Shown here: positions 1-64,000 of the stretch, in pieces | Position numbering within the stretch: the stretch's first letter is position 1 | How the letters are laid out: each line of letters opens with the position of its first letter | IMG/VR virus record: IMGVR_UViG_3300036773_000146 | Location: 1-64,000 of that record | Origin: a virus | Direction: 5' to 3' (one strand) | Length of the DNA stretch: 64,000 bases | Position numbers and translations under genes: made by a program | Notes under the pieces: generated by a model | What the model saw: the letters and a program-made list of their open reading frames with translations, nothing else | Database searches by the model: none | What the model was told of the DNA's origin: nothing

Positions 1-60
1 CGGTGGGTCATGGCGGCCTCCTCGCCTGTTGGGCAGGCCGCAGCCGCCGGGAAGCAGGTC

Positions 61-2268
61 CTAGACGACTTCCTCGTCCCAGTCCTGCTGCCACTTCTCG
101 CTCGTGGCGATGGTCACGTGCTTGCGCATACCGACGATGCGCACGTCCCCGTACCGGCCGGAGGGCCGGTAGTTCTCCGGCCGAGCCTCGATCAGCTCGC
201 CATCCTCATCGCGAACGTCCTCGATCCGGTTGTCCGGACCTGCGTAGTGCTCCAACGCGGCCTTGCGGATCTGCCGGGGCTCGTACCGGTAATTCTTGAT
301 CTTCGCGGCCTTCGGCATGGTGGCCCGCTGCTCGTCGGATTCCGGCGGTCGCTGGTCACCCTCCTCGGCGGGGTCGCCGTACACGTCTCCGGGCACGGCG
401 CCGTCCTGCGGCAGCTGCGCCACCGCATCCTCGGCGGGGTCTTCTTCCTCGTCCTCGGGAGTGGGCGCCAGCGCCGGGATCGGCTGGTCCTGGGTGCCCA
501 GCGTGGGCAGCGCGGCATCCTCGGCCTGCTGTTGGACCTGGAGGGGTTTCGGCTGGAAGTCCTGCTTCAGGTCATCAGGGATCGGCAGGCCCGCGTCGCG
601 CAGCGCTTCGTAGCTCTTGCGCCGGGTCTCCTGCTCGGCCACCGAGAGCGCGACCTGCTCCTCGGACTTCTCCTCGGTCATGTCGTCGAAGTCCAGGCCG
701 GTGCCGAGGATGCGACGCCTCATCGGGATCGGGACGCCGGTGGCGACCAGGCCCTCGATGAACTGCCGCTCCTGCATCTGGTCGCTCAAGTTGAGCGTGT
801 CGAACTCCAGTTCCGGTACGAGGAGCTTCGGCTGCTCGATGATCTTCTCTTCGCCGGTCTCCTCGTCCACGACGAGGACCTCTTCCATCTTCACGTAGCG
901 CTTGCCGTTGCGGACGTCGTAGTCCCAGTGCTCCTGCGCCTCGGCGACGATGGCCGCGCGGTCGTGGAAGAACTTCTTCAGCTGACGCTGGTGGTCGGTC
1001 ATCAGCTGAGTGACCACGTCACGATTGAGTGCGTCGGCCGCGTAGGTCTCGCCCGCATCGGCGCCGGTGAGCATGGTCTGGCTCAGGCCGAACGCCATCA
1101 GCATCCGCGACTCCAGCCGGTCGAAGTCCGGCGAAAGGTCCGGCATCTCCTCCTTGCCGAAGACGTTCTCGATCTGGGTGGTGAAGTTGTCCACCATCAC
1201 CCGGAAGTCGGCGGCCAGCGCCTCGTCGAGAGACTCACGGAAGGCGTCCAGATCGTCGCGGGTCGGGATCCACGGGCTCTGCGTACCCAGGTCATTGGCC
1301 GACGCACCGATCTTGGCCAGGATCAGCGGCGTGTAGAGGCGGTCGGCGATCGCATCCTGGGCGGTGTTGAGCATCTCCTCCTGCAAGACCGACCGGAAGG
1401 CCCGCATGATGATCGGGATACCGCGCTTGTGGAAGGTGTCGGCCTCGAACTTGATGTGCTTGAGCAGCATCGAGGAGACCGGCATCCGGCTGTTCTCGCC
1501 CGCGTAGGCCACCAGCTCCGGATAGGACTCGGCGATCTGGTTGTACTCCCACACCGGCGTCCGGGTGCGCAGCACATCGCGCAGCGCCTCCGGCAGCTTG
1601 ATCAGGAAGCGCGGGTCGCGCGAGATCGGCGAGGTCTCCACGGTGACGTCGTTCGGGTGCAGCAGCTCCTCGGCCTCCCACACGCCCAGCGTCTCGTTGA
1701 AGGTGCCGAGCGGGAACGCCTCGCCGACCATCCACTTTTCCCGGCTCATGGCCACCAGGTAGTCCCGGTAGTTGAGCTGGTTCATGAACAGATCGTCGTA
1801 GAACTCCTCCAGCTGCTTGTCCTTGCAGACGATTTTCATGCCCTGCAACGGATATTTCGCGTAGATGTCGATGCAGCTGGCCAACAGTGGGTGCGTCAGA
1901 TAAAGCAGGCGACAGAATTCGCGCAGCTTCGCCATTTCCTCGTCTTTGGAAATGTCGAAAGGCAGGTTGTTCTGGCGCCAGTAGAACATTGGGTCGCGCG
2001 GGCGCCCGATGGCGAAGGACATGTCCCCGGTGCCGCCGCCCCAGCCGCCCATTGAACCGCCGCCGATCGGTGCGCTGCCGTGCTTGCGCAGGGCCAACCT
2101 TCGGTTCTGCCGCATCTGCTGGTAGGTCGAGTCGTCGCGGTACGCCGAGCCACCACCCCCGGCCAACGAAGATCCCGGGGGCACGAGGAGACCGCTGCCG
2201 GGGGTGGCTTGCATGTCGGACCCGGGGCGGTTCTGCCCTCGTCGATCGTTAATCCGGAAGTCGGGCAC
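61..2268 (-). CDS. Putative phage portal protein
   Basis: 735 aa ORF with GC-rich codon usage. The helical core (RPRDPMFYW...LYLTHPLLASCIDIYAKYPL; GIPIIMRAFRSVLQEEML...DRLYTPL) and acidic tail resemble portals of large actinophage myoviruses, recognised from memory. It lies in a head-module context. Confidence 0.7.
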   Translation of the reverse strand: MPDFRINDRRGQNRPGSDMQATPGSGLLVPPGSSLAGGGGSAYRDDSTYQQMRQNRRLALRKHGSAPIGGGSMGGWGGGTGDMSFAIGRPRDPMFYWRQNNLPFDISKDEEMAKLREFCRLLYLTHPLLASCIDIYAKYPLQGMKIVCKDKQLEEFYDDLFMNQLNYRDYLVAMSREKWMVGEAFPLGTFNETLGVWEAEELLHPNDVTVETSPISRDPRFLIKLPEALRDVLRTRTPVWEYNQIAESYPELVAYAGENSRMPVSSMLLKHIKFEADTFHKRGIPIIMRAFRSVLQEEMLNTAQDAIADRLYTPLILAKIGASANDLGTQSPWIPTRDDLDAFRESLDEALAADFRVMVDNFTTQIENVFGKEEMPDLSPDFDRLESRMLMAFGLSQTMLTGADAGETYAADALNRDVVTQLMTDHQRQLKKFFHDRAAIVAEAQEHWDYDVRNGKRYVKMEEVLVVDEETGEEKIIEQPKLLVPELEFDTLNLSDQMQERQFIEGLVATGVPIPMRRRILGTGLDFDDMTEEKSEEQVALSVAEQETRRKSYEALRDAGLPIPDDLKQDFQPKPLQVQQQAEDAALPTLGTQDQPIPALAPTPEDEEEDPAEDAVAQLPQDGAVPGDVYGDPAEEGDQRPPESDEQRATMPKAAKIKNYRYEPRQIRKAALEHYAGPDNRIEDVRDEDGELIEARPENYRPSGRYGDVRIVGMRKHVTIATSEKWQQDWDEEVV

Positions 2269-2292
2269 GAGATGGCTCCCTGGGTCCTGTGA

Positions 2293-2514
2293 TCAGTCCT
2301 GCTTCGCCGGTGCAGTCTTGGCGTCAGCGGGCTGGGTGGTGTTCTTGCTGCTGTCCTTCTGAGGTGCCGGGGCGGGAGCCACGACGCCGTAAGAGACCAG
2401 CCTATCGATCTCGACCTGTTCCCGCGCGTCTCCGGCGTCCAACTTGATCGTGTCGCCGGGCTTGTGCGCGCCCTCATCATCGGTCCAGTCGACCAGCACC
2501 GTGTAGGTGGCCAT
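2293..2514 (-). CDS. Small head-module hypothetical protein
   Basis: 73 aa ORF with an AGGAG RBS, tightly coupled between the intein gene and the portal. Confidence 0.7.
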   Translation of the reverse strand: MATYTVLVDWTDDEGAHKPGDTIKLDAGDAREQVEIDRLVSYGVVAPAPAPQKDSSKNTTQPADAKTAPAKQD

Positions 2515-2515
2515 C

Positions 2516-5281
2516 TCAGCTCTCCTTCAGACGAGTCAGCATCGTGCGGCGGTCACGCGCCGCCTCCAGAGCCACGTGGCGCAGGAACGAGGCCAGCGGC
2601 ACACCGTCACCGTGGGCCGTGCGGAAGGACTTCTTCGCGAACGGGTTGCCGCCGCCGTCGGAGTCGGCAGGCTCCTGCTCGGCGTCCGCATCGTCGTCGG
2701 CGAAGGGGTTCGTGTCGTCGTCCCCGTCGGCGTCCGGGTCATCGGGATCCACCGGCGTGCCCTGAGCCTGCTGCTGGGCGGCCATGGTCTCGTCATCGTC
2801 GCCCGGCCACTGCGGGCCCATGCCAGGCACCTGCATCGGCACGCCGTTGATCGTCTGCGGGAAGGCCGGGAAGCGCGGCTGCACCTGCACGGTGAAGCAC
2901 GCCTTGTCGAAACCACACTCGATGGTGCCGTCAGAACGAGCAATTACTCGACCGGATCCACAGAACGGACAGTTGCCCGTCAGCAGGTTGTCCTCCAGCA
3001 CGAACACATCCGTGCCGTGCGCCCGCACGCAGTAGACGGGCTCGACCTTGCCCGTGGGCCGCACGGACTCCACGGTCCAGCCGATCCGCGCCGGGCGCTC
3101 GTGGTCTGCGCGGGCCCGCTGGTCGTCGCGCAGGAAGAACTCGGGCCGCAGATCCTCGGCCATGAAGTCCATCGCATGGATGGCTGTCGGGGTGCTGCCG
3201 TAGCCCGTGCGCATCTTGGTGTGCGGCTCGTAGGTGCCGATGCCGAGCACCGTGGCGATGTCGCGCACGCGCTCCAGTGTCTCCAGGGACGCCGAGGACA
3301 GCGACACCTGCCCGGCGGGGGTCACCGAGCCGTCGGCGGCGAAGAGCCCCATCAGCCAGCCGAGCAGGTACTCCGGCGATTCGTACAGCGTCGGAACGAC
3401 CTTGGTGTAGCCCTTCATCCCGGAGGTGTAGCGCAGGCCCTCCACACCGTTCTCGGTGCGTGTGGCGTAGCTCTGCACCGCGACCTCGTCGAAGTACTTC
3501 GCCAGCTGGCGCTTCTCGCCCCAGAGCGTGACGGCACCGTAGGTTCCGGCCGTGCGTTGCAGGATGGTGCCATCGCCGTAGACGAAGCCCATCCGGATGC
3601 CCTCGCGGTCCGGTGCCAGGTCGAACTGGCGGGCGCGCAGGTGCGCCAGCCGCTGCCCCGGCTTGAGGTTCTGCGTGGTCACCACGCGGTCGGGACGGCG
3701 CACCAGCCACCGGTGCCCGGACGTCGCCCGGATCACCTTGGTGCGGCGGTTGCGCTTGAGCGTGACCTCCCACAGCTCCTGCTCGCCCAGCTCCTTGACC
3801 GGAGCCTCCATCCAGAAGCCGCCGTGCGGGTCGTCCGTCGACCCGGTCAGCACCCACTGAATGGTCCCGGCCGTCTCGGCGAAGGTCTTGATGCCCTCGC
3901 GCGTGATGTACCGGGTCTCCCCGCCGAAGCAGTGGAACACCACTTCCGGATCACCGGAATCGTGCGAGAGCTTGACGATGCGCGGCATGTCCTCGGCGAT
4001 GACCCGGGCGAGCTTCTGCACGCCGGGTGCGTTGTCGGGCAGGTCCCCGAAGCCAAGCAGGACCGCGTAGCGCACCACACGGGACTGGCCGAGATCGTGC
4101 GCCATCTCGTGCATGTGCCGGGGCAGGATGGCGATCTTCTGGTCGCCGAACTCGCCGTTCAGATGGAGGAAGGCATTCTGGCCCCGGGTCTCGGAGACCA
4201 TGGCCGGTCGGGCGTGCGGAGAGAACATCCGGGAGTGCGCCGCGAAGGCCGCCTCCTCGCCGTGCGCGTCGAATCCCCGGCCGGTGGCCGCGTGCCCGAA
4301 GGCGTCGTGCACCGCGCGGAACTTGTCGTTGTCCTCGTCGGAGAAGAACGGGTGGGAGCCGGTGCTGGCGGTTTTCAGGACCTTGATCTGCTTGTTGTTG
4401 CGCAGGTCGGAGACCATCTCGTGGACGTTCTTGTAGGGGTCGTAGTCGACCGGGTGGACCTTGATCCCCATCCGGTTCGTCAGGTGGTCGTACTGCTGCT
4501 GGACCTCGTGGCCCATGTGCTGGAAGGACGGGATGGCCTTCGCGTCCCGGTCGGGCAGCTTCTCGTAGGCGCGCCCGATGTCCTTGAGATCGTGCGCGTT
4601 CGTGCGCACGTTGCCGTAGTCGATGTCGTGCGGGTCGCCCAGGCCTGCATTGTGGTTGTAGGCCCGCGCGCCCTCGACGATGTGCCGCACCTGCTCGAAG
4701 GGTGCGTGGTCGCCCACCCGGTGGTCTTCGCGGCCCACGGCGTCCGCCCGCGCGTCCTGCTCCCCTCGGGGCAGGATCAGCGCGGCGGTGTGCACAGGCA
4801 GGCGGCGGCCGTTCGACACGTGGTACACGCCGAAGGTCCGCTTCTGCCACAGCTCGTGCGGATGTCCCTCCTCGGCGGCCGCGACCCGATGCTGGCCGTA
4901 CGGGACGTTGTTGTTCAGGCCGACGCCGTAGCCGTCGGCGAAGTGTTCGGGGTGCGGCGAGCGCGCGTGCTCACGGTCCATGTCGGTGAAGTCCGCTCTG
5001 TCCACGTTCTGGCCATGGTTCTGACCCAGTTCGTATCCCCGGTGCCACTCCCGCTCGTGCGGGGACAGGTCATCCTGGGACGGCTGGCGGGACTGCCTGA
5101 TCCAGTCCTGCGAGGTGAGCTGGTGCTCGGTGCCGTGCCCGGCGTACTCGCCGTGCCCGAAGTACTCGTCGTGCTCCGCGCGGCCGCCGCCGACACCGGC
5201 ACGCTCGTACCGGCGCTGCTGGGCGTCCTGCAAGCGCCGGAACTCGTCCCAGTCGGCCGCCTGGGCGCGGAGGTCACTCAT
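2516..5281 (-). CDS. Large head-module protein: HDxxGH/EE domain plus CxxC Zn-finger, interrupted by an intein
   Basis: The probable start is MSDLRAQAAD at 5281, overlapping the upstream gene's stop. It contains the FRAVHDAFGH...GEEAAF motif. Removing the intein gives VFH|CPFCGSG...IECGF. Confidence 0.75.
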   Translation of the reverse strand: MSDLRAQAADWDEFRRLQDAQQRRYERAGVGGGRAEHDEYFGHGEYAGHGTEHQLTSQDWIRQSRQPSQDDLSPHEREWHRGYELGQNHGQNVDRADFTDMDREHARSPHPEHFADGYGVGLNNNVPYGQHRVAAAEEGHPHELWQKRTFGVYHVSNGRRLPVHTAALILPRGEQDARADAVGREDHRVGDHAPFEQVRHIVEGARAYNHNAGLGDPHDIDYGNVRTNAHDLKDIGRAYEKLPDRDAKAIPSFQHMGHEVQQQYDHLTNRMGIKVHPVDYDPYKNVHEMVSDLRNNKQIKVLKTASTGSHPFFSDEDNDKFRAVHDAFGHAATGRGFDAHGEEAAFAAHSRMFSPHARPAMVSETRGQNAFLHLNGEFGDQKIAILPRHMHEMAHDLGQSRVVRYAVLLGFGDLPDNAPGVQKLARVIAEDMPRIVKLSHDSGDPEVVFHCFGGETRYITREGIKTFAETAGTIQWVLTGSTDDPHGGFWMEAPVKELGEQELWEVTLKRNRRTKVIRATSGHRWLVRRPDRVVTTQNLKPGQRLAHLRARQFDLAPDREGIRMGFVYGDGTILQRTAGTYGAVTLWGEKRQLAKYFDEVAVQSYATRTENGVEGLRYTSGMKGYTKVVPTLYESPEYLLGWLMGLFAADGSVTPAGQVSLSSASLETLERVRDIATVLGIGTYEPHTKMRTGYGSTPTAIHAMDFMAEDLRPEFFLRDDQRARADHERPARIGWTVESVRPTGKVEPVYCVRAHGTDVFVLEDNLLTGNCPFCGSGRVIARSDGTIECGFDKACFTVQVQPRFPAFPQTINGVPMQVPGMGPQWPGDDDETMAAQQQAQGTPVDPDDPDADGDDDTNPFADDDADAEQEPADSDGGGNPFAKKSFRTAHGDGVPLASFLRHVALEAARDRRTMLTRLKES
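2972..3931 (-). mobile_element. Intein with LAGLIDADG-type homing endonuclease (320 aa)
   Basis: Block A CFGGETRYITREG, block B ATSGHRW, LAGLIDADG-like MGFVYGDG and LMGLFAADG, block F VYCVRA, and C-terminus LLTGN followed by Cys+1. Confidence 0.9.
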
Positions 5282-5783
5282 ACTCGCCGCCGAAGGCCTC
5301 GGCGAGCAGCTGGCGCGAGGCCAGCCGGTAAACCTCGTGCCGATCCTCTTCCTCCAGTTCGGCCAGGTGCTCGCCGAGGGTGGCCGAGTGCCGCAGCTGG
5401 CCCTCCACGTACGCCTGGGCGTCCTCGACGACCGAGCCCACCTCCGCGAAGGCCCCGGCCGTGGCCAGGGACTGGAGCACGGCTCCGTACCCGCCGGAGG
5501 CCAGGGCGTGCCGGGCGCCGGTGCGGGAGATCGAGCCGTACTCCAGCGAATCGGCCAGCAGATCGGGCTCAGTGGACGCCTGACGCACGTTCTTGCCCGC
5601 CGGGGCCACATCATCGCCGAGACTGGCCACGAAGACCGTGGCGCCCGCACGGGGTCCGGACAGCAGCTTCAGGTGACCGGAGTCGGCTGTGGCCAGCATG
5701 AGGATCTTGGCGTGCGTACCGAGCGGCACGCCGTTGCTGCCGTCACCGATGCTGGTGACCATCTGGCCCTCGTGGAACATCAT
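5274..5783 (-). CDS. Hypothetical protein (head module)
   Basis: The start MMFHEGQ overlaps the upstream stop, with a GGAGG RBS. Confidence 0.7.
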   Translation of the reverse strand: MMFHEGQMVTSIGDGSNGVPLGTHAKILMLATADSGHLKLLSGPRAGATVFVASLGDDVAPAGKNVRQASTEPDLLADSLEYGSISRTGARHALASGGYGAVLQSLATAGAFAEVGSVVEDAQAYVEGQLRHSATLGEHLAELEEEDRHEVYRLASRQLLAEAFGGEYE

Positions 5784-6640
5784 GCCTCCGGGTGCTTGAT
5801 CACCGATTGGCGCGCGAAGCCCAGGATCTCCGACAGGCTCAGCCCGGGATTCGTCCGGCCGATCACCGCGACGCGCCGTAGCAGGGTGCCGTCCTTCTTC
5901 CCGGCCGTGCGGCGACCGGTGGCCCGGAACGGGTCCCGGCCCCATGCGTAGCCGCCGGGTCGGTAGGGATCGACCTCGGGGTGCTTGTCCAGATCAATCA
6001 GCGATCCGCACTTGGTCTGGCAGACCCAGTGGGCGTGCTCCTGTGCGTCGGCCAGCAACTGGGTGCCGGGCGCCGCGCACTTCGGGCACGGAGCGCTCAG
6101 CTCGATCGGGGCAGAGTCCTTGCGCCGTCCGAGGAACGGGGTCGTGGTGACCTTCTGGCCCAGGTCGTACTCGTGCGGCGCCACGTACGGCGCGTCCTTG
6201 GGCGTGGTCGGCGCGTCATTCGGGCGGCGCTTGTTGTAGACGTAGGCGTTGGACTCCTGCGTCAGCTCCTCGCCGGGGATCGGCCGAGTCGGCGCGCGCT
6301 TTTCGCTCATCGTTTCGGTGCGCTCGGGCGCGGCCATCGGGTTCGCCGAGGGCATGTCGCCCTCGTACTCGTTCCAGCCGTCGATCGGGTCATTGCCGAC
6401 CTCGGCCGGGAAGCGGTCATGCGCCTCGGCCGGTGCGGGCATCCCGGGCTGGTGCGCGGCCTGCTTCATGAAGTCCACGAAGATCGGTCCCTCACCGCGC
6501 AGCACGGCGAGGCGGCGGTGCTGCTCGGGCTCGTCGAGCCAGAGATCCACGTCGCGGGATCCGCAGCTGTGCACGACGCTGCCGAGTTTGTTCGCCAGGC
6601 CACGTTCACCGCAGCCGAAGCAGATGACGGCGTAGGGCAT
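5780..6640 (-). CDS. Cys-rich Zn-ribbon protein (head module)
   Basis: CFGC...HSC and CPKC...CQTKC motifs; translationally coupled to both neighbours. Confidence 0.7.
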   Translation of the reverse strand: MPYAVICFGCGERGLANKLGSVVHSCGSRDVDLWLDEPEQHRRLAVLRGEGPIFVDFMKQAAHQPGMPAPAEAHDRFPAEVGNDPIDGWNEYEGDMPSANPMAAPERTETMSEKRAPTRPIPGEELTQESNAYVYNKRRPNDAPTTPKDAPYVAPHEYDLGQKVTTTPFLGRRKDSAPIELSAPCPKCAAPGTQLLADAQEHAHWVCQTKCGSLIDLDKHPEVDPYRPGGYAWGRDPFRATGRRTAGKKDGTLLRRVAVIGRTNPGLSLSEILGFARQSVIKHPEA

Positions 6641-8475
6641 CAGTCGTCCTCCTCGTCGTCATCCGGCTTCTCGCCCTGTGACTGGGTTTCCACGATCGGG
6701 ATGGGGCGGCCGGGCCGTTGCGGCGTGTTCACGTTGCGATCGCCACCGGCCTGCAACGGCCGCTGCTGCGCGGCCGCGTCCCAGGTCTTCTCCTGGTACT
6801 CGTCACCCACACCCGAGGGATTGTCGAACGTCGGGCGCTCCCGCACGTCGGCCTGATGGCGGCTGGCCATGGTGTTCATCGGCGCCTGCGGCTGCGTCGG
6901 CGGTGTCTGCCCGGCCATCGGGTTCTCACCGACCGAGCCGTTCGGGATGGTCAGCGGCGCACCTGCCGTCGAGCCGGGGCCGCCCTGCATGGATCCGGGG
7001 GCCGGGGGCGCCTCGTTGGGATCCACCTGGGCCGGAGTCGAGCCGGAGTTCGCTCCGCCCATGTCCGATGAAGATGCGTCGGCGAGCACCCAGCGCGCGA
7101 CATGGCGCGCGCCCTCGTGCTTGTGCATCATCATCGCCTTGAAGGACGCGATGGCATCCTCCTCGGAATCGTGGTGTGAAAGGACCTTGCCGGTGCCCTT
7201 CTGGGTCACCACGTACCCGGCGCCGTCCGGGTTGGGCTTCACATACTGGTACTCGGCCTGCTTGCGGGCGGCCAGCACTCGCGACGCCTGGGCATTGGCC
7301 ACCCACGGGTGGTCGTCCGGAAGCCGGACGCCGTGGCCCGGGTTGCCGGTGAGGTGCTTCCAGGTGTCGCCCTCGCGGTAGACCGGCGAGTTGCAGTGCG
7401 CGCAGGCGCCGTGGTTGTCCTTCTCGGCCAGCACGTATCGGCCAGCGGTACGGGCGGCCGCGCCCTGTGATCCGCTGGGCTGAGCCTCGCCGTACATGTC
7501 CACGCGCTCGTCCGGTTCGGGCAGGCTCACGTCCGGCGCGAAGCCGTCACCCTGCAATCCGGCCGAGCCCTGGTCGAAAAAGGCCGGGTTCGAGCTTCCG
7601 GGCGGCCCGGTCTGCACGCCCTCACCCTGGTAGTCGACGGCCGTGCGCGCGGTGAGGGTGGCACCGAACTGCATCGGCCGGTCGACCCACGCCGCGTTCG
7701 GCGGGACCGTCCACAGGCCGGGCTGCATCGGGTATTGCGCGTTCATCGGGTTGTACGGGTCGGGCCCGGCCGGGAACTGCGCGAACTGGCCGTCGGAGGC
7801 AGTATTGGGACCGGCCTCCGGGCCGTCGGCGAAGTAGTCGGGGTTCCCCGGCGCCTGGCCGCCGCCCTCCGGCGGGGTCGGACCGACGGCGGCCTGCTTG
7901 GTCGAGCGGTAGTCCTCGTGCAGCGAGGCCACCACCTGGTCACGGAAGCCGGGTTCGGGGAACAGCTCCTCGACGCGGTCCTCCACCAGCGCAAGCCGGT
8001 GACCGAACTCGTGCTCGGACATGGCGGCGGAGAGGAACGGCCAGAACGTGGCCACAGCCACCTTGGCGCGCACCATGCGCTCGTGGTGCAGCTCGGCCTC
8101 GGCATCCCGTGAGACGACGCCCCACAGATCAACAGTCATCGCTTCCTCCGTCGGCTGGCGCCGGGCGTTGTGCAGGGTGGTGGTGTCCACGGCCGGACCG
8201 GGACCGACATACGGCATGTCCGCGTAGGGCTGCTTCTTCGGCTCGTCGGGAGCCTTCAACTCGGGGTCGGAGGTCACCGGCGTACCGGCCGGTTCCGCTC
8301 CGTTGTACGGCGCCGGGCCGCCGGGACTGGCGGGGTCCTGGCCGTCGGTGTCCGGGGTGGATACCAGGTCACGAGGTGTCTGGTACTCGTTACCCGGCTC
8401 GCTCGCCTGGGGGTCCAGGGACATCGACTGGGAGTCGGCGGAGGAGAACCCATCAGCCGTGCGGGTCAAGCTCAT
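6640..8475 (-). CDS. Large Pro/Gly-rich protein, probable internal head or scaffold protein
   Basis: GGAGGAGG RBS before MSLTRTADG; low-complexity linkers; one CAHC motif. Confidence 0.65.
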   Translation of the reverse strand: MSLTRTADGFSSADSQSMSLDPQASEPGNEYQTPRDLVSTPDTDGQDPASPGGPAPYNGAEPAGTPVTSDPELKAPDEPKKQPYADMPYVGPGPAVDTTTLHNARRQPTEEAMTVDLWGVVSRDAEAELHHERMVRAKVAVATFWPFLSAAMSEHEFGHRLALVEDRVEELFPEPGFRDQVVASLHEDYRSTKQAAVGPTPPEGGGQAPGNPDYFADGPEAGPNTASDGQFAQFPAGPDPYNPMNAQYPMQPGLWTVPPNAAWVDRPMQFGATLTARTAVDYQGEGVQTGPPGSSNPAFFDQGSAGLQGDGFAPDVSLPEPDERVDMYGEAQPSGSQGAAARTAGRYVLAEKDNHGACAHCNSPVYREGDTWKHLTGNPGHGVRLPDDHPWVANAQASRVLAARKQAEYQYVKPNPDGAGYVVTQKGTGKVLSHHDSEEDAIASFKAMMMHKHEGARHVARWVLADASSSDMGGANSGSTPAQVDPNEAPPAPGSMQGGPGSTAGAPLTIPNGSVGENPMAGQTPPTQPQAPMNTMASRHQADVRERPTFDNPSGVGDEYQEKTWDAAAQQRPLQAGGDRNVNTPQRPGRPIPIVETQSQGEKPDDDEEDD

Positions 8476-8507
8476 CGGTCCTCCTCCGTCGTCGTGGTGG
8501 TGATGGG

Positions 8508-9851
8508 TCAGGCGTTGCGGGGGTCGCGCAGCCACGCCTTGCGCTGCTCGATGAACTTCTCCGCCGCCTTGATCTGCGGGTCGTGCAGCGCGGCGTCCGT
8601 GCGCAGGCCCGGGGAGACCGAGGACTGGCCGACGTCGGCCTGCGCGGGCTGACCTTCCGACCACTGGGACGGGATGTTGGTCTCGTCGTCCAGCTCGCTG
8701 GCGCCGATGCCGGTGCCCGGCCGGTTGCCCTGGTCGCCGCCGTAGCCGTAGACCGGATCCGGCGCGCCGAGGTTGTGACCACCCTCGCCGGGCGGCGGCG
8801 AGTTGGGGACGTAACCGCCCGCGCCCATGTCGCCCATCCAGCCGGAGGCGTCGTACCCGGCTTCCTTCATCGCGGCCTCGTAGGCCTGCCGGGCGACGGC
8901 GGTGGCGCGCTTGGAGGCACCCTTGCGCTGGTCGCGCTCGCCGATCTGCTGCTCGGTCTGCTGGATGGTCTGCTGCACCGGGTCGTTCCCGAGGTCCCAG
9001 GGGAAGGCCACCTCCTCCGGCAGCGGGGTCGGCTGGAGGTGGGTGTCCGAGGGGTCCACGGTCTGCTGGACCTGGTCCAGGCCGGAGTACGCCTGGTGGC
9101 GGCTGGCCGACCGCTGCTGGTTGATCATGTTGCTCCCGTCCCGTTGGGTTCCTTCATCACCGTTGGCCAGATCCGCCGAGTTGTCGGTCTGTCCGAGCCC
9201 CGGGTCGTTGACCGGGACCACGTCCTGTGAGGCGCCGGAGCCGTTATTGGCCTCCAGCTCTTGAATCTGCGGCGCGCGCTCGGAGGTGGTGGCCTCCAGC
9301 GACAGCGCGGTGCTGTAGTTCGGCATCCCGTCGCCAGGCATGCCCTGCTCGGCAGCGGCAGTGTGGCTGTGGGTTGGCGGGATGTTCCCGGCGCGCAGAT
9401 CCTGCTGGCGCATGCCGTCGGTCTCCTCGACGAAGGACTGGAACGCCGCCGCCGCCTGCTTGCCGAATTGGCCGGAGATGTGACGGGCGACGCCCTTGGC
9501 CTGCTCGGCGAACTCGTCGTAGTCGGCCTTCACGTCCGGCGACGTCCGGTCGTACCAGAGCGAGGCCTGGGTGACGATGTGCGCGTTCACCTCGGCGGCC
9601 GGGACTTCGGTGTCAAGACCGTGCATCCAGTCGGACGCCGTGGTGATCAGCGAGTGTGTCTGCACGGGCTGCATCCGCTCGGCGACGATCTTCGCGCCCA
9701 GTTCGGTCTGCTTGGAGGCCTCGTGCGCGGCGTAGACGGCGTGCCGAGCTTCCTCGGCCGCCCGGACCAGTCGCTGCTGTTCCGCGTGGTCCTCGGTCCG
9801 CCCGGCCTCCACCAGGAGCCGCGAGACATCGGTGCTCGTCGGGAGGGTCAT
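8508..9851 (-). CDS. Probable virion head or scaffold-associated protein
   Basis: 447 aa first gene of the structural operon, following a terminator. Function is inferred from context only. Confidence 0.6.
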   Translation of the reverse strand: MTLPTSTDVSRLLVEAGRTEDHAEQQRLVRAAEEARHAVYAAHEASKQTELGAKIVAERMQPVQTHSLITTASDWMHGLDTEVPAAEVNAHIVTQASLWYDRTSPDVKADYDEFAEQAKGVARHISGQFGKQAAAAFQSFVEETDGMRQQDLRAGNIPPTHSHTAAAEQGMPGDGMPNYSTALSLEATTSERAPQIQELEANNGSGASQDVVPVNDPGLGQTDNSADLANGDEGTQRDGSNMINQQRSASRHQAYSGLDQVQQTVDPSDTHLQPTPLPEEVAFPWDLGNDPVQQTIQQTEQQIGERDQRKGASKRATAVARQAYEAAMKEAGYDASGWMGDMGAGGYVPNSPPPGEGGHNLGAPDPVYGYGGDQGNRPGTGIGASELDDETNIPSQWSEGQPAQADVGQSSVSPGLRTDAALHDPQIKAAEKFIEQRKAWLRDPRNA

Positions 9852-9886
9852 GGTGGGTCAGCCTTCCTCGGGGGTGCCTTCTCGGA

Positions 9887-9916
9887 CATTGGTGTGGAGA
9901 AGGCTTCCCGGGTACA
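9887..9916 (-). promoter_or_regulatory. Candidate late promoter TGTA-N16-CACACCAATG
   Basis: The same bipartite motif with the same spacing occurs at 22889-22918 on the plus strand. Confidence 0.4.
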
Positions 9917-9930
9917 GGCCCAGACGTGAA

Positions 9931-9963
9931 ACAGCCCCGCCGCAAGGAGGACGGCGGGGCTGT
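9931..9963 (-). terminator. Intrinsic terminator separating the early region from the structural operon
   Basis: 12-bp stem ACAGCCCCGCCG/CGGCGGGGCTGT with a short T-run on the minus strand. Confidence 0.6.
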
Positions 9964-10001
9964 CGGCTTCCGCCTTGCGGCGGGTGATGGCTCGGGACAG
10001 G

Positions 10002-10514
10002 CTAGCGCAGAAGGCTCTTCCACACGCGCAATCGCCGTCCCTGATCGTGATCGGCGCGCTCGCGCTCCGAATCGGCGTACCGGTCGGTCGCCTCGATCAG
10101 GCCCTTGCGCGCGGCCGCCTTGCACATGGCCGACATACCCGAGGTCATCGGCACCCGATCGCCGAGCACCGACCACACCTGATCGGTGGTGAACTCAGCA
10201 TGCTGCTCGGCCACCTCGGTGATCGCCGATTCCACCAACAGGCGCTGAACGGGTGTCCACGACTGGGCCGCTCGTTCTGCGCCCTCAGCGCCCGCCTGGC
10301 GGGAGTTCATCTTCGCCGCGAGCGCGCGGACCTTGCTGACGGCCACGGGGCTCTCGACGACCTTGGGCGGCTCATAGGACGGGTTGGGCCAGTCCACGTG
10401 CTGGCTGCGCACCGCCGACCAGCCCGAGCAGCTCTTGTGGTTGGGCCGGGTCTTGTCGCAGCGCAGCGTCTCGCCGTCCCGCTCGCTGGTTTGCCCGCAC
10501 TCACTCGCCGTCAT
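10002..10514 (-). CDS. Hypothetical protein (possible C-terminal wHTH)
   Basis: ORF overlapping the stop of the upstream gene; helical C-terminal half. Confidence 0.6.
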   Translation of the reverse strand: MTASECGQTSERDGETLRCDKTRPNHKSCSGWSAVRSQHVDWPNPSYEPPKVVESPVAVSKVRALAAKMNSRQAGAEGAERAAQSWTPVQRLLVESAITEVAEQHAEFTTDQVWSVLGDRVPMTSGMSAMCKAAARKGLIEATDRYADSERERADHDQGRRLRVWKSLLR

Positions 10515-10734
10515 CGTTGCCCCGGGCGAGGAAGGCGTTGCGCTGCTCGCCCTCGCTCTTTTCCACGGTGAAGTCGGGCGGGGAGGTGAGCACGATCTCG
10601 TCCCGGTTGCACCCGAAGAAGTCGGCGGCGATCTCCAGCGCGTCCATCTCGATCTGGGCCAGGGAGTGACCGCGCACCGAGATCGTGGCCCTGGCGGTCG
10701 CGTAGGCGAAGGCCTCGGGGTCGATGGTGAACAT
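10501..10734 (-). CDS. Hypothetical protein
   Basis: ATG preceded by CCGCACAGGAGG (10740-10751). Confidence 0.7.
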   Translation of the reverse strand: MFTIDPEAFAYATARATISVRGHSLAQIEMDALEIAADFFGCNRDEIVLTSPPDFTVEKSEGEQRNAFLARGNDDGE

Positions 10735-11093
10735 GGATTCCTCCTGTGCGGGAACGGTGAGCATAGAGCGGCCCCGCTGCACGGGGGACGCAGCGGGGCC
10801 GCATCCGGTGCCCTGATCGGGGGTTCACGGCACCGGTATTCCGATGGTCAGTGCCGGTGCGGCGCCAGCAGGTGGTTGACCTGCTCGATCGCCTGCGGCA
10901 TACCCGGTGCGGCGAAGAGGACCAGGGTGTTGTGCCCGGTGTCCACGTTCCACTGGTGGCGGCCCACCTTGTGGACGTGCAGCCTCGGTTGTCCGTCTGC
11001 TCTCGGTGCGGGTGCGGTCATGTCCCTCAACTCCCAGGTGTGTGCGAGGGGGTGCTTCTGCTTGTTGGGTGTCGGTGGTGGCTGTGATCACAG

Positions 11094-11681
11094 CTACTCG
11101 GTGTCGAGCTTGCGCAGGCGCTCGCGCAGCTTCAGCTCCTTCCGCATCCGCTTGATCAGAGGCTGGGCGCGCAGCCACTGATCGGGGGTCTCCCGGTCAT
11201 AGGCGTCGAAGACCTCGTCGGGCGCGTTCATCAGGTACCGGGAGGCGTAGCTGAGGTGGAGCTTCTGTGCGGAGCGCTCCAGCAGCGCGAGGGTGTTGGT
11301 CAGGTGCGTGGTGTGCATCGCGCGGATCTCGTGCGCGGTGCCGTCCTTGGACACCCACCACTTCCGCTGGCCGAGCAGGTCGAGAGGGGTGACGCCGAGC
11401 GGCGGCTGCTCGTCCGGGTATGCGGTCCAGACATGCACCGCATGGCGCGCGTTCATCTCGCTGCGCTCGGCGTCGGTGTAGGGGCGGCCCGGCAGCGCGA
11501 CAGAGAGGTAGACGTCCGGGTCACCCTCCTGGGCCTCGGTACGCAGCGGGACCGCCTTGCGCTCGACGGACCAGCCATCCACAATCACGCCCGCGACGGC
11601 ACGGGGAGTGCCCAGGCCGGGTGCCAGCTCTTTGAGTGTGGCCTCGATGCTGTCGATCAGCTCATCGCGGGGATCCTGCAT
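11094..11681 (-). CDS. Hypothetical protein
   Basis: ATG preceded by CCGCACTGGAGG (11689-11700) and a promoter at 11721-11748. Confidence 0.7.
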   Translation of the reverse strand: MQDPRDELIDSIEATLKELAPGLGTPRAVAGVIVDGWSVERKAVPLRTEAQEGDPDVYLSVALPGRPYTDAERSEMNARHAVHVWTAYPDEQPPLGVTPLDLLGQRKWWVSKDGTAHEIRAMHTTHLTNTLALLERSAQKLHLSYASRYLMNAPDEVFDAYDRETPDQWLRAQPLIKRMRKELKLRERLRKLDTE

Positions 11682-11720
11682 GATACGACCTCCAGTGCGG
11701 TCTCTGTGTGTACTCAATCG

Positions 11721-11748
11721 ACAATACCACTTCGGGTAGAAAAGACAA
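11721..11748 (-). promoter_or_regulatory. Palindrome-containing sigma70-type promoter (variant)
   Basis: TTGTCT-N16-TATTGT with a CTACCCGAAGTGGTAT core. Confidence 0.55.
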
Positions 11749-11809
11749 GGCCCCCGAGACGTGAGTCCCGGGAGCCTTGGTTCTGGCCACCCCACCAGAT
11801 GGATCTAGC

Positions 11810-12139
11810 TCAGTCCTCGTCGAGGTCCGGCTCGGGGTCCGAGGACGGCTCGGCGGTGCTGCCGAGGTCCTTGCGCAGCCGCGCGATGTCCTCGACGTCG
11901 AGCAGGCCGTGTTCGTAGCCCAGGCCCACGGCGTCGGCGCGGTTCTGTGCGCCGAGGCGCTGCATGACGAGCTTGACGTTCATCTTCGCCGCGTCCATCG
12001 TGACGGGCTTGCCGGTGAGGTGCTCGGCGATCTGCTGGTTGGTCAGGCCGATCGCCATCAGGCGCAGTGTCTCCAGCTGGCGTGGGGTCAGGGGGTTGAC
12101 CTCGGTGATCGTCGGCGGGGTTTCGGTCGGTTCGGTCAT
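11810..12139 (-). CDS. LuxR/NarL-family helix-turn-helix regulator (stand-alone HTH)
   Basis: LTPRQLETLRLMAIGLTNQQIAEHL...KLVMQRLGAQNRADAV matches the LuxR C-terminal signature. Confidence 0.9.
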   Translation of the reverse strand: MTEPTETPPTITEVNPLTPRQLETLRLMAIGLTNQQIAEHLTGKPVTMDAAKMNVKLVMQRLGAQNRADAVGLGYEHGLLDVEDIARLRKDLGSTAEPSSDPEPDLDED

Positions 12140-12199
12140 GACGGCCTCGTTTCGTCGGCAGGCTGCGGGGTGCGCCTGAGAAGGAAGATCTTGTCACCA

Positions 12200-12228
12200 A
12201 TACTACCCCATCGGGCAGTACCCATCCA
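12200..12228 (-). promoter_or_regulatory. Palindrome-containing promoter/operator upstream of the LuxR-type gene
   Basis: TACTACCCCATCGGGCAGTA; -10 TAGTAT with a weak -35 TGGATG. Confidence 0.55.
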
Positions 12229-12461
12229 GGCATACTCCCTCGTTGTGGATCAGGAGCTGCGGAATCAGTACAAATGCGCCCCGTCACGGGCGAAAGCGAA
12301 GAAGGCCCGGCGGATGTCCACCACGGCTTGCAGCTGGGTGGGGGTGAGGTCTTCGGCGATCAGGTCGAAGGTGATGCTCAGCGTGCCGGTGGGCACGATG
12401 GCGGTGCGGCGCCAGGTGATCCGGCCCTCCGACAGGTCCACTGTCTCTTCCAGGTGAGCGC

Positions 12462-13286
12462 TCATTCGGCGGTCGGCTCCTTGACGTGGTCGATGTAGTT
12501 GCCCAGCGTGGCGTGCTGGCGCTTGAGCGTGTCCAGCAGCATGGTCAGCTGGTGCTCGTGTCGCTGGATCTTGATCCGGGTCACGGACAGGTCGGAGATC
12601 GCCTCGGCGGCCTCCGCCTGGTCGGGGAAGTGGCTCAGTCCGTAGACGTTGTGCTCGTTGTTCCGCCGCATCACGGTCTTGATCAACTCGATGGCCCACT
12701 TCTCTTCGGGCCTGAGCGCCTGTGCCTCGTACTTCCTGGTGTGCAGGGTCCGGCGCAGGTCGTCGTTTTCCTGGCGCATGCGCGCGGCATCTTCTCGGGC
12801 CCAGCGGTACGCGCGCTCGCGCTCGTGCGTGCCCCAGAAGGACTTGGCCGCGATCGTGCGGTAGGCCGGGCCCAGATCGTCGACCTTCACCTTGGGCGCG
12901 TCGCGCAGCATGGTCATCGAGCGGGTCCGGCGGCCGGACGGCGGAGCCATAATGCCCCAGCGCTCGGGGATCTCCAGGCCCTCGACCAGAGCCGGGTCGG
13001 CGACGACCAGCCACCACTGCTGGCAGTACCGCAGCCACGGGTCCGGCTTGGTCAGGTCCTCCAGCTCGTGCACGAGGTCGGCGCGGGTCACCTTGATCTC
13101 GTGGCCGACCAGCTGGTAGCCGGACGAGCTGCCGAGGCCCATGGCGATCAGGTCGGCGCGCCGGTTGCTGCTCGGCGCCTGGATCTCCGAGAGCAGGTTC
13201 CACGAAGGTTGCCGGTTCGGCGGGTTGTAGTGCGCCTCCAGCAGCTTGAGCACGCTGCGCGCGTCGAGCTTCTTCGGTTCGGTCAT
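12462..13286 (-). CDS. MmcB-like PD-(D/E)xK nuclease-fold protein
   Basis: RRADLIAM...GHEIKVTRADL...K...YCQQWWLV motif; start motif at 13291-13302. Confidence 0.7.
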   Translation of the reverse strand: MTEPKKLDARSVLKLLEAHYNPPNRQPSWNLLSEIQAPSSNRRADLIAMGLGSSSGYQLVGHEIKVTRADLVHELEDLTKPDPWLRYCQQWWLVVADPALVEGLEIPERWGIMAPPSGRRTRSMTMLRDAPKVKVDDLGPAYRTIAAKSFWGTHERERAYRWAREDAARMRQENDDLRRTLHTRKYEAQALRPEEKWAIELIKTVMRRNNEHNVYGLSHFPDQAEAAEAISDLSVTRIKIQRHEHQLTMLLDTLKRQHATLGNYIDHVKEPTAE

Positions 13287-13371
13287 CCGTCCTCCAGTGC
13301 GGGCTGAGAAAGTCGTGGGGTGGATACGACACCGGGCCCTATGACCGGCATAGGGCCCGGATACAACCAGG

Positions 13372-15458
13372 TCAGGCGCAGCACTCCGCGACCCAGGCGA
13401 AATCCGGCGGCCGAGGCTGCCTGATCAGGGTGCCGGGCCCAAAGGTCGTGCCGCACACGCAGACCCCGGGGTACTGCGCGGGAAACCAGCGCGGATCGGT
13501 GGCTGTCAGCTTCGCGCGCAGGCTCCCGGTGTCGGCGGCCGCCTGCTCCTCGACGGTCCTGTTGTTGCCCCGGCAGTGGGAGCACATGCTCGCAGGCATG
13601 TCGTAGTGCTCGCAGTAGTCGCTGGGGTCGACCATCAGTCCTCGTCCTCGTCGAACAGCTGGTCAAAGCAGTCAGGATGCGTACCGCTGATCAGCATCTC
13701 CCGCTCGTCGGCGGTGAGGTCCGGCAGTGCGTCCTGGATGTGTGCGCCTGCTCGCCAGAGGTCGACGCCGTTGGCCGGGGCCGTGATCTCGCTCGTGCGC
13801 AGGCACACGACACACGGCTTGGTGGTGATGGTGGTCATCTCGATCGCCATCAGCCCTCGTCCTCGATCAGCTCGAAGTGGCGGCGCTGCAAGCCGAAGGT
13901 CGGGTGATCATCGTCATCGAGCTGGAGCAGGAAGTGGGTCACGAACGCGTTTTCCATGCCGGGCACCTCGACGACGACACCGCTTACGCGCTTGTCGGTC
14001 CAGTACAAGACACCGGGGTGCGTGCGCACCTTCGCGCCGACCGGCACGTCCGCGCCGGTTTCGGCCGGAGTCCCGGGGATAACGCCGATCATCGGGTGCT
14101 GGGAGATCACCTCGTCGCCCAGGCGCTGGCCGAGGTTGCCCTCGGCGGTGGACCAGATCGCCGTCCACTCGGTGTCGACGAGTTCGCTGTCGGGGTAACC
14201 CGGCGGGATCCGGGCCCAGATCGTGTGCCCGTCGCCGTGCTCCTCGCGGCGGATCGTGCCGATGGGGTCCATTACGCCTCCTGAAGCTCGGTGGTGGGTC
14301 GCAGGGTGGACCAAGTGCCCACGGCCTGCGGAGAGAGCTGCTGAGTGTGCCAGTGGCTGCGCTGGGTCGGCTCGGCCCAGACCACGGTCCACGGGAGGAC
14401 CCGGTTGCGCTCGGGGGTGTGCATGGCGATCGTGCCGTCGAGCGCGATACGGGCCTCGCGGTTCTGCATGACGTGCCTCCAGTGCGGCGGGTGGATCAGG
14501 AGTTGAGCTGAATGCGGTGCGGAATTTGGCTGAGCGCGTAGAACTGCTCCCAGTCCATCAGGCCCTCGGGCACAGGACCCTCGATGGCCCACTTGCGCAG
14601 ACCATGACCGTCGTTGTTCACGCCGTTCGGACCCCAGTAGTCCCAGTCGCCCGTGCGCGTGAGCGCGAGAACCAGTGCGTCCCCTCGAAAGATCTTGGCC
14701 TCGACGGCGTCGCACTGGCCGAAGTACTCCTCGGTGCAGTCCCGGCCGCCCTCGGCGGTGAGCTGCCAGCGGTAGCCCCCGCGCAACGGGGGAAGGAAGC
14801 TCCACAGCTCAGCCATCAGACCACCCCCGCCAAGGTGACGGCCTCGTCGAGGGTGGCCACGACGTTTCCGCAGTGGTAGCCCTCCTCGACCTCCCAGCCG
14901 GTGTCAACGCGCACGAGGGCGATGGCCAGGTCGCCGGTCTCGCACCAGAGCCGGACCGCGTCGGCGTCGACCGGGTCGATGTGCCCGGTCCGGTCCCACT
15001 CGCCCTGGCACAGCTGCCAGGAATAGCCCTCGGGCAGCTCGGGAAGCTCGTACATCAGAGACTCCGCTCGAAGGCCTGGTCCCAGGCGGCCGCCCAGGCG
15101 GGCTGGGGGCCACGCGAGGGCGTGACGCCGACGTAAGCGGCCAGGGACTCCAGCGCGGCCAGGGACGCCCGGGAGTCGGCTTCACTGTGTGCCTGGGCGA
15201 TCTCGCCGAGCAGGGTGTTCGCATTGACGGGAATCGCACCGGACGAGCCAAAGCTGTACAGCGCGCTGTGCTGTCCTTCGTGCCACACCATCGCAGTGAC
15301 GCGGGCGTGCGTGTCGCTCATCAAACCCATCAGCTCCAGCTCTTCTTGCCGTGCTTGCGACGGCGGGAGTACTTGCTCTTGTCGCGGTGGCGGGCCGCTG
15401 CTGACGAGCGGCGCAGCTCCTGAACCTGACGGACCTTCTCGGCCTGACGCTCGGGCAT
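13372..15458 (-). other. Operon of 8 small hypothetical genes (13372-13635, 13635-13850, 13850-14272, 14272-14469, 14496-14816, 14816-15055, 15055-15330, 15330-15458)
   Basis: Mostly coupled TGATG/TAATG stop-start overlaps; start motifs at 14476 and 15466. Confidence 0.7.
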
Positions 15459-15486
15459 TTCGACACCTCCAGTGCGGTATTCCTCG

Positions 15487-15516
15487 ATACTACCCGATCG
15501 AGTAGGCTCCTGGCAA
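15487..15516 (-). promoter_or_regulatory. Palindrome-containing sigma70-type promoter
   Basis: TTGCCA-N18-TAGTAT; core CTACCCGATCGAGTAG on the plus strand. Confidence 0.75.
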
Positions 15517-15520
15517 GAGC

Positions 15521-15554
15521 AAAGCCCCGAGGGCCACAAGGACCTTCGGGGCTT
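15521..15554 (-). terminator. Terminator of the tRNA/ncRNA operon
   Basis: AAGCCCCGA...TCGGGGCTTT hairpin. Confidence 0.6.
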
Positions 15555-15559
15555 CGTCT

Positions 15560-15810
15560 GCCGGTCCGGTGACCGCTCGCGGGCTGGCGGGTGCTGCTAG
15601 GAACCCTGACCCGACACGCCGCATCACCGAACCGGCATCCCGTCGCGGAGCGTGGGCCGCTCGGGGAAGAAGATGCGGGGGCCGTAAACCCTCGGCCGCA
15701 CCGGGATCGTGCCTCGGACGGGTCGCAACGCGCCTTATCCGAGGTTGGCCTCCCGATGCCCCATGACCGGCTCTCGCCGGTTGCACGCCGGGGTGCGTGC
15801 GGGCATCCGC
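15560..15810 (-). ncRNA. Putative structured ncRNA(s) downstream of tRNA-Trp
   Basis: Three-way junction GATGCCC/GGGCATC with a GAGA tetraloop stem, and a 77-nt hairpin at 15560-15636. No credible ORF. Confidence 0.5.
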
Positions 15811-15812
15811 CG

Positions 15813-15885
15813 CAGGGATGGAGGGACTCGAACCCCCAACCACCGGTTTTGGAGACCGGCGCGCTACCAGTTGCGCTACATCCCT
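15813..15885 (-). tRNA. tRNA-Trp(CCA)
   Basis: Cloverleaf: AGGGATG/CATCCCT acceptor, CCGGT-CTCCAAA-ACCGG anticodon arm, GGTTCGAGTCC T arm. No encoded CCA end. Confidence 0.95.
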
Positions 15886-16007
15886 CTGATGGCCCCGGGT
15901 TGCCTAGGACCCGAGACCACCACTGTCCTCGCGGATACAGCATCTCGCGACCCGCCAAGAGTGCACCGGCACGAGGGCCGGGAGAGCGTGGCTGACTGTC
16001 GAGACCG

Positions 16008-16079
16008 TACCGCCGGGAGGAATCGAACCTCCGACCGCGCGATTATGAGTCGCGGGCTCTGCCACTGAGCTACGGCGGT
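16008..16079 (-). tRNA. tRNA with CAT anticodon (Met or Ile2)
   Basis: ACCGCCG/CGGCGGT acceptor, CGCGA-CTCATAA-TCGCG anticodon arm, GGTTCGATTCC T arm. Confidence 0.93.
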
Positions 16080-16099
16080 GTTGCGACGATGAGCTTTTG

Positions 16100-16225
16100 T
16101 ACCGAACCGGGGAGTCGAACCCCGCCTGCCCCCAAAGGGGCTGCACACACGTGCTGAACGGCCCGCACTGTCCCTGCGCAAGGACTTGAACTACGACTGT
16201 GCCCGGCCGTCGGGATCGGCGAGTG
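16100..16225 (-). ncRNA. tRNA-like element with a canonical T-arm but a non-canonical 5' part
   Basis: CGGGG-TTCGACT-CCCCG T-arm plus GTTCGGT-A 3' strand. Upstream hairpins do not form D or anticodon arms. Confidence 0.45.
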
Positions 16226-16277
16226 CGCAAACACGTCTCTGTCCGTGCCCTGGCGCCGAGGAGCTACCTCAGCGTTG

Positions 16278-16351
16278 TGGCCCCTGCGGGATCCGAACCC
16301 GCGTCCTTCCGGCTGAGAACCGGACGTCCTCGTCCACTAGACCAAGGGGCC
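16278..16351 (-). tRNA. tRNA-Glu(CTC)
   Basis: GGCCCCT/AGGGGCC acceptor and TCCGG-TTCTCAG-CCGGA anticodon arm. The T-loop TTCGGAT has G at the usually invariant A58. Confidence 0.9.
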
Positions 16352-16476
16352 GTGTCGCCCCGCTCGCCTTCCGGTCATGCCCCAGATCAGCGAGCGGGAC
16401 TTCCGCACCTCCACGAGATGCGGCAGCTTGGACGCCGCCCCCGATCTGGGGGATCCGGAGCGGCGCGCCGATGATC

Positions 16477-16566
16477 TTACTTGCGCTTCGGGTCACCTCG
16501 CCGGGGGGTGGTGCCGGTGTCCGTCTTGGACAGCTCATCGGTGAGGATCTTGTCGACGCGGTCCAT
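16477..16566 (-). CDS. 29-aa peptide MDRVDKILTDELSKTDTGTTPRRGDPKRK at the head of the tRNA operon
   Basis: GAGGGAG RBS, ATG to TAA, GC3-rich codons. Confidence 0.45.
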   Translation of the reverse strand: MDRVDKILTDELSKTDTGTTPRRGDPKRK

Positions 16567-16615
16567 GTGCTGCTCCCTCGGTCGGGGTCAGGGGCTCTGT
16601 GCTCTGCTAAGAAGG

Positions 16616-16644
16616 ACACTACCCGAACGGGCAGGTATCGTCAA
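16616..16644 (-). promoter_or_regulatory. Palindrome-containing promoter driving the tRNA/ncRNA cluster
   Basis: TTGACG-N17-TAGTGT; core CTACCCGAACGGGCAG. Confidence 0.75.
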
Positions 16645-16647
16645 CCC

Positions 16648-17235
16648 TCAGGCGAGGCCCTGCTCGTAATCGGTGACGAAGTCCCACATGAGCTGGTGCC
16701 AGCGGGCGTCGGCCAGCGCGTTGTGCTCGCCACCGGGGTGCTTGGGCAGGCTGGCGGCGATGCCCAGCCGGTCGGCCTCCTGCCGGACGTCGCGGGTGTA
16801 CATGGGCAGGTGCTTGGGCCGGTTGATCATCGAGCCCCAGAGCTGCATCAGGGCCACGTGGTCGTAGGCCGAGAAGTAGCCCCACAGCTCGGCGGGGTTG
16901 CTGGCGTCCTCGCCGCAGGCCGAGGTGAACTCACGTACCTCGTTGCGGATCTGGCGCAGCGACTTGACCTTGATGCTGCCCAGGTCCAGGGAGAACTCCT
17001 TCGGCGAGTTCGTCGGCGGCGTGTGCGCCCAGACGCCATCGCGGGCCAGCGGCAGGTGCGGGACGACGTTGCCCATCAGCCAGTCGTGGCGCCGGATGCT
17101 CGCGTGCAGCTCACCGGCGTTCACCATCTCGTTAACCGCGTAGTACTCGCGACCGTCCTCCGCGACGATCCCGATGGAGATCAGCTCGATGGTCATGCCG
17201 TTCTCCAGGAATTCTTGATCATAGAAGTACCTCAT
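16648..17235 (-). CDS. DEDDh 3'-5' exoribonuclease (RNase AS / Rv2179c-like)
   Basis: MRYFYDQEFLE...ELISIGIVAEDGREYYAV...AYDHVALMQLWG...HNALADA. Confidence 0.9.
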   Translation of the reverse strand: MRYFYDQEFLENGMTIELISIGIVAEDGREYYAVNEMVNAGELHASIRRHDWLMGNVVPHLPLARDGVWAHTPPTNSPKEFSLDLGSIKVKSLRQIRNEVREFTSACGEDASNPAELWGYFSAYDHVALMQLWGSMINRPKHLPMYTRDVRQEADRLGIAASLPKHPGGEHNALADARWHQLMWDFVTDYEQGLA

Positions 17236-18020
17236 CGGCGACTCCTCCGTGCTCGCTGGCGGCGGGTGTACTCCCGGCCGTTGGGGGTGGGCAGCTTCTT
17301 GCGCTCGAAAATCGATCCGTGGCCGTACGGCCACTCGGCGCACCCACATCGGCAGGCCGCCGGACCGTGGCCGGAGCCGTGGTGGACACCGCAGGGGCAG
17401 TAGTCGTCCACGCAGCAGCCGTGCTTGCACACCCGCCCGACGACCTTGCCGCGCAGCGGGGCTCCGCAGCACTTCCGGGGCGGAAACTCGATCGTCTCCG
17501 GGCAGACCCCGTCGAACAGTTCGTGCTCCCAGCCCTGACAACCGCAGGACAACGTCCGAGCCTCGGGGAACTGCTCCTCGATGCTCATGTGCCGATGCTC
17601 TGCTGGTGGGCGCGGATTTTCTCCAGGACGTCCCAGACGTTGGCCACGTCGCCGAGGTAGTCGACCAGGACGCCCTCGTCGCCCTCGTCCTCCGAGTAGC
17701 CGAGCAAGAGGTCGCCGTCCTCCATGTAGACGTAGTAGTGCTGATGCAGGTCAGGCATCGTCGTCCTCCTGCTCGACGGCCTCGGCCTCGGTGGCGAGGT
17801 AGGAGCGGCCGACGGCGTTCTCCACCGCCTTGCGAAGGCAGCCGGGCTTGCACGCCCACACGGCGGCCCCGGCGCGGGCTGCGAGCGACCCGTTGCTCCA
17901 CAGGTCCACCAGCGGGATGTGGTAGCCGTCCGGCTTCGGCGCGCCCTCGGCCACGAGCCGCACGGTGCCGCACTCGGCATCGCACGCGTACTCGGTGCCC
18001 TTGATCTCCTTGCTTGCCAT
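17232..18020 (-). other. Three small hypothetical genes (17232-17588 Cys-rich, 17585-17758, 17751-18020)
   Basis: Overlapping start/stop codons with RBSs. Confidence 0.6.
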
Positions 18021-18031
18021 GTCTCTCCTTC

Positions 18032-18658
18032 TCAGCCCAGCATCTTTTGCAGGGCGGTTTTCTCCGGTGCGGTGACGGTCAGGTGGAACTTCGCCTTCAC
18101 CGCGATCCAGTCGGCGGCGTAGGTCGGCCAGAAGCTCGTCAGCGGCGGCTTCCACTGGTCCGGGCGGCGGTCGCCCTTCTGCTCGTTCAGCCGCGCCGTA
18201 ACGGCGATCAGCTCGGGGTCGGCCAGGTTGTTGGCGAAGGCCAGCCGCTGGGCATCGCTCCAGGACCACGCTCCGGCCGCCCAGGCTTCCCCCAGCGGCA
18301 CGACGTGGTCGATCTGGAGCTTGGCCGCCGAGGTGTAGCTCTGGGCGTCGTAGGGGCTCACCCAGCTTCCGGACAGGGCCCGGCACTGTCGGTCGGTCCG
18401 GACGTTGCTGCCCTGGGTCTTCAGCACGGCCTCGCGGGTGTTGCAGCCGTGACCCTGGTTAGCCCAGCCGTCGCCGAACTTCGTGCGCACGTACCCGGTC
18501 GGGTGCGGCGCGAAGACGGTGAGAGACGCCAGCTGCTGACGAGCGCCGGTGGTGTTGGGGCTCGGGCCGGTCAGGCGGTGCGGGGCGGTCGTCGGCGTGC
18601 AGGCAGTCAGTGCTACGGCCAGTACGGCCGTGGTGATGGCGAGGGTGGTGCGATTCAC
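18032..18658 (-). CDS. Secreted or lipoprotein HNH nuclease (DUF1524-like)
   Basis: Signal peptide with lipobox LTAC; QIDHVVPL...AFAN...LIAV...N..KGD...W motif. Confidence 0.85.
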   Translation of the reverse strand: MNRTTLAITTAVLAVALTACTPTTAPHRLTGPSPNTTGARQQLASLTVFAPHPTGYVRTKFGDGWANQGHGCNTREAVLKTQGSNVRTDRQCRALSGSWVSPYDAQSYTSAAKLQIDHVVPLGEAWAAGAWSWSDAQRLAFANNLADPELIAVTARLNEQKGDRRPDQWKPPLTSFWPTYAADWIAVKAKFHLTVTAPEKTALQKMLG

Positions 18659-18879
18659 GGGTTGCTCCTCGTGCAGTGTCGGCAGACGAGTCGCCAGCCC
18701 TCGGGACCGTTCAGCACGACCACAGAGGGGAAGCCGCAGTTGGCGCAGGGCAGCGCCAGGCGTTTCCGCGCAAACTGCGGCGCGCGGACCTTGCGGTCGG
18801 CGACGATGTCAGGGTGGACCACGATTCCTCCGGTGCGGGTTGTGGTACCCGGAAGGGTACGGTACTCGGATGGGTAGGG

Positions 18880-20042
18880 TCAACGCCGGTGACGGCGCAG
18901 CCGCTTCTCCTCTTGATACCGGCGGGTGTCCCGGGCCAAGGACCGCAGCGTCTTCTTGCCGGTCAGGGCCCAGCCGCCGCACTCGCACTGGTAGTAGCGA
19001 GTGGGGTTCTCCTCACGCCACGGGTCCGGATCGGCCTGGATCTGGGCCAGCCGGTGCGCGGCCCACTCGCTGGTCCGGAAGTGGACCTTCCACGGGTGCG
19101 GGCACTCGGCCGGGCCTTCGCCGTGATCGTCGTCAAGCTCAGTCATGATCAACCTCGGATTCTCTCGGGTGCCCACGCGGGCAACTGCGAGTCGCGGTAC
19201 ACACCTCGGTAGCCCTCGCCGGGGCAGTAGACGATGAACTGGCCCACGGCATCCTCGGCGTTGGCGGCCTCGACCATCCACGGCTTCCAGTCGTCCCGCA
19301 GGACCATGTAGGCCACCTTCTCCGGCCAGAGATTGGCACCGGTGCCGGAGAGGGCCGCCAGCTCGTCCAGCGACTCCTCCATCGGCCGCGTGACGATCCG
19401 GCTGTTCTCTCGCCACAGCACGCCAACCCTGCGCGCGAGGGCGAGGATCTGGGCTCGGTTGCTGCTCACGGCTGGCGCAACGCGGCGGGTGCGTCCCGGA
19501 GCGGGTCGGCGGGTACGGCAAGCTCGTTGGTCCAGGTCTCGGTCGCCGATGACCACGGCTGCGGGTAGCCGTTGACCCACGTGGCATGGGTGTTGTACGG
19601 GTGCTCGGCGAAGTCACACCGCCAGCCGTTGCGGCCGTTGACCGCCGGGCAGAACGTCCGGTCACTGCAAGGCGCGATGGCAGACAAAGCACATCCTCTT
19701 CTCATTCAAGGCTGATACCGGCGGTGGCGGTGGCGGTGGAGGGGGAAGAGTCGGCAGCAGCAGCTGGGGCCTGGCCACCTGTTGTGGCTCGGTGTCGATC
19801 AGAAAGGCCATCGACTCCCGGGCCAGCTCTTCTCCGAGCAGGTCCTGCTCGGCATGGGCCCGGTCGAATTCCGCAAGCCAGAAGTCGCTGCGCACACCCC
19901 AGTCCAGCTGCTTCTCATCGTTCTCATCCTCGGCCGGGAATCCCCACCTGGTCTGGGAATCCGCGCCACGCGCGACGATGAAGACGACGGCCAGCACGAT
20001 CGCGCCGACGAACATGACGACTGCTGTCTGCCACGTCAACAT
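18880..20042 (-). other. Small hypothetical genes (18880-19146, 19149-19469, a short gene ending at 19466, and 19662-20042 with an N-terminal TM helix)
   Basis: Coupled ORFs downstream of the promoter at 20077-20105 and the start motif at 20047. Confidence 0.6.
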
Positions 20043-20076
20043 GAGGCCTCCTGTGCGGCGGGTGGATAGTGGCCCG

Positions 20077-20105
20077 ATCTTATACCCGATCGGGTAGGTC
20101 GTCAA
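20077..20105 (-). promoter_or_regulatory. Palindrome-containing promoter
   Basis: TTGACG-N17-TAAGAT; core TACCCGATCGGGTA. Confidence 0.75.
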
Positions 20106-20163
20106 GACGGGCCTCCCAGGCTGCTCTCGTGGTGCTCCCAGGAGAATCCGTTGGGAGGCATAC

Positions 20164-20214
20164 AAAAGGGCCCTCGCACACCAATCCCGGGTAAGGATGT
20201 GACGAGGGCCCTTT
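20164..20214 (-). terminator. Intrinsic terminator
   Basis: AAAGGGCCCTCG...CGAGGGCCCTTTT. Confidence 0.7.
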
Positions 20215-20215
20215 C

Positions 20216-20344
20216 GTGAGGTGCCGGGTGGGACCGCCCAGCCAGATGGCCCTGCCCCCAGGCCCCCAGTCACCATCCTCGGAAGGCGGCAGCCGGTGAA
20301 CCCTGGGCAGTGACCAGGCCAGGTAGCCCTGTCGGGCTCCTCAC
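20216..20344 (-). ncRNA. Candidate structured sRNA (~129 nt)
   Basis: It starts 6 nt after a TAGCAT -10 box and ends at a terminator. The ends pair (GTGAGG/CCTCAC), with an internal GACA tetraloop stem and nested helices. Confidence 0.5.
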
Positions 20345-20399
20345 GTCCTCATGCTAGCAGTTCGGGTAGCTCAGCCTGAGCCGCACTGCCGCATGGGAG

Positions 20400-22803
20400 T
20401 TATTGCTGGAAGACGGCCTGCACGAAGGCAATGACCGCGTCCGCGCCGTGCTTCAGCCCGGAGAGGATTCCTCCCACCGATCCCGCCGCGTGGATGGGAT
20501 TGCTGAGAATCAGGTAGGTGACCAGGGCGACCGCCACCCAGAACAAGATGGTCTTGAACTTCACGATCAACCTCCGGTGGCGTTGTCGTGGGCGATGGCC
20601 AGCAGGTTGGCCAGCTCGTCCTCGGCCCCGTGGTGGGTCAGCCACGACTCGGACCGGTCGACACGGGAGTACACGGTCCAGCTCCGGTCTTCGTCGTTCC
20701 AGTCGACCTCGATCAGTCGTTGCATCGCGTCCTCTCAGGATGTCTTGCGCTGGCTCTTCCAACTGGCCAGCCGCAGGGCGCCGAGCATGGCGCAGGCGCC
20801 CACGGAGTCGTTCTCCCACGTGACCGCCGTGCGGCCGTGGTTGGCGCGGTCGGTGACTTCCCAGCCGGTGCGGATCCGGCGGGCACTCACCCTCTTCCCG
20901 GTGACCAGCCGGTAGTCGAACTCCTCGGTCGGAGTGCCCCAGTACTGGCATGCCCCGACGCAGTAAGCGTGGTTGCCCGGCGTCCGGGTCTCGGCGCCGT
21001 CGGCCTGGTCCACGAACGGCGTGCCGTCCGGGTGGTGGTGGTAGCCGAGCTGGCAGTCGCAGAGGACCGGCAGCTCCTGGTCGACGCAGGCGTGGGTGCG
21101 GACACGGATCATGGCGTTCTCCTCAGTCGGAGTAACCCCCAGTCAACTGTCAGTAGACCACGTCACCCGATCGTGTGGGTCGGTCCCGACTCACCACGTC
21201 TCCCGGCGGATCTCGGCCTTGCCCAGGCTGCGCACGCGGCGGGCGTAGCCGTTCTTGATGCGCTTGGTCTCGCCGCGCTGGAACGAGACGACGCGGCGAG
21301 CCCGGCGGCTGAAGGCGTCGACCTCGTCGGCGGTGGCGGCGGGGATCGGGTGACCCGGACTCATCGTGGTCCTCCTCCGGTGCGGTGGTCTGCTCTCAAC
21401 CCTACCCGTTCGAGTAGGCCTTGGCAACCAGTTCCGTGTAGGTCTTCGCGGCCCGGTCGGCGCTGGGACCGTCGTAACGCACGATCGCAAACCGATCGGT
21501 CACCAGGTAGTGCCCGGTGGAGGGCCAGTAGTCGATGAAGATCTCGCCACGATAGTGCCGGGCCACCACGATCTCGTACCGGCTCACGTACTGCGTCAGG
21601 GCCAGACCGCTCAGCTCGTCGGCGTTGTGCGGGTCCAGGTTCATCAGTCCTCCAGGAGGGGCTCGTAGCACCCGGCGCAGGTGCGCGCCCGGCCGTTGTT
21701 GTCGCGGGCGTCGTCGCCGTTGAAGATCGGCTGCGGGATCGTGTCCGAGTCCCGCCAGCGCGGGTCTTCGCCCGCGACGTCGAGGTCACGAATCTCGGTG
21801 CCGTAGAGCTTGATCTCGCTCTCCACGATCGCCGGGAGTGGCGGCAGGGTCGACACGGAGCCGATCAGGCCCAGGGTGCAGCGAGGACACCACTCGTCGG
21901 CCAGGTAGGCAAAGCCCACGACGTCAGTCGCGTGACCGTGGGCGTTGATCTCGTAGTACGTGCCGTTCCAGGCCATGACGTCGCTCCTCAGCGTCGGGGG
22001 ATGTCGTAGTAGGCGTCCAGCGCGGCACGAGAGTTGGTGCCCTGGTAGACCTCGTGGCCGTGGTCCACCACGACGTACTCGGCGGTGCCCACCCGGTAGT
22101 TGATGTAGCGGTGGTAGGCCTGGCTGAACTCGCCGAGAAGGTGTTCCAGCACCTTCTCGGCGACGAAGCCTTCCAGCTCATTCGCGGTGATCTCGTTCCG
22201 GACCATGCTCAGTTCTCCTCGGGGTCGTAGTTGTCCATCAGGTCCGCCCCCGTGGTCAGGGACAGCTCGCTCTCCAGCAGGTCGGCCAGGGTGATTCGCA
22301 GCCGCCACAGGCCCTCGTGGCCCGGGTGCTCATCGGCGGCCCAGGTGCCGACCCGGACGCTCGTGCCCTCGTCGTTCTCGATCTCGACGAACCGGCTGTT
22401 CTTGTCGCTGGGCGGTCCGTCGAAGATGATGTTGATCGCGGTCATGAGCGTGATCCTTTCAGGCAGCAAAGCGAAGACGGCCGGTCATCGGCCGTCCTCA
22501 GATGGGTCAGCACCACTCGATCTGGCGCCCGTGCTCGACGGCCCAGCTGGCCACGGCCAGCAAGTTCACCATGCGGCCGCGCAGGAAGGGGCTCATCTCG
22601 TAGTTCAGGGCCAGCTGCTCCTCCACACCGCGCAGGACCATCCCGGCATCCACGAAGCCCGCGCTGTCCACGTCCTCGACGACGAAGCCCACCAGGCCGA
22701 GCAGCTCACCCCAGGTGGCGCCCGTGGTGTTGAACTGCGGAACCGCCGTGAAGAACTCGGCGGTGTCGGTGTCGAAGTACTCGGGGCGGATTTCCAAGCT
22801 CAT
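20400..22803 (-). other. Run of small hypothetical genes (incl. 20735-21112, 21191-21364, 21402-21644, 21644-21976, 21988-22206, 22209-22445, 22507-22803)
   Basis: Coupled ORFs; start motifs at 21374 and 22813. Confidence 0.6.
21399..21427 (-). promoter_or_regulatory. Palindrome-containing promoter
   Basis: TTGCCA-N17-TAGGGT, overlapping the 3' end of the upstream gene. Confidence 0.7.
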
Positions 22804-22841
22804 GATCTTTGACCTCCGGTGCGGCCTGATGTGATGCCTCG

Positions 22842-22870
22842 ATACTACCCGATCGGGCAGAATCGGGCAA
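22842..22870 (-). promoter_or_regulatory. Palindrome-containing promoter
   Basis: TTGCCC-N17-TAGTAT. Confidence 0.7.
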
Positions 22871-22938
22871 CCACGGTCTGTGGGCTGATGTAGGGCAGGA
22901 TGCCGGAGCACGCCAATGGACGGAACGACACCCTCAGG

Positions 22939-23481
22939 ATGGATGAGATGGACCAGAGCGCAGTCCGGCTCCACGCCCTCGACCTGGCGGTGGAACTCGT
23001 CGTCAAGGAGCGGCTGGTGGCGGACGAGATCGTCCCGCTGGCCACCGAGTTCTACCGATGGATCATCGGCCCTGCTTCACTGTCCCTGGCCATGGGGCCG
23101 ATCCGGCTCCAGGACACCCAGGAAACCACCGGAAGGAACGCCAGCGTCATGACGCAGCTTCACGACAACGAGGAATTCGACATCGAGCTGTCGGCCGCCG
23201 ACGCCAAGGGCGCGGCCGTGAGCGACGACCCCACGTCCACCACCGACGACCCGAGCTTCGTCACCTCGGACCCGGCCGTGTTCACCTACGTGGTGGACCC
23301 GGCCAACCCGCGCAAGGCAACCGTCGTGGCGGGCCTGCCCGGCTCGGCCGTCGGCACCGTGTCCCTGGGCTCGATCACCGCGACCCACGCGGTGGACGTC
23401 GTCCCGGCCGGGATCGCCACCGTGTCGCTCGCCGAGGGCACCGTGCGCGAGCAGGCTCCGGTGGTCCCGCCGCAGGTTTGA
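22939..23481 (+). CDS. Protein with a C-terminal Ig-like beta domain (possible virion decoration protein)
   Basis: Isolated plus-strand ORF with a beta-rich C-terminus (FVTSDPAVFTYVVD...ATVVAG.PGSAVGTV), ending at a bidirectional terminator. The start is uncertain. Confidence 0.6.
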   Translation: MDEMDQSAVRLHALDLAVELVVKERLVADEIVPLATEFYRWIIGPASLSLAMGPIRLQDTQETTGRNASVMTQLHDNEEFDIELSAADAKGAAVSDDPTSTTDDPSFVTSDPAVFTYVVDPANPRKATVVAGLPGSAVGTVSLGSITATHAVDVVPAGIATVSLAEGTVREQAPVVPPQV

Positions 23482-23496
23482 CCTCCACCTGCACAC

Positions 23497-23538
23497 ACAA
23501 AGCCCCTGGGAGCGCGAGTTGCTCCCAGGGGCTTTGTC
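23497..23538. terminator. Bidirectional terminator
   Basis: ACAAAGCCCCTGGGAGC...GCTCCCAGGGGCTTTGT between convergent genes. Confidence 0.8.
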
Positions 23539-23545
23539 ATGTCGG

Positions 23546-23998
23546 TCAGAGCCAGCTGCCGTGCAGGTAGCCCTCGTCGGCGAGCCGCTTGACCCAGGAG
23601 CGGATGCGGCTCCATTCATTGACGATCAGAGCCTCGACGTGGTCCTTGCCGTCGGCCCACGGAAAGTCGTAGGTGTGCAGGCTTTCCAGCAGGCGAATGT
23701 GGTCGTAATCCTTCTGCGCGGAGAACTGCGGGAAGCCGCAGTTCTCCTGGATCCAGTAGTCCGTGGCGGCCTGCCCGGCCAGCAGGACAACGCAGAGCCG
23801 GTACAGCTCGTCGAAGTGCGGGTAGCTCTCCGGGTCGAGGAACCGGCTGCCCTTACGCAAGTCGATGATGCCGGTCTTCCCATGAACAGAGGGGCCGTCT
23901 CCGTAGACGGTGATGTCCCCGACGTCCAGGTCGAAATGCCTGGCGGCCACGGCATGCCCCAGCTCGTGGGCGGCGATGGTCATCAACTGCCGGTTCAC
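23546..23998 (-). CDS. M41/FtsH-like zinc metallopeptidase domain protein
   Basis: AAHELGHAV...LLAGQAA...D; GTG start after the start motif at 24004. Confidence 0.7.
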   Translation of the reverse strand: MNRQLMTIAAHELGHAVAARHFDLDVGDITVYGDGPSVHGKTGIIDLRKGSRFLDPESYPHFDELYRLCVVLLAGQAATDYWIQENCGFPQFSAQKDYDHIRLLESLHTYDFPWADGKDHVEALIVNEWSRIRSWVKRLADEGYLHGSWL

Positions 23999-24045
23999 GT
24001 CGGCCTCCTGTGCGGTCTCTCGCAAGACTACCCGAAAGGGGTGGG

Positions 24046-24393
24046 TCAGATCCACTCGACGCCGTAGGCATCAGCCATGTAGCCCAGCCACTGGCCCGCG
24101 TACTCGTCGCCCAGCTCGAAGGCGATGACCATGGCCTCGACGAGGCCCAGCACCTGGCCGGTGCTCAGGCGCATGTGGCCGAGGGCACCCCACCAGCGCG
24201 CGCCCTGCTCGACCGGCCAGCCCGTGTACTGCTCGGCCCAGTCGCATCCGGCGAAGGCAGCCGTCTCCAGGGCTTGAGCCAGCTTGGCGGTCGTACCCGG
24301 ACCGAAGTTCTGCTCGTGCGGGGCCGGAAAGGCCCTGAGCGCGTCCAGGAGGGCCTGGACGGCCTCCACGGACCCGAAGGTGTAGCTGGTCAT
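24046..24393 (-). CDS. Hypothetical protein
   Basis: Start motif at 24402-24413. Confidence 0.7.
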   Translation of the reverse strand: MTSYTFGSVEAVQALLDALRAFPAPHEQNFGPGTTAKLAQALETAAFAGCDWAEQYTGWPVEQGARWWGALGHMRLSTGQVLGLVEAMVIAFELGDEYAGQWLGYMADAYGVEWI

Positions 24394-24534
24394 GTCACGG
24401 ACCTCCTGTGCGGTCTCACGGCTTGTTTCGGGAGGCCGCAGGGCCGGAGAATCCGACCTCCGGCCCTGCGCCTCGACCCCCGAGGGCCACAGCGCGCGAA
24501 CACTGCGGTTCCGCGTCCTCGGGTGAGGGTGGTC

Positions 24535-25008
24535 TTACAGGTGCCGCTGGCGCAGCACTTTCTTCTCCAGCAGCACCGGGATCAGGTCGAGCAACTCGCT
24601 CCACACCGGCCGCAGGATGTCTCGGGCGCGGATCATGGAGTCCTCCCAGGTGTAGTCCAGGAGCTGCCGCCACTCGGGCGGGTTGTAGGCCAAGTCGCGG
24701 GCGTGCAGCTCCCGGTCGGCGACGGCAGTCTCCGGTGCGACCTTGTCCGGGCAGAACTCGGAGTACCACATCTCCAGCGCCACCTGGCCGCCGGTGAACG
24801 TCGCCAGGTAATTCTGGTAGAACTCCTGGTCGGGGATGTTGTCCTCGAAGGGAACAAGCACGGACTCCGAGTAGCAGACGCCGGTCAGCTCGTCGGAGAA
24901 CCACCCGGCCTTGAACACGCGGACCTTCTCCAGCGGGATGCCCGCGTACTTGCCGGTCAGCACGTGGCCCAGCTCGTGGGCGGCCACGGCCTCGTCGGGG
25001 ATTCTCAC
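24535..25008 (-). CDS. Second M41/FtsH-like zinc metallopeptidase domain protein
   Basis: AAHELGHVL...FTGGQVA...D. Confidence 0.7.
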   Translation of the reverse strand: MRIPDEAVAAHELGHVLTGKYAGIPLEKVRVFKAGWFSDELTGVCYSESVLVPFEDNIPDQEFYQNYLATFTGGQVALEMWYSEFCPDKVAPETAVADRELHARDLAYNPPEWRQLLDYTWEDSMIRARDILRPVWSELLDLIPVLLEKKVLRQRHL

Positions 25009-25025
25009 GCCAGCCTCTCTTTCCT

Positions 25026-26446
25026 CTCAGCGACGGCGGCCTCAGGCCAGTCCGTCGAGCATCTTCTTCAGCTTCGGATCCTGGGAGAGGCGTTCGATCG
25101 CCTCGTCGAGGGCGTACACGGCGTCGAACATCGCGGCCGTCTCGCCGTCGAGCCGGATGCCGCGCCGGTACACGCGGACGATGTTCTGGAACTCCTGGGC
25201 CTGCTGCTCGGCCGGAGTCATCGCGGCCGGGCCAGGTACTCGAAGAACTCGGCCAGCTTCGGGTCCCGGGAGAGGCGCTCGTACTCGACCTGGACCTGCG
25301 CCATTACGTCCGTGTCGACCCGATGGTCCGGCGCGGTCAGGTAGACCCGCAGGATCGCCTGGAAGCTCAGCGTCTGGCGCTCGGCCGGAGTCAGGCTCTC
25401 GACGGCGCTCACGTCAGGTCCGCCCCTCGGCGCGGCTTGAACTGCGGCGCGTGGTCCTTGAGCGTGAGCTGCACCGTGCCGTTACCGTGCCTGCTGACGC
25501 TGGTGAGATGGCAGCTCCCGAAGGGCAGCAGCACGTAGTCGCCGGACGCGACCTCCACGCTCTGCTTCTCACCGCTCTCCAGGTCTTCGACGGTCACCCG
25601 GAATCCCTTGTCGCTCATCGGCTCCCACTCTCGATCTGCAAGCGCTGGTTCTCCCAGCGGTCGAACACGGTCTGGTTGTCGGCGACCTTGAGGTAGGGCA
25701 GGAAGATCTGCCGCAGGCTGACCATCTCGGTCTCGATGATCGCCGTCTGGGCGCGAACCCAGTCGCGCATGATCGCCCAGGCCACCCGCTCCGCGTGCTC
25801 GCGGGTCTTCTGCTTGGGCGGCAACCGGTCGGCCTTGAGCACGTCGAACACGGCGTCCACCCGCACCGGCAGCGTGTAGTGGAAGACCTCGCCGTCGATC
25901 TGGATGGCGAAGGACAGGCCGATCAGGTGACCGGCGTTGTCGTACTCGGAGGCGATACCACGCGCACCGGCCTTGACGAGGTCCTTAGTGATCGCGGCCG
26001 CCGAGCGGTCCGGCGCCATGCCGGTTGTATAATTCGCTATACTCATCGGACGTACCTCGCGTGCAGGCGGATGGCCTCCACGAGCAGCATCGCCGCGTCA
26101 TGCAGATCCATGATCTCCTCGGCACTCAGTTCGGCGAGCGCCCGGTCGAGCACGGTGCCGTCACCGGAGAGCAGGCCGCGCATCACGTCGGCACCGGCAT
26201 CCTGCACGAGTGCCGAGGACGGACGGGGGTAGCTGGGCATCAGGCCTCCCGGACGCTGAAGTCGTGGCTGCGGACGATCTCCTGGAACTCGTTCTGCGGG
26301 ATCTGGCTGAACCGCAGCTCGGCGTCCTTGCCGAGCAGGGCGTAGGAGTCGGCCAGCTCGCGGGCGATGCCCTCGACGTCGTAGCCGCCGTCCCAGGGGG
26401 ACAGCTCGCGGACGATGAGGATTTCCAGGCCGGAGATGGTGAGCAT
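25026..26446 (-). other. Operon of small hypothetical genes (incl. 25218-25412, 25409-25618, 25615-26046, 26043-26240, 26240-26446)
   Basis: Coupled ORFs after the promoter at 26480-26508 and the start motif at 26452. Confidence 0.65.
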
Positions 26447-26479
26447 CGAGACCTCCTGTGCGGTCGTGGTGATATATCC

Positions 26480-26508
26480 AGCCTACCCGAACGAGTATGG
26501 GCATGCAA
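26480..26508 (-). promoter_or_regulatory. Palindrome-containing promoter
   Basis: TTGCAT-N17-TAGGCT, directly downstream of a terminator hairpin at ~26507-26541. Confidence 0.7.
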
Positions 26509-26552
26509 GAGCGCCCGGCACGCTGGGCACCGGGCGCTCTTGATCAGGTGGA

Positions 26553-28574
26553 CTAGCTGTGCAGAGCGATCGACTCCTCGTCGACCTGGAACGCCGGGCC
26601 CGCCGTCGGCGCGGCCCAGGTGTAGGTCCAGTCCACGTGCGTGGCACCGTCGGGGGCGACGAGCGTGCCCCCGGCCTGGGTCCAGTCCGTGACGCGAACC
26701 AGAGTCACGTCGTCCTGGCGGACGACCGCGCCGTCATCGCCCCGCCAGCGGACGTGCCAGGTGACCGTCGGCATGGTCGCGGCGGACTCCTTGTACCAGA
26801 CCGACGCGTCGTAGCTCGCGCCCGCCGTGACACCCTCGTAGCCGGGGTAGTTGTCGGTCTCGACGCCCGAGCCCCACGGGTCGGTGGTGGTGAACTTCAT
26901 CGAGCCGGTGCCGCCATTGGCGCCACCGCGCACCGGGGCTACGTCGACCCCGTACTGGGCGACGTCCTTGCCCAGGTCGTATCCGTTGTGCGCCAGCACA
27001 GCCGGACCAGGGACCGGAGTGGTCGTGCTGGTCGGCGGGCTGGTCGGATCCGAGGACGGCGGCGGAGTACTGGATCCACCACCGGACGGGAAGGTGCTGC
27101 CCGCGTCCTGGCCGTAGGGGCTCGCCTGCCACTGGGCGGGGGTGAGCGTGGTGTCGGTGGACTTGGCCACGAAACTCCACGGGCCCGTGTAGGTGTTGTC
27201 GTGCCACGAGTTGTTCGCGTGGAAGGTGATGTTCTGCTGGATCGAGTCGGCCGTGTACGGCGACCAGGACGGGTAGGTGCCCCAGTTGGAGAGCAGGCCC
27301 TGGCGGCCGCAGTAGGTCGGGTTGCAGCCGCCGGTGCCGATCGCGACCGGGTCGTAGGTGAACTCGTTGGCGTGCACCTCGACGTTCTTGGTCCACCAGC
27401 GGCAGTCGGTGTACAGCGGGTCGGTGTTGATGCCCGGCGCCGCGCAGTCGGCGGTGGTCGGGTGGACCAGCGTGCAGGTGCCCGAGGACGTGTTGGCCGG
27501 GCTGTTGCAGAAGCGGTCCGCGTTGGCCCAGGCGATCACGCCGCCCCAGTTGTTCTCGAACAGGTTGCCGGTCACGTCGATCTTGGACGTGCGCGCGGCC
27601 ACGCGGGATTCACCGTCGGTCTCGGACAGGTAGATCGCGCCGACCGGGAAGTTGTCCCCGGAGGTGGCCCGCTTCTGCCCGGCCTTGATGGCGTTGCCCC
27701 GGAAGACGTTGTCCTTGATCTGGGCGTTGTAGCTGATCTCGTAGAGCAGACCCTCGGACTCGTTGTCCTCGATCAGGTTGCCCGACACCAGGAAGTCGTT
27801 GTTGTTGGTGTCGGCCCACAGGCCCACGCCGTGGTTGGCGTGGATCCAGTTGCCGGTCACGTCGGCCTTGTTCACGGCCCAGAACTTCACGCCGCCCGAG
27901 CAGCCGCAGCCGGGCTGCACCGTCTCCCAGTCGCCGGTGTTGTTGCCGGTGATCTCGTTGCCGGACAGGGTGAGGTTGCCCAGGCCGCCGGACTTGTAGG
28001 CGTTCAGGCCGTACTGGCCGTTGTCCTTGAGGCAGTTGCCGGAGATCGTGTTGTCCGCGCCCGCCATGAGCGCGGCGCCGTTGTTGCCGATGATCGTGTT
28101 GGCCTGCACGGTCCAGCCGTTGCCGGAGTCGTGGTTCACCACGCCCTCGTCCTGCGGCGCGATGAAGTTCGTGATCGTCAGGTGCTCGACCGACACCCCG
28201 GCGACGTCCTGGGTGAAGGCGTACTTGTTCAGGTGCTGGCCGTCGAGGACCGCGCCCGGCGCGCCGAGGTAGGTCGATCCGGCCTTGGCCTGGATCTGGC
28301 TGTACTGGTCGGTGCCGAGGATGTGCGTTCCGGTGGCGAAGTAGTAGGTGGTGTCCGCCGCCCAGGTCTGGCCGGAGTTGTCCCCGGTCGGGACGGTGAC
28401 CGCTCCGGCCGGTGCCGTGGTCGGTCCGTCGAGCGCGGCGGTACCGCACACGGCGGCCGGGTTGGTGGTGGGATAGCTCGGGGTGGCCCCCACCGGGGAC
28501 GCGATGACAGCGGTACAGCCCGCCACCACCAGCGTCACAGCGCCGAGGATCAGCGCGGCTCTTCGTCGGTGCAT
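26553..28574 (-). CDS. Secreted right-handed parallel beta-helix (pectin-lyase-like) protein with a C-terminal carbohydrate-binding-like domain
   Basis: Signal peptide or lipobox (VAGC), many Asn-ladder repeats (N.I..N...G), a Pro/Ser/Thr linker and a C-terminal beta-sandwich. Confidence 0.8.
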   Translation of the reverse strand: MHRRRAALILGAVTLVVAGCTAVIASPVGATPSYPTTNPAAVCGTAALDGPTTAPAGAVTVPTGDNSGQTWAADTTYYFATGTHILGTDQYSQIQAKAGSTYLGAPGAVLDGQHLNKYAFTQDVAGVSVEHLTITNFIAPQDEGVVNHDSGNGWTVQANTIIGNNGAALMAGADNTISGNCLKDNGQYGLNAYKSGGLGNLTLSGNEITGNNTGDWETVQPGCGCSGGVKFWAVNKADVTGNWIHANHGVGLWADTNNNDFLVSGNLIEDNESEGLLYEISYNAQIKDNVFRGNAIKAGQKRATSGDNFPVGAIYLSETDGESRVAARTSKIDVTGNLFENNWGGVIAWANADRFCNSPANTSSGTCTLVHPTTADCAAPGINTDPLYTDCRWWTKNVEVHANEFTYDPVAIGTGGCNPTYCGRQGLLSNWGTYPSWSPYTADSIQQNITFHANNSWHDNTYTGPWSFVAKSTDTTLTPAQWQASPYGQDAGSTFPSGGGSSTPPPSSDPTSPPTSTTTPVPGPAVLAHNGYDLGKDVAQYGVDVAPVRGGANGGTGSMKFTTTDPWGSGVETDNYPGYEGVTAGASYDASVWYKESAATMPTVTWHVRWRGDDGAVVRQDDVTLVRVTDWTQAGGTLVAPDGATHVDWTYTWAAPTAGPAFQVDEESIALHS

Positions 28575-28649
28575 GAATTTCCTTCTGTAGGAGGAGAAAA
28601 GCGCCCACGAGGTCGTGGGCGCTTCATCCGGTATGAAGTTTTCGCGCTC

Positions 28650-28678
28650 AGCTTATGTTACCCAAAGGAGTAGGGCAA
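28650..28678 (-). promoter_or_regulatory. Promoter with a degenerate palindrome
   Basis: TTGCCC-N17-TAAGCT; TTACCCAAAGGAGTAG. Confidence 0.55.
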
Positions 28679-28976
28679 GGCGCGCTGAGTCGCGGTCGGA
28701 TCACATCATCTGCGCGGACAGTTCTTGGTGTGCGATCCGCGCCACCCCAAGCAGATCGAGCACTGATCCGGGTGGATGAAGATCCGGGCGAGAAGTTTGA
28801 TCATGATTCTCTCACCTCCCGCCAGGCCTCTGGCGTCGTCGATCCGACCGGGCGCTGCATGAGCACCCGGGACAGATCTTCGCGCACGCGCCGGACGGCG
28901 GTGTCCTTCGAGCGGAACGGCCCGATCACCGACGTGCTGTCGTCGTAGCGGTAACCGAACTCGGCCTCGTCCCGGC

Positions 28977-29546
28977 TCATCGGTCCTCCCAGCTGCTATC
29001 GCCGAACTCCCGGGCCGTCCATACGCCCTCGCCGGACTCGATGTCGGTGACGGCGTAGACCTCCACCTCGCCGCAGTCGTCGAAGGTGTTGGACACGTTG
29101 GCACTCAGGTCGTTGCGGTCGACGGCCTTCTGGACCGCCTCCCGGACCGAGTCCGCCCTGACGTAAATCACCTGGCTCATCTGGCGCACCAACATCACGT
29201 GGTATTCGGGCATGGGTCAGTCCTCCTGGTCGAATAGGCGGAAGTTGGCGATGCCACCGACGACCGGGCCGGTGAAAGCCAGGGTGCCCGCCGCGTCGCC
29301 GAGGTCACGAGCGAACTCGACTCGCACCCGCACCGAACCCCGGGGCGAGATGCGCTGACTGGTTCGCACCACACGGCCGTAGGGCGAGTCCTCCTTGAGG
29401 CCGCGCACGATGATCTCGTCCTTGACCCGGGCGACCACGGAGAAGCTCGCGCCGGTGTCGGCCTCGACGTAGAAGTTGCGCAGGTCCGAGTACGGCGCGC
29501 GAGCCAAGATCTCTGCTGCGGTGATCTGGGTGAGCCTCTCGCTCAT
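28977..29546 (-). other. Small hypothetical genes (28977-29213, 29217-29546)
   Basis: Start motif at 29552. Confidence 0.65.
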
Positions 29547-29576
29547 GACTACCTCCGGTGCGGTGTCGGTGTACAA

Positions 29577-29609
29577 CGCCACCCTACCCGTTCAGGTAGG
29601 GTGGCGCAA
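29577..29609 (-). promoter_or_regulatory. Promoter within an extended inverted repeat
   Basis: TTGCGC-N17-TAGGGT; arms CGCCACC/GGTGGCG. Confidence 0.8.
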
Positions 29610-29613
29610 GGGG

Positions 29614-30210
29614 TCAGACGTTCTGCTTCTCGCCTGCGGGCGCCGGGTCCGGCACCTTGGGGGACTCCTCCCGGCCGTCCCAACCGTCGTCGTGGCACTG
29701 CGGGCACCAGGGATAGAGCCGATTGTGCTGGTGCTCGATCGTCCAGGTGATCAGGATCCAGGCCCAGAAACCCAGCTCGACGACCTCGTAGACGATGAAG
29801 TTCTGCGTGGGCACGCTCAGGGTGAGCACGACCCATCCCACCCAGAACGCCGTCGGCCAGACGGTGATCCGGACTCCCCAGAGATACAGGGTCCGGTCGT
29901 AGATCCGATGCGTCCAGGTCAGCGCCCGGTGGTGCTCCTGAGCCTCCTGGGTGCCGTCCAGCGGCACCTCGTCGATGCAGCGCCAGCAGACGTCCGTCCG
30001 GTGCACGGCCGTGGCGAAGATCGCCGCGAAGAACAGCGCGATCACCAAGCTGCCCAAGGTCATCCGGGCGACCTCGCTGTGCTCCCGCAGCAGCCCGTAG
30101 CCGCTGTCGAGAATGACCGTGACGACGAACCACCAGACGGGGTGGTGGTGCAGCCAGCGGCCGCCCCGGCGGAACGGACCCTCGGGCTGGCCCTGTTCGG
30201 CGACGGGCAT
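29614..30210 (-). CDS. Membrane protein with CxxC motifs
   Basis: About 4 TM helices; CWRC and CPQC. Confidence 0.65.
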   Translation of the reverse strand: MPVAEQGQPEGPFRRGGRWLHHHPVWWFVVTVILDSGYGLLREHSEVARMTLGSLVIALFFAAIFATAVHRTDVCWRCIDEVPLDGTQEAQEHHRALTWTHRIYDRTLYLWGVRITVWPTAFWVGWVVLTLSVPTQNFIVYEVVELGFWAWILITWTIEHQHNRLYPWCPQCHDDGWDGREESPKVPDPAPAGEKQNV

Positions 30211-30644
30211 CAGTCGCTCACCTGCCAGACGGCCTCGACGCGGACCCGGAAACCGAACGACAAGCCGTCGTTGGTGCGCCCGTACAGCTCGACCTCGCGA
30301 TCGGTCGCCCCCTCAACCTCGAACACATCGAAGCCCTCGTAGCTCCCCAGCATCAGGTGATGGCCGATCTGCTTGGCGACCTCCTGCGGAAGGGGGATCC
30401 GGCGCGCGGCCATCTCCTCGGCCGACTTGACCTGCTCGACCTTGAAACCCGCCACGGCGAGGTTGCCGTAGCCGCCATGCCAGTTGCCCCAGTAGAAGCC
30501 CACGCCGTCTTCGGCGTCCGCGTCCGAGACGTAGTCGTCCACGATGAACTCCGCGCCCTTCGGCACGGCGATCGCAGGGTTACACAGATTCACGGTGTTC
30601 TCGATGACACGCGCCAGGGCGCCCTGTTTCATCGGTTCGATCAT
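30210..30644 (-). CDS. Hypothetical protein
   Basis: Coupled ORF. Confidence 0.65.
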   Translation of the reverse strand: MIEPMKQGALARVIENTVNLCNPAIAVPKGAEFIVDDYVSDADAEDGVGFYWGNWHGGYGNLAVAGFKVEQVKSAEEMAARRIPLPQEVAKQIGHHLMLGSYEGFDVFEVEGATDREVELYGRTNDGLSFGFRVRVEAVWQVSD

Positions 30645-30701
30645 GATCAGCCTTTCAACGAGGGAAGGGCGGGGCCGTCATCACGACGGCCCCGCCGGAG
30701 G

Positions 30702-31364
30702 TCACTTGCAGGCCTTGGTCTGGTGTGCGCCGTAGCTGGCCTGCGCCTTGGTGAAACCCTCACCGGCCGACGAGGAGAGCTGCTGCGTCAGGCCGGAGCA
30801 GGAGAACGACGTGTAGTCGAGGTACTGCTGAGCCGACTTCGCGGCCTGCGCGTTGTAGTCCACGGTGAGGCTGTCCACGGCCTGCGTGGCGACGTCCTTC
30901 GGGAACCCCTCGCCCGCCGTGGAGGACAGCTGGCGGATGAGCCCGGCCCGGGAGAAGGCGGTGTAGTTCAGGTACGACTGGGCCGAGCTGCGCGCCTGCT
31001 CCACCTGCGGCGGGTACTGGGGCGCCTCGGTCGTCGGTGCGGCCGCCGGGGTGACGGGCGCGGCCGGAGAGACGCTGTCGGCAGTGCCCGGGAGCTTGGC
31101 CCACTCGCACGTGTACGGGTCCCAGGCCACCGAGCTGCCGTCAGCGGGCGGCGTCGGCGTCCCCTTGGGTTCCGGGCAGACGGAGGTGAGCCCGGTGGAC
31201 GGGGCGGCTGCCGGGGTCGTGGCCGGAGTGCCGCCACCACCGGTGACGCCCACGACGATGCCGAGGACGATGAAGCCGCCGACGATCGCACCGGTGATCT
31301 TCAGAGCCCGGTGCTTCTTCTTGGGCGCGGGAGCCTGCGGCGACGGGGGATAAACGTTGGTCAT
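30702..31364 (-). CDS. Ltp-family superinfection-exclusion membrane protein
   Basis: N-terminal TM helix, Pro/Thr linker and two Ltp repeats (QA..SA..YL.YT.FS..GL..QLSS.AGEGF...A..A). Confidence 0.88.
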   Translation of the reverse strand: MTNVYPPSPQAPAPKKKHRALKITGAIVGGFIVLGIVVGVTGGGGTPATTPAAAPSTGLTSVCPEPKGTPTPPADGSSVAWDPYTCEWAKLPGTADSVSPAAPVTPAAAPTTEAPQYPPQVEQARSSAQSYLNYTAFSRAGLIRQLSSTAGEGFPKDVATQAVDSLTVDYNAQAAKSAQQYLDYTSFSCSGLTQQLSSSAGEGFTKAQASYGAHQTKACK

Positions 31365-31662
31365 GGATCTGCTGCTTTCTGTCGGTAGTGCAAGTGGATC
31401 AAAAAGTGAAAGTTATGAGCGCCACCAGGCGGTGACCAGGTGCCCGATCAGCCAGACCAGCACCACGGCGGCGAGGACGAAGCAGAGGAACACCCAGTCG
31501 TTCACCCGGGTCAGTCCTGCTCGACGGGCAGCAACGGCTCAGCTTCGACGTCGCGCAGGTTCTGGGCCAACATCCGGGCCGCGAGGTCTCCCCGGCCGGT
31601 GCCACCCCGGGAGAGATTGGTGATCTCCTGGTCGCTCTGCTCCAGGACGGTCGCGCGGCGCA

Positions 31663-32097
31663 TCAGTTCTCCTCGGGAAGGGTGTCGCGCTCGGGCAGCT
31701 GGTCGTTGCCCAGCTCACGGTCGCGCAGCTCGGCGCGCACCAGGACGAGCTTCTCGCGGTGGATCCGGCGGGTGGCCTTGTAGCAGGCGCGGTGGTCGAT
31801 CGCCTTGAGCAGCTCGCGCTCCAGGTTCTTCAGCGAGGCCGTGCTGGAGATCGCGAACCTCGTGATCAGCGCGGACCGGCGCTCGGACTCGTCGAGCCGG
31901 GCCCGGCCGTGCAACTCGGTCATGAGCAGGCTGTACTTGGCCTTGGGCTCGCGCAGGGTCATCGAGCTGCCGCCGCCGTGGCGGCGAATCACCTGGACGT
32001 TCGAGTCGAGCAGCAGGCCCAGCGTGCGCTCGGGCATGGTGGCGTACCGGGCCGCGTAGTCGGCGAGGTCGAGGATGAACGGCGGGTGGTGCAGCAT
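31663..32097 (-). CDS. Hypothetical protein
   Basis: Start motif at 32104. Confidence 0.7.
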   Translation of the reverse strand: MLHHPPFILDLADYAARYATMPERTLGLLLDSNVQVIRRHGGGSSMTLREPKAKYSLLMTELHGRARLDESERRSALITRFAISSTASLKNLERELLKAIDHRACYKATRRIHREKLVLVRAELRDRELGNDQLPERDTLPEEN

Positions 32098-32131
32098 GTC
32101 GGACCTCCGGTGCGGTCTGTTGAACTGACAA

Positions 32132-32165
32132 GACCGACCCTACCCGATCAGGTAGGGTCGGTCAA
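32132..32165 (-). promoter_or_regulatory. Promoter within an extended inverted repeat
   Basis: TTGACC-N17-TAGGGT; arms GACCGACC/GGTCGGTC. Confidence 0.85.
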
Positions 32166-32177
32166 GGGCCTTTCTGC

Positions 32178-32666
32178 TCAGCCCAGGTGCCAGGGGGCCC
32201 GGCCGGACACGACGGCCTGCTGCATCCGGTCGGCGTACTTGCGGCGCAGGGTCTCGGCGATCGGCCCCACGACGGCGCTGTGCTGGGAGAAAGTGTCCAC
32301 GTCCTTGTTGCCCGCCGGGTCGCTGCGGATCTCGATGCCGAAACAGGAGCTGCGCTTAGAGAGGTTGACGGCGCAGTGCATGACCCCGGCCGGGACGTAC
32401 ATCACCGCCTCCGGCCCGTGCAGGTACGGCACCCACTCCTCGCCCTCGCGGACCAGGGTGGCGCCGTAGCCGTCCAGCAGGCGCACGGCGATCGGGCTTT
32501 TCCAGTGCACGTGCGGGATGGAAATGCCGTCCGGCGGCATCCACACGTCGAGGATAGAAAACGGCGGGGTCTCCCCCGCCGTCTCCTCGGTCAAAATCGG
32601 CCGCAGCTTCTGTCCCTGCGGCCCGGTGATCTGGTCGATACTGTTGATCTCGATACGCACAGTCAT
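32178..32666 (-). CDS. Cupin-domain protein
   Basis: PHVH...YVPAGVMHCAVN cupin motifs. Confidence 0.8.
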   Translation of the reverse strand: MTVRIEINSIDQITGPQGQKLRPILTEETAGETPPFSILDVWMPPDGISIPHVHWKSPIAVRLLDGYGATLVREGEEWVPYLHGPEAVMYVPAGVMHCAVNLSKRSSCFGIEIRSDPAGNKDVDTFSQHSAVVGPIAETLRRKYADRMQQAVVSGRAPWHLG

Positions 32667-33545
32667 GCGGTTACTTTCTCACGCGACCGGACGATCAGGA
32701 CTCCGTTGTGCGCCTGGCCCGCTCACGGGAGATCGCGGCGTCGTAGTCGATGTTCATCTCGACCACGTCGTAGTTGGCCGTGTAGACCTCGCCGTCGCCC
32801 TTGTCGTAGTCCTGGAAGTCATCACGGACCTCGCCGTGATGATCAATCACCGGCAGGTGGCTGGGGATCTCGTCGCCCTCCAGGTAGACGACGGGCGGTG
32901 GGGTCCACCCGGCCTTCAACAGAGCCTTGCGCAAGATGGCCGCGCGCTGGGCGGTGGATCCACCAAGCACGCTGGCCATCTTGCCAACGACCTCGTCGAG
33001 GTCGGTCTTGCGAACGGGTCTGGGCACGTGGCCCTCCTTCAAATTCGGATCAGGCATTCGGTGGCGTAGCCGTGGCAGCCCACCAGCTGGATGGCCGTGC
33101 AGGAGGCCTCGATCCAGCTGGGTGCCTCGATCTGCACCCAGGCCCACTCGGCGACGAGCACGCCCTCCTGGAGCAGCTCGTGGGTGGTGATGCCCACGTC
33201 GAACTCGTAGACGGCCACGGTCAGAACGCCTTCTTGAGCAGCACGTAGAGAGCGACCGCGACGATCGCGCCGAGCACGTAGACGAGGGTCCAGTCGAAGT
33301 CGGTCATGATCAGACCACCTGCACCGGAGTGGCACTCCAGACGCGCCCTGCGCGGGTCAGTGCGAACTCGATCTGGACGTCGCGGAACTCGGGGTTCTCG
33401 ATGTCGTAGTTGATGCCCCCGTCGGACTGGGTCTGCAAGACCCGGCCGTCGGTGAGGAAGATCTTGAAGCGCGGGTTGCCGTTGACCGACAGCTTGAGCC
33501 GCTGAAGGGATTCGATACGACCCTGCGTGGTGTTCTGCATGATGA

Positions 33546-33905
33546 TCAGTCCTCCGGGTAGGCGGCGAGGATGCAGCCGTTGATGGCCTCGAAATGAAAG
33601 GCGTACTCGGCGGCTACGGCCTTGGCCGAGGCGGTCTGCGACCACTCGTAGGGCCAGTCGTAGACATCGCCCTCCCAGGCGATGGAGACGGCGCCCTGGG
33701 GCAGCTCTTCGTGCGTGTGGCCCGCCACGAAGAAATCGGTCACGTCGGCCCCGTAGTGCCGGGCCACGGCCAGCGCGACGGTGGCGGCCTTGGCCAGCTC
33801 CAGGCTGGTGCCCTCGCCGGTGCGCGGGCCCTGGCTGTACAGGCCCGTACCGCTGTCGCGCACGTAGGCGGTGTACTCGGGAAGGCTGATCTTGATTTCA
33901 TGCAT
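33546..33905 (-). CDS. Hypothetical protein
   Basis: Start motif at 33911. Confidence 0.7.
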   Translation of the reverse strand: MHEIKISLPEYTAYVRDSGTGLYSQGPRTGEGTSLELAKAATVALAVARHYGADVTDFFVAGHTHEELPQGAVSIAWEGDVYDWPYEWSQTASAKAVAAEYAFHFEAINGCILAAYPED

Positions 33906-33935
33906 GCGGACCTCCGGTGCGGCCTGAACGAACAA

Positions 33936-33969
33936 GACCCACCCTACCCGTTCAGGTAGAGTGGGTCAA
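33936..33969 (-). promoter_or_regulatory. Promoter within an extended inverted repeat
   Basis: TTGACC-N17-TAGGGT; arms GACCCACC/AGTGGGTC. Confidence 0.85.
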
Positions 33970-33981
33970 GGCCCTGCGCGG

Positions 33982-36900
33982 TCAGGGCGTGTACGGGATG
34001 GTCGCGTGCAGGATCACCGTGGTGTTGGCCTGGATCTCGGAGAGCAGGAAGTAGTTCCCGAACGAGCTGTCCTTCGTCCACGCGTCCGGCTGCCGGGTCG
34101 ACTGCCAGATACCCGCGTCCGAGCCGGGGTTCTGGGCCACCCACTCGGCCGGGTTGTTCGTCAGCTCGCTCAACGGCGCCATGGCCAGCAGCTTACCCAG
34201 GTAGTCGCGCATGATCGGCCAGTTGGTGCCCGGGTCCGGCACGTCGGCGAAGGTCCCCACGATGAGGATCAGCGGCGTCTTGATCGTGTCCGACGCGCCG
34301 ATGGCGGTCAGCTCGGCTTCGGCGTGGTCGCCCAGTGCGGTCATGATGGTCTCCCTGGTCGGGAGGGCTTCCCCGCCCTCACCTATTCGTGCCGTCGCGC
34401 GGGTCCGGCGGCATGGGCTCGGGTCCGAAGCGCTGCTCGGTCCGGCCATCCGCCCAGTCGTTGGCGGCGGACTTGTCGGCGCCGTGATCACGCGAACCCT
34501 GGTAGTACTCCTCGTGGTGGGCCAGCCACTGGGTGCGGGTGAGGTCGGAGTGCTTGTCCGAGGCGCCGCACGTCGGGCAGAGGCCGAGGGGCTCCTTCCA
34601 GATGATCGCCTGGGTGATGGGATCCACCACCTCCACGGCAGGGGCCAGCTGGCCGAGCACCTCGGCGGTGCGCAGGTGCAGGTAGGCGAGGTCGGTCCAC
34701 GGCCCTCCCGGAGTGCCCAGACCGCCGTTCTCCCGGCGGCGAATGTAGCTCTGGGCCGCCTTCACGTGGTCCTGGGCGTTCATGTCGGTCATGCTTCCTC
34801 CAGCGCTGCTTCGGCGCGGAGCGTGGGCTCCACGCTGTCGGGACATCGGTAGCCGAGCGCACGCAGCGCGGCCACCCGGTCGGCGGCCGCGCTCGCAGTA
34901 GGCTCCTCGAAGGTCTCGCCCGCGTGCGGCAGGTCGAGATCCTCGTGGTGGTAGGGCAGTGTGCTCACGAGCTGATAGCGCGCGATGCACCGCTCGACGA
35001 AGTCCACCGAGCCAGTCGGCACCAGTGGTGGCAGCGGTTCGTCGAAGACCATCCGGCGCGCGGCGACGGCGACCCTCCAGCCGCCGCTCGCGTCCTCCCA
35101 GACGTACAGATCGCACTGGAAGTCGTCGGTGCTCCACCTGCAATAACTCACCGCTCCTCCAGTGGCTCGGTCGGCGGCGTCGCGGGCTCGAAGGGCACTC
35201 CGGCGCCGCCGACTTCGGGATGCTGCCACCAGCGCTCGACCTTCATGCCGTCGCCTGGGTGGTTCCGCTCGGAAACCTCGTCGATCGCGTCGGCCCACAG
35301 GTTTTTCTGCTCAGTGGTCAGCTGCTTGGTGACGTAGTGCCACTTCACGTAAAGCCAGATGCTGGCCAGCAGCTCCTTGTACTCGTCAACCCGGGGCTTG
35401 AGCGCCTGGCCTCCGATGATCTCGCGAATCTCCTCGAAGGCCCGATGGTCGTTCGGATAGAACCCGATGCTGTCCAGCACCCCCTGGATCGCGTTGAGCT
35501 GCTGAGCCAGGAACGCCCCGTGCCGCGCGGCCTGCTTGAGCATGGCCTTCACGCCGTCGAGTTCGGCCTGCTGATGCCGGATGTGGGCGGCGTGCACCCG
35601 ACGGATCCGCTCCGACTGGGCCAGTTGTTCGCGCAGGTCGTCGATCTCGCTCACGAGACGTGGCCTTTCTCGTCGTAGGTGCGCTTGCCGTCCATGACGT
35701 CACGCAGCTCCCGGACGCCGCGCTCGGCCTTCCGGAACGCCTCCTCGACGGCGTGCCGGTGGTCGGGCCGCACGTTGCGCATGTCGCTGTCGGCCTCGGT
35801 CATGGTCAGGTACTGCAACGCCATCTCCACGAAGTAACCGGTGATCATCCGACCTTGCGGGTCGTGGATGTCGCCGAAGAAGTCGGCCAGCTCCTTGCGG
35901 GTCTCCGGCAACGTGGCGTCCTTCGCGCCCGGAGCGCCGGGGATGGCCAGTTGCAGGCTGATCCACCGGGACAGCAGGCTGTAGGGGCTGCCGGAATTGG
36001 CGAAGACTCCGGCGAGGCCGTTGTCCACCAGCCAGACGTGGGTCTCGCTGATCAGCTTGATCAGCTCCTCGCGATTGAGCATGAGGCGCACGTTCTCGGT
36101 CATGACTCCTCCACCAGAGTCTTGATGCGCTCCAGCGCGCGGATCGCGTCGGCGAGTTCCCGCTCGGCGCCGTCGGTGCGGGGATCATCGGCGTCCACGT
36201 CGAAGTAGAGGGCCAGGGCGGACCGCAGGGCGACCTTGCTGACACCCTGCTCCGGCAGCAGCAACACCCGCGACGACGGGTTCTTTATCGCCTCGTCCAG
36301 ACTGGCTAGCGTCTCGGCGGTGGGCGTCCAGTCCGCGTCGAGGCGCAGCGGCTGCGGTGCCGGGCCCGAGAGGATGAACTGCCCGACCGTGCCCTTGAGG
36401 TCCTCGACGAGGTTGCCGTGGGCCAGCTCGATGTCCTCGGTGGTGCCGTCGGCGTGCGTGACGTGCCAGACGCCCGTGAACTCGAACAGGTAGCTGTCGT
36501 CGGCGCTCATGAACCCTCCTCGGTGTAGTCGGCCAGCTCCTGCTGGCAGGCCCGGTGCAACGCGAGCGACGCGCGCAGCTGATTCCACGTGCTCAGGGAG
36601 AGTGCGGACAGCAGCGCCACCGCTACGAGCTGGACCGCCTGGATGGCGTGGCTGGTGGGTGGCGGCGCGAAGCCGATCAGGAAAACCAGCTCGGCGATGA
36701 AGATCAGGCCGACGATCACCGTGGACACGATCCGGGTCCGCAGGATCTTGCGTGCGGTGTAGGCCTTGAGCGACAGCAGCCGCAGTTCGAGCGGCGGATA
36801 GCCATTGTCGATGTTCATTCGTCACCCACCAGCCTCCGCAGCTCGGCCCACTTGACGCCCAGCTCGCGCCGGACCTCGGCCAGCACGGGCTCGACCAGTG

Positions 36901-38500
36901 CGAAGTCGACGCCCTGATCCACGGCGTCGTCGACCGCCATGTACAGCATGTCCATGTCCGTACTGATCTCGCGGATGAACCGCGCGGCACGCTGAGTGTC
37001 ACTGGTCAACGGGCTCTTGCTCATGAGATCACTCCTCGGGTTATGACCAGGGCCAAGGCCACCGCGACGACGCCGTGGCTCAGGCACAAGAACAGGGCGA
37101 GAGGTACGGCGGCCGGGATGGCCCGGCACCGCACTCCCCAGGTGGCGCTGACGAGCACGACGGCCACACACCAGATGGCCATGACCGCCAGCAAGACGTT
37201 CAGGTCGTCACCCCCTTGGTCGCGGCGATCGCGCAGACCGTGATGACGAAGCCGTTGATCACCAGCGAGATCACCAGCGAGATCACGGCGCCGGTGCCGG
37301 TGTATTTGACGACTTTCTTCTGCCCGGCCGAATACATGGCCGCGAGGATGTTCAAGCCGCAGAGGCCCGCGACAATCCACAGCAAGACGTTCATTCCCGA
37401 TCTCTTTTCCAGTCGATGACGATGGCCGCGACCAGCGCGACCAGGATGGCCAGGAGGATGAGCACGAAGGCCGAGCCGACGCCCCAGGCGACGGCCGGGC
37501 TCAACGCTTCGTCCAAGTGCGACGGGGTCGGGTCCATGCGTGCAGCGTGGCAGTGCCCTCGGCGGTGAGGCGCACGTAGTAGTGCGCAGCCACCGGGCCC
37601 GGTTCCAGCTCGGTCAGACCGGCCTCGCCCAGCTCGCGCATGGCGGCCGACGCGTGCTTGATCACGGGCTCGCCGAGACGGTCGGTCCAGCAGCCCTCCC
37701 AGTGGTGCCGGTTGCCCGCCGCCACCTGGTGCAGCTCGGCCTCGCGACGATCGGTGCGGGTGAAGGGCCGGGCCTCGGCCGGGGCGCTCATGAGCCGTTC
37801 CTGATCTCGTTGGCGAGGTCGCGCAGCTCGTCTCTCCGGTAGCTGGACACAGGCCAGTCCTCGTCTTCTTGAGCCAGCTCCGTCAGCACAGCAGCGACGG
37901 CCAGGGCCAGCTCGCGATCGAGAAATTGCCGGGTGCACAACAGGTGCGTTTGCGTGCAGCCGATCATGTCGTCGACTACCTCCGTGTGGGCGGCGCGCAC
38001 TAGCCGCTCCGGCAGGCTCATACCGCACCCCAGCGGTCGTGGTGGACGAGCCCGGACTGGGTTACGGTGACGTCGCCGGGGATCTCGCGCACGGACAGCA
38101 GACCGGCGCGCAGCAGGTCCGCCAGCGGCCGGGCGAGGTAGTGCCGGACCAGCGTGCCGGTGGCGTGCCGGAACTGGCCGTCGTAGTGCAGGGGCTCGGT
38201 CACGGCGGCGTGCAGCGCCGCATGCCGGGGCCGGGTGCCGTAGACGATCGGCGCGGGACTCTCCCAGTCGGCCATCGTGCGGCGGCCCTTGTCGGTGATG
38301 TGGGCGCGGAGCAGGCTCCCGGCCTCGGGTACCAGCTCGATCAGGCCGTCCTCCAGTATCTCGCGCAGGGCGCGGCTCTGGTGGCCGGTGACCACGTTGC
38401 TGTCGAGGTCGTACCACGAGGTCTCGAACTTGTCGCGCTCCTTGCGCTCGACGGCGCGGAGTTCGCTCAGTCTCAGGCGGGATGAGGGGATAACGCTCAC
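33982..38500 (-). other. Long operon of small hypothetical and membrane genes (incl. 33982-34344, 35148-35654, 35651-36103, 36507-36818, 38018-38500)
   Basis: Mostly coupled ATGA/GTGA overlaps; start motif at 38507. Confidence 0.6.
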
Positions 38501-38537
38501 GAGGTGCCTCCAGTGCGGCAGTGGGGCGGATGGTCGG

Positions 38538-38834
38538 TCAAGCGAGGCTGCGGCAGAGCTTCTGAATCCGCACGGCGGGGCGGGAGACGAACTGGTCGGT
38601 GACGTGCATCCCGCGTGGACGAGGCAGCACCCAGGCAACCGGGGTGCCGTCGTGGTAGACGAGATAGGAGACGCTACCGTCCATCGCCTCGGCGATCAGC
38701 CGGGAGAACTCCAGGCCGCCCAGCTGGCCCTGGACGAGGCTGTCGGCGCTCGGCTGCACCTCGGCGCGGATGGGACCGCTCCGGAACGCCCGGCGGTGCA
38801 GGATGTGCTCTTCGATCTCGCGGTAGGTGGCCAT
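38538..38834 (-). CDS. Hypothetical protein, paralog of 38841-39137
   Basis: Shared GQL...VSYLVY...TP.AW.L motif. Confidence 0.7.
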   Translation of the reverse strand: MATYREIEEHILHRRAFRSGPIRAEVQPSADSLVQGQLGGLEFSRLIAEAMDGSVSYLVYHDGTPVAWVLPRPRGMHVTDQFVSRPAVRIQKLCRSLA

Positions 38835-38840
38835 CGTCGG

Positions 38841-39137
38841 TCAAAGCCCGAGGCCGTAGCGGCAGGTGTGCTGGAGCTGCGACGTGGTCTGCGAGAAACG
38901 CTGCGCGGTCACGTGCGCCTGGCCGTCGAGGATCCACGCGATCGGCGTGTAGTAGCTGTAGACGAGGTAGGAGACGCGACCCTCGGCGACGGCCGTGCGC
39001 AGCGCGGCGTACTCCCCCTCGTTGAGCTGGCCCTGACCCACGCTGCCGGGATGCACCTCGGCGTGCGAGGACGCGGCCTCATAGGCCTCGCGGTTCTGGA
39101 TACGGACCTCGTATTGACTGCGCGTGAGTCGCGGCAT
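38841..39137 (-). CDS. Hypothetical protein (YSY.TPIAW motif family)
   Basis: Start motif at 39143. Confidence 0.7.
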   Translation of the reverse strand: MPRLTRSQYEVRIQNREAYEAASSHAEVHPGSVGQGQLNEGEYAALRTAVAEGRVSYLVYSYYTPIAWILDGQAHVTAQRFSQTTSQLQHTCRYGLGL

Positions 39138-39166
39138 GGCTGCCTCCTGTGCGGCTGATGTGGTAA

Positions 39167-39200
39167 GACCGAGCCTACCTGATCGGGTAGGCTCGGTCAA
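39167..39200 (-). promoter_or_regulatory. Promoter within an extended inverted repeat
   Basis: TTGACC-N17-TAGGCT; arms GACCGAGC/GCTCGGTC. Confidence 0.85.
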
Positions 39201-39310
39201 GATCTGATCGAGGGGACGGCGACCGAGAGCAGGGTTGCGCCGCTCGCGCCCAACCAGCCCGGCGCGCTGCCCTCGGTTCTTATGTGGCTGTCCACGCCGC
39301 CCGGCGGCTC

Positions 39311-40123
39311 TCAGACGAGCCGGAAGTGCTCGTCGGTCAGCTCGGTCAGCGACTTGGGCCCGAGACGGCGGATCTTCTTGCCCTCGCGCTTGGCGTTCCA
39401 GGCCTGAGCCAGCAGGCCCAGGAACGGCTTGACCAGCTTGGAGCCCTGGGTCACCTGGTTCATCCGGACGATCGCGTTGCGCAAGGTCAGCTCCGGGTCG
39501 CCGTCGATGAGGCCGGAGCCCTTCTGCACACCGGTCCAGAAGTCGACCGCCAGGGCCGGGTCGATCTCGTGGGTGAGGAAGTACATCGCGGCGGCCGCGC
39601 TCGGGATCGCCCCGATCTCGTGCCGCAGGTTGACCCCGTACCGCACGGCATTGATCATCGGCTCGCGGTTCTTCACGCCGAACTCGACGATCTCGGAGTC
39701 GGTGGGCTTGTAGCCCTCTGACTTGATCTCCTCGATCTGCCACAGGAGCACGATGCGGGCGGTGGCCGCCACCAGCTTCGCCGAGGGCATCTGGAACCGC
39801 ATGGTCAGTTCGTCGGCGGCCGTGCGCTTGCGCTGCTTGTCCATCTTGTAACGGTGCTGGCGGTCGATGCCCTCGATGATGATGAACTCGATCTGGCGGC
39901 CGGACTGGACTACGGCGGACAGCCGGTGCTGGCCGTCGATGAGGTTGCCGTCCTGGTCGAACTTGATCGTCTCCCCGATGTTGGGGAAGTCGCCGTTGGC
40001 CATGTCGCGGGCGAGCTTGTCCACCCAGTCCTGCGACAAGGTGCGGTTCTCGCAGTTCGTGGACAGCCAGTCCTTGGCCATGCGCGGCGTGACGAGCAGT
40101 TTGCGGTGCTTGAGTTCGGTCAA
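39311..40123 (-). CDS. ParB/Srx-like (DGQHR) domain protein
   Basis: TP.MA..WL..N..NR.LS...V..LARDM..G...I.FD..G.LIDGQHRL.A; TTG start after the start motif at 40134. Confidence 0.8.
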   Translation of the reverse strand: MTELKHRKLLVTPRMAKDWLSTNCENRTLSQDWVDKLARDMANGDFPNIGETIKFDQDGNLIDGQHRLSAVVQSGRQIEFIIIEGIDRQHRYKMDKQRKRTAADELTMRFQMPSAKLVAATARIVLLWQIEEIKSEGYKPTDSEIVEFGVKNREPMINAVRYGVNLRHEIGAIPSAAAAMYFLTHEIDPALAVDFWTGVQKGSGLIDGDPELTLRNAIVRMNQVTQGSKLVKPFLGLLAQAWNAKREGKKIRRLGPKSLTELTDEHFRLV

Positions 40124-40162
40124 GGGGGTGCTCCCTCCAGTGCGGGGTCTGTACGGTGGTTG

Positions 40163-40192
40163 ACACTACCCGACCGAGTAGGATCTTGGCAA
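40163..40192 (-). promoter_or_regulatory. Palindrome-containing promoter
   Basis: TTGCCA-N18-TAGTGT. Confidence 0.7.
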
Positions 40193-40310
40193 ATGAAGAG
40201 GTCGGAAGCGGGATCTGATCACTCAGCGTCATCCCGCTCCCGACCTGGGAAAAGGCTTCGGGTCGCTCCAGGGGCTACCTCGAAGGTTGAAGATCGATTG
40301 TGACGCTGTG

Positions 40311-40613
40311 TCACAACCTCTCGATGGCCTCGCCGACGAGGTCATCGGCAGCCCGGTAGTCCACGTTCTCGATGTCGCCGTCCTCGTCGAGGATGCCCTT
40401 GATGATTCCGGCCTTGATCAGGGCCGCGTACACCTCGTACTGCCAGCCGCTGTTGCCGAACGGGCGCTTGCCGTTGAAGGACTCTCCGTCCTCCCACACG
40501 CACGTCAGCAGCTTGATCAGATACGCCCGGACCGTGGTCGCACCGGCATCGTTGTCCATGGGGTCCATCGGCGCGGCCAGCACGGCGTCGAGCCTGGCGG
40601 GGTCGGTGCTCAT
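40311..40613 (-). CDS. Phage hypothetical protein
   Basis: F.GKRPFGNSGW motif; coupled ORF. Confidence 0.65.
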   Translation of the reverse strand: MSTDPARLDAVLAAPMDPMDNDAGATTVRAYLIKLLTCVWEDGESFNGKRPFGNSGWQYEVYAALIKAGIIKGILDEDGDIENVDYRAADDLVGEAIERL

Positions 40614-41237
40614 GAATGCTCCTCGTCGTTTGCTCTGTCGCGGAAGCCATCGATCACCATGACGATGGTCCAGAAGCAGGTGTAGATCACGGCCGCGAAG
40701 GCGGCGTACACCAGGCCAGTCAGCGAGAACCCCGGCTCGGCGGCGCCAAGCAGGCCGCCCACGTCGGCGGTTGCCAGGATGAAGAACGTCAGCGAGAGCC
40801 AGCGCACCAGGAACGGCGGCGCGGTGACCTTGATCTTCTGCCCGCTCACTTGACCTCCAGGATGGGCACGCCGTAGCCGGTCACGCGGATCTGCACGAAG
40901 TGGCCGAGCGGGATGATGTCCAGGCCCGGCCGCGTGGTGAGGATCGCCGGGATGTCGTTGCCCTCGATCACCGCGTCCCGGGCCTCCAGCTCGTCCACGA
41001 CGGCGTACCGCACCGGCTCCCAGCCGACCACACTGCGGCCGTCCTTCGCGGCGTCTCCGGCGATCTGAGCCCGCATGTACGCCTCCACGCTCGCGTAGGT
41101 GCCCTCCTGGGCCACCAGGTTGCGCCCGATGACCTGCGCGGCGTCGTGCTTGGTCGTCTCGCTGGCATGCCGCATCACGTGCTCGGCGATCTTCTTGCCC
41201 ATGGCCTGGGCCGGGCGCTTGTTCGTGCGGGGGATGG

Positions 41238-41555
41238 TCACGAGAGCCTCCAGCTCGGGCGGAAGTCGGGGTGGTGCGGCCAGGCCATGACCATGTCGTC
41301 GAGCACGTCGCGGTAGGCCATGCGGACCATGTCGTTGGCCAGCGTGAGGTCGGCCTCGGCGCGCTCACCGCCTAGCTCGGCCGACGAGAGCCAGGGGAAC
41401 AGCTCCTTGGCCGTGGGGCCGCCGAGCAGCTCGTAGCGCCGGGCCCGGTCGAGTGTGCGGCGCTTGGCCTTGGCCTGGACGAAGTGTGCTGTTCGGTCTT
41501 CCTCGTCGAGCCGCGCGGCGATGAAGTCGATCTTCTCCAGGTAGTCCTCGCTCAC
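41238..41555 (-). CDS. DUF6221-like protein
   Basis: FIAARLDE...WPHHPDFRPSWR. Confidence 0.65.
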   Translation of the reverse strand: MSEDYLEKIDFIAARLDEEDRTAHFVQAKAKRRTLDRARRYELLGGPTAKELFPWLSSAELGGERAEADLTLANDMVRMAYRDVLDDMVMAWPHHPDFRPSWRLS

Positions 41556-41811
41556 CGTTGCTCCCGATAGACGTGCGGGCGAATGCCGCTGTGCTGCTGC
41601 GCGAGTTCCTGATTGAGCCGCAGCACCGTATCGACCCACTCGAAGACGTCGTGGGTCTCCAGGTGCTGGCGCAAGATGGCCTTAAGCCATTGCCCGACCT
41701 GCGGCGCGCCATCGGCCCGGATCGGCGGGCGCTGCCGCTCGTAGGCCTCCTGGCTCAGGACCCAACCGCAGCCGTCGACCGGGCACTCGTAGACGGGGAT
41801 GTTCAGCATGC

Positions 41812-42234
41812 TCACGGTCGCCAGCTCTCCTGGTAGTCCGGGTGGTGGGCCCAGGGCAGCGCGATCACCTGGACCGCCAGCTCCAGGGAGTCGGCCTTGA
41901 CGCTCCACGGCCGGTCCCCCGCGAGCGTGTAGTCCTCGCGGTAGTCGATCGCGTTCCTCCGCGCCTCGGCGTACAGCTCGACGAGCCTGCGCTTGGCCGC
42001 GAGGTCTTCCAGCACACGCTGCGGATCCTGGCTGGCGAAGAACTCGACGTCCGCCGGTTCGTACCAGGCCTGCCCCGTGTCGCGGGAGAAGCGGCCGTGG
42101 AAGAACGAGTCGAAGCGCGGAACCTCTCCCTCCTCGTGCGCGGCGCCCAGCGGCTTGACCGCGAGGGCCAGCCGCTCGGCGTGGTCGAGGCGGGCCAGTA
42201 CGAAGGCGACCAGCGCCTCGGCGCCGGTGCTCAC
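41812..42234 (-). CDS. DUF6221-like protein
   Basis: FVLARLD...DP.RVL.D..AKRRLV...LPWAHHPDYQESWRP. Confidence 0.75.
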   Translation of the reverse strand: MSTGAEALVAFVLARLDHAERLALAVKPLGAAHEEGEVPRFDSFFHGRFSRDTGQAWYEPADVEFFASQDPQRVLEDLAAKRRLVELYAEARRNAIDYREDYTLAGDRPWSVKADSLELAVQVIALPWAHHPDYQESWRP

Positions 42235-43407
42235 AGTTCCTCGATCGTGACGCGCACGTCGTGGCCCTCGCAGCGGCCCAGCCAGCTGGTCCGGGTCAGT
42301 GTGTCGTCGCCGTTCCGCTCGTTGTCGAGCATCTCGATCACGAACGTGTTCTGGTCCACCAGGCCCTCGGTCGGATGGATCTCCACCGCCGAGATGGTGA
42401 CCAGCTTGATGGTCTCGGGGTTCACGGCGGGCTCAGCCATGGTCTTCCTCCAGGGCGGCAGTGATGGCTTTAACGGTGTCGCAGGGCCACGCGTCGCCGG
42501 AGTGTTCGCAGACGGGCAGGGCAGATTCGTGCCAGTGGTCCTCGATCTCGATGGGCTTGTGGAGGTCGAGCACGGCACGGAGCGCGACGAACGCTTTCGG
42601 GGCTGCCCTCCGCTTGAACCCGGTCGCGGGCTCATCCGCGTACAAGTTGCCGTAGGTGTCGAGCAGTGCGCGCGGGTCAGCCACGGTCTTCCTCCCACAG
42701 CTCCAGGTACTCGGTGTGCATGTTGGGGTCGACGAGCACGACGCGGTCACCAATGATGTCGTTGCCCAGGACCCTGAACAGGCCGCCGGTGCCATGCGAG
42801 TCGATCAGCGCCTGGACGACCGAGACCTGCACGCGCGGGCAGATGATCACCCGGCGCTGCTCGTCGAGCTGCTTGGTCATCCGGTCCCAGGTGGCCATCA
42901 GCTCCTCGTAGTTCAGGCTCACACCTGCTCCTCGTCGAACTCGATGAAGACGATCACGTGCTCGTCGGACGGCTTGATCTTGATCAGGTCGGACGCGGGC
43001 TCGTCGCCGTGCTTGACCTTGCCCAGCTCCACCAGCCGGTGGGTGGCGTAGGTGATGGCCAGCATCAGGTCGGTCCAGTCCGCGCCATCACCCCAGAAGC
43101 CGCCGGGCGTGGGCACATGCCACTCCACGCGCTGGCGGGTGAAGACCTTCTTCTCGATGTCGGCGGCCATCAGTCCTTCACCAACTCGACCGGCCCCAGG
43201 GTGCGCTTGGCCAGCTTGCGGTAGTTCGGGATGCCCTCGAAGGTCACCGTCACGGCACGGGCGTCGGTCTCGCTCTGGCACTGGCAGAAGACCGGCGGCT
43301 CCTCACCGTCGTCGAGCACGAAGTCCCAGATCTCCTGCGGGTCGGGGTCGGCCACGAAGTACTCGTTGCTCATGATCACCTCTCCGGTGCGGGGTGTGGT
43401 TATACGA

Positions 43408-43441
43408 GACCGACCCTACCAGATTGGGTAGGGTCGGTCCA
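43408..43441 (-). promoter_or_regulatory. Promoter within an extended inverted repeat
   Basis: TGGACC-N17-TAGGGT; arms GACCGACC/GGTCGGTC; core CTACCAGATTGGGTAG. Confidence 0.75.
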
Positions 43442-43918
43442 GGGCTCGATCAGGCGTTCAGGTCCCGTCCCAGGCACGCACGCAGCTCGCGCGCAACCCG
43501 GCGCAGACCCCACTTCTGCCCACGCTGCTCGGCCAGCGCCACCGGATCCGAAGCCGACACAGTGACCGGCCCATTGCCCTCGGTCTCCAGGCTCTCGATC
43601 ACGCTCAGGATGTTCTGCAAGGCCACGATGGCCCTGCCGCCGTGTTCGCCGCGCAGGCCGAGGAAGACCTTCACTGGTCCGGCGCCGTCGTCGGTAGGCA
43701 CCGTCAGCGTGATGTCCTCGCGGGCGTAGTCGCGCAGCCGCTGCCGCAGCTCCTCGGTGGTGGGGGCACTCACGCTTGCCTCGCCTTCTCGCGGTTGATC
43801 ACCTTGGCCGTGTGGCGATCGGACATGAGGTAATGCCACCGGCCGCCGGAGGTGAGCCGGAATTTGTAGCCGATCCGGACCGGCACGCCGCCGGGGAAGT
43901 AGTGCACATAATCGATCT

Positions 43919-44338
43919 TCATGAGTCCTCCTGGTCAGTAGTGGGCCAGCTGTGCTCGCCGGGTTCGGCCTGCGCCGCGCGGATCTGGGCCATCCGCCGC
44001 TTGGTGTCGGCCCAGGGCACGGTATGGCTCATCGGCCGGTGTTCAGGCTCGGCGTCCTCGGTCTCGGGTTCGTCCTCGGCAATCGCGGGGATCTGGGTGG
44101 TGATCTCGGCCAGCCGGTGCTTGCCCGGCACCGGGTCGAAGCTGCCGGTCACGAGCTTGGTGTATGCCCGCCGGTCGGCCTCGTCGGCGATCTCGTCGCG
44201 TAAGGCGTCGATGGCGTTCATGGTTTCGTCGTGGTGATCCCGGGCCCGCCGCACGTGCACCGTGTAGGCGCCGAACAGCAACACCAGGAGGACTGCGATC
44301 AGGATGAGGATGATGAGCAGGCTCATGGGGCCGCTCAC
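43919..44338 (-). CDS. Single-TM membrane protein
   Basis: Hydrophobic N-terminus. Confidence 0.65.
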   Translation of the reverse strand: MSGPMSLLIILILIAVLLVLLFGAYTVHVRRARDHHDETMNAIDALRDEIADEADRRAYTKLVTGSFDPVPGKHRLAEITTQIPAIAEDEPETEDAEPEHRPMSHTVPWADTKRRMAQIRAAQAEPGEHSWPTTDQEDS

Positions 44339-44411
44339 CGCCTTTCACGGTGTGGGTGGGGACGTGGGGCCCGCAGAGGCGTTCAGAGCCTCTGCGGGCA
44401 TCTGAGAGGCT

Positions 44412-45827
44412 TTACAGCAGGGGAAGCTCGTCCCGCCCGGCTCGCTGAAGGATCAGCAGCGGCGTCAGCTCGGGGAACTGCGCGGGGGTCACGAAGGTGA
44501 TGATCTCGACCACGCGCCACCACGAGGACTCCTCCAGCGGCGGCGTGAAGTGCATCATGCTGCCCCGCTGCGGCTGCTCGGCCAGCGTCACGGGTTCCAC
44601 CTCCTGGGCGCCCACTTGCAGCTGAACGCGGTAGGTGCGCCCGGTCTTCGCCGCCACCTCGCCCTTCAACTGCTCGGCCAGCTCCTCGCGGGGCTCGGGG
44701 GTGTCGAACAGGGTCGGGTCCTCCTCGACCACCGGGCCCTGCGGCGTGGTGAACTCCGCCAGGTTGGTCAGAACCCGCGCACCGCCCAGGCCCGTCTCCT
44801 GCTCACGGGTCGGCACGAGACGCGGCTCGTCGTGGATGCGTTCGCTGGCGAAGTCCTGCACCACCGGCTTCGCGGCCTTCTCGGGCACGGCGGTCCACGT
44901 GGTGGCGGGCTCGACCGGGTCCCAGGTCAGCTGCGCGGGGGTCACGAACCGCTCCGGCACGTTGAAGGTCTCAGCGAGGGACTCCGGCTTGACGTAGTCC
45001 AGCGAGTCACGCTCCCACGCCTGCTGGTCTGCGCGCAGGTGCGCAGTGCTGTTGGACTTGCGGCTCTGGTTGTTGAAGTACTGAAGAGCCCGGGTGAACG
45101 ACTCGTAGGTGAGGGCCTCGGTGGGCGGCTCAGGCGGGGTCACGACCTTCGTGGAGTCGGCGAGTTCCTGCTCCAGGATCTTCCGGCGCTGGCGCACGGC
45201 GTCGATAGCATCCTGGCTCGCCACCCAGCTCAGCTCCGCCTTCTGGGCGGCCTGGTACATCCACACGTCGTCGCGGGTGATGCCGATCAACGCCACGATC
45301 TGGGTGAGGCGCGGGTACCCGCTGATTTCGGGGATCGTGGTGTAGATCAGGCCCGCCAGCCCGTCGATCCTTGTCTCGGCCTGGTGCCAGATCTTCTTCG
45401 GCAGCATGCCGAGCAGCTGGTGCTCCACGGAGGTGTACGGCGGGTTCTGCTTGACGGCGTAGGCCGGGGTCTGGTGCCGCTTCTCCAGCCGCTCCTTCAT
45501 CTCGGCCATGGCCTCACTACCAGAGAGGCGCTGCTCCTGCTGGGCCTTGGAGCTGGCCGTCTGGGCATCGAGCAGGGTCGTGGCGCGCTTGAGCACCGGT
45601 GCGTCCTCACCGTGGTAGGCGGCCACCAGGCCGAGCAGCGCGCTGTTCAGGGTGATGCCCGGCAGGTGGTACTTCGGCTCGATGTCCTTGAGTGCCGACA
45701 CCGGCCCGCGCCGGTTCACCTGGTCCTGCCAGTCCTGGGGCAGGACGGTGATGACCTCCTGCTGGGCCAGGGTGAAGGGCCACTGCTGGTCACCGCCGGG
45801 CGTGGGGTGGTTCGTTTCGTGGTTCAT
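44412..45827 (-). CDS. Large hypothetical protein
   Basis: 471 aa ORF with its own AT-rich upstream region and a downstream hairpin near 44370-44400. Confidence 0.7.
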   Translation of the reverse strand: MNHETNHPTPGGDQQWPFTLAQQEVITVLPQDWQDQVNRRGPVSALKDIEPKYHLPGITLNSALLGLVAAYHGEDAPVLKRATTLLDAQTASSKAQQEQRLSGSEAMAEMKERLEKRHQTPAYAVKQNPPYTSVEHQLLGMLPKKIWHQAETRIDGLAGLIYTTIPEISGYPRLTQIVALIGITRDDVWMYQAAQKAELSWVASQDAIDAVRQRRKILEQELADSTKVVTPPEPPTEALTYESFTRALQYFNNQSRKSNSTAHLRADQQAWERDSLDYVKPESLAETFNVPERFVTPAQLTWDPVEPATTWTAVPEKAAKPVVQDFASERIHDEPRLVPTREQETGLGGARVLTNLAEFTTPQGPVVEEDPTLFDTPEPREELAEQLKGEVAAKTGRTYRVQLQVGAQEVEPVTLAEQPQRGSMMHFTPPLEESSWWRVVEIITFVTPAQFPELTPLLILQRAGRDELPLL

Positions 45828-45902
45828 GCGCCGCTCCAATGGAGTCTTATCCGGTGAGAAAAGCAGAACAAATGCGTGGTATTTAGTGGTGAATATATAT
45901 GA

Positions 45903-48900
45903 TCATTCCTGGGCATTGGTGGCGTGCAGGTGCGCGGTATCCTCCTCGGTGAGGGGCTGCCACTTGCCGCCGTTGCGGATCCGGCCCTCCCACGTCCAGG
46001 TGGCACCGTCCAGGATCAGCACGGGTGGCTGACTGATCCGCGCCCGGCGCACGTCGTGGGTGACGACGAGGACCAGGTCTCCCCGCCGGGTGAGCACCCC
46101 GGCCTCCCGCAGGCCTTCCACCCGGGTCTGCTGGGCTCGGGGCACCGGTTGCAGGGCGCGGGCGTGTGGGTAGGCGAGGACCTGGTGGTCCCGCAGCCGG
46201 TCCAGGGCGTCGGCCTTGTCGCGGGCCAGGACGTAGAAGCGGCCCTTGTACCGGCCGGTTCCGCCCAGGGCCGCCGTGACGGCGTCCGGCAGGGTGGCCG
46301 CCGTGTCGAAGTTGGTGAAGACGGTGAGGGCCATCTGGGGCCGCCCTTCTCGTGGTGGGGTCATGCCGCCCGGCGGGCCTTGTGCGCGCAGTGGCGGCAC
46401 AGGGGTAGGCTGCGGATGTCTCGGGCCGGTCCCCGCCGGGTGCGCGGCGGGTAGATTTTGCCGATGGCCTTCTGGGTGTAGACCTCGATGGGCTTGCGCA
46501 GGCCTTCGGTGCACAGGGCCGACCCGATGCCGTCGCCGTTGACGGCGCGAGCGAGGTGCCGCTTGGTTTGCAGCAGGTTGGCCGTGTCGATCACTCGTCA
46601 CGCTCGATCTCGTCGGCGATGGAGTGGATCCACGTCCACATGGCTCCGGCGCCCTGGGAGTTCGCAAGGACGCGCAAGGCGGCGGTGGCCGCAGCCTCAG
46701 CCTCTCCGAGATGGGCCCGGTGGTGCTCGTCGATGGCGTTCCGTGTCGCGCGGACCACCCGCTTGGACAGGTCGCTCACCACGACCCCTCCTCGTGCACA
46801 TCGCCATTGTCGTGCTGTGTCACGAAGTGCGTGGTGGCCATCACCATCGCGGCCGTCCAGGCGTCGGCCCACACAGCTGTCGTGACGCGGTTCGGGGCAC
46901 CGGCGGAATGCTGGCACGCCCACACCCAACAGCCCGCGATCTTGAACACGCGCGGCCGGGGCCACGTCGTCAGGTTCTCCGGCACGGCGGCTTCATCCGG
47001 CAGCTCGCTCATGACTCGGCATCCAGGATGATGCGCGCACGCGCCACGTTTTCGTGGGCCGTGTAGCGGCGATCTTCCAGCACGTCGCGGATCGCGAGCA
47101 GCAGCTGGTCCCAATGTGCGAGAGCGGCGGACAGGTCGTCGATCCGTGCCAGCAGCCCGGCTACCGGGCCCAGCCGCACGGCGTCGGCGGGTAGCTCGGA
47201 CAGGTACGCCGATGCGCTGCGCCCGACGCGGTAGTAGCCACGTACTGGACCGGATTCAAGAACTCCGTGCTTCGGGCTCCACCACAGCTCGGGCGCCTCA
47301 TCGCTCATCGGTGAACTCCTTCGAGGACTTCGGCGAGTTCGTCGATCTCTTCCTGGTGCCACCACTTGTCGGGGCGCTCAGCCATCTCCCGCAGCGCTGC
47401 TGCGATCCCCTTCCCCGTCGAGCAATCGGCGCCCAGGTTCGTCGCGTTGTTGCCCATCGCGTCATCGGTCGCCTTGACCATGCGCTCGGCCCAGGACTTG
47501 AACAGGTCGCTCATCGGGCGGACTCCTCATCCTCCTCGTCGACCAGGCTCACCATCTCCGTGCTCGGCTTACGCTCGACGGCGGCTGTCGCCAGCTTCGG
47601 CGGGTCGGCGGTCGGGTTCGCTTCGAGCCACATCCGAGCACGCTCTGAGATCGGCGTGCCCTCGCGGGGTTCCGCAGAGGCGGCCGGACCCAGGTAGTCA
47701 TCGCTCTCCAGACAGCCGCTTAAGCATCGGCAGCATCCGCCGCACGGCCCTTGGTAGTCGGCCATTCCGCCGCATGTCCCGAGCTTGCAAGCACCGATCG
47801 CGCACGACTTCGCAGGGGCGGCAGCGGGGCGGGCGAGGATGGCGCGGATACGGCTCAGGAAGCGCGGCCCGTAGCTGGTGCTGGTGTCGACCTGGAATCG
47901 AGCCCGGGTGGCCGCGTCTTCGGCGAGCACCTTGTTGATCTCGTCGAGCCTCGCCCGGGCCTCGTCACGCTCGGCGCGGACGTTCGCCGCCGCCTCAACG
48001 AGGCCGTGCCACGGATCGGCTATCGAGAGACCGAGTGCGCCGAAGACGCGGCCGTACAGTTCCGTGCTCGCGATCTGCTCCTCCCGGAGCTTCGTCTCTG
48101 CGGCATCGTCGCGGGCAGGCTCGGTGGGCTCGTCGCTCATGATCACCATTCCCTGTTGGTCGGTACGGACGGGGTTGTCGTGGTCGTGCCGGGCGGGTTG
48201 GGCACGGCCGCCGTGAGCGGACCCAGGCCCATGACCAGTTGCTGCGTGGTCCTGGTCTGGTGCCAGGAGTTCACGCAGTGCCAGAGGCCGTCGACCAGCT
48301 CCCAGCCGAGGCGGTGCCGGTCACGGGCGTAGGTGAGCCCCTCGGGGATCTCTTCGATCGTGCTGAAGGTCTTGAACGTCCAGGAAGCGTTCATGACCTT
48401 CTTCGCGTGGTGCACGGTCGCGTCCACCAGCCGCTGCACCTCGCCGTAGTCGTAGCAGCGGGGGAAACCCGCCGCGTCGTGCTCGCACGGCAGGCTGTTG
48501 ACGATGCCCGTGCAGCGGGGCTTGTGCGGATGCCGCACTCTCTCACTCGACGTGGTCATCAGACCCCTTCTGGTAAACGGTCCCCTCGTGGCCGGTGCCG
48601 ATGAGGTACCGGCCCAGGTAGGCGCGCTGCTCCTCGGGGAGCCCGGCCGCCGAGTCGCAGAGCATCTCGGCGGTCAGGCGGGCCGAGGTGATGACTCGCT
48701 CCCGGTCGTCGGCCTGGGCCTGGTCGGTCATGGAGCGCAACAACGTGTCAAGGTGCCCCACACCGATCTGCCGGGCGAGCACGATGCTGTGGTCGAAGAG
48801 CCTGCCCAGGGACGCGGGATACTCGGTCAGCGCCGCGAGGTGGTACTGCTCGGACTCGGCGTGCAGAGCCAGCAGCTCGGCATAGAGGCCCATCTCAACC

Positions 48901-49538
48901 CTCCTCGGGGATGAAGACGATCTCGCGGGACTTCGCGTCGTACTCGAAGTAGCCGATGGTCGCCCAGCCGCTGCCGGTGAACGTGACCACCCGCGAGTGA
49001 CTGTGGCTCCGGTGCACGATGACCTCGCCAGGCGTGGCCAAAAAGCCAGCGTCGCGCAGCCGCTGCGCGTCGTTGTGGAGGTGGGCCAGCACGCTCAGGT
49101 GGCGTGGGCTGTCCACGAAGGCGATCCCGACTCGCTCGGCCAGCTCGACGGCCTGCACTGCGGTGTGGGCGACGAGGTACCAGTTGCCCTGCTCACCGTG
49201 GCGCGTGGCCCCCACCAGCGCCTCGGTGCCGCGCGGGAGGTAGCTCTGACGGTGGTCCTTGTGCACGTAGACCTTAAGCTGCGACATGATCAGTTCTCCT
49301 CGGTGGTGAGCCCGGCGGCGTGCAGGAAGGCAGTCACGCGGTACTCGGCCTCGGCCTGCGCCTCGGCGACGGTGGGGTAGACGGTGTGCGGGTAACGCTT
49401 ACCCGGCAGGGTGGTCTCGACGTCGAAGCGCTCGCTGCCGACAGCCTGCACGTAAGCCACCGGCACGGTGCCAAGCAGACCGACATCGCGAGGGGTGCCA
49501 CCGGAGGTGCGCCCGCTGGTCCAGGTGAGCTGCAACAT
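45903..49538 (-). other. Operon of small hypothetical genes (incl. 45903-46334, 46361-46594, 47511-48149, 48143-48559, 48543-48893, 48895-49287, 49290-49538)
   Basis: Coupled ORFs after the promoter at 49573-49605. Confidence 0.6.
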
Positions 49539-49572
49539 GATCTTGACCTCCGGTGCGGTCTGGAACTGATAA

Positions 49573-49605
49573 CACCACCCTACCCGATCAGGTAGGGTGG
49601 TGCAA
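49573..49605 (-). promoter_or_regulatory. Promoter within an extended inverted repeat
   Basis: TTGCAC-N17-TAGGGT; arms CACCACC/GGTGGTG. Confidence 0.85.
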
Positions 49606-50588
49606 GGGGTCAGGCCTGGTCGGCGAACTTCTGCGCAGCAACCTTGGCGTCGTGCATCGTGCGCGCCGAGTCGTAGGAGATCAGGTTGCGGGTCGGCAGG
49701 GTCCAGATGCGCAGGTCCCACAGGTCGTTCGCGATCTTGTCGATCGCGAAGCTGTGCGTGTCAGTGCGGGCGTAGTAGGTACCGGACCAGGCCTGGCGGG
49801 TATATGTGAGCTTCACGATCATCCTCCGGTGCGGACGGGGGCGACCGGATGGCCGCCCCAGTTGGATCAGTCGCAGAGCCTAGAGACGAGTTCCAGCCGA
49901 GCCGGGTCCGCGCCCAGCACCCGGCCGTCGCGGTTCCAGCGGACCGGAATTTCGTCCGGCTGGACGCTAATCTCGCTCCACTTGAGCGCAGGGTCCAGCT
50001 GGACGACTACGCCCACCTCATCGAGATCGGTGTGCCGGACCGTCATGCCCTCGGCAAACTCGATCATTTCGACCTCTCCTCGGTAGCGGGGTGTAGCTCG
50101 ACGTGGGCGTCCGAGGTCTTGATCCCCGGCGGCTGGCCTGGTTACCAGCCGCCCGTCTCTCCCTGTCAGTTCTCGCGGATGTCGCTCAGGTCATCCCAGG
50201 CGAGCCACCCTGCCTCGCCGTCTTCCCACCGGGCCAGCACCACAAACCGGCGCTCTTCCAGGATCTCGACGATCTGGTCGTTGTCGAACGTGGCAATCTT
50301 GGTCATGATCGGTTTCCTTCCCGGTCGGACCGGGGGCGACCGGGTGGCCGCCCCCGCTGGGGCTCAGGCGCAGTTCCACCACAGGCGGTCGCCCAGCTCG
50401 GTGAGCAGGTCCACCAGCACCGTCCGGCGGTCCGACTGATCCAGGCCGATCAACTCGCCGTAGGCGATCTTCTGCTCGTACCCCGCGATGTGCTCGCGGA
50501 GTTCGGCGATGTTGGCCGCGTTGGCGGCGAGCGGGTGGCGGGTGGTGTTCGACATCTTGACCTCCGGTGCGATCCTCAACCTGACAAA

Positions 50589-50621
50589 ACCCATACTACC
50601 CGTTCGAGTAGTATGGGTCAA
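50589..50621 (-). promoter_or_regulatory. Promoter within an extended inverted repeat
   Basis: TTGACC-N17-TAGTAT; arms ACCCATA/TATGGGT. Confidence 0.85.
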
Positions 50622-51848
50622 GGGTCCGCTACGGCCGTATGTAAGGCACCTCGGCTTCAGCGTCGAACCAGCGCGGGGAGTGGCCGCCGTCGGCGTGCTG
50701 CACGCCGACAATCACCTACCTCGCACCGTTCGCCGGGTTGAATCCTCCGGATATGGCATCCGTGCGGACGGTGATCTGCACCAGGCCGCTCTCGTCGCGG
50801 TACTCGTCGCCCGCGCGCAAGTCCTGCGCCAGCATGGTCAGCTCTCCTTCACGGTGTCGAAGGCCCGCTGGGCATCGAAGGCCAGGACGAGGCCGGAGAG
50901 CACCTGGAGACGCTCGATCTTGCGCCACAGGCCCTCCAGGGTCTTCTGGGCGTGCTCGATGCTCCTGTCGATGTTCTGGGGCTGGAAACCGGCCACCTGG
51001 ACGTTCGCCCGGCGCCACACGGTGCCCTCTGAGGGGTAGTGGCGCGTCGTGGTGCCGTCGCGGAAGGCCAGCACCAGCTCCAGGGAGCGGGTGGCGGTGT
51101 CGGGCGCGATGCCGATCACCAGGGCCCAGCCGTTGGTCCCGGAGGCAAACCAGACGTTGTCGCCCAGCTTCAGCTCGGCGGTAGGAACCATGCTGGCGTC
51201 GCTCATGGCGGTCAAACCTCCAGGCCGGTGATGTGCTCGGCCAACCGGACCTGGGCGGCCTTGACGCCGTCATCGAAGGCCTCGTTGTACTGCGCGCTGT
51301 AACGCTGCTGCGGGGCGATGTCGTAAACCGCGCTCACGGCCTGCTTGTACTCGGCCAGCTCGGCCAACACGGCACGCAGATCGTGGGTGGTAAGCCAGAC
51401 GCCGGGGGTGGCGCGAGAGACGACGCCCTGGTGGTTGGGCTCCGGCCACTCAGCCAGGAACTGCTCGATGTTCTCGGCGGCCGCCTGGCCGGGAGAGTGC
51501 GACATGATCTTGTCCTTCCAGGACGGGGGCCGGGCCCCGTGTGGAGCCCGGCGGGTGAGTCAGCCTTCGATCATCTTCAGGGCGGCGGCCTCGCACTTGG
51601 CGCACACCTTGCGCTGGCGGAGAAGCTTGGCGTAGGCCAGCGCCTCGGCCGGGGTCTCGAAGGTCGGGCCCTTGGCGAAGCGGGTCAGGCCCCGGGAGAG
51701 CGCCGAGCAGGCGGTCATCGCGTAGTCCAGGCCGTCGGCCGAGTCCTGCGAGGTGATGTCGAGGCCCTCGATGTGGTTGCTGGTCCGGTTGTAGCGGATG
51801 GTGAACGACATCGGGGCCTCCAGTGCGGCTCGTCTTGCTGACAGATTC

Positions 51849-51877
51849 ATACTACCCGTTCAGGTAGCAGAGCGCAA
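51849..51877 (-). promoter_or_regulatory. Palindrome-containing promoter
   Basis: TTGCGC-N17-TAGTAT. Confidence 0.75.
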
Positions 51878-51884
51878 GGGCCAA

Positions 51885-52184
51885 TCAGCTGCGCTGTCCC
51901 GAGCCGTTGCACTGGAAGCAATACTTCCGGCCGTGGCGGTAGTAGCGGCTGGCCCCGTCAAACTCTCCGGTGCCGAGGCACTTGCCGCATGCCCGCTCCT
52001 CCAGGGCCTCAACCTCCAGGCGGAGGTTGTCGACCAAGGCCTGGTACTGCGCAACCTGGGCGGCCAGGGTGTCGAACTCCTTGGCGGTGCACCGAGCCTG
52101 GAAGAACTCGGCGTCGAAGACGGCGTGCTTCTCGGCGTCGGCGAGCTGGTGGCGGGCAGTGGCGAGGGTGGCAACGAAGGTCAT
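51885..52184 (-). CDS. Coiled-coil plus CxxCxGxG Zn-finger protein, probably leaderless
   Basis: CGKCLGTG...CFQCNGSG; the ATG lies 6 nt after the -10 box. Confidence 0.7.
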   Translation of the reverse strand: MTFVATLATARHQLADAEKHAVFDAEFFQARCTAKEFDTLAAQVAQYQALVDNLRLEVEALEERACGKCLGTGEFDGASRYYRHGRKYCFQCNGSGQRS

Positions 52185-52190
52185 ACCCTG

Positions 52191-52219
52191 AGACTACCCG
52201 ATTGGGTAGGGTGGCGCAA
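52191..52219 (-). promoter_or_regulatory. Palindrome-containing promoter (leaderless transcript)
   Basis: TTGCGC-N17-TAGTCT-N6-ATG. Confidence 0.8.
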
Positions 52220-53128
52220 GAGTCAGCCGCAGGGATGCACCGACAGATACGTGTAGGTCACACTGCCGATCTCGATCCCTTCGTCCAGTTCGCGCCAGGT
52301 GGCCTCCTGGCCCCATTCCTGGGGCTCTCGCAGGCTCAGAACGCACTGCTGCTGGCGATCATTGCCCGGGAACCAGAAGGGCACCACAGAGCCGTTCAGC
52401 TCGCGCAGGAGCGCGTTCAGCCGGTGCGACTCTACGTTGCTCAGGTACAGGCGGATGTCAGCCAGCGACTGCGGGTTGCCCAGGGCCGGTGTGATGAACT
52501 GGTAGGCGGCCATGAGGCGCTCGGTCAGCTCGTCATACAGGTCCAGCGGGTCGACATTGAACTGGTACCGCCCTGCCGCTGCGTCCCAGTCGCCGTAGGT
52601 CTCGTTTGCCATCGTCAAGCCCTCCCGATCGCCCATGGCTCGGGCAAGAAGCCGCCCTTGCTCAGCCAGTCGTCCAGGCCTTCGACCAGGTCGACCAGCG
52701 CCTCGGCCAGGGAGTCGTCCGGCTCCTGCTGCAATGCCTCGACCAGCTCGCGGATCTGGGCGAGGGCTACGTTCGGGTCCATGCGGACCTCCTTCATGAT
52801 CGGGAATGGAGCCGGGTGACCCCTCCACCGGAGAGGCCGCCCGGAGTGTGGTGGCAGATCAGCGGTGACCCATGGCCAGCAGGTCGGCGCCCCGAAAGTC
52901 CTCGTACAGGGCCCAGCCGTTGCCCTCATCCACGAAGACCTCCACGATCTCGGTGGTGGGCAGCGCGGCCTGCGCCTGGACGTAGTCGTAGGCGGCCGAC
53001 TGGCTGCGCTGGCGGACGCGGTCCCCCTTGTTGACGACGACGGCCCACTTCTTCCACGCGCTCATGACGATCTCCAATGCGATCAGGACGGAAGGCCCGG
53101 GGGCGGTGGTGCCCCGGGCCGGGGGTAA

Positions 53129-53692
53129 TCAGGCGGGGGTCTGGTCGGCGAGCTGGCGCACGCCGTTGCGCACGGTGCTGTAGTCGCCGCGCCAGTAGGA
53201 CGAGCGCTCGGGCAGAGTCTCCCGCTGATCGCGGACGGTCTCGTCCATGCTCGCCTCACGGCGGACCTCGGCCTCCAGGCGTGCCTCGAACTCCGGCGAC
53301 AGCGCGCGGTTCTCGTGGATGTAGCCCGCGCCCATGTGGACCAGCTCGACCTCGTCGCAGCAGGGCGCGAACTCGGGGCCGGTCTCGCAGAACTTGTCGC
53401 CACCGTGGGTCTCGGCGGTCTGGACGCCGTGCTTCTCGCACCACCACTGGTTCGAGCTGTAGGAGCAGTCACTCAGGCCCTCGAAGCGCGCCGAGCCGAA
53501 CGCGTGGGTGATCTTCTTGACCTGGTCCTCGGTGGGGCCGTCGGTCCAGTTGACCGCGACCGAGCTGCCACCCGCGTACCGGTCGATGCGGACCGAGAAG
53601 AACCGCGCGGGCAGCTGCGGGAAGGCCAGCTTCAACTGACGGCGCATGAGCTTCGCGACCTCGGCGGTGTCGATGTGGCGGGCGTTCGACAT
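53129..53692 (-). CDS. LPD29-like domain protein
   Basis: EVAKLMRRQLKLAFP...FSVR...YAGGSSV.V.WTDGPT...V..I; start motif at 53698. Confidence 0.75.
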   Translation of the reverse strand: MSNARHIDTAEVAKLMRRQLKLAFPQLPARFFSVRIDRYAGGSSVAVNWTDGPTEDQVKKITHAFGSARFEGLSDCSYSSNQWWCEKHGVQTAETHGGDKFCETGPEFAPCCDEVELVHMGAGYIHENRALSPEFEARLEAEVRREASMDETVRDQRETLPERSSYWRGDYSTVRNGVRQLADQTPA

Positions 53693-53728
53693 GGTGTCCT
53701 CCGGTGCGGGGTGATCCCTGACTGACAA

Positions 53729-53762
53729 GACCCACACTACCCGTTCGAGTAGTGTGGGTCAA
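53729..53762 (-). promoter_or_regulatory. Promoter within an extended inverted repeat
   Basis: TTGACC-N17-TAGTGT; arms GACCCACA/TGTGGGTC. Confidence 0.85.
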
Positions 53763-53766
53763 GGAG

Positions 53767-54519
53767 TCAGCCGATCTGCTTGCGAGCACCACCGACACGG
53801 GTCGTGCCGATGTCGGCACGCTGACCGGCGTCGCCACCGCGTCCGTAGGCGGTGCCGTTGGCGACCCGGCGGTTGGCGGTGCTCACCTGAGGGAACGCAG
53901 TCACGAACATGGACTGCACCCGCTTGGTGCGGTCGACGACCACGAGGGCGGTGCTGACCTGGTGGCTGGCCTCGTAGTCCTGCCGGGCCCGGGCGGTGGC
54001 CTCGTACAGGCGCTTGCCGATGACCACGCTGAAGCCCTGCAAAAAGCTCTTGGTGTAGCTCACCCGGACCGAGCCCTTCTCGGCACCGGTCAGCCACGAC
54101 CAGGAGGGTGTGATCGTGGAGCCGGAGGTCCGGGCCACTTCACCGAAGGCCTGCAACAGCAGCGACGTCCACAGCATCTCGACCCGGTCCAGGTCGGCGG
54201 GGAACCCGACGATGTGCACGGTTGCCGAGCGGGTGATCCGCACCGTCTTGCAGCCCAGGCCCTCGGCCGTGTACTGCAACAGGAACTGCTTGTCGACCCG
54301 GTACGGGTTGGGCACGTGGAAGGTGCGCTGCTCGGGCTCCTCACGCTTGTGCCCGGCGGCGGCCACCATGGCCTCGTCGATGCCATGGGTGACCATCAGG
54401 GAGATGGCCTTGTTCCGGTAGTTCTCGGCGGCCTCGGTGTTGCCCTGCGTGGCCAGCGACTCGGCGGTGTCGAGCAGGCTCCGGACCTTGGCGAGCTTCG
54501 GGTTGGTGGCATCAGTCAT
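53767..54519 (-). CDS. DUF2786-domain protein
   Basis: KLAKVRSLL..AES...A...KA..LM..HGIDEAM; SFLQGF; G...G..AD motifs. Confidence 0.8.
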   Translation of the reverse strand: MTDATNPKLAKVRSLLDTAESLATQGNTEAAENYRNKAISLMVTHGIDEAMVAAAGHKREEPEQRTFHVPNPYRVDKQFLLQYTAEGLGCKTVRITRSATVHIVGFPADLDRVEMLWTSLLLQAFGEVARTSGSTITPSWSWLTGAEKGSVRVSYTKSFLQGFSVVIGKRLYEATARARQDYEASHQVSTALVVVDRTKRVQSMFVTAFPQVSTANRRVANGTAYGRGGDAGQRADIGTTRVGGARKQIG

Positions 54520-54767
54520 GCGGTCATCCTCCAGTGCGGATGTGATCGGTGGTCAGGCGCAGAGCGGGCAGAGGTACAGCTCAGCCTGATAGCGGAGCGA
54601 CTCCGCGTGCCACACGGTCCGGCAGGAGTCACAGGTATCCGGGGTGACGTCCAGGCACTCGATGCTGATGACGCGACCGTGGTCGGTGGTGATCTGGTCG
54701 ATCCGGATGGCTGCGGCCGTGTTGCTCACGAGAAACCTCCAGTGCGGCTCGGTTGGTGACACCACTG

Positions 54768-54796
54768 ACACTACCCGTTCGGGTAAGATGAGTCAA
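54768..54796 (-). promoter_or_regulatory. Palindrome-containing promoter
   Basis: TTGACT-N17-TAGTGT. Confidence 0.8.
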
Positions 54797-55101
54797 GAAG
54801 GTCAGAGAACGATGTCGCCGTGGTGGTCGCCGAGCTGGATGACGATCGCGCCGGGCGCGACGTTCCCCACGACGTTGATCACGTCGGCGGTGAGGTCGTT
54901 GGCTCGCAGCTCGGTGCCGCCCACGTAGTCCACGGCCCCGGACTCGATCAGCTCACGCCGGATGACGGTGTCCTGCGGCTGCTCGCCGTCCTCGACGAGG
55001 GAGCGCAGCGCGGCCCGTGCGGCGGGGGTGAGGTTGATGTTCACGACATCCTCCTGGAACGAGAGACGGCGGAGCGTCGATCGACGCTCCGCCGGGATGG
55101 A

Positions 55102-55449
55102 TCAGTAGGTGATCGAGCCGCCGTCCATGCCGACCGGCATAACTCCGACCTTGGCCAGGCGGCGCGCCTCGTCGGCGTCCTCGGCGTACTCCCAGCCCTC
55201 GACCTCGCACACATCGGCGTGCACGTGCTCGTGACCGGCCTCGCAGACATAAGCCCGACCGTCGTCCCACGCCAGAGCGTCGCACTCGCGGACGATGCGG
55301 CGGCCGTCCTCGTCGGTCACGAAGCCCCAGCCATCACGCACCTCGTACTGCCAGCCGCAGGGATAAGCCTCTCCGGCATAACAGCGCCGAACGGCCTCGA
55401 CGGAGTGGTGGGTCTTCTTGCAGTTCCCGCAAGTGATGGTGCTCGACAT
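55102..55449 (-). CDS. Cys/His-rich hypothetical protein
   Basis: CGNC...H...VRRC; start motif at 55455. Confidence 0.7.
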   Translation of the reverse strand: MSSTITCGNCKKTHHSVEAVRRCYAGEAYPCGWQYEVRDGWGFVTDEDGRRIVRECDALAWDDGRAYVCEAGHEHVHADVCEVEGWEYAEDADEARRLAKVGVMPVGMDGGSITY

Positions 55450-55484
55450 GAATGCCTCCGGTGCGGCTCGTGCTGACGTCGCCG

Positions 55485-55513
55485 ACACTACCTACCCGAT
55501 CAGGTAGTGTCAA
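55485..55513 (-). promoter_or_regulatory. Palindrome-containing promoter (consensus -35)
   Basis: TTGACA-N17-TAGTGT; the palindrome is shifted to fill the spacer. Confidence 0.8.
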
Positions 55514-56109
55514 CCCCGGGAGGCAGACCACCTGTCAAGAGCCTGCCAGAGAGCCATCTCTCGGCCCCAGGTGGTGTCGATGACGTCCAGCGTGGCCGCC
55601 TGGTCGAGGTCGCGCACGGCCGCCGAGGAGACGTGCTGGAGCATGGTTTCCGTGGTCCAGCGGCCGCCGGTGACCACCACGCCGTCTTCCTTGGTCAGCG
55701 GCTCGTGATGGACCAGGCTGTCCAGGACAAGCATTCCGGCGCCCTCCAGGTGACGCCGAAACTCCAGCAGCTCCGTGCGCGCCAGGTACCCGCTGACGAA
55801 CGCGCGCTGCTCAACCAGGGTGTCGTTGATCCACCAGCGGCCGCCGGGCTGACTCTGGTCGGTGAAGAAGCCAGCCTCGTTGGCCCGCGCCAAATACGGC
55901 AGCAGGGACGTCGTCTCGTGATCCGGCACGTCGTACCCGCTCGGATGCGCCCCCAGCTCACCCCGAGCCCAGCGGGCGCCGCGCTCACTCAGCTCGGGCA
56001 AGGTACGGGCCCGGCACCACTCCCGGCGCAAACCTGCGTAGTAACGCATGTCATCGACCCCGACGACATCGAGCACATACCTGATCTTCCTCTTGAGCAT
56101 CGACAACAT
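55510..56109 (-). CDS. DUF6919-like protein
   Basis: LARAN.AGFFT..SQPG...QRA.V.G...D..WGR motifs. Confidence 0.6.
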   Translation of the reverse strand: MLSMLKRKIRYVLDVVGVDDMRYYAGLRREWCRARTLPELSERGARWARGELGAHPSGYDVPDHETTSLLPYLARANEAGFFTDQSQPGGRWWINDTLVEQRAFVSGYLARTELLEFRRHLEGAGMLVLDSLVHHEPLTKEDGVVVTGGRWTTETMLQHVSSAAVRDLDQAATLDVIDTTWGREMALWQALDRWSASRG

Positions 56110-56525
56110 CAGTCCTCCTGTGCGTAGATCTTCAACTGGTCTTCCAGAGCGTGCGCGACGCTGCGGCCGCTACCGATGATCAGCGCCTTGGCCTCGTCGT
56201 AGGGATCACGCGGCACCCAGAAGCGCACGCGGGTGCGCTTGGTCTTCGGTCGGAACGGCGGGCGCCGGGCCGGATCGCGATGGGGATCGGGCAGAGCCAG
56301 CACGGCCGCCCGGAACAGGGCCATGCGGCACACGGCGGTGAAGTCCACGCACTCGGCCTGGGCGATGGCCTGGGCCCGCTCGACGACGGCCAAGGCAATC
56401 TCCATGTCCGCCTCGAACGTAGGCAGCGACGGGTCGAGACCGTGGGCGGCGAGGATCTGCCGGAAGCTGGCCTGGATCCGCGCGATCTCCGCGTACCCGG
56501 CCGCGTAGCCCTCGACCCGACTCAC
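56109..56525 (-). CDS. Possible ribbon-helix-helix DNA-binding protein
   Basis: C-terminal RVRFWVP...Y..AK....GRSVAHAL...L..Y pattern. Confidence 0.45.
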   Translation of the reverse strand: MSRVEGYAAGYAEIARIQASFRQILAAHGLDPSLPTFEADMEIALAVVERAQAIAQAECVDFTAVCRMALFRAAVLALPDPHRDPARRPPFRPKTKRTRVRFWVPRDPYDEAKALIIGSGRSVAHALEDQLKIYAQED

Positions 56526-56953
56526 TCCCCCTCGACTTCGGCGGGCACGGGAGCATCCAGCTGGACCAGGTCCACCAGCGGCCAGTCGTCGGAGTAGACG
56601 CCGTACATGTCGTGGCGCTTCTCGTGGGCCAGCACCTCCAGCCTGGCGCGCGTGAGCGGGTAGGTCACGAAGTCCACGCTCACGCCGCTGCCGAACACCG
56701 CGCGCCACTGCTCCTTGTCGTCGTGGGTGTAGGCGGCCCGCCACTTCACCGGCTGGCGGGTGACCGGCCGGGTCGGGTAGGCGACCCGGCCGCTGTGCAC
56801 CGGCTTGCCGTCGGCGTCCTGGCCCCATTCGAGCTTGCCGTGGCGGATCTGCTTCACCGGCCGGTTGGCGGCTCGGTCCGCCGTCTTGTCCAGCGCGCGG
56901 AACACGCCGCGCAGGGCCCGGCCGAGCCGCCGCGTCCACTTGCCCTTCGCCAT
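56522..56953 (-). CDS. Hypothetical protein
   Basis: AGGAGG RBS; divergent from the TraB operon. Confidence 0.65.
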   Translation of the reverse strand: MAKGKWTRRLGRALRGVFRALDKTADRAANRPVKQIRHGKLEWGQDADGKPVHSGRVAYPTRPVTRQPVKWRAAYTHDDKEQWRAVFGSGVSVDFVTYPLTRARLEVLAHEKRHDMYGVYSDDWPLVDLVQLDAPVPAEVEGE

Positions 56954-57022
56954 GGCTACCTCCTGAGGATCAAACGTGAGGGTAGGTTACCCCATAGCCT
57001 ACGGGGGCAGTACCATACGGTC

Positions 57023-57295
57023 ATGACCTACGACTCTGAGCGTGATGACGCCCCCAGCTACGAGGGCGAGGTGACCGAGGAATCAACCCGGCTCCGGCCC
57101 CGTACGTGGGCTGCGCTGATCGCGCTCGGGGCCGAAGGCATCTCCCTGCTGATGGGCAACTACCTGATCTCCGTCGGCCTGATCGTCTGCTACGTGGCCT
57201 GGATGTTCCTGCGGGACGCCCTGCGCCGCCGACGGCGAAACCGGGACTGGAACACCGTGGCCAACAACGTGATGGAGGGGGACGAGATCCGATGA
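57023..57295 (+). CDS. Small 2-TM membrane protein (first gene of the TraB-like operon, probably leaderless)
   Basis: TACCAT-N6-ATG; two hydrophobic segments; ATGA overlap with the next gene. Confidence 0.7.
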   Translation: MTYDSERDDAPSYEGEVTEESTRLRPRTWAALIALGAEGISLLMGNYLISVGLIVCYVAWMFLRDALRRRRRNRDWNTVANNVMEGDEIR

Positions 57296-58044
57296 CCGAG
57301 CACCAGAACCAGGCGGCCAACCTGCCCGGTGCCAAGGGCGTCGCGTGGGTGTGCTTTCTATTCGGCACGGTCGTGAGCGTGGCGTTCAACGTCATGGACT
57401 CGTTCATCCCGCCGGTCGGCGCACCTGCTGGCTGGACGCCAGGCCTGTGGGTGATCGTGTTCGCCGCGACGTGGCCCCTAGCACTGATCGGCTCGGTTGA
57501 GCTGCTGGCCCGGCTGGGCTGGAGCGACACCATCTTCGCCAAGATCGTGCGCTACGGGGTGATGAGCGCCGTGGCGGTCTTCGCGGCCGTTATCTCCTAC
57601 CAGCACATCCGCGAAGTCCTGCTCTCCTGGCGCTACAACGAGCTGTCCGCGAACGTCGGCCCGCTCGTCATCGACGGCCTGATGATCCTGGCTGGTTACG
57701 CCATGGTCATGGGGTCGAAGAACGGCGAGGCCAAGCCCTCACCGAAGACCTCTACCCAGGCCGCGCCGGAGCTTCCGGCCAAGTCCGAGCCGGGTCCGGC
57801 TCTGGGCGACATGCTGAAGCCCCTTCCGGTCCAGAAACCGCCGGTGCGCAACCGGACCAACGGGATCAAGCCCGCCCAGGCTCGCCGATCGGCTGGGCCC
57901 AGTACTCAAGACATCGTCAGCACCCTGCGCAAGCGCGGAGACGTCCCCACCAAGCGGGCGATCGTCGCTGAGTTCGGCGTGGGCTCGCTGAAAGCCCAAG
58001 AAGCTCGCAATCTGCTCAAGAGCGACGAAAAGGAGGAATTGTGA
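57292..58044 (+). CDS. DUF2637/Spd-like multi-TM membrane protein with a C-terminal HTH-like tail
   Basis: 3-4 TM helices, A..ISY.HI...GPLVIDGL motif and a PTKRAI...GVG...A tail. Confidence 0.7.
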   Translation: MTEHQNQAANLPGAKGVAWVCFLFGTVVSVAFNVMDSFIPPVGAPAGWTPGLWVIVFAATWPLALIGSVELLARLGWSDTIFAKIVRYGVMSAVAVFAAVISYQHIREVLLSWRYNELSANVGPLVIDGLMILAGYAMVMGSKNGEAKPSPKTSTQAAPELPAKSEPGPALGDMLKPLPVQKPPVRNRTNGIKPAQARRSAGPSTQDIVSTLRKRGDVPTKRAIVAEFGVGSLKAQEARNLLKSDEKEEL

Positions 58045-60050
58045 GCAAAGGCAAGAACTCAGTTTTCGGCATCGCCACCGGCGTCGCTCTCTCCCAGGGC
58101 CTGCCCGGCTTCATGAAGACGTTCCGCCGGTGGTCCTTCCGGTTCCGGCGCGTGCTCACCCCGGTGTGGACGGCCTTCCTCGTCTACCTAGTCGCCGTCG
58201 TCTGGCGCTGGCAGATCCCGCAGTGGTGGCCGGTGGTCCTGGTGCTGCCGCTGCTCGGCGTGGGCCTGGCCTGGGGTGGCCCGCACCTGAGCGAGCGCTG
58301 GTCCCGGGTGGTGATGAAGCTGGTCCCCGACGGGCTCGACAAGGGCCAGGACGGCATCCTGGACCGGCTCACCGAGCGGCTGTACCTGGCCATCCTGCTG
58401 AGCTACACCGGCGCCTACCTGGCCGTGCGGATCGTAGGCGGCGCGAGCTACGTGTCCGGCCTGCTCTGGCAAATCGGGCTGGGTGCCTTCGGGGTGACCT
58501 ACTGGTACCACCGCCGGGTGCGCAGCTTGGGCAAGGCGAACAAGTACGTGAAGAAGTGGGCGCGCTTCGCCGACCGCGAGACCTGCCCGCCGACGCTGAT
58601 CTCGCTGGTCGGCTCGAAGGTCGTCAAGCACGACGTCTCGCCCAACGGCAAGGCGATCACCCTCACGATCAAGCTGGCCGAGGGCGTCACCGCCGACCGC
58701 ATCGGTCACATGGCCGAGTCGCTGGACTCCTATTTCAACCTGCGCAAGGGCGCCACGACCATCACCGAGTACAAGGACCAGTCCCGGTATGCGGTGGCGA
58801 AGTTCGTGCCGAAGGACCCGTGGGAGGACAAGATCGAGCACCCGCTGCCCGGTCCGGACAAGATCAGTCTGGCGAGCAGCGGCGGCCGATTCTCGATGGG
58901 CATCTATGCGAACAGCGACGAGCTGATCTACCAGCTTCAGCACACGCTGCTGTGCGGCACCAACGGCTCGGGCAAGTCCGGCTGGCTGCACTCGCTGATC
59001 GCCTGGCTGGTCCCGTGCCGGGATGTGGTCCTGCTGGGCATCGACATGGCCCAGGGGGCGACCCTGAACGTCTGGCGCAAGACGTTCGCCCTGCCGATCG
59101 CCACGGACGTGGACAGCGCTCTGATCATCCTGGAGAAGGTCTTCGCGGTGATCAAATATCGCGAGGGCGTGCTGAGCAAGGCGAGCGAGGAGGACGACGA
59201 CGCGGCCGACTCGTTCGTGCCGTCGAAGAAGACCCCGTGGATCGTGCTGATCATCGAGGAGTTCCCGGACCTACTGGCCGAGGCCAAGAACACCGAGCGG
59301 TACGACTCCAAGGGCAACGTGATCGGGAACATGTACGACCTGCTCGTGCTGCTGCTCGGCCGGATCGCGAAGAAGGCCCGTAAGTGCGGTATCCGGCTGG
59401 TCTTCGCGACCCAGAACGGGACCAAGGTCGACACGGGCTCGAAGGAGATGCAGGGCCAGCTGAAGGCCACCGTGGGCCTGCGTCTGGACCAGAACCAGTC
59501 GAAGAACCTGTGGGGCGGCGGCAGCTTCGCTGGGCCCGGCTGGAACTCCACCGATCTGGGCCTGGGCGAGTTCCTGCTCCGCGACGAGGACCACTCGGTT
59601 CCGGACAAGGCCAAGGGGTACTGGGTCGACAACGCGGCCCGCCGCAAGATGGTCTCCGACAACGTGGGCCCGAGCGGTACCCGCGAGGTCTACCTGGAGC
59701 CGGACGCATGGTCTCTGCTGATGAGCGAGACCATGGGCCTGGACGTGGAGGCCGACGTTCCCGAGGCCGAGCGGACCGAGGCCGACGATCGCCGGGACCG
59801 CGTCGTGCGATACCTGGAGGACCACTGGACCGAGTACCGCAACGGCGTGAAGGCCCAGACCATCAGTGACGACCTGGAGATCCCGACCTCCACGCTCTAC
59901 CGGGATCTGGACGTACTCCGGAGTGACGACCCGGGCCCGTGCCGGGTCCAGGTGCTGAAGAAGTGGTACTACCCGGCGGGGAAGGCTCCCACGGAGTCCG
60001 GCCCGGCCCCGGTCATGGCGTCCATCCAGGGCGAGCAGACCGGCGGCTGA
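58041..60050 (+). CDS. FtsK/SpoIIIE-family DNA translocase, actinomycete TraB-like
   Basis: N-terminal TM helices, Walker A GTNGSGKS, Walker B IIEE, RKCGI.L..ATQ and a C-terminal wHTH (ISDDLEIPTSTLYRDLDVL). Confidence 0.85.
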   Translation: MSKGKNSVFGIATGVALSQGLPGFMKTFRRWSFRFRRVLTPVWTAFLVYLVAVVWRWQIPQWWPVVLVLPLLGVGLAWGGPHLSERWSRVVMKLVPDGLDKGQDGILDRLTERLYLAILLSYTGAYLAVRIVGGASYVSGLLWQIGLGAFGVTYWYHRRVRSLGKANKYVKKWARFADRETCPPTLISLVGSKVVKHDVSPNGKAITLTIKLAEGVTADRIGHMAESLDSYFNLRKGATTITEYKDQSRYAVAKFVPKDPWEDKIEHPLPGPDKISLASSGGRFSMGIYANSDELIYQLQHTLLCGTNGSGKSGWLHSLIAWLVPCRDVVLLGIDMAQGATLNVWRKTFALPIATDVDSALIILEKVFAVIKYREGVLSKASEEDDDAADSFVPSKKTPWIVLIIEEFPDLLAEAKNTERYDSKGNVIGNMYDLLVLLLGRIAKKARKCGIRLVFATQNGTKVDTGSKEMQGQLKATVGLRLDQNQSKNLWGGGSFAGPGWNSTDLGLGEFLLRDEDHSVPDKAKGYWVDNAARRKMVSDNVGPSGTREVYLEPDAWSLLMSETMGLDVEADVPEAERTEADDRRDRVVRYLEDHWTEYRNGVKAQTISDDLEIPTSTLYRDLDVLRSDDPGPCRVQVLKKWYYPAGKAPTESGPAPVMASIQGEQTGG

Positions 60051-60346
60051 CCCCCGTCCGCACCGTCAGCGCCCCCACTCGCCTCGTGCGCGTGGGGGCG
60101 CACTCGTGTGCCCGTCCACCTGCGCGCCTGCGGCCCCGCGCGTTTACACACAGCGTTATGTATCACGGGTGTGCGAGCACCTAGCGCCACGCATTCTCAC
60201 GCTGGGTGCGCCCTCGCGCGTAACGTGCGCAGGCGCGCGAGAGGGAATCTTACCCCGAACGGCCCGATGATCATGTTTTCGCAGGTCACCCCACCTCTAT
60301 GGCCTTCTCCAGCGTCCTGCCCTTTTCCCACCGTTCCCACACGCCA

Positions 60347-60380
60347 GAAGGCCCCGATGGGAGTAGCCATCGGGGCCTTC
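60347..60380. terminator. Terminator hairpin
   Basis: GAAGGCCCCGATGG...CCATCGGGGCCTTC. Confidence 0.65.
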
Positions 60381-60593
60381 GTGGTGACGCTGTGTGAGGA
60401 GATCAGAGGGTGTGGGCGCCGCACGGGAAGAGCCGGGTGGGGTGCCAGACCTGCCAATGGCCGCCCTTGGCGATCCACAGGCCGTCGTCGCGGTGGCACA
60501 CGGGGCACCGCTGCTCGTGCCGTTCTACCGCCGCGACGAGGTCTCTCTCGGGGTCGGCGCTCATGGCAATGCCGTGGTCTTCGGTGGCGATGC

Positions 60594-60920
60594 TCATGCC
60601 CTCTCCGTCCAGTTCAGCTCGTAGCGCTCGGGCCCGGTCTGGTGCAGAGTCCCACCCAGGCCCAGCGCCGAGTCCGTCAGGCTCAGGACCGCCTCGGCCA
60701 GTCTCACCAGCGGTACCCGCTGCGGGTCCACGGGCACCTGGGCCCAGACGACCTGCGGGCCCGCGATCCCCAGGACCATGTCCGCCATGGTGTGGTACCG
60801 GAACATGGGACCGGAGTCGGGCTCGGTGTCCTCGTCGATGTCCCCGATGTACTCGCGCAGCTTCTGGTACCGCTGGGCCTCGGCGACTAACAGGACCCGG
60901 ATCGCATCGGGCTCGGACAT
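60594..60920 (-). CDS. Hypothetical protein
   Basis: GGAGGAG RBS. Confidence 0.65.
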   Translation of the reverse strand: MSEPDAIRVLLVAEAQRYQKLREYIGDIDEDTEPDSGPMFRYHTMADMVLGIAGPQVVWAQVPVDPQRVPLVRLAEAVLSLTDSALGLGGTLHQTGPERYELNWTERA

Positions 60921-60959
60921 GACGGATCTCCTCCAGGTAGGTCTTCTCAGTATGGGCCT

Positions 60960-61664
60960 TCAGGCCAGTACCGAGGCCAGTCCCACCCACCAGGGACCAC
61001 CCTGGGCCCAGACCGTGAGGGCACCCAGGACTCCGACGAGACCACCCAGGCCCAGGGTCACCGCGCCCTCGCCGATGTTGATCCAGGCCCACCGCGAGTG
61101 GTCCTTCAGGCGCTTGTTCTCGTGGTGGGCTCCGACGCGGAAACGGGCCCGGCGCGGTACCAGCCAGACCGGTCCCCAGCGCTTCTCGGCGCGCTTCCAG
61201 AAGGGCGCCCAGAACGGGATCCCGCCGAGGGTGATGGCGTCGCCCCACAGGTGCGCGAAGTGCCCCACCACGACCGCCAGGGCGGCCCACAGAGCCCACG
61301 CGGACGCCGGGGTGGCCAGGACGCCCAGGAAGGTCGTGAGGCCCATCAGGACGCCCCACAAGGCCGTGTGCGTCAGGGTCCGGTGGCCCGGGTACATGCC
61401 GCCCCGGTCCTTCGGCGTCTTGGTTGCCTCGTAGACGATGATGGAGAGCTTGTTGATCAGCCAGGCCAGGATCCAGGTGACCGGCCCCAGCAGCTTCGAG
61501 GCCTTGGCGCCCGGCATGTCGAGGTCCGGCAGGAGCGCGCCGATCCCGGCCACCGCGACGAAGGCCACCGTCACGAGGATGTTGTTACCCGACGGGTGCG
61601 GGATGACAGGGGCGACGGCGAGCGCGGCCGCGTACCCGGTGAGTTGATGTCCGGTGTGTTCGAT
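60960..61664 (-). CDS. YdjM-like membrane-bound metal-dependent hydrolase
   Basis: H..TG...LLPDLD...HRTLTH...H...D..T..G motifs; apparent ATC start (see findings). Confidence 0.8.
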   Translation of the reverse strand: MEHTGHQLTGYAAALAVAPVIPHPSGNNILVTVAFVAVAGIGALLPDLDMPGAKASKLLGPVTWILAWLINKLSIIVYEATKTPKDRGGMYPGHRTLTHTALWGVLMGLTTFLGVLATPASAWALWAALAVVVGHFAHLWGDAITLGGIPFWAPFWKRAEKRWGPVWLVPRRARFRVGAHHENKRLKDHSRWAWINIGEGAVTLGLGGLVGVLGALTVWAQGGPWWVGLASVLA

Positions 61665-61667
61665 GGT

Positions 61668-63566
61668 TCAGCCCTCCCACGTGCACAAGCCCGTGTGCGG
61701 ATGACCGGTCCCCCGGCAGTCCCAGCAGAGACCGCCGGTGGACTCGTCCCAGACGTCGCCGCCGGTGCCGTGGCACCTGTCGCAGCAAGGAGGGATGGAC
61801 CGCAGCAACTGCATGGCCTGCTCGACGACCTGGCCGCCGAGGAAACCGGCGACGAGCACGAGAGCCTCCAAGAAGGGCACGGTGATCATCAGCTCTCCTG
61901 GTCCAGGCAGAACAGCTGCCAGTCGCGGTCCGGGTGCTCATCCTCGAAGCGCAGCGCGGCGTCGGTGATGGCACCGATCAGCTTCCCGAAGAGCTTCTCC
62001 GGGAAGCCCTCGGGCGTGGTCACGGTGATGTGCGGGGTGCCCTGCGGGCCCTTGCCGTATTTCACTGGAACGTCCACCACCCGTCGAAGCACGGGGGGAC
62101 CGCTGGGAAGTTCTCCAGCATCGGGCGCAGGATCTCCAGGTGGGTCTGCACGATCTCCGGCACCTCCTCGCCCCAGTACCCGGTGCCGTCCCAGCGGGCC
62201 ACGGCGGCACCGCCGTACCGGCCGTCGTCCATCTGCTCCATCGCGTGCAGGCCGTCGCGGGGGATCTCGTCCACGAGGGCCGACAGCGACCCGGCCACGG
62301 ACACCGGGGCGTTCTTGCGGCCCCGGAACCAGAGGGCCTGCACCGTGCACCGGTAGAAGTCCGGCCGGTGCACGGTGGTGTGCGTGGTGATGTGCAGCGA
62401 GCCGAGGTCCACAGCATAGGGTCGGTGGCTGAACACGAACTTGTCCTCGCGGATCATGACTCGTCCCCCACGGCCTCGGCGGCCACCGGCGGCTTCCGGC
62501 ATGCCCACTTCTCCCGCACGATGTCCTGGATGCGCGCGAGCATCGTCGTCGGCAGGGCCGGGCCCGCGTGCCGGAAGTCCTCCAGCGCCGTGTCGATCCG
62601 GTCGAGCCGGTTGCTGGCATCGTGGTACAGGCTGGCCGCGTTCAGGTGGACGCGCAGGTGCGCCATCACGAAACTGTGGCTCGTGCCGGGCCGCATTCCC
62701 ATCTCCGTGATGATCTCGGCCAGTCGCGCCTCCGCCACGGCCAGACGCTCGGCATCCACATCCGGGGCCGGGCGGTGCTGGCCGAAAAGCGGGACCATCC
62801 CCTCGGGCAGCTCGGCCGTCTCGATCCCGACGCCGTCACGGTCATCCTCGGCTCGCTCCCAGGCCTCCCACCAGTCGTTGACGTGGTCGTACACGTAGAC
62901 GTAGTCGGTCGACGGCGCGAAGAGCACGCGGTCCTCGGTCATGATCCGCTCCTGAGGTCGGTTTCGGCGCGCTCGTACTCGGTGCCATCCGGAGTGGTGC
63001 AATCCACGACGGCATACATCCGCTCGCCGTCCTCGGTCGCGATCCAGGTGTCCACGGCCTGGCCGTCGACCTCCTGGCCGTAGGAGTTCCGGAAGATCAC
63101 GGTGTCCTTGTAGAGCGTGAACCGCTGCGCTTGCTCGCTCATCAGCGCTCCTCGGGAAGGCCGTGTTCCGGCTCGACATCGGCGAGCCGGTAGCCGGTAC
63201 GGATCGGACGGAACCGGGCGATCTTGATCGTGCCCGAGTGGGCGGCCAGGACACCGCCGGGCTCGTCGTACCAGGTGGTCACCAGGGCGACGTTGTACTG
63301 CGGCACGTCGTCGGGGCGCAGGCCGTCCACCCGGACGTAGCGGGTCGCGCGATTGCGCGGGTCGTTGTCGATCCACAGCTGGCCGGGTTCGGGCCGGAAG
63401 TAGACCATCAGTGCACCGCCCAGCTCGTGCCGTGCACGACGAGGTTCCGCAGGGAGCGGGTGACGCCGTCAAGGGTGTAGTGGCCGGTACGGTTGTCCGT
63501 GCGGTGCCTGCCCATGGTCGGGGGCGTGGCCCACAACCGGGTGGCGAGACCGAGCAGCTTGGTCAT
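61668..63566 (-). other. Operon of small hypothetical genes (61668-61889, 62062-62457, 62454-62942, 62939-63142, 63142-63408, 63408-63566)
   Basis: Coupled ORFs. Confidence 0.6.
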
Positions 63567-63621
63567 GAGAGTCCTTCGGGTAGAGGAAGGCCCCCGGCCG
63601 GTGAGGGCCGGGGGTCGTGGA

Positions 63622-63882
63622 TCAGGCGCGAGCCCGGGAGAGGGCGCGCCGCTCGTCTTCGGTGAAGCCGCCGAAGACACCGTCGTCGAGACCGTTGTCG
63701 AGTGCGAACGCCAGGCATTCCTCGCGCACCGGGCAGCGCGCGCAGACGGCCTTGGCCTCGGCGATCTGCCGCTCGGCCGGACCGACCTCGGAGATCGGGA
63801 AGAACAGCTCGCCGTCCTCCCACTGGCAGGCGGCGTCCTGCATCCAGCGCACCTGGCGCATGTCGAACTCGAACGTGAACAC
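63622..63882 (-). CDS. whiB: WhiB-family Fe-S transcription factor
   Basis: W...AAC...D.ELFFP...AKAVCARCPVREECL..AL....GVFGG.TE.ERR. Confidence 0.95.
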   Translation of the reverse strand: MFTFEFDMRQVRWMQDAACQWEDGELFFPISEVGPAERQIAEAKAVCARCPVREECLAFALDNGLDDGVFGGFTEDERRALSRARA

Positions 63883-63920
63883 GATGTCGCCTCCGGTGCG
63901 GCTTGAGTGCTTGCCTGTTT

Positions 63921-63950
63921 AGGCTACCTGATCGGGTAGGGTCAGCACAA
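63921..63950 (-). promoter_or_regulatory. Palindrome-containing promoter upstream of whiB
   Basis: TTGTGC-N18-TAGCCT; core CTACCTGATCGGGTAG; start motif at 63890-63901. Confidence 0.75.
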
Positions 63951-64000
63951 GTCTCATTTACGACGGCGCAGGGCTACTACCCAGCCCCATACATAGCCGC

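Follow-up and report, generated by a model that had tools for sequence, protein, structure and literature searches.

The DNA analyzed here, a window of 64,000 nucleotides (positions 1 to 64,000 of IMG/VR record IMGVR_UViG_3300036773_000146), comes from an uncultured actinobacterial phage of ~150 kb that is Bxz1/E3-like. Read on the minus strand, as all window copies are, the motif CCGCACHGGAGG is found in 26 exact copies versus 0.14 expected, and 100 shuffles of the window gave at most 2 copies of the 12-mer. All 26 exact coordinates listed in the first-pass annotation match CCTCCDGTGCGG on the plus strand, and the two sites that it called variants (43381 and 50561) are true one-mismatch copies ahead of start codons; two further one-mismatch copies, at 42447 and 56114, were absent from its list. 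The sites in the window (SAS, start-associated sequences; spacers to the start codon in nucleotides) are as follows.

10740..10751, minus strand, exact SAS: gene 10501-10734, ATG, spacer 5; GC-rich hairpin upstream, no palindrome promoter
11689..11700, minus strand, exact SAS: gene 11094-11681, ATG, spacer 7; both flanking pairs; degenerate palindrome promoter upstream
13291..13302, minus strand, exact SAS: gene 12462-13286, ATG, spacer 4; hairpin upstream; motif kept in the G5 orthologue, flanks differ
14476..14487, minus strand, exact SAS: gene 14272-14469, ATG, spacer 6; previous stop 8 nt away; kept in the G5 orthologue
15466..15477, minus strand, exact SAS: gene 15330-15458, ATG, spacer 7; palindrome 15490-15505
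18827..18838, minus strand, exact SAS: ORF 18655-18822, GTG, spacer 4
20047..20058, minus strand, exact SAS: gene 19662-20042, ATG, spacer 4; palindrome 20082-20097
21374..21385, minus strand, exact SAS: gene 21191-21364, ATG, spacer 9; palindrome 21402-21417
22813..22824, minus strand, exact SAS: gene 22507-22803, ATG, spacer 9; palindrome 22845-22860; kept in the G4 orthologue
24004..24015, minus strand, exact SAS: gene 23546-23998, GTG, spacer 5; half palindrome and -10 upstream
24402..24413, minus strand, exact SAS: gene 24046-24393, ATG, spacer 8; hairpin upstream; G1 and G4 orthologues operon-internal, without motif
26452..26463, minus strand, exact SAS: gene 26240-26446, ATG, spacer 5; palindrome 26483-26498
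29552..29563, minus strand, exact SAS: gene 29217-29546, ATG, spacer 5; palindrome 29584-29599; kept in the G1 orthologue
32104..32115, minus strand, exact SAS: gene 31663-32097, ATG, spacer 6; palindrome 32140-32155
33911..33922, minus strand, exact SAS: gene 33546-33905, ATG, spacer 5; palindrome 33944-33959; kept in the G1 orthologue
38507..38518, minus strand, exact SAS: gene 38018-38500, GTG, spacer 6; previous stop 19 nt away; no palindrome
39143..39154, minus strand, exact SAS: gene 38841-39137, ATG, spacer 5; palindrome 39175-39190
40134..40145, minus strand, exact SAS: gene 39311-40123, TTG, spacer 10; palindrome 40166-40181; motif and TTG kept in the G1 orthologue
42447..42458, minus strand, one mismatch (loop A to C): gene 42231-42440
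43381..43392, minus strand, one mismatch (last G to A): gene 43170-43373; palindrome 43416-43431
49547..49558, minus strand, exact SAS: gene 49290-49538, ATG, spacer 8; palindrome 49580-49595
49823..49834, minus strand, exact SAS: gene 49610-49816, GTG, spacer 6; GC-rich hairpin ends 3 nt upstream
50561..50572, minus strand, one mismatch (first C to T, G-U pair kept): gene 50364-50555; palindrome 50596-50611
51817..51828, minus strand, exact SAS: gene 51560-51811, ATG, spacer 5; palindrome 51852-51867
53698..53709, minus strand, exact SAS: gene 53129-53692 (LPD29 domain), ATG, spacer 5; palindrome 53737-53752
54528..54539, minus strand, exact SAS: gene 53767-54519, ATG, spacer 8; previous stop 13 nt away; no palindrome
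54736..54747, minus strand, exact SAS: gene 54553-54729, GTG, spacer 6; palindrome 54771-54786
55455..55466, minus strand, exact SAS: gene 55102-55449, ATG, spacer 5; palindrome 55492-55507
56114..56125, minus strand, one mismatch (first C to A): gene 55510-56109 (DUF6919)
63890..63901, minus strand, exact SAS: WhiB-like gene 63622-63882, GTG, spacer 7; palindrome 63924-63939

A scan of the whole genome and its relatives, as proposed in the first-pass annotation, found 32 exact 12-mers in the complete 149.7-kb genome (G0), 6 of them outside the window, and 38 (relative G1), 16, 12, and 4 copies in related uncultured phages; no copy was found in the more distant relatives searched or in five cultured phages of the Bxz1/E3 type. 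Thirty-one of the G0 copies are on the minus strand and one, ahead of a plus-strand gene, is on the plus strand; in G0 and its relatives, a copy is always on the strand of its gene. A start codon in the same orientation lies 4 to 10 nt downstream of 30 to 31 of the 32 G0 copies, most often at 5 nt; the copy at genome position 87804 lies within a coding sequence, with no linkage to a start. The placement just upstream of start codons that the annotation had claimed is found at 25 of the 26 exact window copies, which precede independently called starts by 4 to 10 nt, and the 26th (18827) has the GTG of a 55-codon ORF, missed by the gene caller, 4 nt away. The middle base was compared in 86 copies from four genomes: it is never G, and the other three bases are preferred in the order C > U > A. 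One-mismatch copies near starts number 12, versus 74 exact ones.

In G0, the motif is present at 28 of the 86 genes with an upstream gap of at least 30 nt, versus 1 of the 138 without such a gap; the respective numbers in G1 are 29 of 96 and 0 of 153. The structural region contains no copies, just as had been claimed for structural genes, and no late gene with an upstream gap carries one. A SigA-type promoter with a 16-bp palindrome that overlaps its -10 hexamer is repeated 20 to 30 times across the non-structural region. This palindrome is found 12 to 27 nt upstream of 16 of the 26 exact window copies, and the other copies are downstream of hairpins or in short intercistronic gaps, which agrees with the earlier description of a motif that occurs mainly after a palindromic promoter and also alone. 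Clade-wide, the palindrome promoter precedes 65 of ~102 copies, i.e., about two thirds; some of the copies that lack it are only 8 to 19 nt past a stop codon. The distance from motif to palindrome varies from 11 to 33 nt, whereas the distance from motif to start codon is fixed. Some leaders are similar beyond the motif.

Orthologues that share 38 to 66% protein identity retain all 11 fixed bases in a leader that has otherwise diverged. Many SAS genes are confined to a single genome, gain or loss of the motif tracks the promoter-proximal position of the gene, and the motif is conserved throughout the clade on unrelated genes. Judging from these sequence comparisons, selection acts on the motif itself. 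Within a single clade of ~150-kb uncultured actinophages, early, non-structural transcription units have their first cistron marked by the element.

The main structural fact, a new finding that was absent from the first-pass annotation, is that the 12-mer is the core of a predicted stem-loop, NNCC[GCACHGGA]GGN'N', that comprises 16 to 18 nt of RNA. Its stem consists of two invariant C-G pairs and one or two covarying pairs and encloses the 8-nt loop GCACHGGA; the Shine-Dalgarno (SD) GGAGG is split: its first three bases belong to the loop, and the other two to the 3' strand of the stem. This assignment follows from covariation of the flanking bases, which by themselves carry no information content. 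Of the 86 sites from four genomes, which within a genome are only partly independent of each other, 69 pair position -1 with +12 (five pair types; 41% expected) and 49 pair position -2 with +13. The covariation score is 0.319, versus 0.076 ± 0.015 in shuffles and at most 0.077 in slid controls, and the covariation persists when the genomes are taken singly, when the sites are dereplicated, and when the other pair is conditioned on. The same helix was recovered by RNAalifold. Pairing in a control set of 161 plain GGAGG starts is 36 to 40%, and 13 hold-out metagenome sites pair in 10 (-1/+12) and 8 (-2/+13) cases. The outer flanks of the sites are as dissimilar as expected by chance, which speaks against recent duplication. 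The predicted stem is short (3 to 4 bp, ~-3 kcal/mol), and its third pair is absent in 17 of the 86 sites. At the 15466 copy, the palindrome is 12 nt upstream, so that the stem would begin approximately at the predicted transcript start.

The hexamer CCGCAC had been said not to be explained by anti-SD pairing, and the real 16S 3' tail indeed contains no complement to it. The flanking bases avoid lengthening the SD/anti-SD duplex, and immediately 5' of GGAGG, G never occurs and A is the least frequent base. Extended SD/anti-SD pairing is not supported, as the 16S tail lacks complementarity to the conserved bases next to CCUCC.

SAS, with extended SAS (ESAS), are known from cluster K mycobacteriophages (Pope et al. 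2011, PMC3203893) and from Microbacterium phages of cluster EF (Jacobs-Sera et al. 2020, PMC7302621), and the function of SAS is still termed unknown in the literature of 2024 to 2025 (PMC11373665, PMC12699233). The analogy with cluster K drawn in the first-pass annotation is well founded: the two kinds of element are alike in copy number, position, and orientation, both keep to non-structural genes, and both are linked to promoters that bear operators. Like the SAS of clusters K and EF, the motif is an asymmetric repeat of 12 to 13 nt, with 10 to 38 copies per genome, that occupies the ribosome-binding site a few nucleotides before starts and includes the SD core; it occurs in a single orientation and never at structural genes, its genes belong to unrelated families and mostly follow large intergenic gaps, its conservation exceeds what anti-SD pairing accounts for, and it is often found downstream of a SigA-like promoter with an inverted repeat (ESAS; PMC11373665). 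However, its sequence is unrelated to the K or EF consensus, so that membership in SAS is by kind and not by homology. The conserved extension is here only 5' of the SD, whereas those of K and EF are extended on either side, with GGG...CCC; flank covariation demonstrates a stem here, whereas no covariation is seen at the flanks of the Anaya SAS; and the ~150-kb Bxz1/E3-like phage differs from the SAS phages, which are temperate siphoviruses of 50 to 60 kb. Enrichment of ATG at SAS genes appears weak here (23/30 in G0 versus 75% overall, and 29/31 in G1 versus 72%). The intercistronic sites, the spacing that is fixed to the start and variable to the promoter, and the RNA-type covariation argue for a role at the mRNA level, and the element is very probably a stem-loop start signal of SAS type that acts on the mRNA.

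The operator of T4 gene 43 is a short hairpin with an 8-nt loop that adjoins or overlaps the SD. The element resembles it in having such a hairpin and loop at the SD, but that operator controls one gene, whereas many genes are marked here. In CsrA/RsmE sites, too, a short hairpin overlaps the SD and exposes GGA in its loop, with CA a few bases upstream, as in the element; these sites differ in loop size and consensus, the phage encodes no CsrA homologue (PF02599, no match in a profile search of its genome), and CsrA is not known to be typical of actinobacteria. Promoters of cluster O mycobacteriophages, which reportedly carry a 17-bp palindrome between -35 and -10, resemble the companion palindrome SigA-type promoter and not the start-linked motif.

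Four loop bases outside the SD are invariant, which argues that the element is read in a sequence-specific way. That a trans-acting factor reads the element as a translational operator is the explanation that we favour, with, in our estimate, a little less than an even chance; that control by this factor is negative is less likely still and a matter of surmise. The first-pass proposal of a translational regulator or endoribonuclease stands as regards the mRNA-level role, whereas for the factor itself no homologue of T4 RegA or RegB is found in the genome: profile searches gave no match for RegA (PF01818) and none at E ≤ 1 for RegB (PF10715). The phage genome encodes no homologue of bS21, and a screen of conserved clade-specific small proteins found no RNA-binding family.

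It is rather unlikely that the element is a start module acting only in cis, in which the hairpin would keep the SD in a defined fold, partly displayed in the loop and safe from other pairings in very GC-rich short leaders, and would let host ribosomes initiate strongly on first cistrons whatever the context, without a dedicated factor. The restriction of the motif to genes on which ribosomes must be loaded anew (post-gap and not translationally coupled) fits such a module, as do the short leaders, in which the motif begins at ~+1 to +24 relative to the predicted start of the transcript, the predicted accessibility of SAS start regions, which are slightly more open than those of other genes, and an upstream context rich in C and A and poor in G and T. 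However, structure alone needs no four invariant non-SD loop bases across 100 sites in at least five genomes; 56 to 63 genes per genome manage with plain GGAGG without the hexamer, including post-gap genes of the same region; and late genes with gaps never carry the motif.

A special case of the trans-acting factor, which we consider improbable, is a sequence-specific endoribonuclease with RegB-like logic, i.e., a phage or host RNase that would cut early mRNAs at the loop or the SD and inactivate them. The confinement of the motif to early genes, the SD within the element, and the GGA in the loop are consistent with it, and there is a precedent in T4 RegB, which inactivates early mRNAs by cleavage at GGAG (PMC1702504, PMC3014915). 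However, the phage has no RegB homologue, and RegB/S1 targets a single-stranded GGA with A-rich determinants on its 3' side (PMC1702504), whereas the phage element is a hairpin with its conserved part on the 5' side.

A direct contact between the element and 16S rRNA outside the anti-SD appears highly unlikely. The hexamer would pair with the 3' strand of helix 45 or mimic its 5' strand and loop, resulting in a two-part mRNA-rRNA contact or in a decoy for a factor that binds helix 45. GUGCGG does occur once in the ~1530 nt of real actinobacterial 16S genes, in the 3' strand of helix 45, 8 nt 5' of CCUCC; the 5' strand and loop match SAS at 12 of 13 positions with one gap; and the middle-base order is that expected for pairing to a G. 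However, this match is post hoc, the two segments stand in the opposite order to that of a continuous duplex, and, going by established ribosome structure, helix 45 would need to be opened in the mature 30S subunit. Moreover, the covariation indicates that the element folds on itself differently from the helix-45 scheme, and this rRNA sequence is common to very many bacteria, whereas the motif is missing from close relatives whose hosts are presumably similar. Likewise highly unlikely is a DNA-level site (a protein-binding site past the promoter, or the boundary of a cassette or of a recombination event) or a functionless relic of duplicated promoter-leader cassettes: the same promoter type stands ahead of about two thirds of copies and some leaders share further similarity, but about a third of copies lack this promoter, some of them being just past a stop codon, the spacing is tied to the start codon and not to the promoter, the motif strand always follows the gene, and covariation between stem positions is characteristic of a single strand that folds, rather than of a duplex read by a protein.

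If the element is an operator read by a trans-acting factor, its weak hairpin would permit host ribosomes to initiate on early messages. The factor, most likely a phage protein made later, either a binder or a nuclease, would then recognize the invariant loop and the short stem, and its binding would block, or its cleavage destroy, the SD. The entire early set would thus be switched off at once, in parallel to the palindrome in the promoter DNA. Post-transcriptional control at the start regions of many early phage mRNAs is also seen in T4 (PMC3014915, PMC1702504). Present on about 30 early genes, the motif is probably a switch for early protein synthesis.

The window contains 26 exact copies of a 12-base motif, all on the plus strand as given, which on the minus strand read CCGCACHGGAGG; 96% of the genes are on the minus strand. 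The chance expectation for the window is 0.14 copies, and the maximum among 100 dinucleotide-preserving shuffles was 2. These are the copies listed in the first-pass annotation, whose two variants, at 43381 and 50561, proved to be genuine one-mismatch copies; two more of this kind were found at 42447 and 56114. We scanned the whole genome (G0, an uncultured actinophage), for which our own gene caller, based on codon usage and Shine-Dalgarno (SD) scoring, predicted 234 genes covering 93% of the sequence. Its exact copies number 32 (minus strand, 31; plus strand, 1), and 30 of them are located 4 to 10 nt upstream of a called start, as the original description of the motif had it. The lone plus-strand copy lies 7 nt ahead of a plus-strand gene for a DEAD-box helicase. 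The copy at 18827 is followed, 4 nt downstream, by the GTG of a 55-codon open reading frame overlooked by the gene caller. The sole copy with no link to a start (genome positions 87804 to 87815) is in frame within a 278-codon gene; its codons, Q-L-A-A-x-E-V, are kept both in G0 and in the related uncultured phage G1 (position 53051), so this copy is conserved as coding sequence and is not start linked.

The window makes up the initial 64 kb of the IMG/VR virus record, which is 149,735 bp long with 67% G+C, and a 127-bp terminal overlap suggests that the assembly is circular. The product of the portal gene (window positions 61 to 2268) has its closest cultured relatives, at ∼40% identity, in Rhodococcus phage E3, Gordonia phages such as Stormageddon and Pupper, and Myrna/Bxz1-type mycobacteriophages. 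Structural genes occupy ∼105 to 149 kb and 0 to 10 kb and replication genes ∼68 to 100 kb, and between 10 and 67 kb there is an extended run of small genes, many of them found in G0 only. This array contains ∼22 SigA-type promoters (window positions 12203 to 63939) in which a 16-bp palindrome occupies the spacer between the −35 and −10 elements and its final three bases open the −10 hexamer (TAGnnT), for example, at 32140 to 32155, 49580 to 49595, and 53737 to 53752; in several of them the inverted repeat is lengthened to ∼30 bp. Sixteen of the 26 exact window copies sit 12 to 27 nt downstream of such a palindrome, and the other 10 follow GC-rich hairpins, degenerate promoters, or intercistronic gaps of 8 to 19 nt, which agrees with the initial observation that the motif occurs mainly, though not only, behind palindromic promoters. 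An Rfam scan of the window returned three tRNAs and nothing else, with no family matching the motif. The early region includes the following features.

15812 to 16351, minus strand: tRNA genes Trp-CCA, Met-CAT, and Glu-CTC
32125 to 32135 and 53722 to 53730: TTGTCAG box, also in early promoters of G1 and G2
33982 to 34344: Tad3-like anti-Thoeris protein
58041 to 60050, plus (opposite) strand: FtsK/SpoIIIE-like ATPase
60960 to 61574: YdjM-like membrane protein
63622 to 63882: WhiB-like regulator, preceded by the motif

Early promoters of G0, G1, and G6 (another motif-bearing phage), and of G2 as well, a more distant relative without the motif, share the short TTGTCAG box, which is located in the initially transcribed region right after the −10 element. 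G2 has a different palindrome in the same place of its early promoters, which looks, from the sequences, like swapped operator specificity. At 51885 to 52209, a palindromic promoter abuts the ATG of a 99-codon gene found in G0 alone, 7 nt after the −10 element, making this a probable leaderless early gene.

The motif marks a class of genes. In G0, genes preceded by a gap of at least 30 nt carry it in 28 of 86 cases and genes lacking such a gap in 1 of 138; the respective numbers for G1 are 29 of 96 and 0 of 153. Late genes preceded by gaps never carry it, and the identified products of the genes that do (WhiB, the DEAD-box helicase, and LPD29, DUF2786, and DUF6011 proteins, the others having no known family) are all nonstructural, which bears out the reported absence of the motif from structural genes. 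Another 56 to 63 genes per genome use plain GGAGG without the preceding hexamer CCGCAC. Several late genes show a recurrent CCCAAT box 10 to 25 nt 5′ of the SD sequence (genome 92.6 to 144.5 kb), possibly belonging to a late promoter; the gene strand has 13 occurrences of CCCAAT and the opposite strand 2.

Genome 92648, 99373, 113813, 140196, and 144379: genes with a CCCAAT box upstream of the SD sequence

When 12 kb of the sequence was compared by megablast with the cultured-phage collection, no match was obtained, and relatives were therefore sought through the portal protein, combined with pattern scans. Besides G0, the motif is present in G1 (38 copies in 155 kb), G6 (16 in a 49-kb fragment), G4 (12 in 40 kb), and G5 (4 in 30 kb). 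Two more distant relatives, with portal proteins 55 to 58% identical, have one chance copy apiece, and in five cultured relatives matches to the motif are no more numerous than those to a reversed-pattern control. Orthologues in G0 and G1 share 38 to 66% protein identity; where both are promoter proximal, the 11 fixed bases are intact and the surrounding leader has diverged, and when a gene is operon internal in one of the two genomes but follows a promoter in the other, the motif is present only in the latter. For over half of the motif-bearing genes, the other genome has no homologue. Thus, the motif is a class signal and not a gene-linked relic. In G3, from a lineage lacking the exact 12-mer, a related motif one base shorter (five C's broken by an A and fused directly to GGAGGA) precedes the starts at 87960, 78892, 78528, and 77277, a minimum count as the contig stops within the early region; judging by its sequence, it is possibly a sister variant. 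The only strong repeat of G2 has 17 copies, each consisting of a 6-mer, 16 nt, and a 13- to 16-mer ending in GGGGTGAG; it was rejected as an analogue because it sits 10 to 25 nt 5′ of a separate SD sequence, and it is probably a phage-specific late promoter.

G2 149061, 144914, 137346, 103095, and 6102: examples of the two-part repeat, mostly before structural genes

Across 86 sites, the middle base of the motif is C in 40, T in 29, A in 17, and G in none, the base following GGAGG is G in merely 4, and the flanking positions carry essentially zero information; near starts, there are 74 exact versus 12 one-mismatch copies. Ensemble folding of these sites gives high pairing probability to the outer two C's and the final two G's of the motif, as well as to their immediate outside neighbors. 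The bases adjoining the 12-mer (−1/+12) form a standard pair in 69 of the 86 sites (GC 27, AU 23, UA 10, GU 5, and CG 4), compared with 41% after shuffling, and the next ones (−2/+13) pair in 49 of 86, compared with 29% expected; pairing of −3/+14 is at chance level. The covariation score is 0.319 versus 0.076 ± 0.015 for shuffled flanks, a value reached in none of 500 shuffles, and all slid registers score at most 0.077. The signal is seen separately in G0, in G1, and in G4 plus G5, and it persists after dereplication to 61 sites and when shuffling is done inside classes set by the other pair. Outer-flank similarity is 0.28 versus 0.29 predicted from column composition, which means that the sites did not arise by recent copying from a few prototypes. 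The same three-pair helix was recovered independently with RNAalifold, and at 161 control starts with plain GGAGG the equivalent positions pair in 36% and 40%. G6, being 88 to 97% identical to G1 over 35 kb, was dropped as a holdout in favor of metagenome contigs, in which 120 pattern matches were mostly due to chance and only five loci, 70 to 81% identical to known members over part of their length, belonged to new members of the clade; their sites pair in 10 of 13 (−1/+12; P of ∼0.01 against 0.41 by our own binomial arithmetic) and 8 of 13 (−2/+13) cases. Of the three variants near starts that affect a stem position, two change C to T and retain a G-U pair. The element is, therefore, a stem-loop, NNCC[GCACHGGA]GGN′N′, with the loop in brackets. 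The SD sequence is shared between the loop and the 3′ side of the stem, which makes the hairpin and anti-SD pairing mutually exclusive. A downstream mRNA partner for the hexamer is not conserved (3 of 86 sites).

Covariation is a signature of a folded single strand. The motif strand is always the gene strand; the spacing to the start codon is fixed at 4 to 10 nt, whereas that from the palindrome end varies from 11 to 33 nt (mode, 22 to 23); and some copies occupy intercistronic gaps with no promoter. Together with the covariation, these properties argue for a function on the transcript. Even at the shortest promoter-motif distance, the stem does not begin upstream of the predicted transcript start; its first base then coincides approximately with that position. 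We conclude that the motif is very probably an mRNA-level start signal of the start-associated sequence (SAS) kind. The first-pass annotation had proposed a site for a translational regulator or endoribonuclease; the posttranscriptional level of that proposal is supported, and no regulator or nuclease was identified among the proteins searched. Pfam searches with 20 conserved clade-specific proteins and an ESM Atlas search with two of them returned no RNA-binding family, and searches of the genome for homologues of RegB, RegA, CsrA, and bS21 were negative.

That the hairpin is read by a factor acting in trans is a tentative proposal, to which we give somewhat less than an even chance. A specific reader is the simplest account of four invariant loop bases outside the SD sequence at ∼100 sites in highly diverged genomes. 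A required phage-encoded activator is unlikely, since the genes concerned are behind SigA-type promoters and must be translated before any phage protein is made. A repressor or nuclease made later might clamp or cut the hairpin and so shut off the entire early set, in parallel to the DNA palindrome. The hairpin is weak (3 to 4 bp, ∼−3 kcal/mol for the consensus), and host ribosomes should be able to open it. A start module working in cis only is unlikely, though it is the foremost competitor, and it leaves the invariant loop bases to be explained. The opening energy of these start regions, 11.7 versus 13.0 kcal/mol for others (P = 0.04), differs too little to be used as an argument and was dropped. 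A nuclease site, a special case of the trans-acting model and counted within it, is rather improbable, as RegB targets differ in the structure and location of their determinants. Less probable still is direct rRNA contact, in which the hexamer and the SD sequence form a two-part signal directed at 16S helix 45, with early mRNAs invading or mimicking this helix to capture 30S subunits or a helix 45-binding factor. The hexamer is the exact complement of GUGCGG. The 16S genes of Nocardia, Streptomyces, and Dactylosporangium have this sequence only once each, 8 nt 5′ of CCUCC on the 3′ strand of helix 45, and the 5′ strand plus loop of this helix agrees with the motif at 12 of 13 positions if one gap is allowed; the 25-nt 16S 3′ end is found in many genomes. 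However, a continuous duplex would need the two segments in the reverse order, helix 45 would need to be opened, the motif is limited to one clade while the rRNA sequence is near universal, and the covariation describes a different, self-contained fold. If true, this would be a kind of translation initiation signal new to bacteria. A DNA-level site or relic comes last, marginally behind rRNA contact, given the strand and spacing rules.

The SAS of cluster K mycobacteriophages is 13 nt long, with 11 to 19 copies located 3 to 7 nt before starts of right-arm genes, in gaps of >50 bp, about half of them with an upstream inverted-repeat element (PMC3203893). The extended form was later interpreted as a SigA-like promoter with an inverted repeat, a combination that is found upstream here, too, and the function of SAS was still termed unknown in 2024 and 2025 (PMC11373665, PMC12699233). 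The analogy drawn at the outset, to an SAS of different sequence, holds: in copy number, start position, and nonstructural genes, this is the same kind of element as those of clusters K (PMC3203893) and EF (PMC7302621). It differs from them in its sequence, which is unrelated, in having a conserved extension only 5′ of the SD sequence, and in being carried by a very different type of phage. The stem is demonstrable here, whereas the SAS flanks of cluster K phage Anaya showed no covariation, so this test does not extend the hairpin reading to cluster K; in the K and EF motifs, the terminal GGG and CCC could pair into a stem of 3 bp. Our literature search found no description of the G0 motif.

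SAS elements have been known in mycobacteriophages since 2011 (PMC3203893). The motif described here is a third, unrelated SAS sequence class with the same plan, in which a SigA promoter bearing an operator is followed by a short leader and a hyperconserved SD-containing repeat before early genes; this pattern suggests that one regulatory design is used convergently. As its outer stem positions can vary freely, the motif provides the first covariation evidence that an SAS-type element is a folded RNA, and a vague idea of involvement in translation becomes a testable stem/loop model with a loop-reading factor. The element could serve as a compact orthogonal part for translation control in actinobacteria. 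If a dedicated factor exists, it would constitute a regulon-wide posttranscriptional switch in actinophages, comparable to RegA and RegB of T4.

Follow-up and report, generated by a model that had tools for sequence, protein, structure and literature searches.

Why is a palindrome that lies inside a promoter prolonged into an inverted repeat of 30–32 bp whose arms change in sequence and keep their pairing? The question is raised by the first 64 kb (hereafter the window) of a complete 149,735-bp myophage genome from a soil metagenome. The phage is lytic, its hosts are high-GC Gram-positive (actinobacterial) bacteria, and its kinship with Cluster C mycobacteriophages is distant. Nucleotide and protein searches found no close relative in the phage collection, the best capsid identity being 57–59% (Cluster C, E3 and Gordonia phages). 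The largest protein of the phage is a tail protein.

Architecture of the predicted promoter cassettes

At each site, the sequence contains a predicted SigA-type promoter read on the minus strand, with a TTGAC-type −35 box, a 17-bp spacer and a TAnnnT −10 box. A conserved 16-bp palindromic core overlaps the −10 box and is followed on its 3′ side by a conserved Shine-Dalgarno (SD) leader, SD leader and ATG being located 35–60 nt 3′ of the core. The regions upstream of the −35 box are G+C-rich. In the extended cassettes described below, the upstream stop codon lies 14–39 nt before the core wherever an upstream ORF could be called, with one exception (120 nt); the stop finder made no call in about 40% of cassettes.

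Allowing at most one mismatch, 25 copies of the core are present in the window, against 0.7 expected, and 28 in the whole genome, where all but one map between 11.7 and 73 kb and nearly all have the same orientation. The cassettes are concentrated among small, mostly unknown genes, as expected of a hyperplastic region: roughly 100 small ORFs surround them, few of which have homologues in G001, one of the related genomes compared here. The arm of the genome concerned, and one core in a different register, are located as follows.

11708–63955, minus strand: small-gene arm with about 22–25 predicted promoter cassettes (−35, 16-bp core palindrome, −10, SD leader), only eight of them long-stemmed
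55492–55507, minus strand: core palindrome in the other register; the −35 box abuts the core and the −10 box lies just after it

Because sequence conservation covers both halves of the core, which is found in two registers with respect to the −10 box, a symmetric binder is likely, and the core is probably the site of such a candidate. A search for this binder gave no match to the HTH_3 domain, and no helix-turn-helix regulator was found among the proteins conserved between this genome (G000) and G001. Neither Pfam nor PHROG gave an informative match for nine to ten conserved small proteins, and a match to sigma region 4 at 78981–79064 was weak and below the cut-off. WhiB-like and Lsr2-like genes are present, neither of which is expected to read such a palindrome. 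Scanning metagenomes for the motif returned almost only chance singletons. The core is present in an unrelated contig (L157) that has zero proteins in common with the phage, and Gordonia phage Stormageddon is devoid of such a cassette organisation.

Eight cores are extended into long palindromes

About one cassette in three has a core palindrome prolonged by 7–8 bp on each side, which brings it to 30–32 bp. The eight inverted repeats of the original prediction were all found again, at the same coordinates and with the same arms; they are given here with the energies of their predicted RNA hairpins.

29577–29606, minus strand: extended palindrome; 7-bp extension, spanning −35 to about −3; −28.2 kcal/mol, z −5.6
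32132–32163, minus strand: extended palindrome; 8-bp extension; −28.6 kcal/mol, z −6.9
33936–33967, minus strand: extended palindrome; one non-Watson-Crick pair, U-G in the sense transcript; −26.2 kcal/mol
39167–39198, minus strand: extended palindrome; second arm position altered on both sides in comparison with the other sites; −27.2 kcal/mol, z −6.8
43408–43439, minus strand: extended palindrome; same arms as 32132–32163, different centre and leader; −27.9 kcal/mol
49573–49602, minus strand: extended palindrome; 7-bp extension, eighth pair G-U in the sense RNA; −26.7 kcal/mol
50589–50618, minus strand: extended palindrome; 7-bp extension, −10 variant mirrored in the spacer; −21.9 kcal/mol
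53729–53760, minus strand: extended palindrome; arm type commonest in the relatives; −26.3 kcal/mol

The repeats had been placed from inside the −35 box to about +1, and the arms indeed reach from the G in the −35 hexamer as far as about −3. The single mismatch announced at 33936–33967 is also present, as a T-G on the transcribed (minus) strand. In the cassette at 32132–32163, we read the −35 box at 32160–32165, the −10 box at 32137–32142, a likely start near 32129, a leader whose SD sequence is at 32104–32115, and the ATG at 32095–32097; the predicted DNA hairpin of this site has an energy of −16.9 kcal/mol on the sense strand, versus −15.7 on the other.

The window thus holds eight embedded stems of 13–14 bp lying over the −35 and −10 boxes, with predicted RNA hairpins of −22 to −28.6 kcal/mol (z −4.2 to −6.9). 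Many cassettes hold only the 5–6 bp stem of the core; two thirds have no long stem, and many of these have no separate hairpin either. In random sequence of the same composition, the chance of at least 7 complementary pairs among the 8 flanking positions is about 8e-4 per site, so that about 0.02 extended sites would be expected among the 25 core sites of the window, versus 8 observed.

Arm sequences covary across four phages

Alignment of 81 cassettes from this phage and three relatives revealed a bimodal distribution of flanking pairs: over eight positions, all 8 are paired in 15 cassettes, 7 in seven, 6 in none, and 5 or fewer in 59. The edge of the palindrome is sharp at position 7–8, position 9 being paired in only 6 of 59 cassettes. 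Eleven arm types occur, and by our own tally at least two Watson-Crick pair types are found at seven of the eight arm positions. The covariation score, the percentage of paired positions and the number of cells with both sides changed were each above those of all 500 column-preserving shuffles, and slid partners gave about half the pairing. Since the copies are paralogues and orthologues, the p-values here and below overstate independence.

Individual orthologues illustrate how the helix is kept. Two adjacent double changes separate G001 87146 from G002 25771 (G002 being a second related genome), three G-U pairs on the sense strand are accommodated between G001 114878 and G002 47731, and a one-base bulge between G001 97419 and G002 33556. 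Orthologues in G000 and G001 are palindromic in both genomes with three pairs changed on both sides. The central point of the original proposal, namely that pairing is kept in addition to sequence, is supported by the covariation found in this genome and its three relatives.

A predicted hairpin in read-through transcripts

Promoter-early stem-loops (PeSLs), described in the T4-type myoviruses RB49/phi1, PST and nt-1, are sigma-70 early promoters with stem-loops between or over the −35 and −10 boxes; termination of transcription by the stem-loops has been demonstrated, as has modular shuffling mediated by the cassettes (Arbiol et al. 2010, PMC2839356; Comeau et al. 2014, PMC4122927). In our analysis, the palindromes are best explained, with moderate confidence, as parts of compact PeSL-like promoter-terminator cassettes of a lytic actinobacterial myophage, in which the long palindrome would double as an RNA hairpin. 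We infer promoter activity, termination and the core binder from the sequence. A host SigA-type promoter would initiate transcription of the next gene, with the core bound by the candidate symmetric binder, while RNA polymerase reading through from the upstream gene would transcribe the whole palindrome of 30–32 nt. The transcript would then fold into a GC-rich hairpin of 13–14 bp followed by a U-enriched tail, which may terminate or attenuate read-through, or cap the 3′ end of the upstream mRNA, each unit thereby being insulated without a separate terminator. The arms coincide with positions on which promoter function makes few demands (−10 positions 4–5, the spacer, the 3′ part of the −35 box and the discriminator), and for this reason their sequence drifts with pairing kept. 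Repeated along the genome, the cassettes also serve as joints for gene exchange among relatives. The strict conservation of the core needs a further explanation beyond termination, for which the binder is a candidate.

Several observations point to the RNA. Of 24 hairpin-class cassettes, 19 have a predicted sense hairpin of greater stability than its antisense counterpart (Wilcoxon p 3e-4), and the other 59 cassettes show no such asymmetry; this wobble asymmetry is partly confounded by a stronger constraint on the −10 half. On the sense side only, T is enriched 3′ of the stem: nine bases contain 3.6 T there, versus 1.7 at the equivalent position of other cassettes (p 3e-6). This tail usually reads two U, G, U and then mixed bases; it is a weak U-tract, and it may belong to the promoter because the same start-region motif follows the hairpin-less cassettes of the shifted register. 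Separate hairpins of −24 kcal/mol or stronger just upstream of the −35 box accompany 12 of 59 non-extended cassettes and none of 22 extended ones (Fisher p 0.016); only this very strong class differs, the best upstream hairpin energy over all cassettes showing no significant difference (p 0.28). Two stand-alone hairpins of this kind were located in the window:

11735–11785, minus strand: terminator-like hairpin with a 15-bp stem and a U-rich tail; −29.7 kcal/mol, z −6.6
15505–15565, minus strand: terminator-like hairpin that adjoins or overlaps the −35 box of a non-extended cassette (core 15490–15505); −36.2 kcal/mol, z −4.3

In the former, the 3′ arm and tail overlap the −35 box and spacer of a non-extended cassette (core 11724–11739). 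A generic sigma-70 and terminator scan, not tuned to actinobacteria, flagged one of the eight extended sites as terminator-like (33936–33967).

Among the roles originally proposed, an RNA stem in read-through transcripts fits best, in view of the more stable sense hairpin, the T-richer tail and the replacement of a separate terminator. We did not adopt the processing role attached to it as the main reading, since stems of 13–14 bp are short for an RNase III-type site.

Cassettes as recombination joints

The original prediction suggested a search for recombination junctions at these sites, and homology blocks between relatives do break at cassettes. In a BLAST comparison of G002 with G001, 18 of 71 block ends fall inside cassettes versus 5% expected (p 8e-9). 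Their position relative to the core is about −12 or about +60, and the joints are spread over different parts of the cassette. One ORF has an identical cassette on either side in G001, and in G002 it lies behind another one. Searches of the complete genome for Phage_integrase and Resolvase domains gave no tyrosine or serine recombinase. Among contigs from four soil runs, relatives skip ORF-sized stretches whose ends coincide with cassette edges (29613 to 30210; 39204 to 39311), a weak hint as the short sides lie within the repeat itself. Loose ends of such contigs at 32136 and 32168 proved to be cross-matches to other cassettes.

Alternative explanations

The pairing could have arisen without selection if the core nucleates intrastrand template switching (quasi-palindrome correction) as the DNA is replicated, by which one flank is copied onto the other. 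The long palindromes would then be by-products of mutation that survive only where they leave the TTG of the −35 box and the start region intact. Such conversion events would account for the all-or-none distribution of pairing, for the two adjacent pairs swapped together in G002 25771, and for orthologues that are palindromic in one genome only (G000 15490 versus G001 136388). Several bases also change together: at G001 88402, compared with its G002 orthologue, a 4-nt block gives rise to a 7-bp extension and the −10 box is seemingly lost. The same process, however, predicts neither the sense-strand bias of the imperfections, nor the T-richer tail, nor the absence of strong separate hairpins at extended sites, and helices persist at orthologous sites of genomes whose proteins are only 40–60% identical. 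We regard a purely neutral origin as unlikely, though still a live alternative. Template-switch correction may nevertheless supply variation for selection, in the form of double changes, and is to this extent compatible with a promoter-terminator cassette.

The palindromes could otherwise act as DNA, a cruciform or one-strand hairpin on supercoiled DNA hiding the −35 and −10 boxes or being recognised by a structure-specific protein that promotes recombination. Perfect arms of 13–14 bp around a centre of 4–6 nt, predicted DNA hairpins of −13 to −17 kcal/mol and the use of cassettes as recombination joints are all consistent with this possibility, and a similar idea was raised by the authors of the PeSL work for T4-type phages. 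Yet the centres are not AT-rich, and arms of 13–14 bp are near the lower limit for cruciform extrusion. The asymmetry favours one strand, the complete genome has no tyrosine or serine recombinase, and the joints lie at varied points in the cassette, as expected of homologous exchange. Variants containing a bulge or three G-T pairs (A-C on the opposite strand), kept at orthologous sites, tell against the cruciform switch originally proposed, and we consider structure at the DNA level quite unlikely. Its boldest form, in which one structure-specific phage protein would both gate the promoters by supercoiling and catalyse cassette exchange in an integron-like manner, seems very unlikely; if true, a lytic actinophage would possess a promoter-carrying, integron-like gene-cassette system. 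Alternatively, the arms could be outer half-sites of longer symmetric operators for dimers or tetramers, with arm types defining sub-regulons of paralogous regulators. The symmetry of the core and the clustering of arm types into a few common forms agree with this. Conversely, many specificities would have to exist to read 11 arm types that differ at seven of eight positions, a shift of the outer half-site by a one-base insertion is tolerated, and a search of the proteins conserved between G000 and G001 gave no helix-turn-helix regulator. Longer operators therefore appear highly improbable.

Significance

The composite promoter-terminator cassette, tested in T4-type phages of Gram-negative hosts, would thereby be extended to deep-branching myophages of high-GC actinobacteria. 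It offers a testable case in which a single 32-bp sequence would have a part in initiation (as DNA), a probable one in regulation (as an operator) and, once transcribed, one in termination or mRNA capping. The cassettes would also account for reshuffling in the accessory-gene arm of these phages. Annotators should not automatically take a palindrome inside a promoter for a repressor site.

Comparison with known systems

N4 promoters are transcribed by a giant virion RNA polymerase; they have stems of 5–7 bp with a 3-nt loop and no −35 or −10 hexamers. They share with our sites an inverted repeat at an early promoter and a conceivable DNA hairpin. A genome search gave no match to a T7-type polymerase, the control for that search being uninformative. 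The canonical −35 and −10 hexamers with 17-bp spacing, and a largest gene product that belongs to the tail, tell against the N4-type hairpin promoter suggested originally. The comparison with integron attC sites, which are likewise imperfect palindromes of varying sequence at gene-cassette boundaries, fares no better: the cassettes of this phage carry their own promoters, searches of the complete genome gave no integrase or recombinase, and the joints share no single crossover point.

Cluster O mycobacteriophages contain 17-bp dyad repeats (Cresawn et al. 2015, PMC4351075), which are also conserved palindromes in tens of copies, mostly situated between small genes or where these start. In contrast to the palindromes described here, they have invariant 7-bp arms with no reported covarying extension, lie outside predicted SigA promoters and are spread genome-wide.

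The closest likeness is with PeSLs. In either case, intergenic cassettes recur in the hyperplastic, small-gene region of a large lytic myovirus, with a host sigma-70-type promoter, a stem-loop over or between its boxes or just upstream, and then an SD sequence and start codon. In both, the stem varies in sequence with pairing kept and G-T pairs present, and whole genes distinguish relatives, the breakpoints lying in the cassettes. Unlike PeSLs, the cassettes of this phage belong to a high-GC actinobacterial host, lack an AT-rich upstream element and have a conserved leader upstream of the SD sequence, and their terminator is a predicted one. Also unlike PeSLs, the inner 5–6 bp of every stem form one strictly conserved palindrome, present in cassettes without a long stem as well and in two registers, which suggests an added operator function. 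In this phage group, a conserved, operator-like palindrome over the −10 box is the base from which the stem extends outward.

Results

Inverted repeats within a putative promoter cassette

The eight inverted repeats originally predicted between positions 29577 and 53760, with flanking arms that differ in sequence and keep pairing, were all found there, arms included. Each is part of a repeated unit on the minus strand, in which a TTGAC-type -35 is followed by a 16-bp core palindrome (five conserved bases, six variable, five conserved). The last three bases of the core and the next three make up the -10 (TAnnnT, 17-bp spacing), and about 20-35 nt beyond this comes a conserved leader, which ends in GGAGG ahead of the start codon. 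Core copies with at most one mismatch number 25 in the window against 0.7 expected, and 28 in the genome, almost all at 11.7-73 kb. At the eight sites the palindrome extends outward from the core by 7-8 bp per side, reaching from the -35 hexamer's G to about -3. Calculated from composition alone, the chance of at least 7 of 8 flanking pairs is about 8e-4 per site, or 0.02 expected in 25 sites.

A second register was observed at 55492-55507 and at 85676, 86385, 92046, 93864 and 94358 of G001, a related viral contig. Here the -35 directly adjoins the core, and the -10 follows the core after 1-2 nt, often repeating its last bases in tandem. The conservation of the core is thus independent of its use as a -10. 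Core-bearing promoter-like sites at 52194-52209, 16619-16634 and 12203-12218 have no usual SD leader within 60 nt, and may give leaderless or long-leader transcripts, or non-coding RNAs.

The phage and its relatives

The window corresponds to the first 64 kb of a 149,735-bp soil metagenome contig, classed by IMG/VR as complete with direct terminal repeats. Its G+C content is 67%, and the minus strand carries nearly all of its genes. Structural proteins (major head protein, tail sheath, baseplate wedge) indicate a contractile-tailed phage. Its capsid protein shares 57-59% identity with the capsid proteins of Cluster C mycobacteriophages, Rhodococcus phage E3 and Gordonia phage Stormageddon, and a DnaE-type polymerase is also encoded. 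The phage is probably lytic, since no tyrosine or serine recombinase was found in the complete genome. Other genes include:

2516-5650, minus strand: 1044-aa protein that carries a LAGLIDADG domain internally (residues about 760-811), suggestive of an intein or of a homing endonuclease inserted into a large gene
26553-28574, minus strand: 673-aa NosD-like protein (right-handed beta-helix), in the middle of the small-gene arm
63640-63846, minus strand: WhiB-like protein, its gene directly following the first cassettes of the small-gene arm; conserved in G001
64857-65447 of the whole genome (857-1447 of piece L001), minus strand: Lsr2-like protein with dimerisation and DNA-binding domains, also right behind the first small-gene-arm cassettes, conserved in G001

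Scanning viral contigs for the motif brought up three relatives that carry this cassette, all taken whole:

G001: 155 kb, complete
G002: 49 kb, close to G001
G003: 40 kb

In the distantly related Stormageddon, small genes are packed so that stops and starts overlap; positions 86000-135999 of its record hold no such cassettes, and it has a different 5+2+5 palindrome in nine copies. Four copies of the 5+6+5 core occur at positions 1295, 1983, 5757 and 5773 of L157, an unrelated metagenome contig of about 50% G+C with no detectable protein in common with the phage, which may reflect a common operator type or coincidence.

Conservation of pairing

We aligned, gap-free, all 81 cores with an SD leader downstream from the phage genome and its three relatives. 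Counts of complementary pairs over the eight flanking positions have a bimodal distribution: 15 cassettes have 8, seven have 7, none has 6 and 59 have 5 or fewer. The helix ends sharply, position 9 being paired in only 6 of 59 cassettes of a subset. There are 11 different arm types. Across them, two or three Watson-Crick pair types are found at seven of the eight arm positions, the exception being the A-T pair that contains the last T of the -10. None of 500 shuffles of the alignment reached the observed percentage paired, number of cells changed on both sides or covariation score, and pairing is halved when the partner is slid by 1-3 columns. Arm variation sits at -10 positions 4-5, the spacer, the 3' end of the -35 and the discriminator, which are positions of little weight for a SigA promoter; promoter function is therefore not the explanation of the symmetry.

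Helices are also kept at orthologous sites, assigned by downstream-encoded protein and by flank alignment. Between G001 87146 and G002 25771, two adjacent pairs are swapped on both arms. The G002 orthologue of the perfect palindrome at G001 114878 has three changes, all G-U or U-G in the sense strand, and that of the perfect G001 97419 keeps a 13-bp stem with a bulge after a one-base insertion. The palindromes at 29577-29606 and at G001 90962, with homologous genes downstream, differ by three pairs changed on both sides. There are contrary cases: G001 136388 is extended whereas its orthologue at window position 15490 is not, and the 7-bp extension at G001 88402 (L182:8386-8433) is absent in G002 27028. 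The latter two differ by a 4-nt block, which in G001 also appears to abolish the -10 that G002 uses, and the difference looks like a single template-switch-type event. The phenomenon is genuine and well exceeds chance expectation; what is conserved is pairing, not sequence alone.

Strand asymmetry and upstream terminator-like hairpins

As RNA, the eight window sites are predicted to form 13-14 bp stems with 4-6 nt loops (-21.9 to -28.6 kcal/mol, z -4.2 to -6.9). Among 24 hairpin-class cassettes, 19 have the stabler hairpin on the sense strand (mean difference -1.8 kcal/mol, Wilcoxon p 3e-4), and the core-only hairpins of the other 59 lean to neither strand (21 versus 22). These figures are to be read knowing that copies share descent and that the -10 half is under more constraint than the spacer half. 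Core imperfections in the hairpin class are of G-T type in 13 cases and A-C type in 2. The nine sense-side bases past the stem hold 3.6 T against 1.7 at the same positions of other cassettes (p 3e-6; in this phage alone, 3.9 against 1.25, p 2e-4), with the same reservations, and the T-containing start motif also follows hairpin-less shifted-register cassettes.

Several non-extended cassettes have a strong stand-alone hairpin upstream, its 3' arm or U-tail overlapping the -35, as at:

11735-11785, minus strand: hairpin of -29.7 kcal/mol, with six T in eight bases of tail
15505-15565, minus strand: hairpin of -36.2 kcal/mol

Hairpins of -24 kcal/mol or stronger within 130 nt upstream accompany 12 of 59 non-extended cassettes (about ten of the twelve independent) versus 0 of 22 extended ones (Fisher p 0.016); the overall distributions of upstream hairpin energy do not differ between the classes (p 0.28). 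Where an upstream ORF can be called, its stop lies 14-39 nt ahead of the extended core (one exception, 120 nt), leaving no room for a separate terminator.

Homology breakpoints at cassettes

BLAST blocks shared by G002 and G001 commonly start 8-13 nt before the core or stop 56-68 nt after it, and 18 of 71 block ends fall inside cassettes, which account for 4.9% of the sequence (p 8e-9). Identical G001 cassettes at 89248 and 89720 flank a 130-aa ORF, whose G002 homologue lies 17 kb away behind a different cassette, with homology beginning inside the leader. Of the extended ortholog pairs, 5 of 6 have unrelated upstream flanks, versus 4 of 14 others (p 0.04).

Discussion

Among the mechanisms originally proposed, an RNA stem in read-through transcripts gained support from the stabler sense hairpin and the T tail. 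From these sequence features, an RNA hairpin embedded in the promoter would terminate, attenuate or cap read-through transcripts; this is the best-supported mechanism, and we give it about an even chance. Template-switch correction could be the source of the double changes, or a sufficient neutral cause; we consider this reading rather unlikely. A hairpin or cruciform acting at the DNA level, against which the strand asymmetry speaks, appears improbable, and an extended protein operator seems very improbable; both are less likely than the RNA hairpin. The N4-type hairpin promoter and integron attC-type readings, also raised in the original prediction, are not supported, as defining features of each fail.

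Promoter-early stem-loops (PeSLs) of T4-type phages (Arbiol et al., PMC2839356; Comeau et al., PMC4122927) are repeated cassettes of hyperplastic regions, with a sigma-70 early promoter, a stem-loop mostly between -35 and -10 or over the -10, and an SD. One PeSL stem-loop reduced reporter expression as much as a strong terminator, and inter-PeSL recombination accounts for indels and yields mini-circles (PMC2839356, PMC4122927). The present cassettes share the sequence-level features of PeSLs, the AT-rich upstream element excepted. What sets them apart is the strictly conserved palindrome that forms the inner stem. It is found in every cassette, placed in either of two registers against the -10, and so suggests an operator recognised by a symmetric binder; a search among the phage proteins identified no such binder. 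The nearest described actinophage feature is the dyad repeats of Cluster O mycobacteriophages (PMC4351075), which, unlike the present palindromes, have invariant arms and do not form part of promoters.

Follow-up and report, generated by a model that had tools for sequence, protein, structure and literature searches.

A TraB-like cassette with an adjoining conserved site in apparently virulent actinophages, possibly serving cell-to-cell movement of phage DNA

Why should a tailed phage carry what looks like the DNA-transfer module of an actinomycete plasmid? This question is raised by a locus in the window, i.e., the whole stretch of 64,000 nt that was analysed (positions 1 to 64,000 of IMG/VR record IMGVR_UViG_3300036773_000146). 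An earlier note on this DNA had proposed that a virion-encoding phage may spread through the mycelium by such a module. The complete genome is that of a Bxz1-like myovirus of 149.7 kb (about 150 kb; the phage is from soil and its hosts are high-GC Gram-positive bacteria), and genes for the major head protein, sheath and baseplate are present, in agreement with the view that the phage encodes a virion. No cutinase-type LysB was found in the genome; this speaks, though weakly, against a host with mycolic acids.

Gene models were obtained by GC3 gene calling. The cassette (57023-60050, plus strand) consists of three overlapping genes, and the neighbouring genes are all located on the minus strand. 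The first two genes overlap by ATGA, the second and third by GTGA. Gene calling, hydropathy, AlphaFold2 and Pfam confirmed the order membrane protein, DUF2637 protein and FtsK/SpoIIIE ATPase that had been noticed from the sequence. The description as the only multi-gene plus-strand operon is correct for the 64-kb window, but not for the whole genome, where a second run is found at 100.4-104.7 kb.

A promoter-like element, TTACCC-N18-TACCAT-N6-ATG, is located at 56987-57025 on the plus strand, and its spacer carries a C4/G5 inverted repeat (56990-57007). It was aligned with loci L006-L009 and may function as a promoter. The pattern TTAYCY-N16-19-TANNNT-N5-8-RTG has a single match in the window, at the start of the cassette, and is present at the same position in L006-L009 and in none of 13 other loci. 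Generic scans for sigma-70 promoters and for terminators called nothing. Since a Shine-Dalgarno sequence is absent, the first gene is probably leaderless. Its translation (57023-57295, plus strand) is a small membrane protein of 90 aa whose residues 27-60 make up a hydrophobic hairpin ahead of a basic stretch; hydropathy and AlphaFold2 predict one or two TM helices. The homologues (52-102 aa) have the motif GLIxxYVxxMFxRD in common and are encoded by the first cassette gene in most loci, and no Pfam or PHROG family matched the 90-aa protein.

The second gene (57292-58044, plus strand) encodes a DUF2637 membrane protein of 250 aa, with a score of 26.9 bits to Pfam PF10935 (gathering threshold 22.8); 14 of 18 positional homologues also match DUF2637, the best with an E-value of 9.2e-22. 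In the AlphaFold2 model, a Pro-rich, disordered linker leads from four predicted TM helices to a C-terminal HTH-like domain (residues 205-249), which is modelled as a three-helix bundle with pLDDT 90-95. This fits the multi-TM protein with HTH-like tail of the earlier note. The likeness of the tail to GntR is below threshold (Pfam E 0.016), and Foldseek superimposed it on 3eet with an rmsd of 1.4 A over 50 columns at a non-significant E-value. The whole model gave no significant Foldseek match, and tblastn with this protein against phages and plasmids found nothing. DUF2637 itself occurs in 336 Streptomyces-type plasmid records, and both SCP2 and pFP4 have DUF2637 genes within their tra operons.

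The third gene (58041-60050, plus strand) encodes a membrane-anchored ATPase of the FtsK/SpoIIIE family with 669 aa (Pfam FtsK_SpoIIIE, E 6e-12), which we call the pump and which was assigned by Pfam, NCBIfam, family alignment, AlphaFold2, Foldseek and a tree. It has the build of a TraB protein: an N-terminal membrane anchor (three or four TM helices within residues 8-177 by hydropathy and AlphaFold2), a beta domain (193-255), one ATPase domain (283-541) with intact Walker A (306-313) and Walker B (406-407) motifs, and a C-terminal winged helix. The Walker motifs are invariant in the family alignment, and the inteins inserted in the P-loop of two homologues argue for a working ATPase. In the AlphaFold2 model (pLDDT 78.7) the winged helix is predicted as helix-helix-helix-strand-strand at residues 580-645 with pLDDT 80-90; its matches to HTH_11 and HTH_20 are weak, and HTH families are carried by pump homologues.

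In sequence the pump resembles Streptomyces TraB more than it resembles FtsK or EccC, yet it remains far under the curated TraB cut-off. The score to the NCBIfam model plasmid_TraB (NF041214) is 42.6 bits (E 2.8e-11, model positions 130-364), compared to a cut-off of 800. This cut-off is narrow, since the experimentally studied Tra of pFP4 also fails to reach it (425.7 bits). The same model is the best NCBIfam match for all 26 members of the pump family, of which only 10 match the FtsK model. The pump scores 17.6 bits to the FtsK model NF007615 (cut-off 1566) and 14.4 bits to the EccCa model (cut-off 509), and has one ATPase domain instead of the two or three tandem domains of EccC/EssC. FtsK_gamma (PF09397), expected of chromosomal FtsK/SpoIIIE, had no Pfam match in the pump. 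Against TraB its closest cellular relatives reach 112-134 bits, against EccC or FtsK 30-52 bits, and the chain of similarity from the pump to TraB runs through these actinobacterial proteins. The pump family is a starred clade of the tree, and the Tra of pFP4 joins it in the starred clade one level further out; the pump shares about 26% identity with any plasmid Tra. The placement by HMM and tree thus supports affinity to the TraB side, but not TraB membership by score. By score the pump does not side with FtsK or with EccC of type VII secretion, a grouping that the earlier note had named as evidence against transfer, and the assignment to an architecture typical of actinomycete TraB/Spd modules is borne out by the TraB matches and by the plasmid tra operons that contain DUF2637.

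The region downstream of the pump gene contains a conserved non-coding element (60117-60290, plus strand), a candidate clt-like loading site or operator. At its centre is a 17-nt core, CGTAAYGYGCGCAGRCG, at 60219-60235, 3' of the pump gene. Inverted arms, GCGCGCCTGCG and CGCAGGCGCGC, stand on either side of this core (CGTAACGTGCGCAGGCG), which is accompanied by a GATCA motif and by four CGCAGGYS words, where 0.21 are expected. With up to two mismatches, it is present in 9 of 11 genomes, always downstream of the pump gene and in the orientation of this gene. Only one further copy was found in those genomes, inside the pump gene of G010. The core is conserved across two types of phages whose proteins are only 40-55% identical. 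It is absent from pFP4 and the other plasmid loci searched. Direct repeats of the TRS type near the candidate site are weak in the window. Two other candidates were discarded: an RNA element, for which no consensus fold (-1.6 kcal/mol) and no Rfam family was found, and the palindrome CTGGGCCCAG, which has three of its four copies at 57.9-61.0 kb but is not conserved in relatives.

In Streptomyces plasmids, clt is located at the 3' end of traB. The 17-nt site beside the pump gene is at what we take to be the position expected of clt. By this analysis of its placement the candidate site could be the counterpart of plasmid clt, with an operator as the alternative; clt is preferred over dispersed KOPS because there is one site per genome. 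The element is bordered by two hairpins. A G+C-rich one (60069-60101, plus strand; inverted repeat I3 with 14-nt arms, 93% complementary) begins 19 nt past the stop codon of the pump gene and is likely the terminator of the cassette; it was not called by the terminator scan since it lacks a T-run. The other, a perfect 14-bp hairpin (60347-60380, minus strand; inverted repeat I2), is located just past the stop codon of the convergent gene on the minus strand (60403-60597) and is likewise a likely terminator.

The pump could also act on the host instead of the phage genome, mimicking FtsK on the host chromosome or at division and altering septation, segregation or sporulation, with the site as operator only. 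Phage ftsK has been grouped with whiB, parB and ssgA as genes manipulating development (PMC10117723, PMC13587820), a WhiB gene that is found again in many loci is located close by (63622-63882), and the best structural match of the pump is an FtsK motor (Foldseek, 6t8b, E 1.6e-18). We consider this unlikely in view of the TraB-like sequence affinity without an FtsK_gamma domain, of a partner that is a protein of plasmid transfer regions, and of a conserved site that is located on the phage genome and adjoins the pump gene.

The genomic context of homologues was read from IMG/VR loci. The pump family comprises more than 50 protein clusters, all from metagenomes, and is carried by a subclade of Bxz1-like myoviruses and by unrelated 60-kb phages, always in the same backwards-facing cassette with all three genes conserved at full length. 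The survey of related phages suggested by the earlier note recovered this cassette on 20 independent IMG/VR contigs. This recurrence, together with a base composition matching that of the flanks, shows that the locus is no assembly chimera. The cassette is missing in 12 of the 13 other relatives searched (11 of these at least 90% complete) and in all cultured relatives, and is thus dispensable for lytic growth as such. In megablast and tblastn searches of cultured phages nothing exceeded 27% identity. When 185,579 species genomes were scanned for the motifs of the pump family, no member turned up, and persistence in cells is thus not indicated. We also considered the locus as an island, but borders could not be defined, since none of the flanking early genes recurs in relatives whose MCP is 73-78% identical.

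The same divergence affects the interpretation of a neighbouring gene (60960-61574, minus strand) for a membrane-bound metal-dependent hydrolase of the YdjM family (204 aa; Pfam PF04307, E 2.4e-15; PHROG hydrolase). A YdjM homologue is located 1.3-5.5 kb downstream of the cassette on the opposite strand in 18 loci, comprising both types of phages, and is missing in 11 of 12 complete relatives lacking the cassette; its absence is confounded with general divergence, since these early genes are not shared at 73-78% MCP identity.

A membrane-anchored dsDNA motor with a candidate phage-borne loading site in fixed orientation may also be a gate for incoming DNA, either for a two-step genome entry as in T5 or for expelling or blocking superinfecting DNA. 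A putative promoter of its own on the opposite strand and an accessory gene set, as is usual for exclusion systems, are compatible with this function. Cassette and site are, however, located mid-genome and away from the ends, at 57-60 kb of the 150-kb genome and at 38-42 kb of the 60-kb genomes, and we know of no entry or exclusion system that uses a TraB/DUF2637 pair, so that such a gate appears quite improbable. That the cassette is a selfish remnant of a conjugative element, hitch-hiking in phage genomes with no benefit to the phage, would suit its patchy distribution and exchange between unrelated phages, its own putative promoter and cis site, and the inteins and HNH inserts that mark the cassette loci as a hot spot of mobile DNA, but is very improbable given invariant catalytic motifs and three full-length genes in more than 50 clusters, a fixed position and orientation, the failure to find an integrase, Rep or repeat border, and the lack of any member in the cellular genomes scanned.

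Virion genes and transfer genes are known to occur together in the Streptomyces plasmid-phages pZL12/phiZL12 (Zhong et al. 2010, J Bacteriol 192:3747, as cited in PMC3583192 and PMC4487206) and pFP4 (Chen et al. 2012, Plasmid 68:170, as cited in PMC6950372); according to the summary in PMC3583192, transfer of pZL12 was reported to require tra and two adjacent genes. A reading of pFP4 as a plain conjugative plasmid was rejected, since it is a plasmid-phage. Both have virion genes together with a TraB-like ATPase, and pFP4 also has a DUF2637 gene in one operon. They are siphoviruses, temperate or carried on plasmids, with genomes of 41-90 kb that encode integrase, ParA and Rep, whereas the cassette phages have no integrase, ParA or Rep match, the backbone here is a 150-kb myovirus and the pump is only about 23-26% identical. 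In a profile search, Tyr/Ser integrase, ParB_N and AAA_31 (ParA-type) had no match anywhere in the present genome; the earlier remark that no AICE integrase is adjacent can thus be extended to the whole genome and to partition genes. In 10 cassette-bearing genomes integrase and ParB had no match over cut-off. Plasmid-phages are defined by three sets of genes, for the virion, for plasmid maintenance or integration, and for transfer (tra); of these, the second had no match here. The label "phage-plasmid-like" therefore fits poorly, as no plasmid maintenance gene was found. The combination of virion and tra genes is already known; new is its presence in apparently virulent phages.

Among the closest parallels are also TraB-clt with SpdB3-Spd79-SpdB2 of pSVH1 (PMC4447253) and the tra region of SCP2. 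In build they resemble the cassette, which likewise has an FtsK-like pump in the membrane with a predicted domain for DNA recognition at its C terminus, a putatively oligomeric partner with four TM helices, a further membrane protein of small size, genes coupled in translation as in spd operons (PMC4447253), and a candidate cis site adjoining the pump gene. The cassette differs in its carrier, a phage, in a pump far under the NCBIfam TraB cut-off, in a candidate cis site with one 17-nt core and flanking GTCTCA/TGAGAC words instead of a plain array of 8-bp direct repeats, and in the lack of a GntR-type TraR gene, in place of which the DUF2637 protein ends in a fused, weakly GntR-like tail. SpdB2-type spread proteins are described as four-TM membrane proteins that are encoded with traB and bind dsDNA and TraB; the DUF2637 protein, with four predicted TM helices, an HTH-like tail and a gene in the pump operon, may be their counterpart. 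SpdB2 homologues on actinophages were suggested to spread phage DNA (Thoma et al. 2015, PMC4447253). The "FtsK-like DNA translocase" proteins of cultured actinophages (for example gp10 of Streptomyces phage Gilgamesh) and FtsK/SpoIIIE-like proteins of Bacillus SPO1-type phages are phage-encoded ATPases of the same kind, but only about 26-27% identical over 41% of the protein. They belong to a different branch of the tree, grouped with 130-kb Streptomyces plasmids; a distance of 68 kb separates the genes for the DUF2637 protein and the pump in Gilgamesh, and no shared cis site was found.

Our data tentatively favour the view that a self-contained TraB-like cassette with its site, swapped between unrelated and apparently virulent actinophages, moves phage dsDNA from cell to cell. 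The three proteins would form a membrane complex for DNA translocation with the pump as hexameric dsDNA motor, and the winged helix of the pump or the tail of the DUF2637 protein would load it on the phage genome at the 17-nt site. Powered by ATP hydrolysis, the complex would then push phage dsDNA across a membrane or a septum while infection proceeds, either to the adjacent compartment of the hypha or to a cell in contact with it, a step of spread that would not involve a virion. Mycelial growth of the host is an assumption. A more specific proposal, which we regard as possible but rather doubtful, is that a portable movement module of virulent tailed phages of filamentous actinobacteria pumps replicated genomes through hyphal cross-walls during lytic infection, a particle-free route that would bypass containment at the level of receptors and of development. 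Its logic would resemble that of the movement proteins of plant viruses.

The short, unique and conserved site and a pump cassette with two candidate DNA-binding domains make these ideas testable by Streptomyces genetics without first culturing the phages. Even if transfer is not its function, the cassette is a widespread and conserved membrane machine in two phage lineages. If it is, virulent phages of mycelial bacteria would gain a second, particle-free route of spread, and views on plaque growth, on the containment of phages by Streptomyces development and on gene flow in soil would change.

The 64-kb window opens a complete IMG/VR virus record of 149,735 bp, which has terminal repeats and a G+C content of 67%. 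The major head protein encoded by this genome shares 58% identity with its counterparts in Gordonia phage Stormageddon, Rhodococcus phage E3 and Bxz1/Myrna-type mycobacteriophages; genes for a tail sheath and a baseplate wedge are present as well. A tyrosine or serine recombinase, ParB_N and AAA_31 (ParA-type) domains gave no match in the genome, and no cutinase-type LysB was found in it. Three tRNA genes (Trp-CCA, Met-CAT, Glu-CTC) are clustered on the minus strand at window positions 15812-16351.

Third-position G+C gene calling assigned almost all genes to the minus strand and confirmed the three-gene plus-strand operon described in the earlier note, which is the sole multi-gene plus-strand run within the window. 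It comprises genes for a small membrane protein of 90 aa (57023-57295), a DUF2637 membrane protein of 250 aa (57292-58044) and an FtsK_SpoIIIE ATPase of 669 aa, the pump (58041-60050). Adjacent genes of the three overlap by ATGA and GTGA. Composition and codon bias of this cassette are those of its flanks. Just upstream, a DUF6919 protein (E 3.6e-21) is encoded on the minus strand at 55510-56109; it is kept in two other cassette loci, L006 and L007, whereas more distant relatives do not share it. Elsewhere in the genome, a second plus-strand gene block spans 100.4-104.7 kb; adjoining it, GTTACGTAA occurs four times, both strands counted, within 24 bp (genome 101143-101166; 17143-17166 of segment L002) and could serve as an operator or as an origin-like site.

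In the window, in L006-L007 and in the L008-L009 subgroup, the first cassette gene is preceded by TTAYCC, 18 nt, TAYSMT and 6 nt before the ATG, with a C-run/G-run hairpin in the 18-nt spacer. This spacing, together with the lack of a Shine-Dalgarno sequence before the first cassette gene in the 150-kb type, suggests that the cassette is read from a promoter of its own, probably leaderless. The pattern is absent from the other 13 loci, and the minus-strand early promoters, which carry palindromes, differ from it.

By hydropathy the small protein has a hydrophobic hairpin with a basic stretch after it. The middle protein scores above the Pfam DUF2637 threshold, and in its model four transmembrane helices are joined by a disordered linker to a three-helix C-terminal domain, which is predicted with confidence and has only weak likeness to GntR-type HTH domains. 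The linker of its counterparts in two 60-kb phages holds an in-frame HNH_3 endonuclease domain (L017:8844-9914, L020:8887-9915). The pump (Pfam FtsK_SpoIIIE, E 6e-12) was modelled by AlphaFold2 with a mean pLDDT of 78.7: membrane helices at residues 8-177 precede a small beta domain, and a single RecA-type ATPase (283-541) precedes the winged helix at 580-645. Foldseek ranked the FtsK motor 6t8b first (E 1.6e-18), followed by the conjugation coupling protein TcpA and then EccC/EssC; no TraB structure was among the matches. An EccC architecture is ruled out by the single ATPase domain. At the extreme C-terminus of the pump (window 60021-60047), members grouping with 146-157-kb contigs have a conserved SIQGEQ(T/M) tail that the 60-kb-type pumps lack and that could be a docking or cleavage tag.

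Of the curated models, NCBIfam plasmid_TraB scored best for every one of the 26 aligned members, with EccCa matching 20 of them and FtsK 10. The nearest cellular relatives (Cryptosporangium, Kribbella and metagenomes) match TraB with 112-134 bits across almost all of its length, versus 30-52 bits for EccC, EssC or FtsK. The ESM Atlas places the pump next to FtsK_SpoIIIE proteins of Actinomycetota whose HTH domains are of IclR or MarR type. In a FastTree phylogeny of 133 proteins rooted on the E. coli FtsK motor, the phage family forms a starred clade, and the next enclosing starred clade (65 rows) includes pFP4 Tra; this placement is supportive rather than decisive, because the deep branches are weak and the rows hold no actinobacterial FtsK or EccC. 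The TraB/Spd-like module proposed in the earlier note is supported in architecture, in affinity and by the clt-like site discussed below, but not in family membership, since the pump, at 42.6 bits, stays far below the TraB cut-off of 800.

A word-indexed search yielded 52 pump clusters with 39-76% identity at full length, all metagenomic; their longest contigs measure, in most cases, about 146-157 kb or 57-63 kb. HMMER, run in full over 1.8 billion representatives, gave 30 at E<1e-30, then a long tail. Nothing closer than 27% identity was found among cultured phages (50,697 records) and plasmids (72,556), and no family member among 185,579 species genomes. Walker A, Walker B and a KKARKCG...QNGT block are invariant. 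In two homologues, P0006 and P0054, inteins of about 151 and 386 aa share one insertion point exactly within the P-loop (GTNG / C...HN / SGKS).

The family is carried by 20 IMG/VR loci. The cassette opposes its neighbours in every locus, bar two partial exceptions (L023, L025). It encodes a small membrane protein, a protein of 226-356 aa that Pfam assigns to DUF2637 in 14 of 18 cases, and the pump; one extra gene is present in some 60-kb phages. These are a different virus type: G003 has another capsid type and only a handful of genes in common with the present genome, and still its pump is 53% identical. Among the contigs searched of this myovirus clade, only G001 (major capsid protein 88% identical) carries the cassette; it is absent from all 13 other large ones (major capsid protein 73-78% identical; 11 at least 90% complete), which differ across the whole early arm. 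Being patchy among myovirus relatives yet present in a different virus type, the cassette is, from these comparisons, accessory and horizontally exchanged. No integrase or ParB scored over cut-off in 10 cassette-bearing genomes rated at least 99% complete by CheckV. A gene for a YdjM-family membrane hydrolase (60960-61574 in the window) is placed downstream of the cassette and convergent with it in 18 loci of both phage types. A 134-aa protein (window 25615-26019, minus strand) shares 56% identity with the product of the fourth, extra cassette gene in 60-kb phages (L036/L037; G003 41411-41848), so that a cassette gene sits elsewhere in the present genome. A 744-aa SGNH/esterase-like protein (genome 128592-130826; L004:4592-6826) is 54% identical to its counterpart at G003 30008-32119; common to two otherwise unrelated phage types, it may point to a shared host envelope.

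The intergenic DNA 3′ of the pump gene is not alignable overall, and within it lies a conserved core, CGTAAYGYGCGCAGRCG, usually flanked by GTCTCA words on the left and by TGAGAC/GAGA words and GAGATCA on the right. A search of 11 complete genomes (about 1 Mb, both strands, at most 2 mismatches) located it downstream of the pump stop codon in nine, always in pump-gene orientation, within about 260 nt in eight and at 835 nt in G010; the sole further match was inside the G010 pump gene. At the corresponding place in G008 the core is present with 2 nt deleted, and G007 has no convincing copy. A larger inverted repeat with four CGCAGGYS words encloses the window copy (60219-60235). Neither a conserved RNA fold nor an Rfam match was found for the element, and pFP4, SCP2, Gilgamesh and two plasmid loci lack the motif. 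Conservation of its primary sequence while the proteins are only 40-55% identical speaks for a protein-binding site. In place and single copy it resembles clt, the cis-acting TraB loading site of Streptomyces plasmids; the main alternative is an operator, and the GT-A-AC centre would fit the general GntR operator form. A separate 10-bp palindrome, CTGGGCCCAG, has three of its four genome copies within 3.1 kb around the cassette (window 57893, 60738, 61002; the fourth at genome 74193) and is not conserved in relatives, save one copy in the G001 DUF2637 gene.

In SCP2, a conjugative plasmid, a DUF2637 gene likewise precedes the major tra gene and shares its strand (SCP2.27c, then traB, traX, traA), and pFP4 has this arrangement too; relatives are present in 336 plasmid records, of which 323 belong to Streptomyces. 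pFP4 is a plasmid-phage itself, carrying terminase, portal, capsid and tape-measure genes with an integrase and ParA (Chen et al. 2012, cited in PMC6950372). Transfer of pZL12 reportedly requires tra and two adjacent genes (PMC3583192), Thoma et al. (PMC4447253) suggested that SpdB2 homologues on actinophages spread phage DNA, and phage ftsK genes have been classed with development-manipulating genes (PMC10117723). Both the idea and this kind of system are therefore known already. The Streptomyces anulatus record NZ_CP108377.1 (89.7 kb), filed as a plasmid, has a terminase gene alongside kilB, a Pycsar effector and an FtsK-like gene; it is probably a plasmid-phage like pZL12. The pumps of several 130-kb Streptomyces 'plasmids' group with phage Gilgamesh gp10.

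Virion and tra genes are already on record together in plasmid-phages, from which the present phage differs by its apparently virulent lifestyle, myovirus backbone, divergent pump family and sharply defined cis site. Transfer of phage DNA through hyphae is, tentatively and with less than even confidence, the best single explanation for the cassette.
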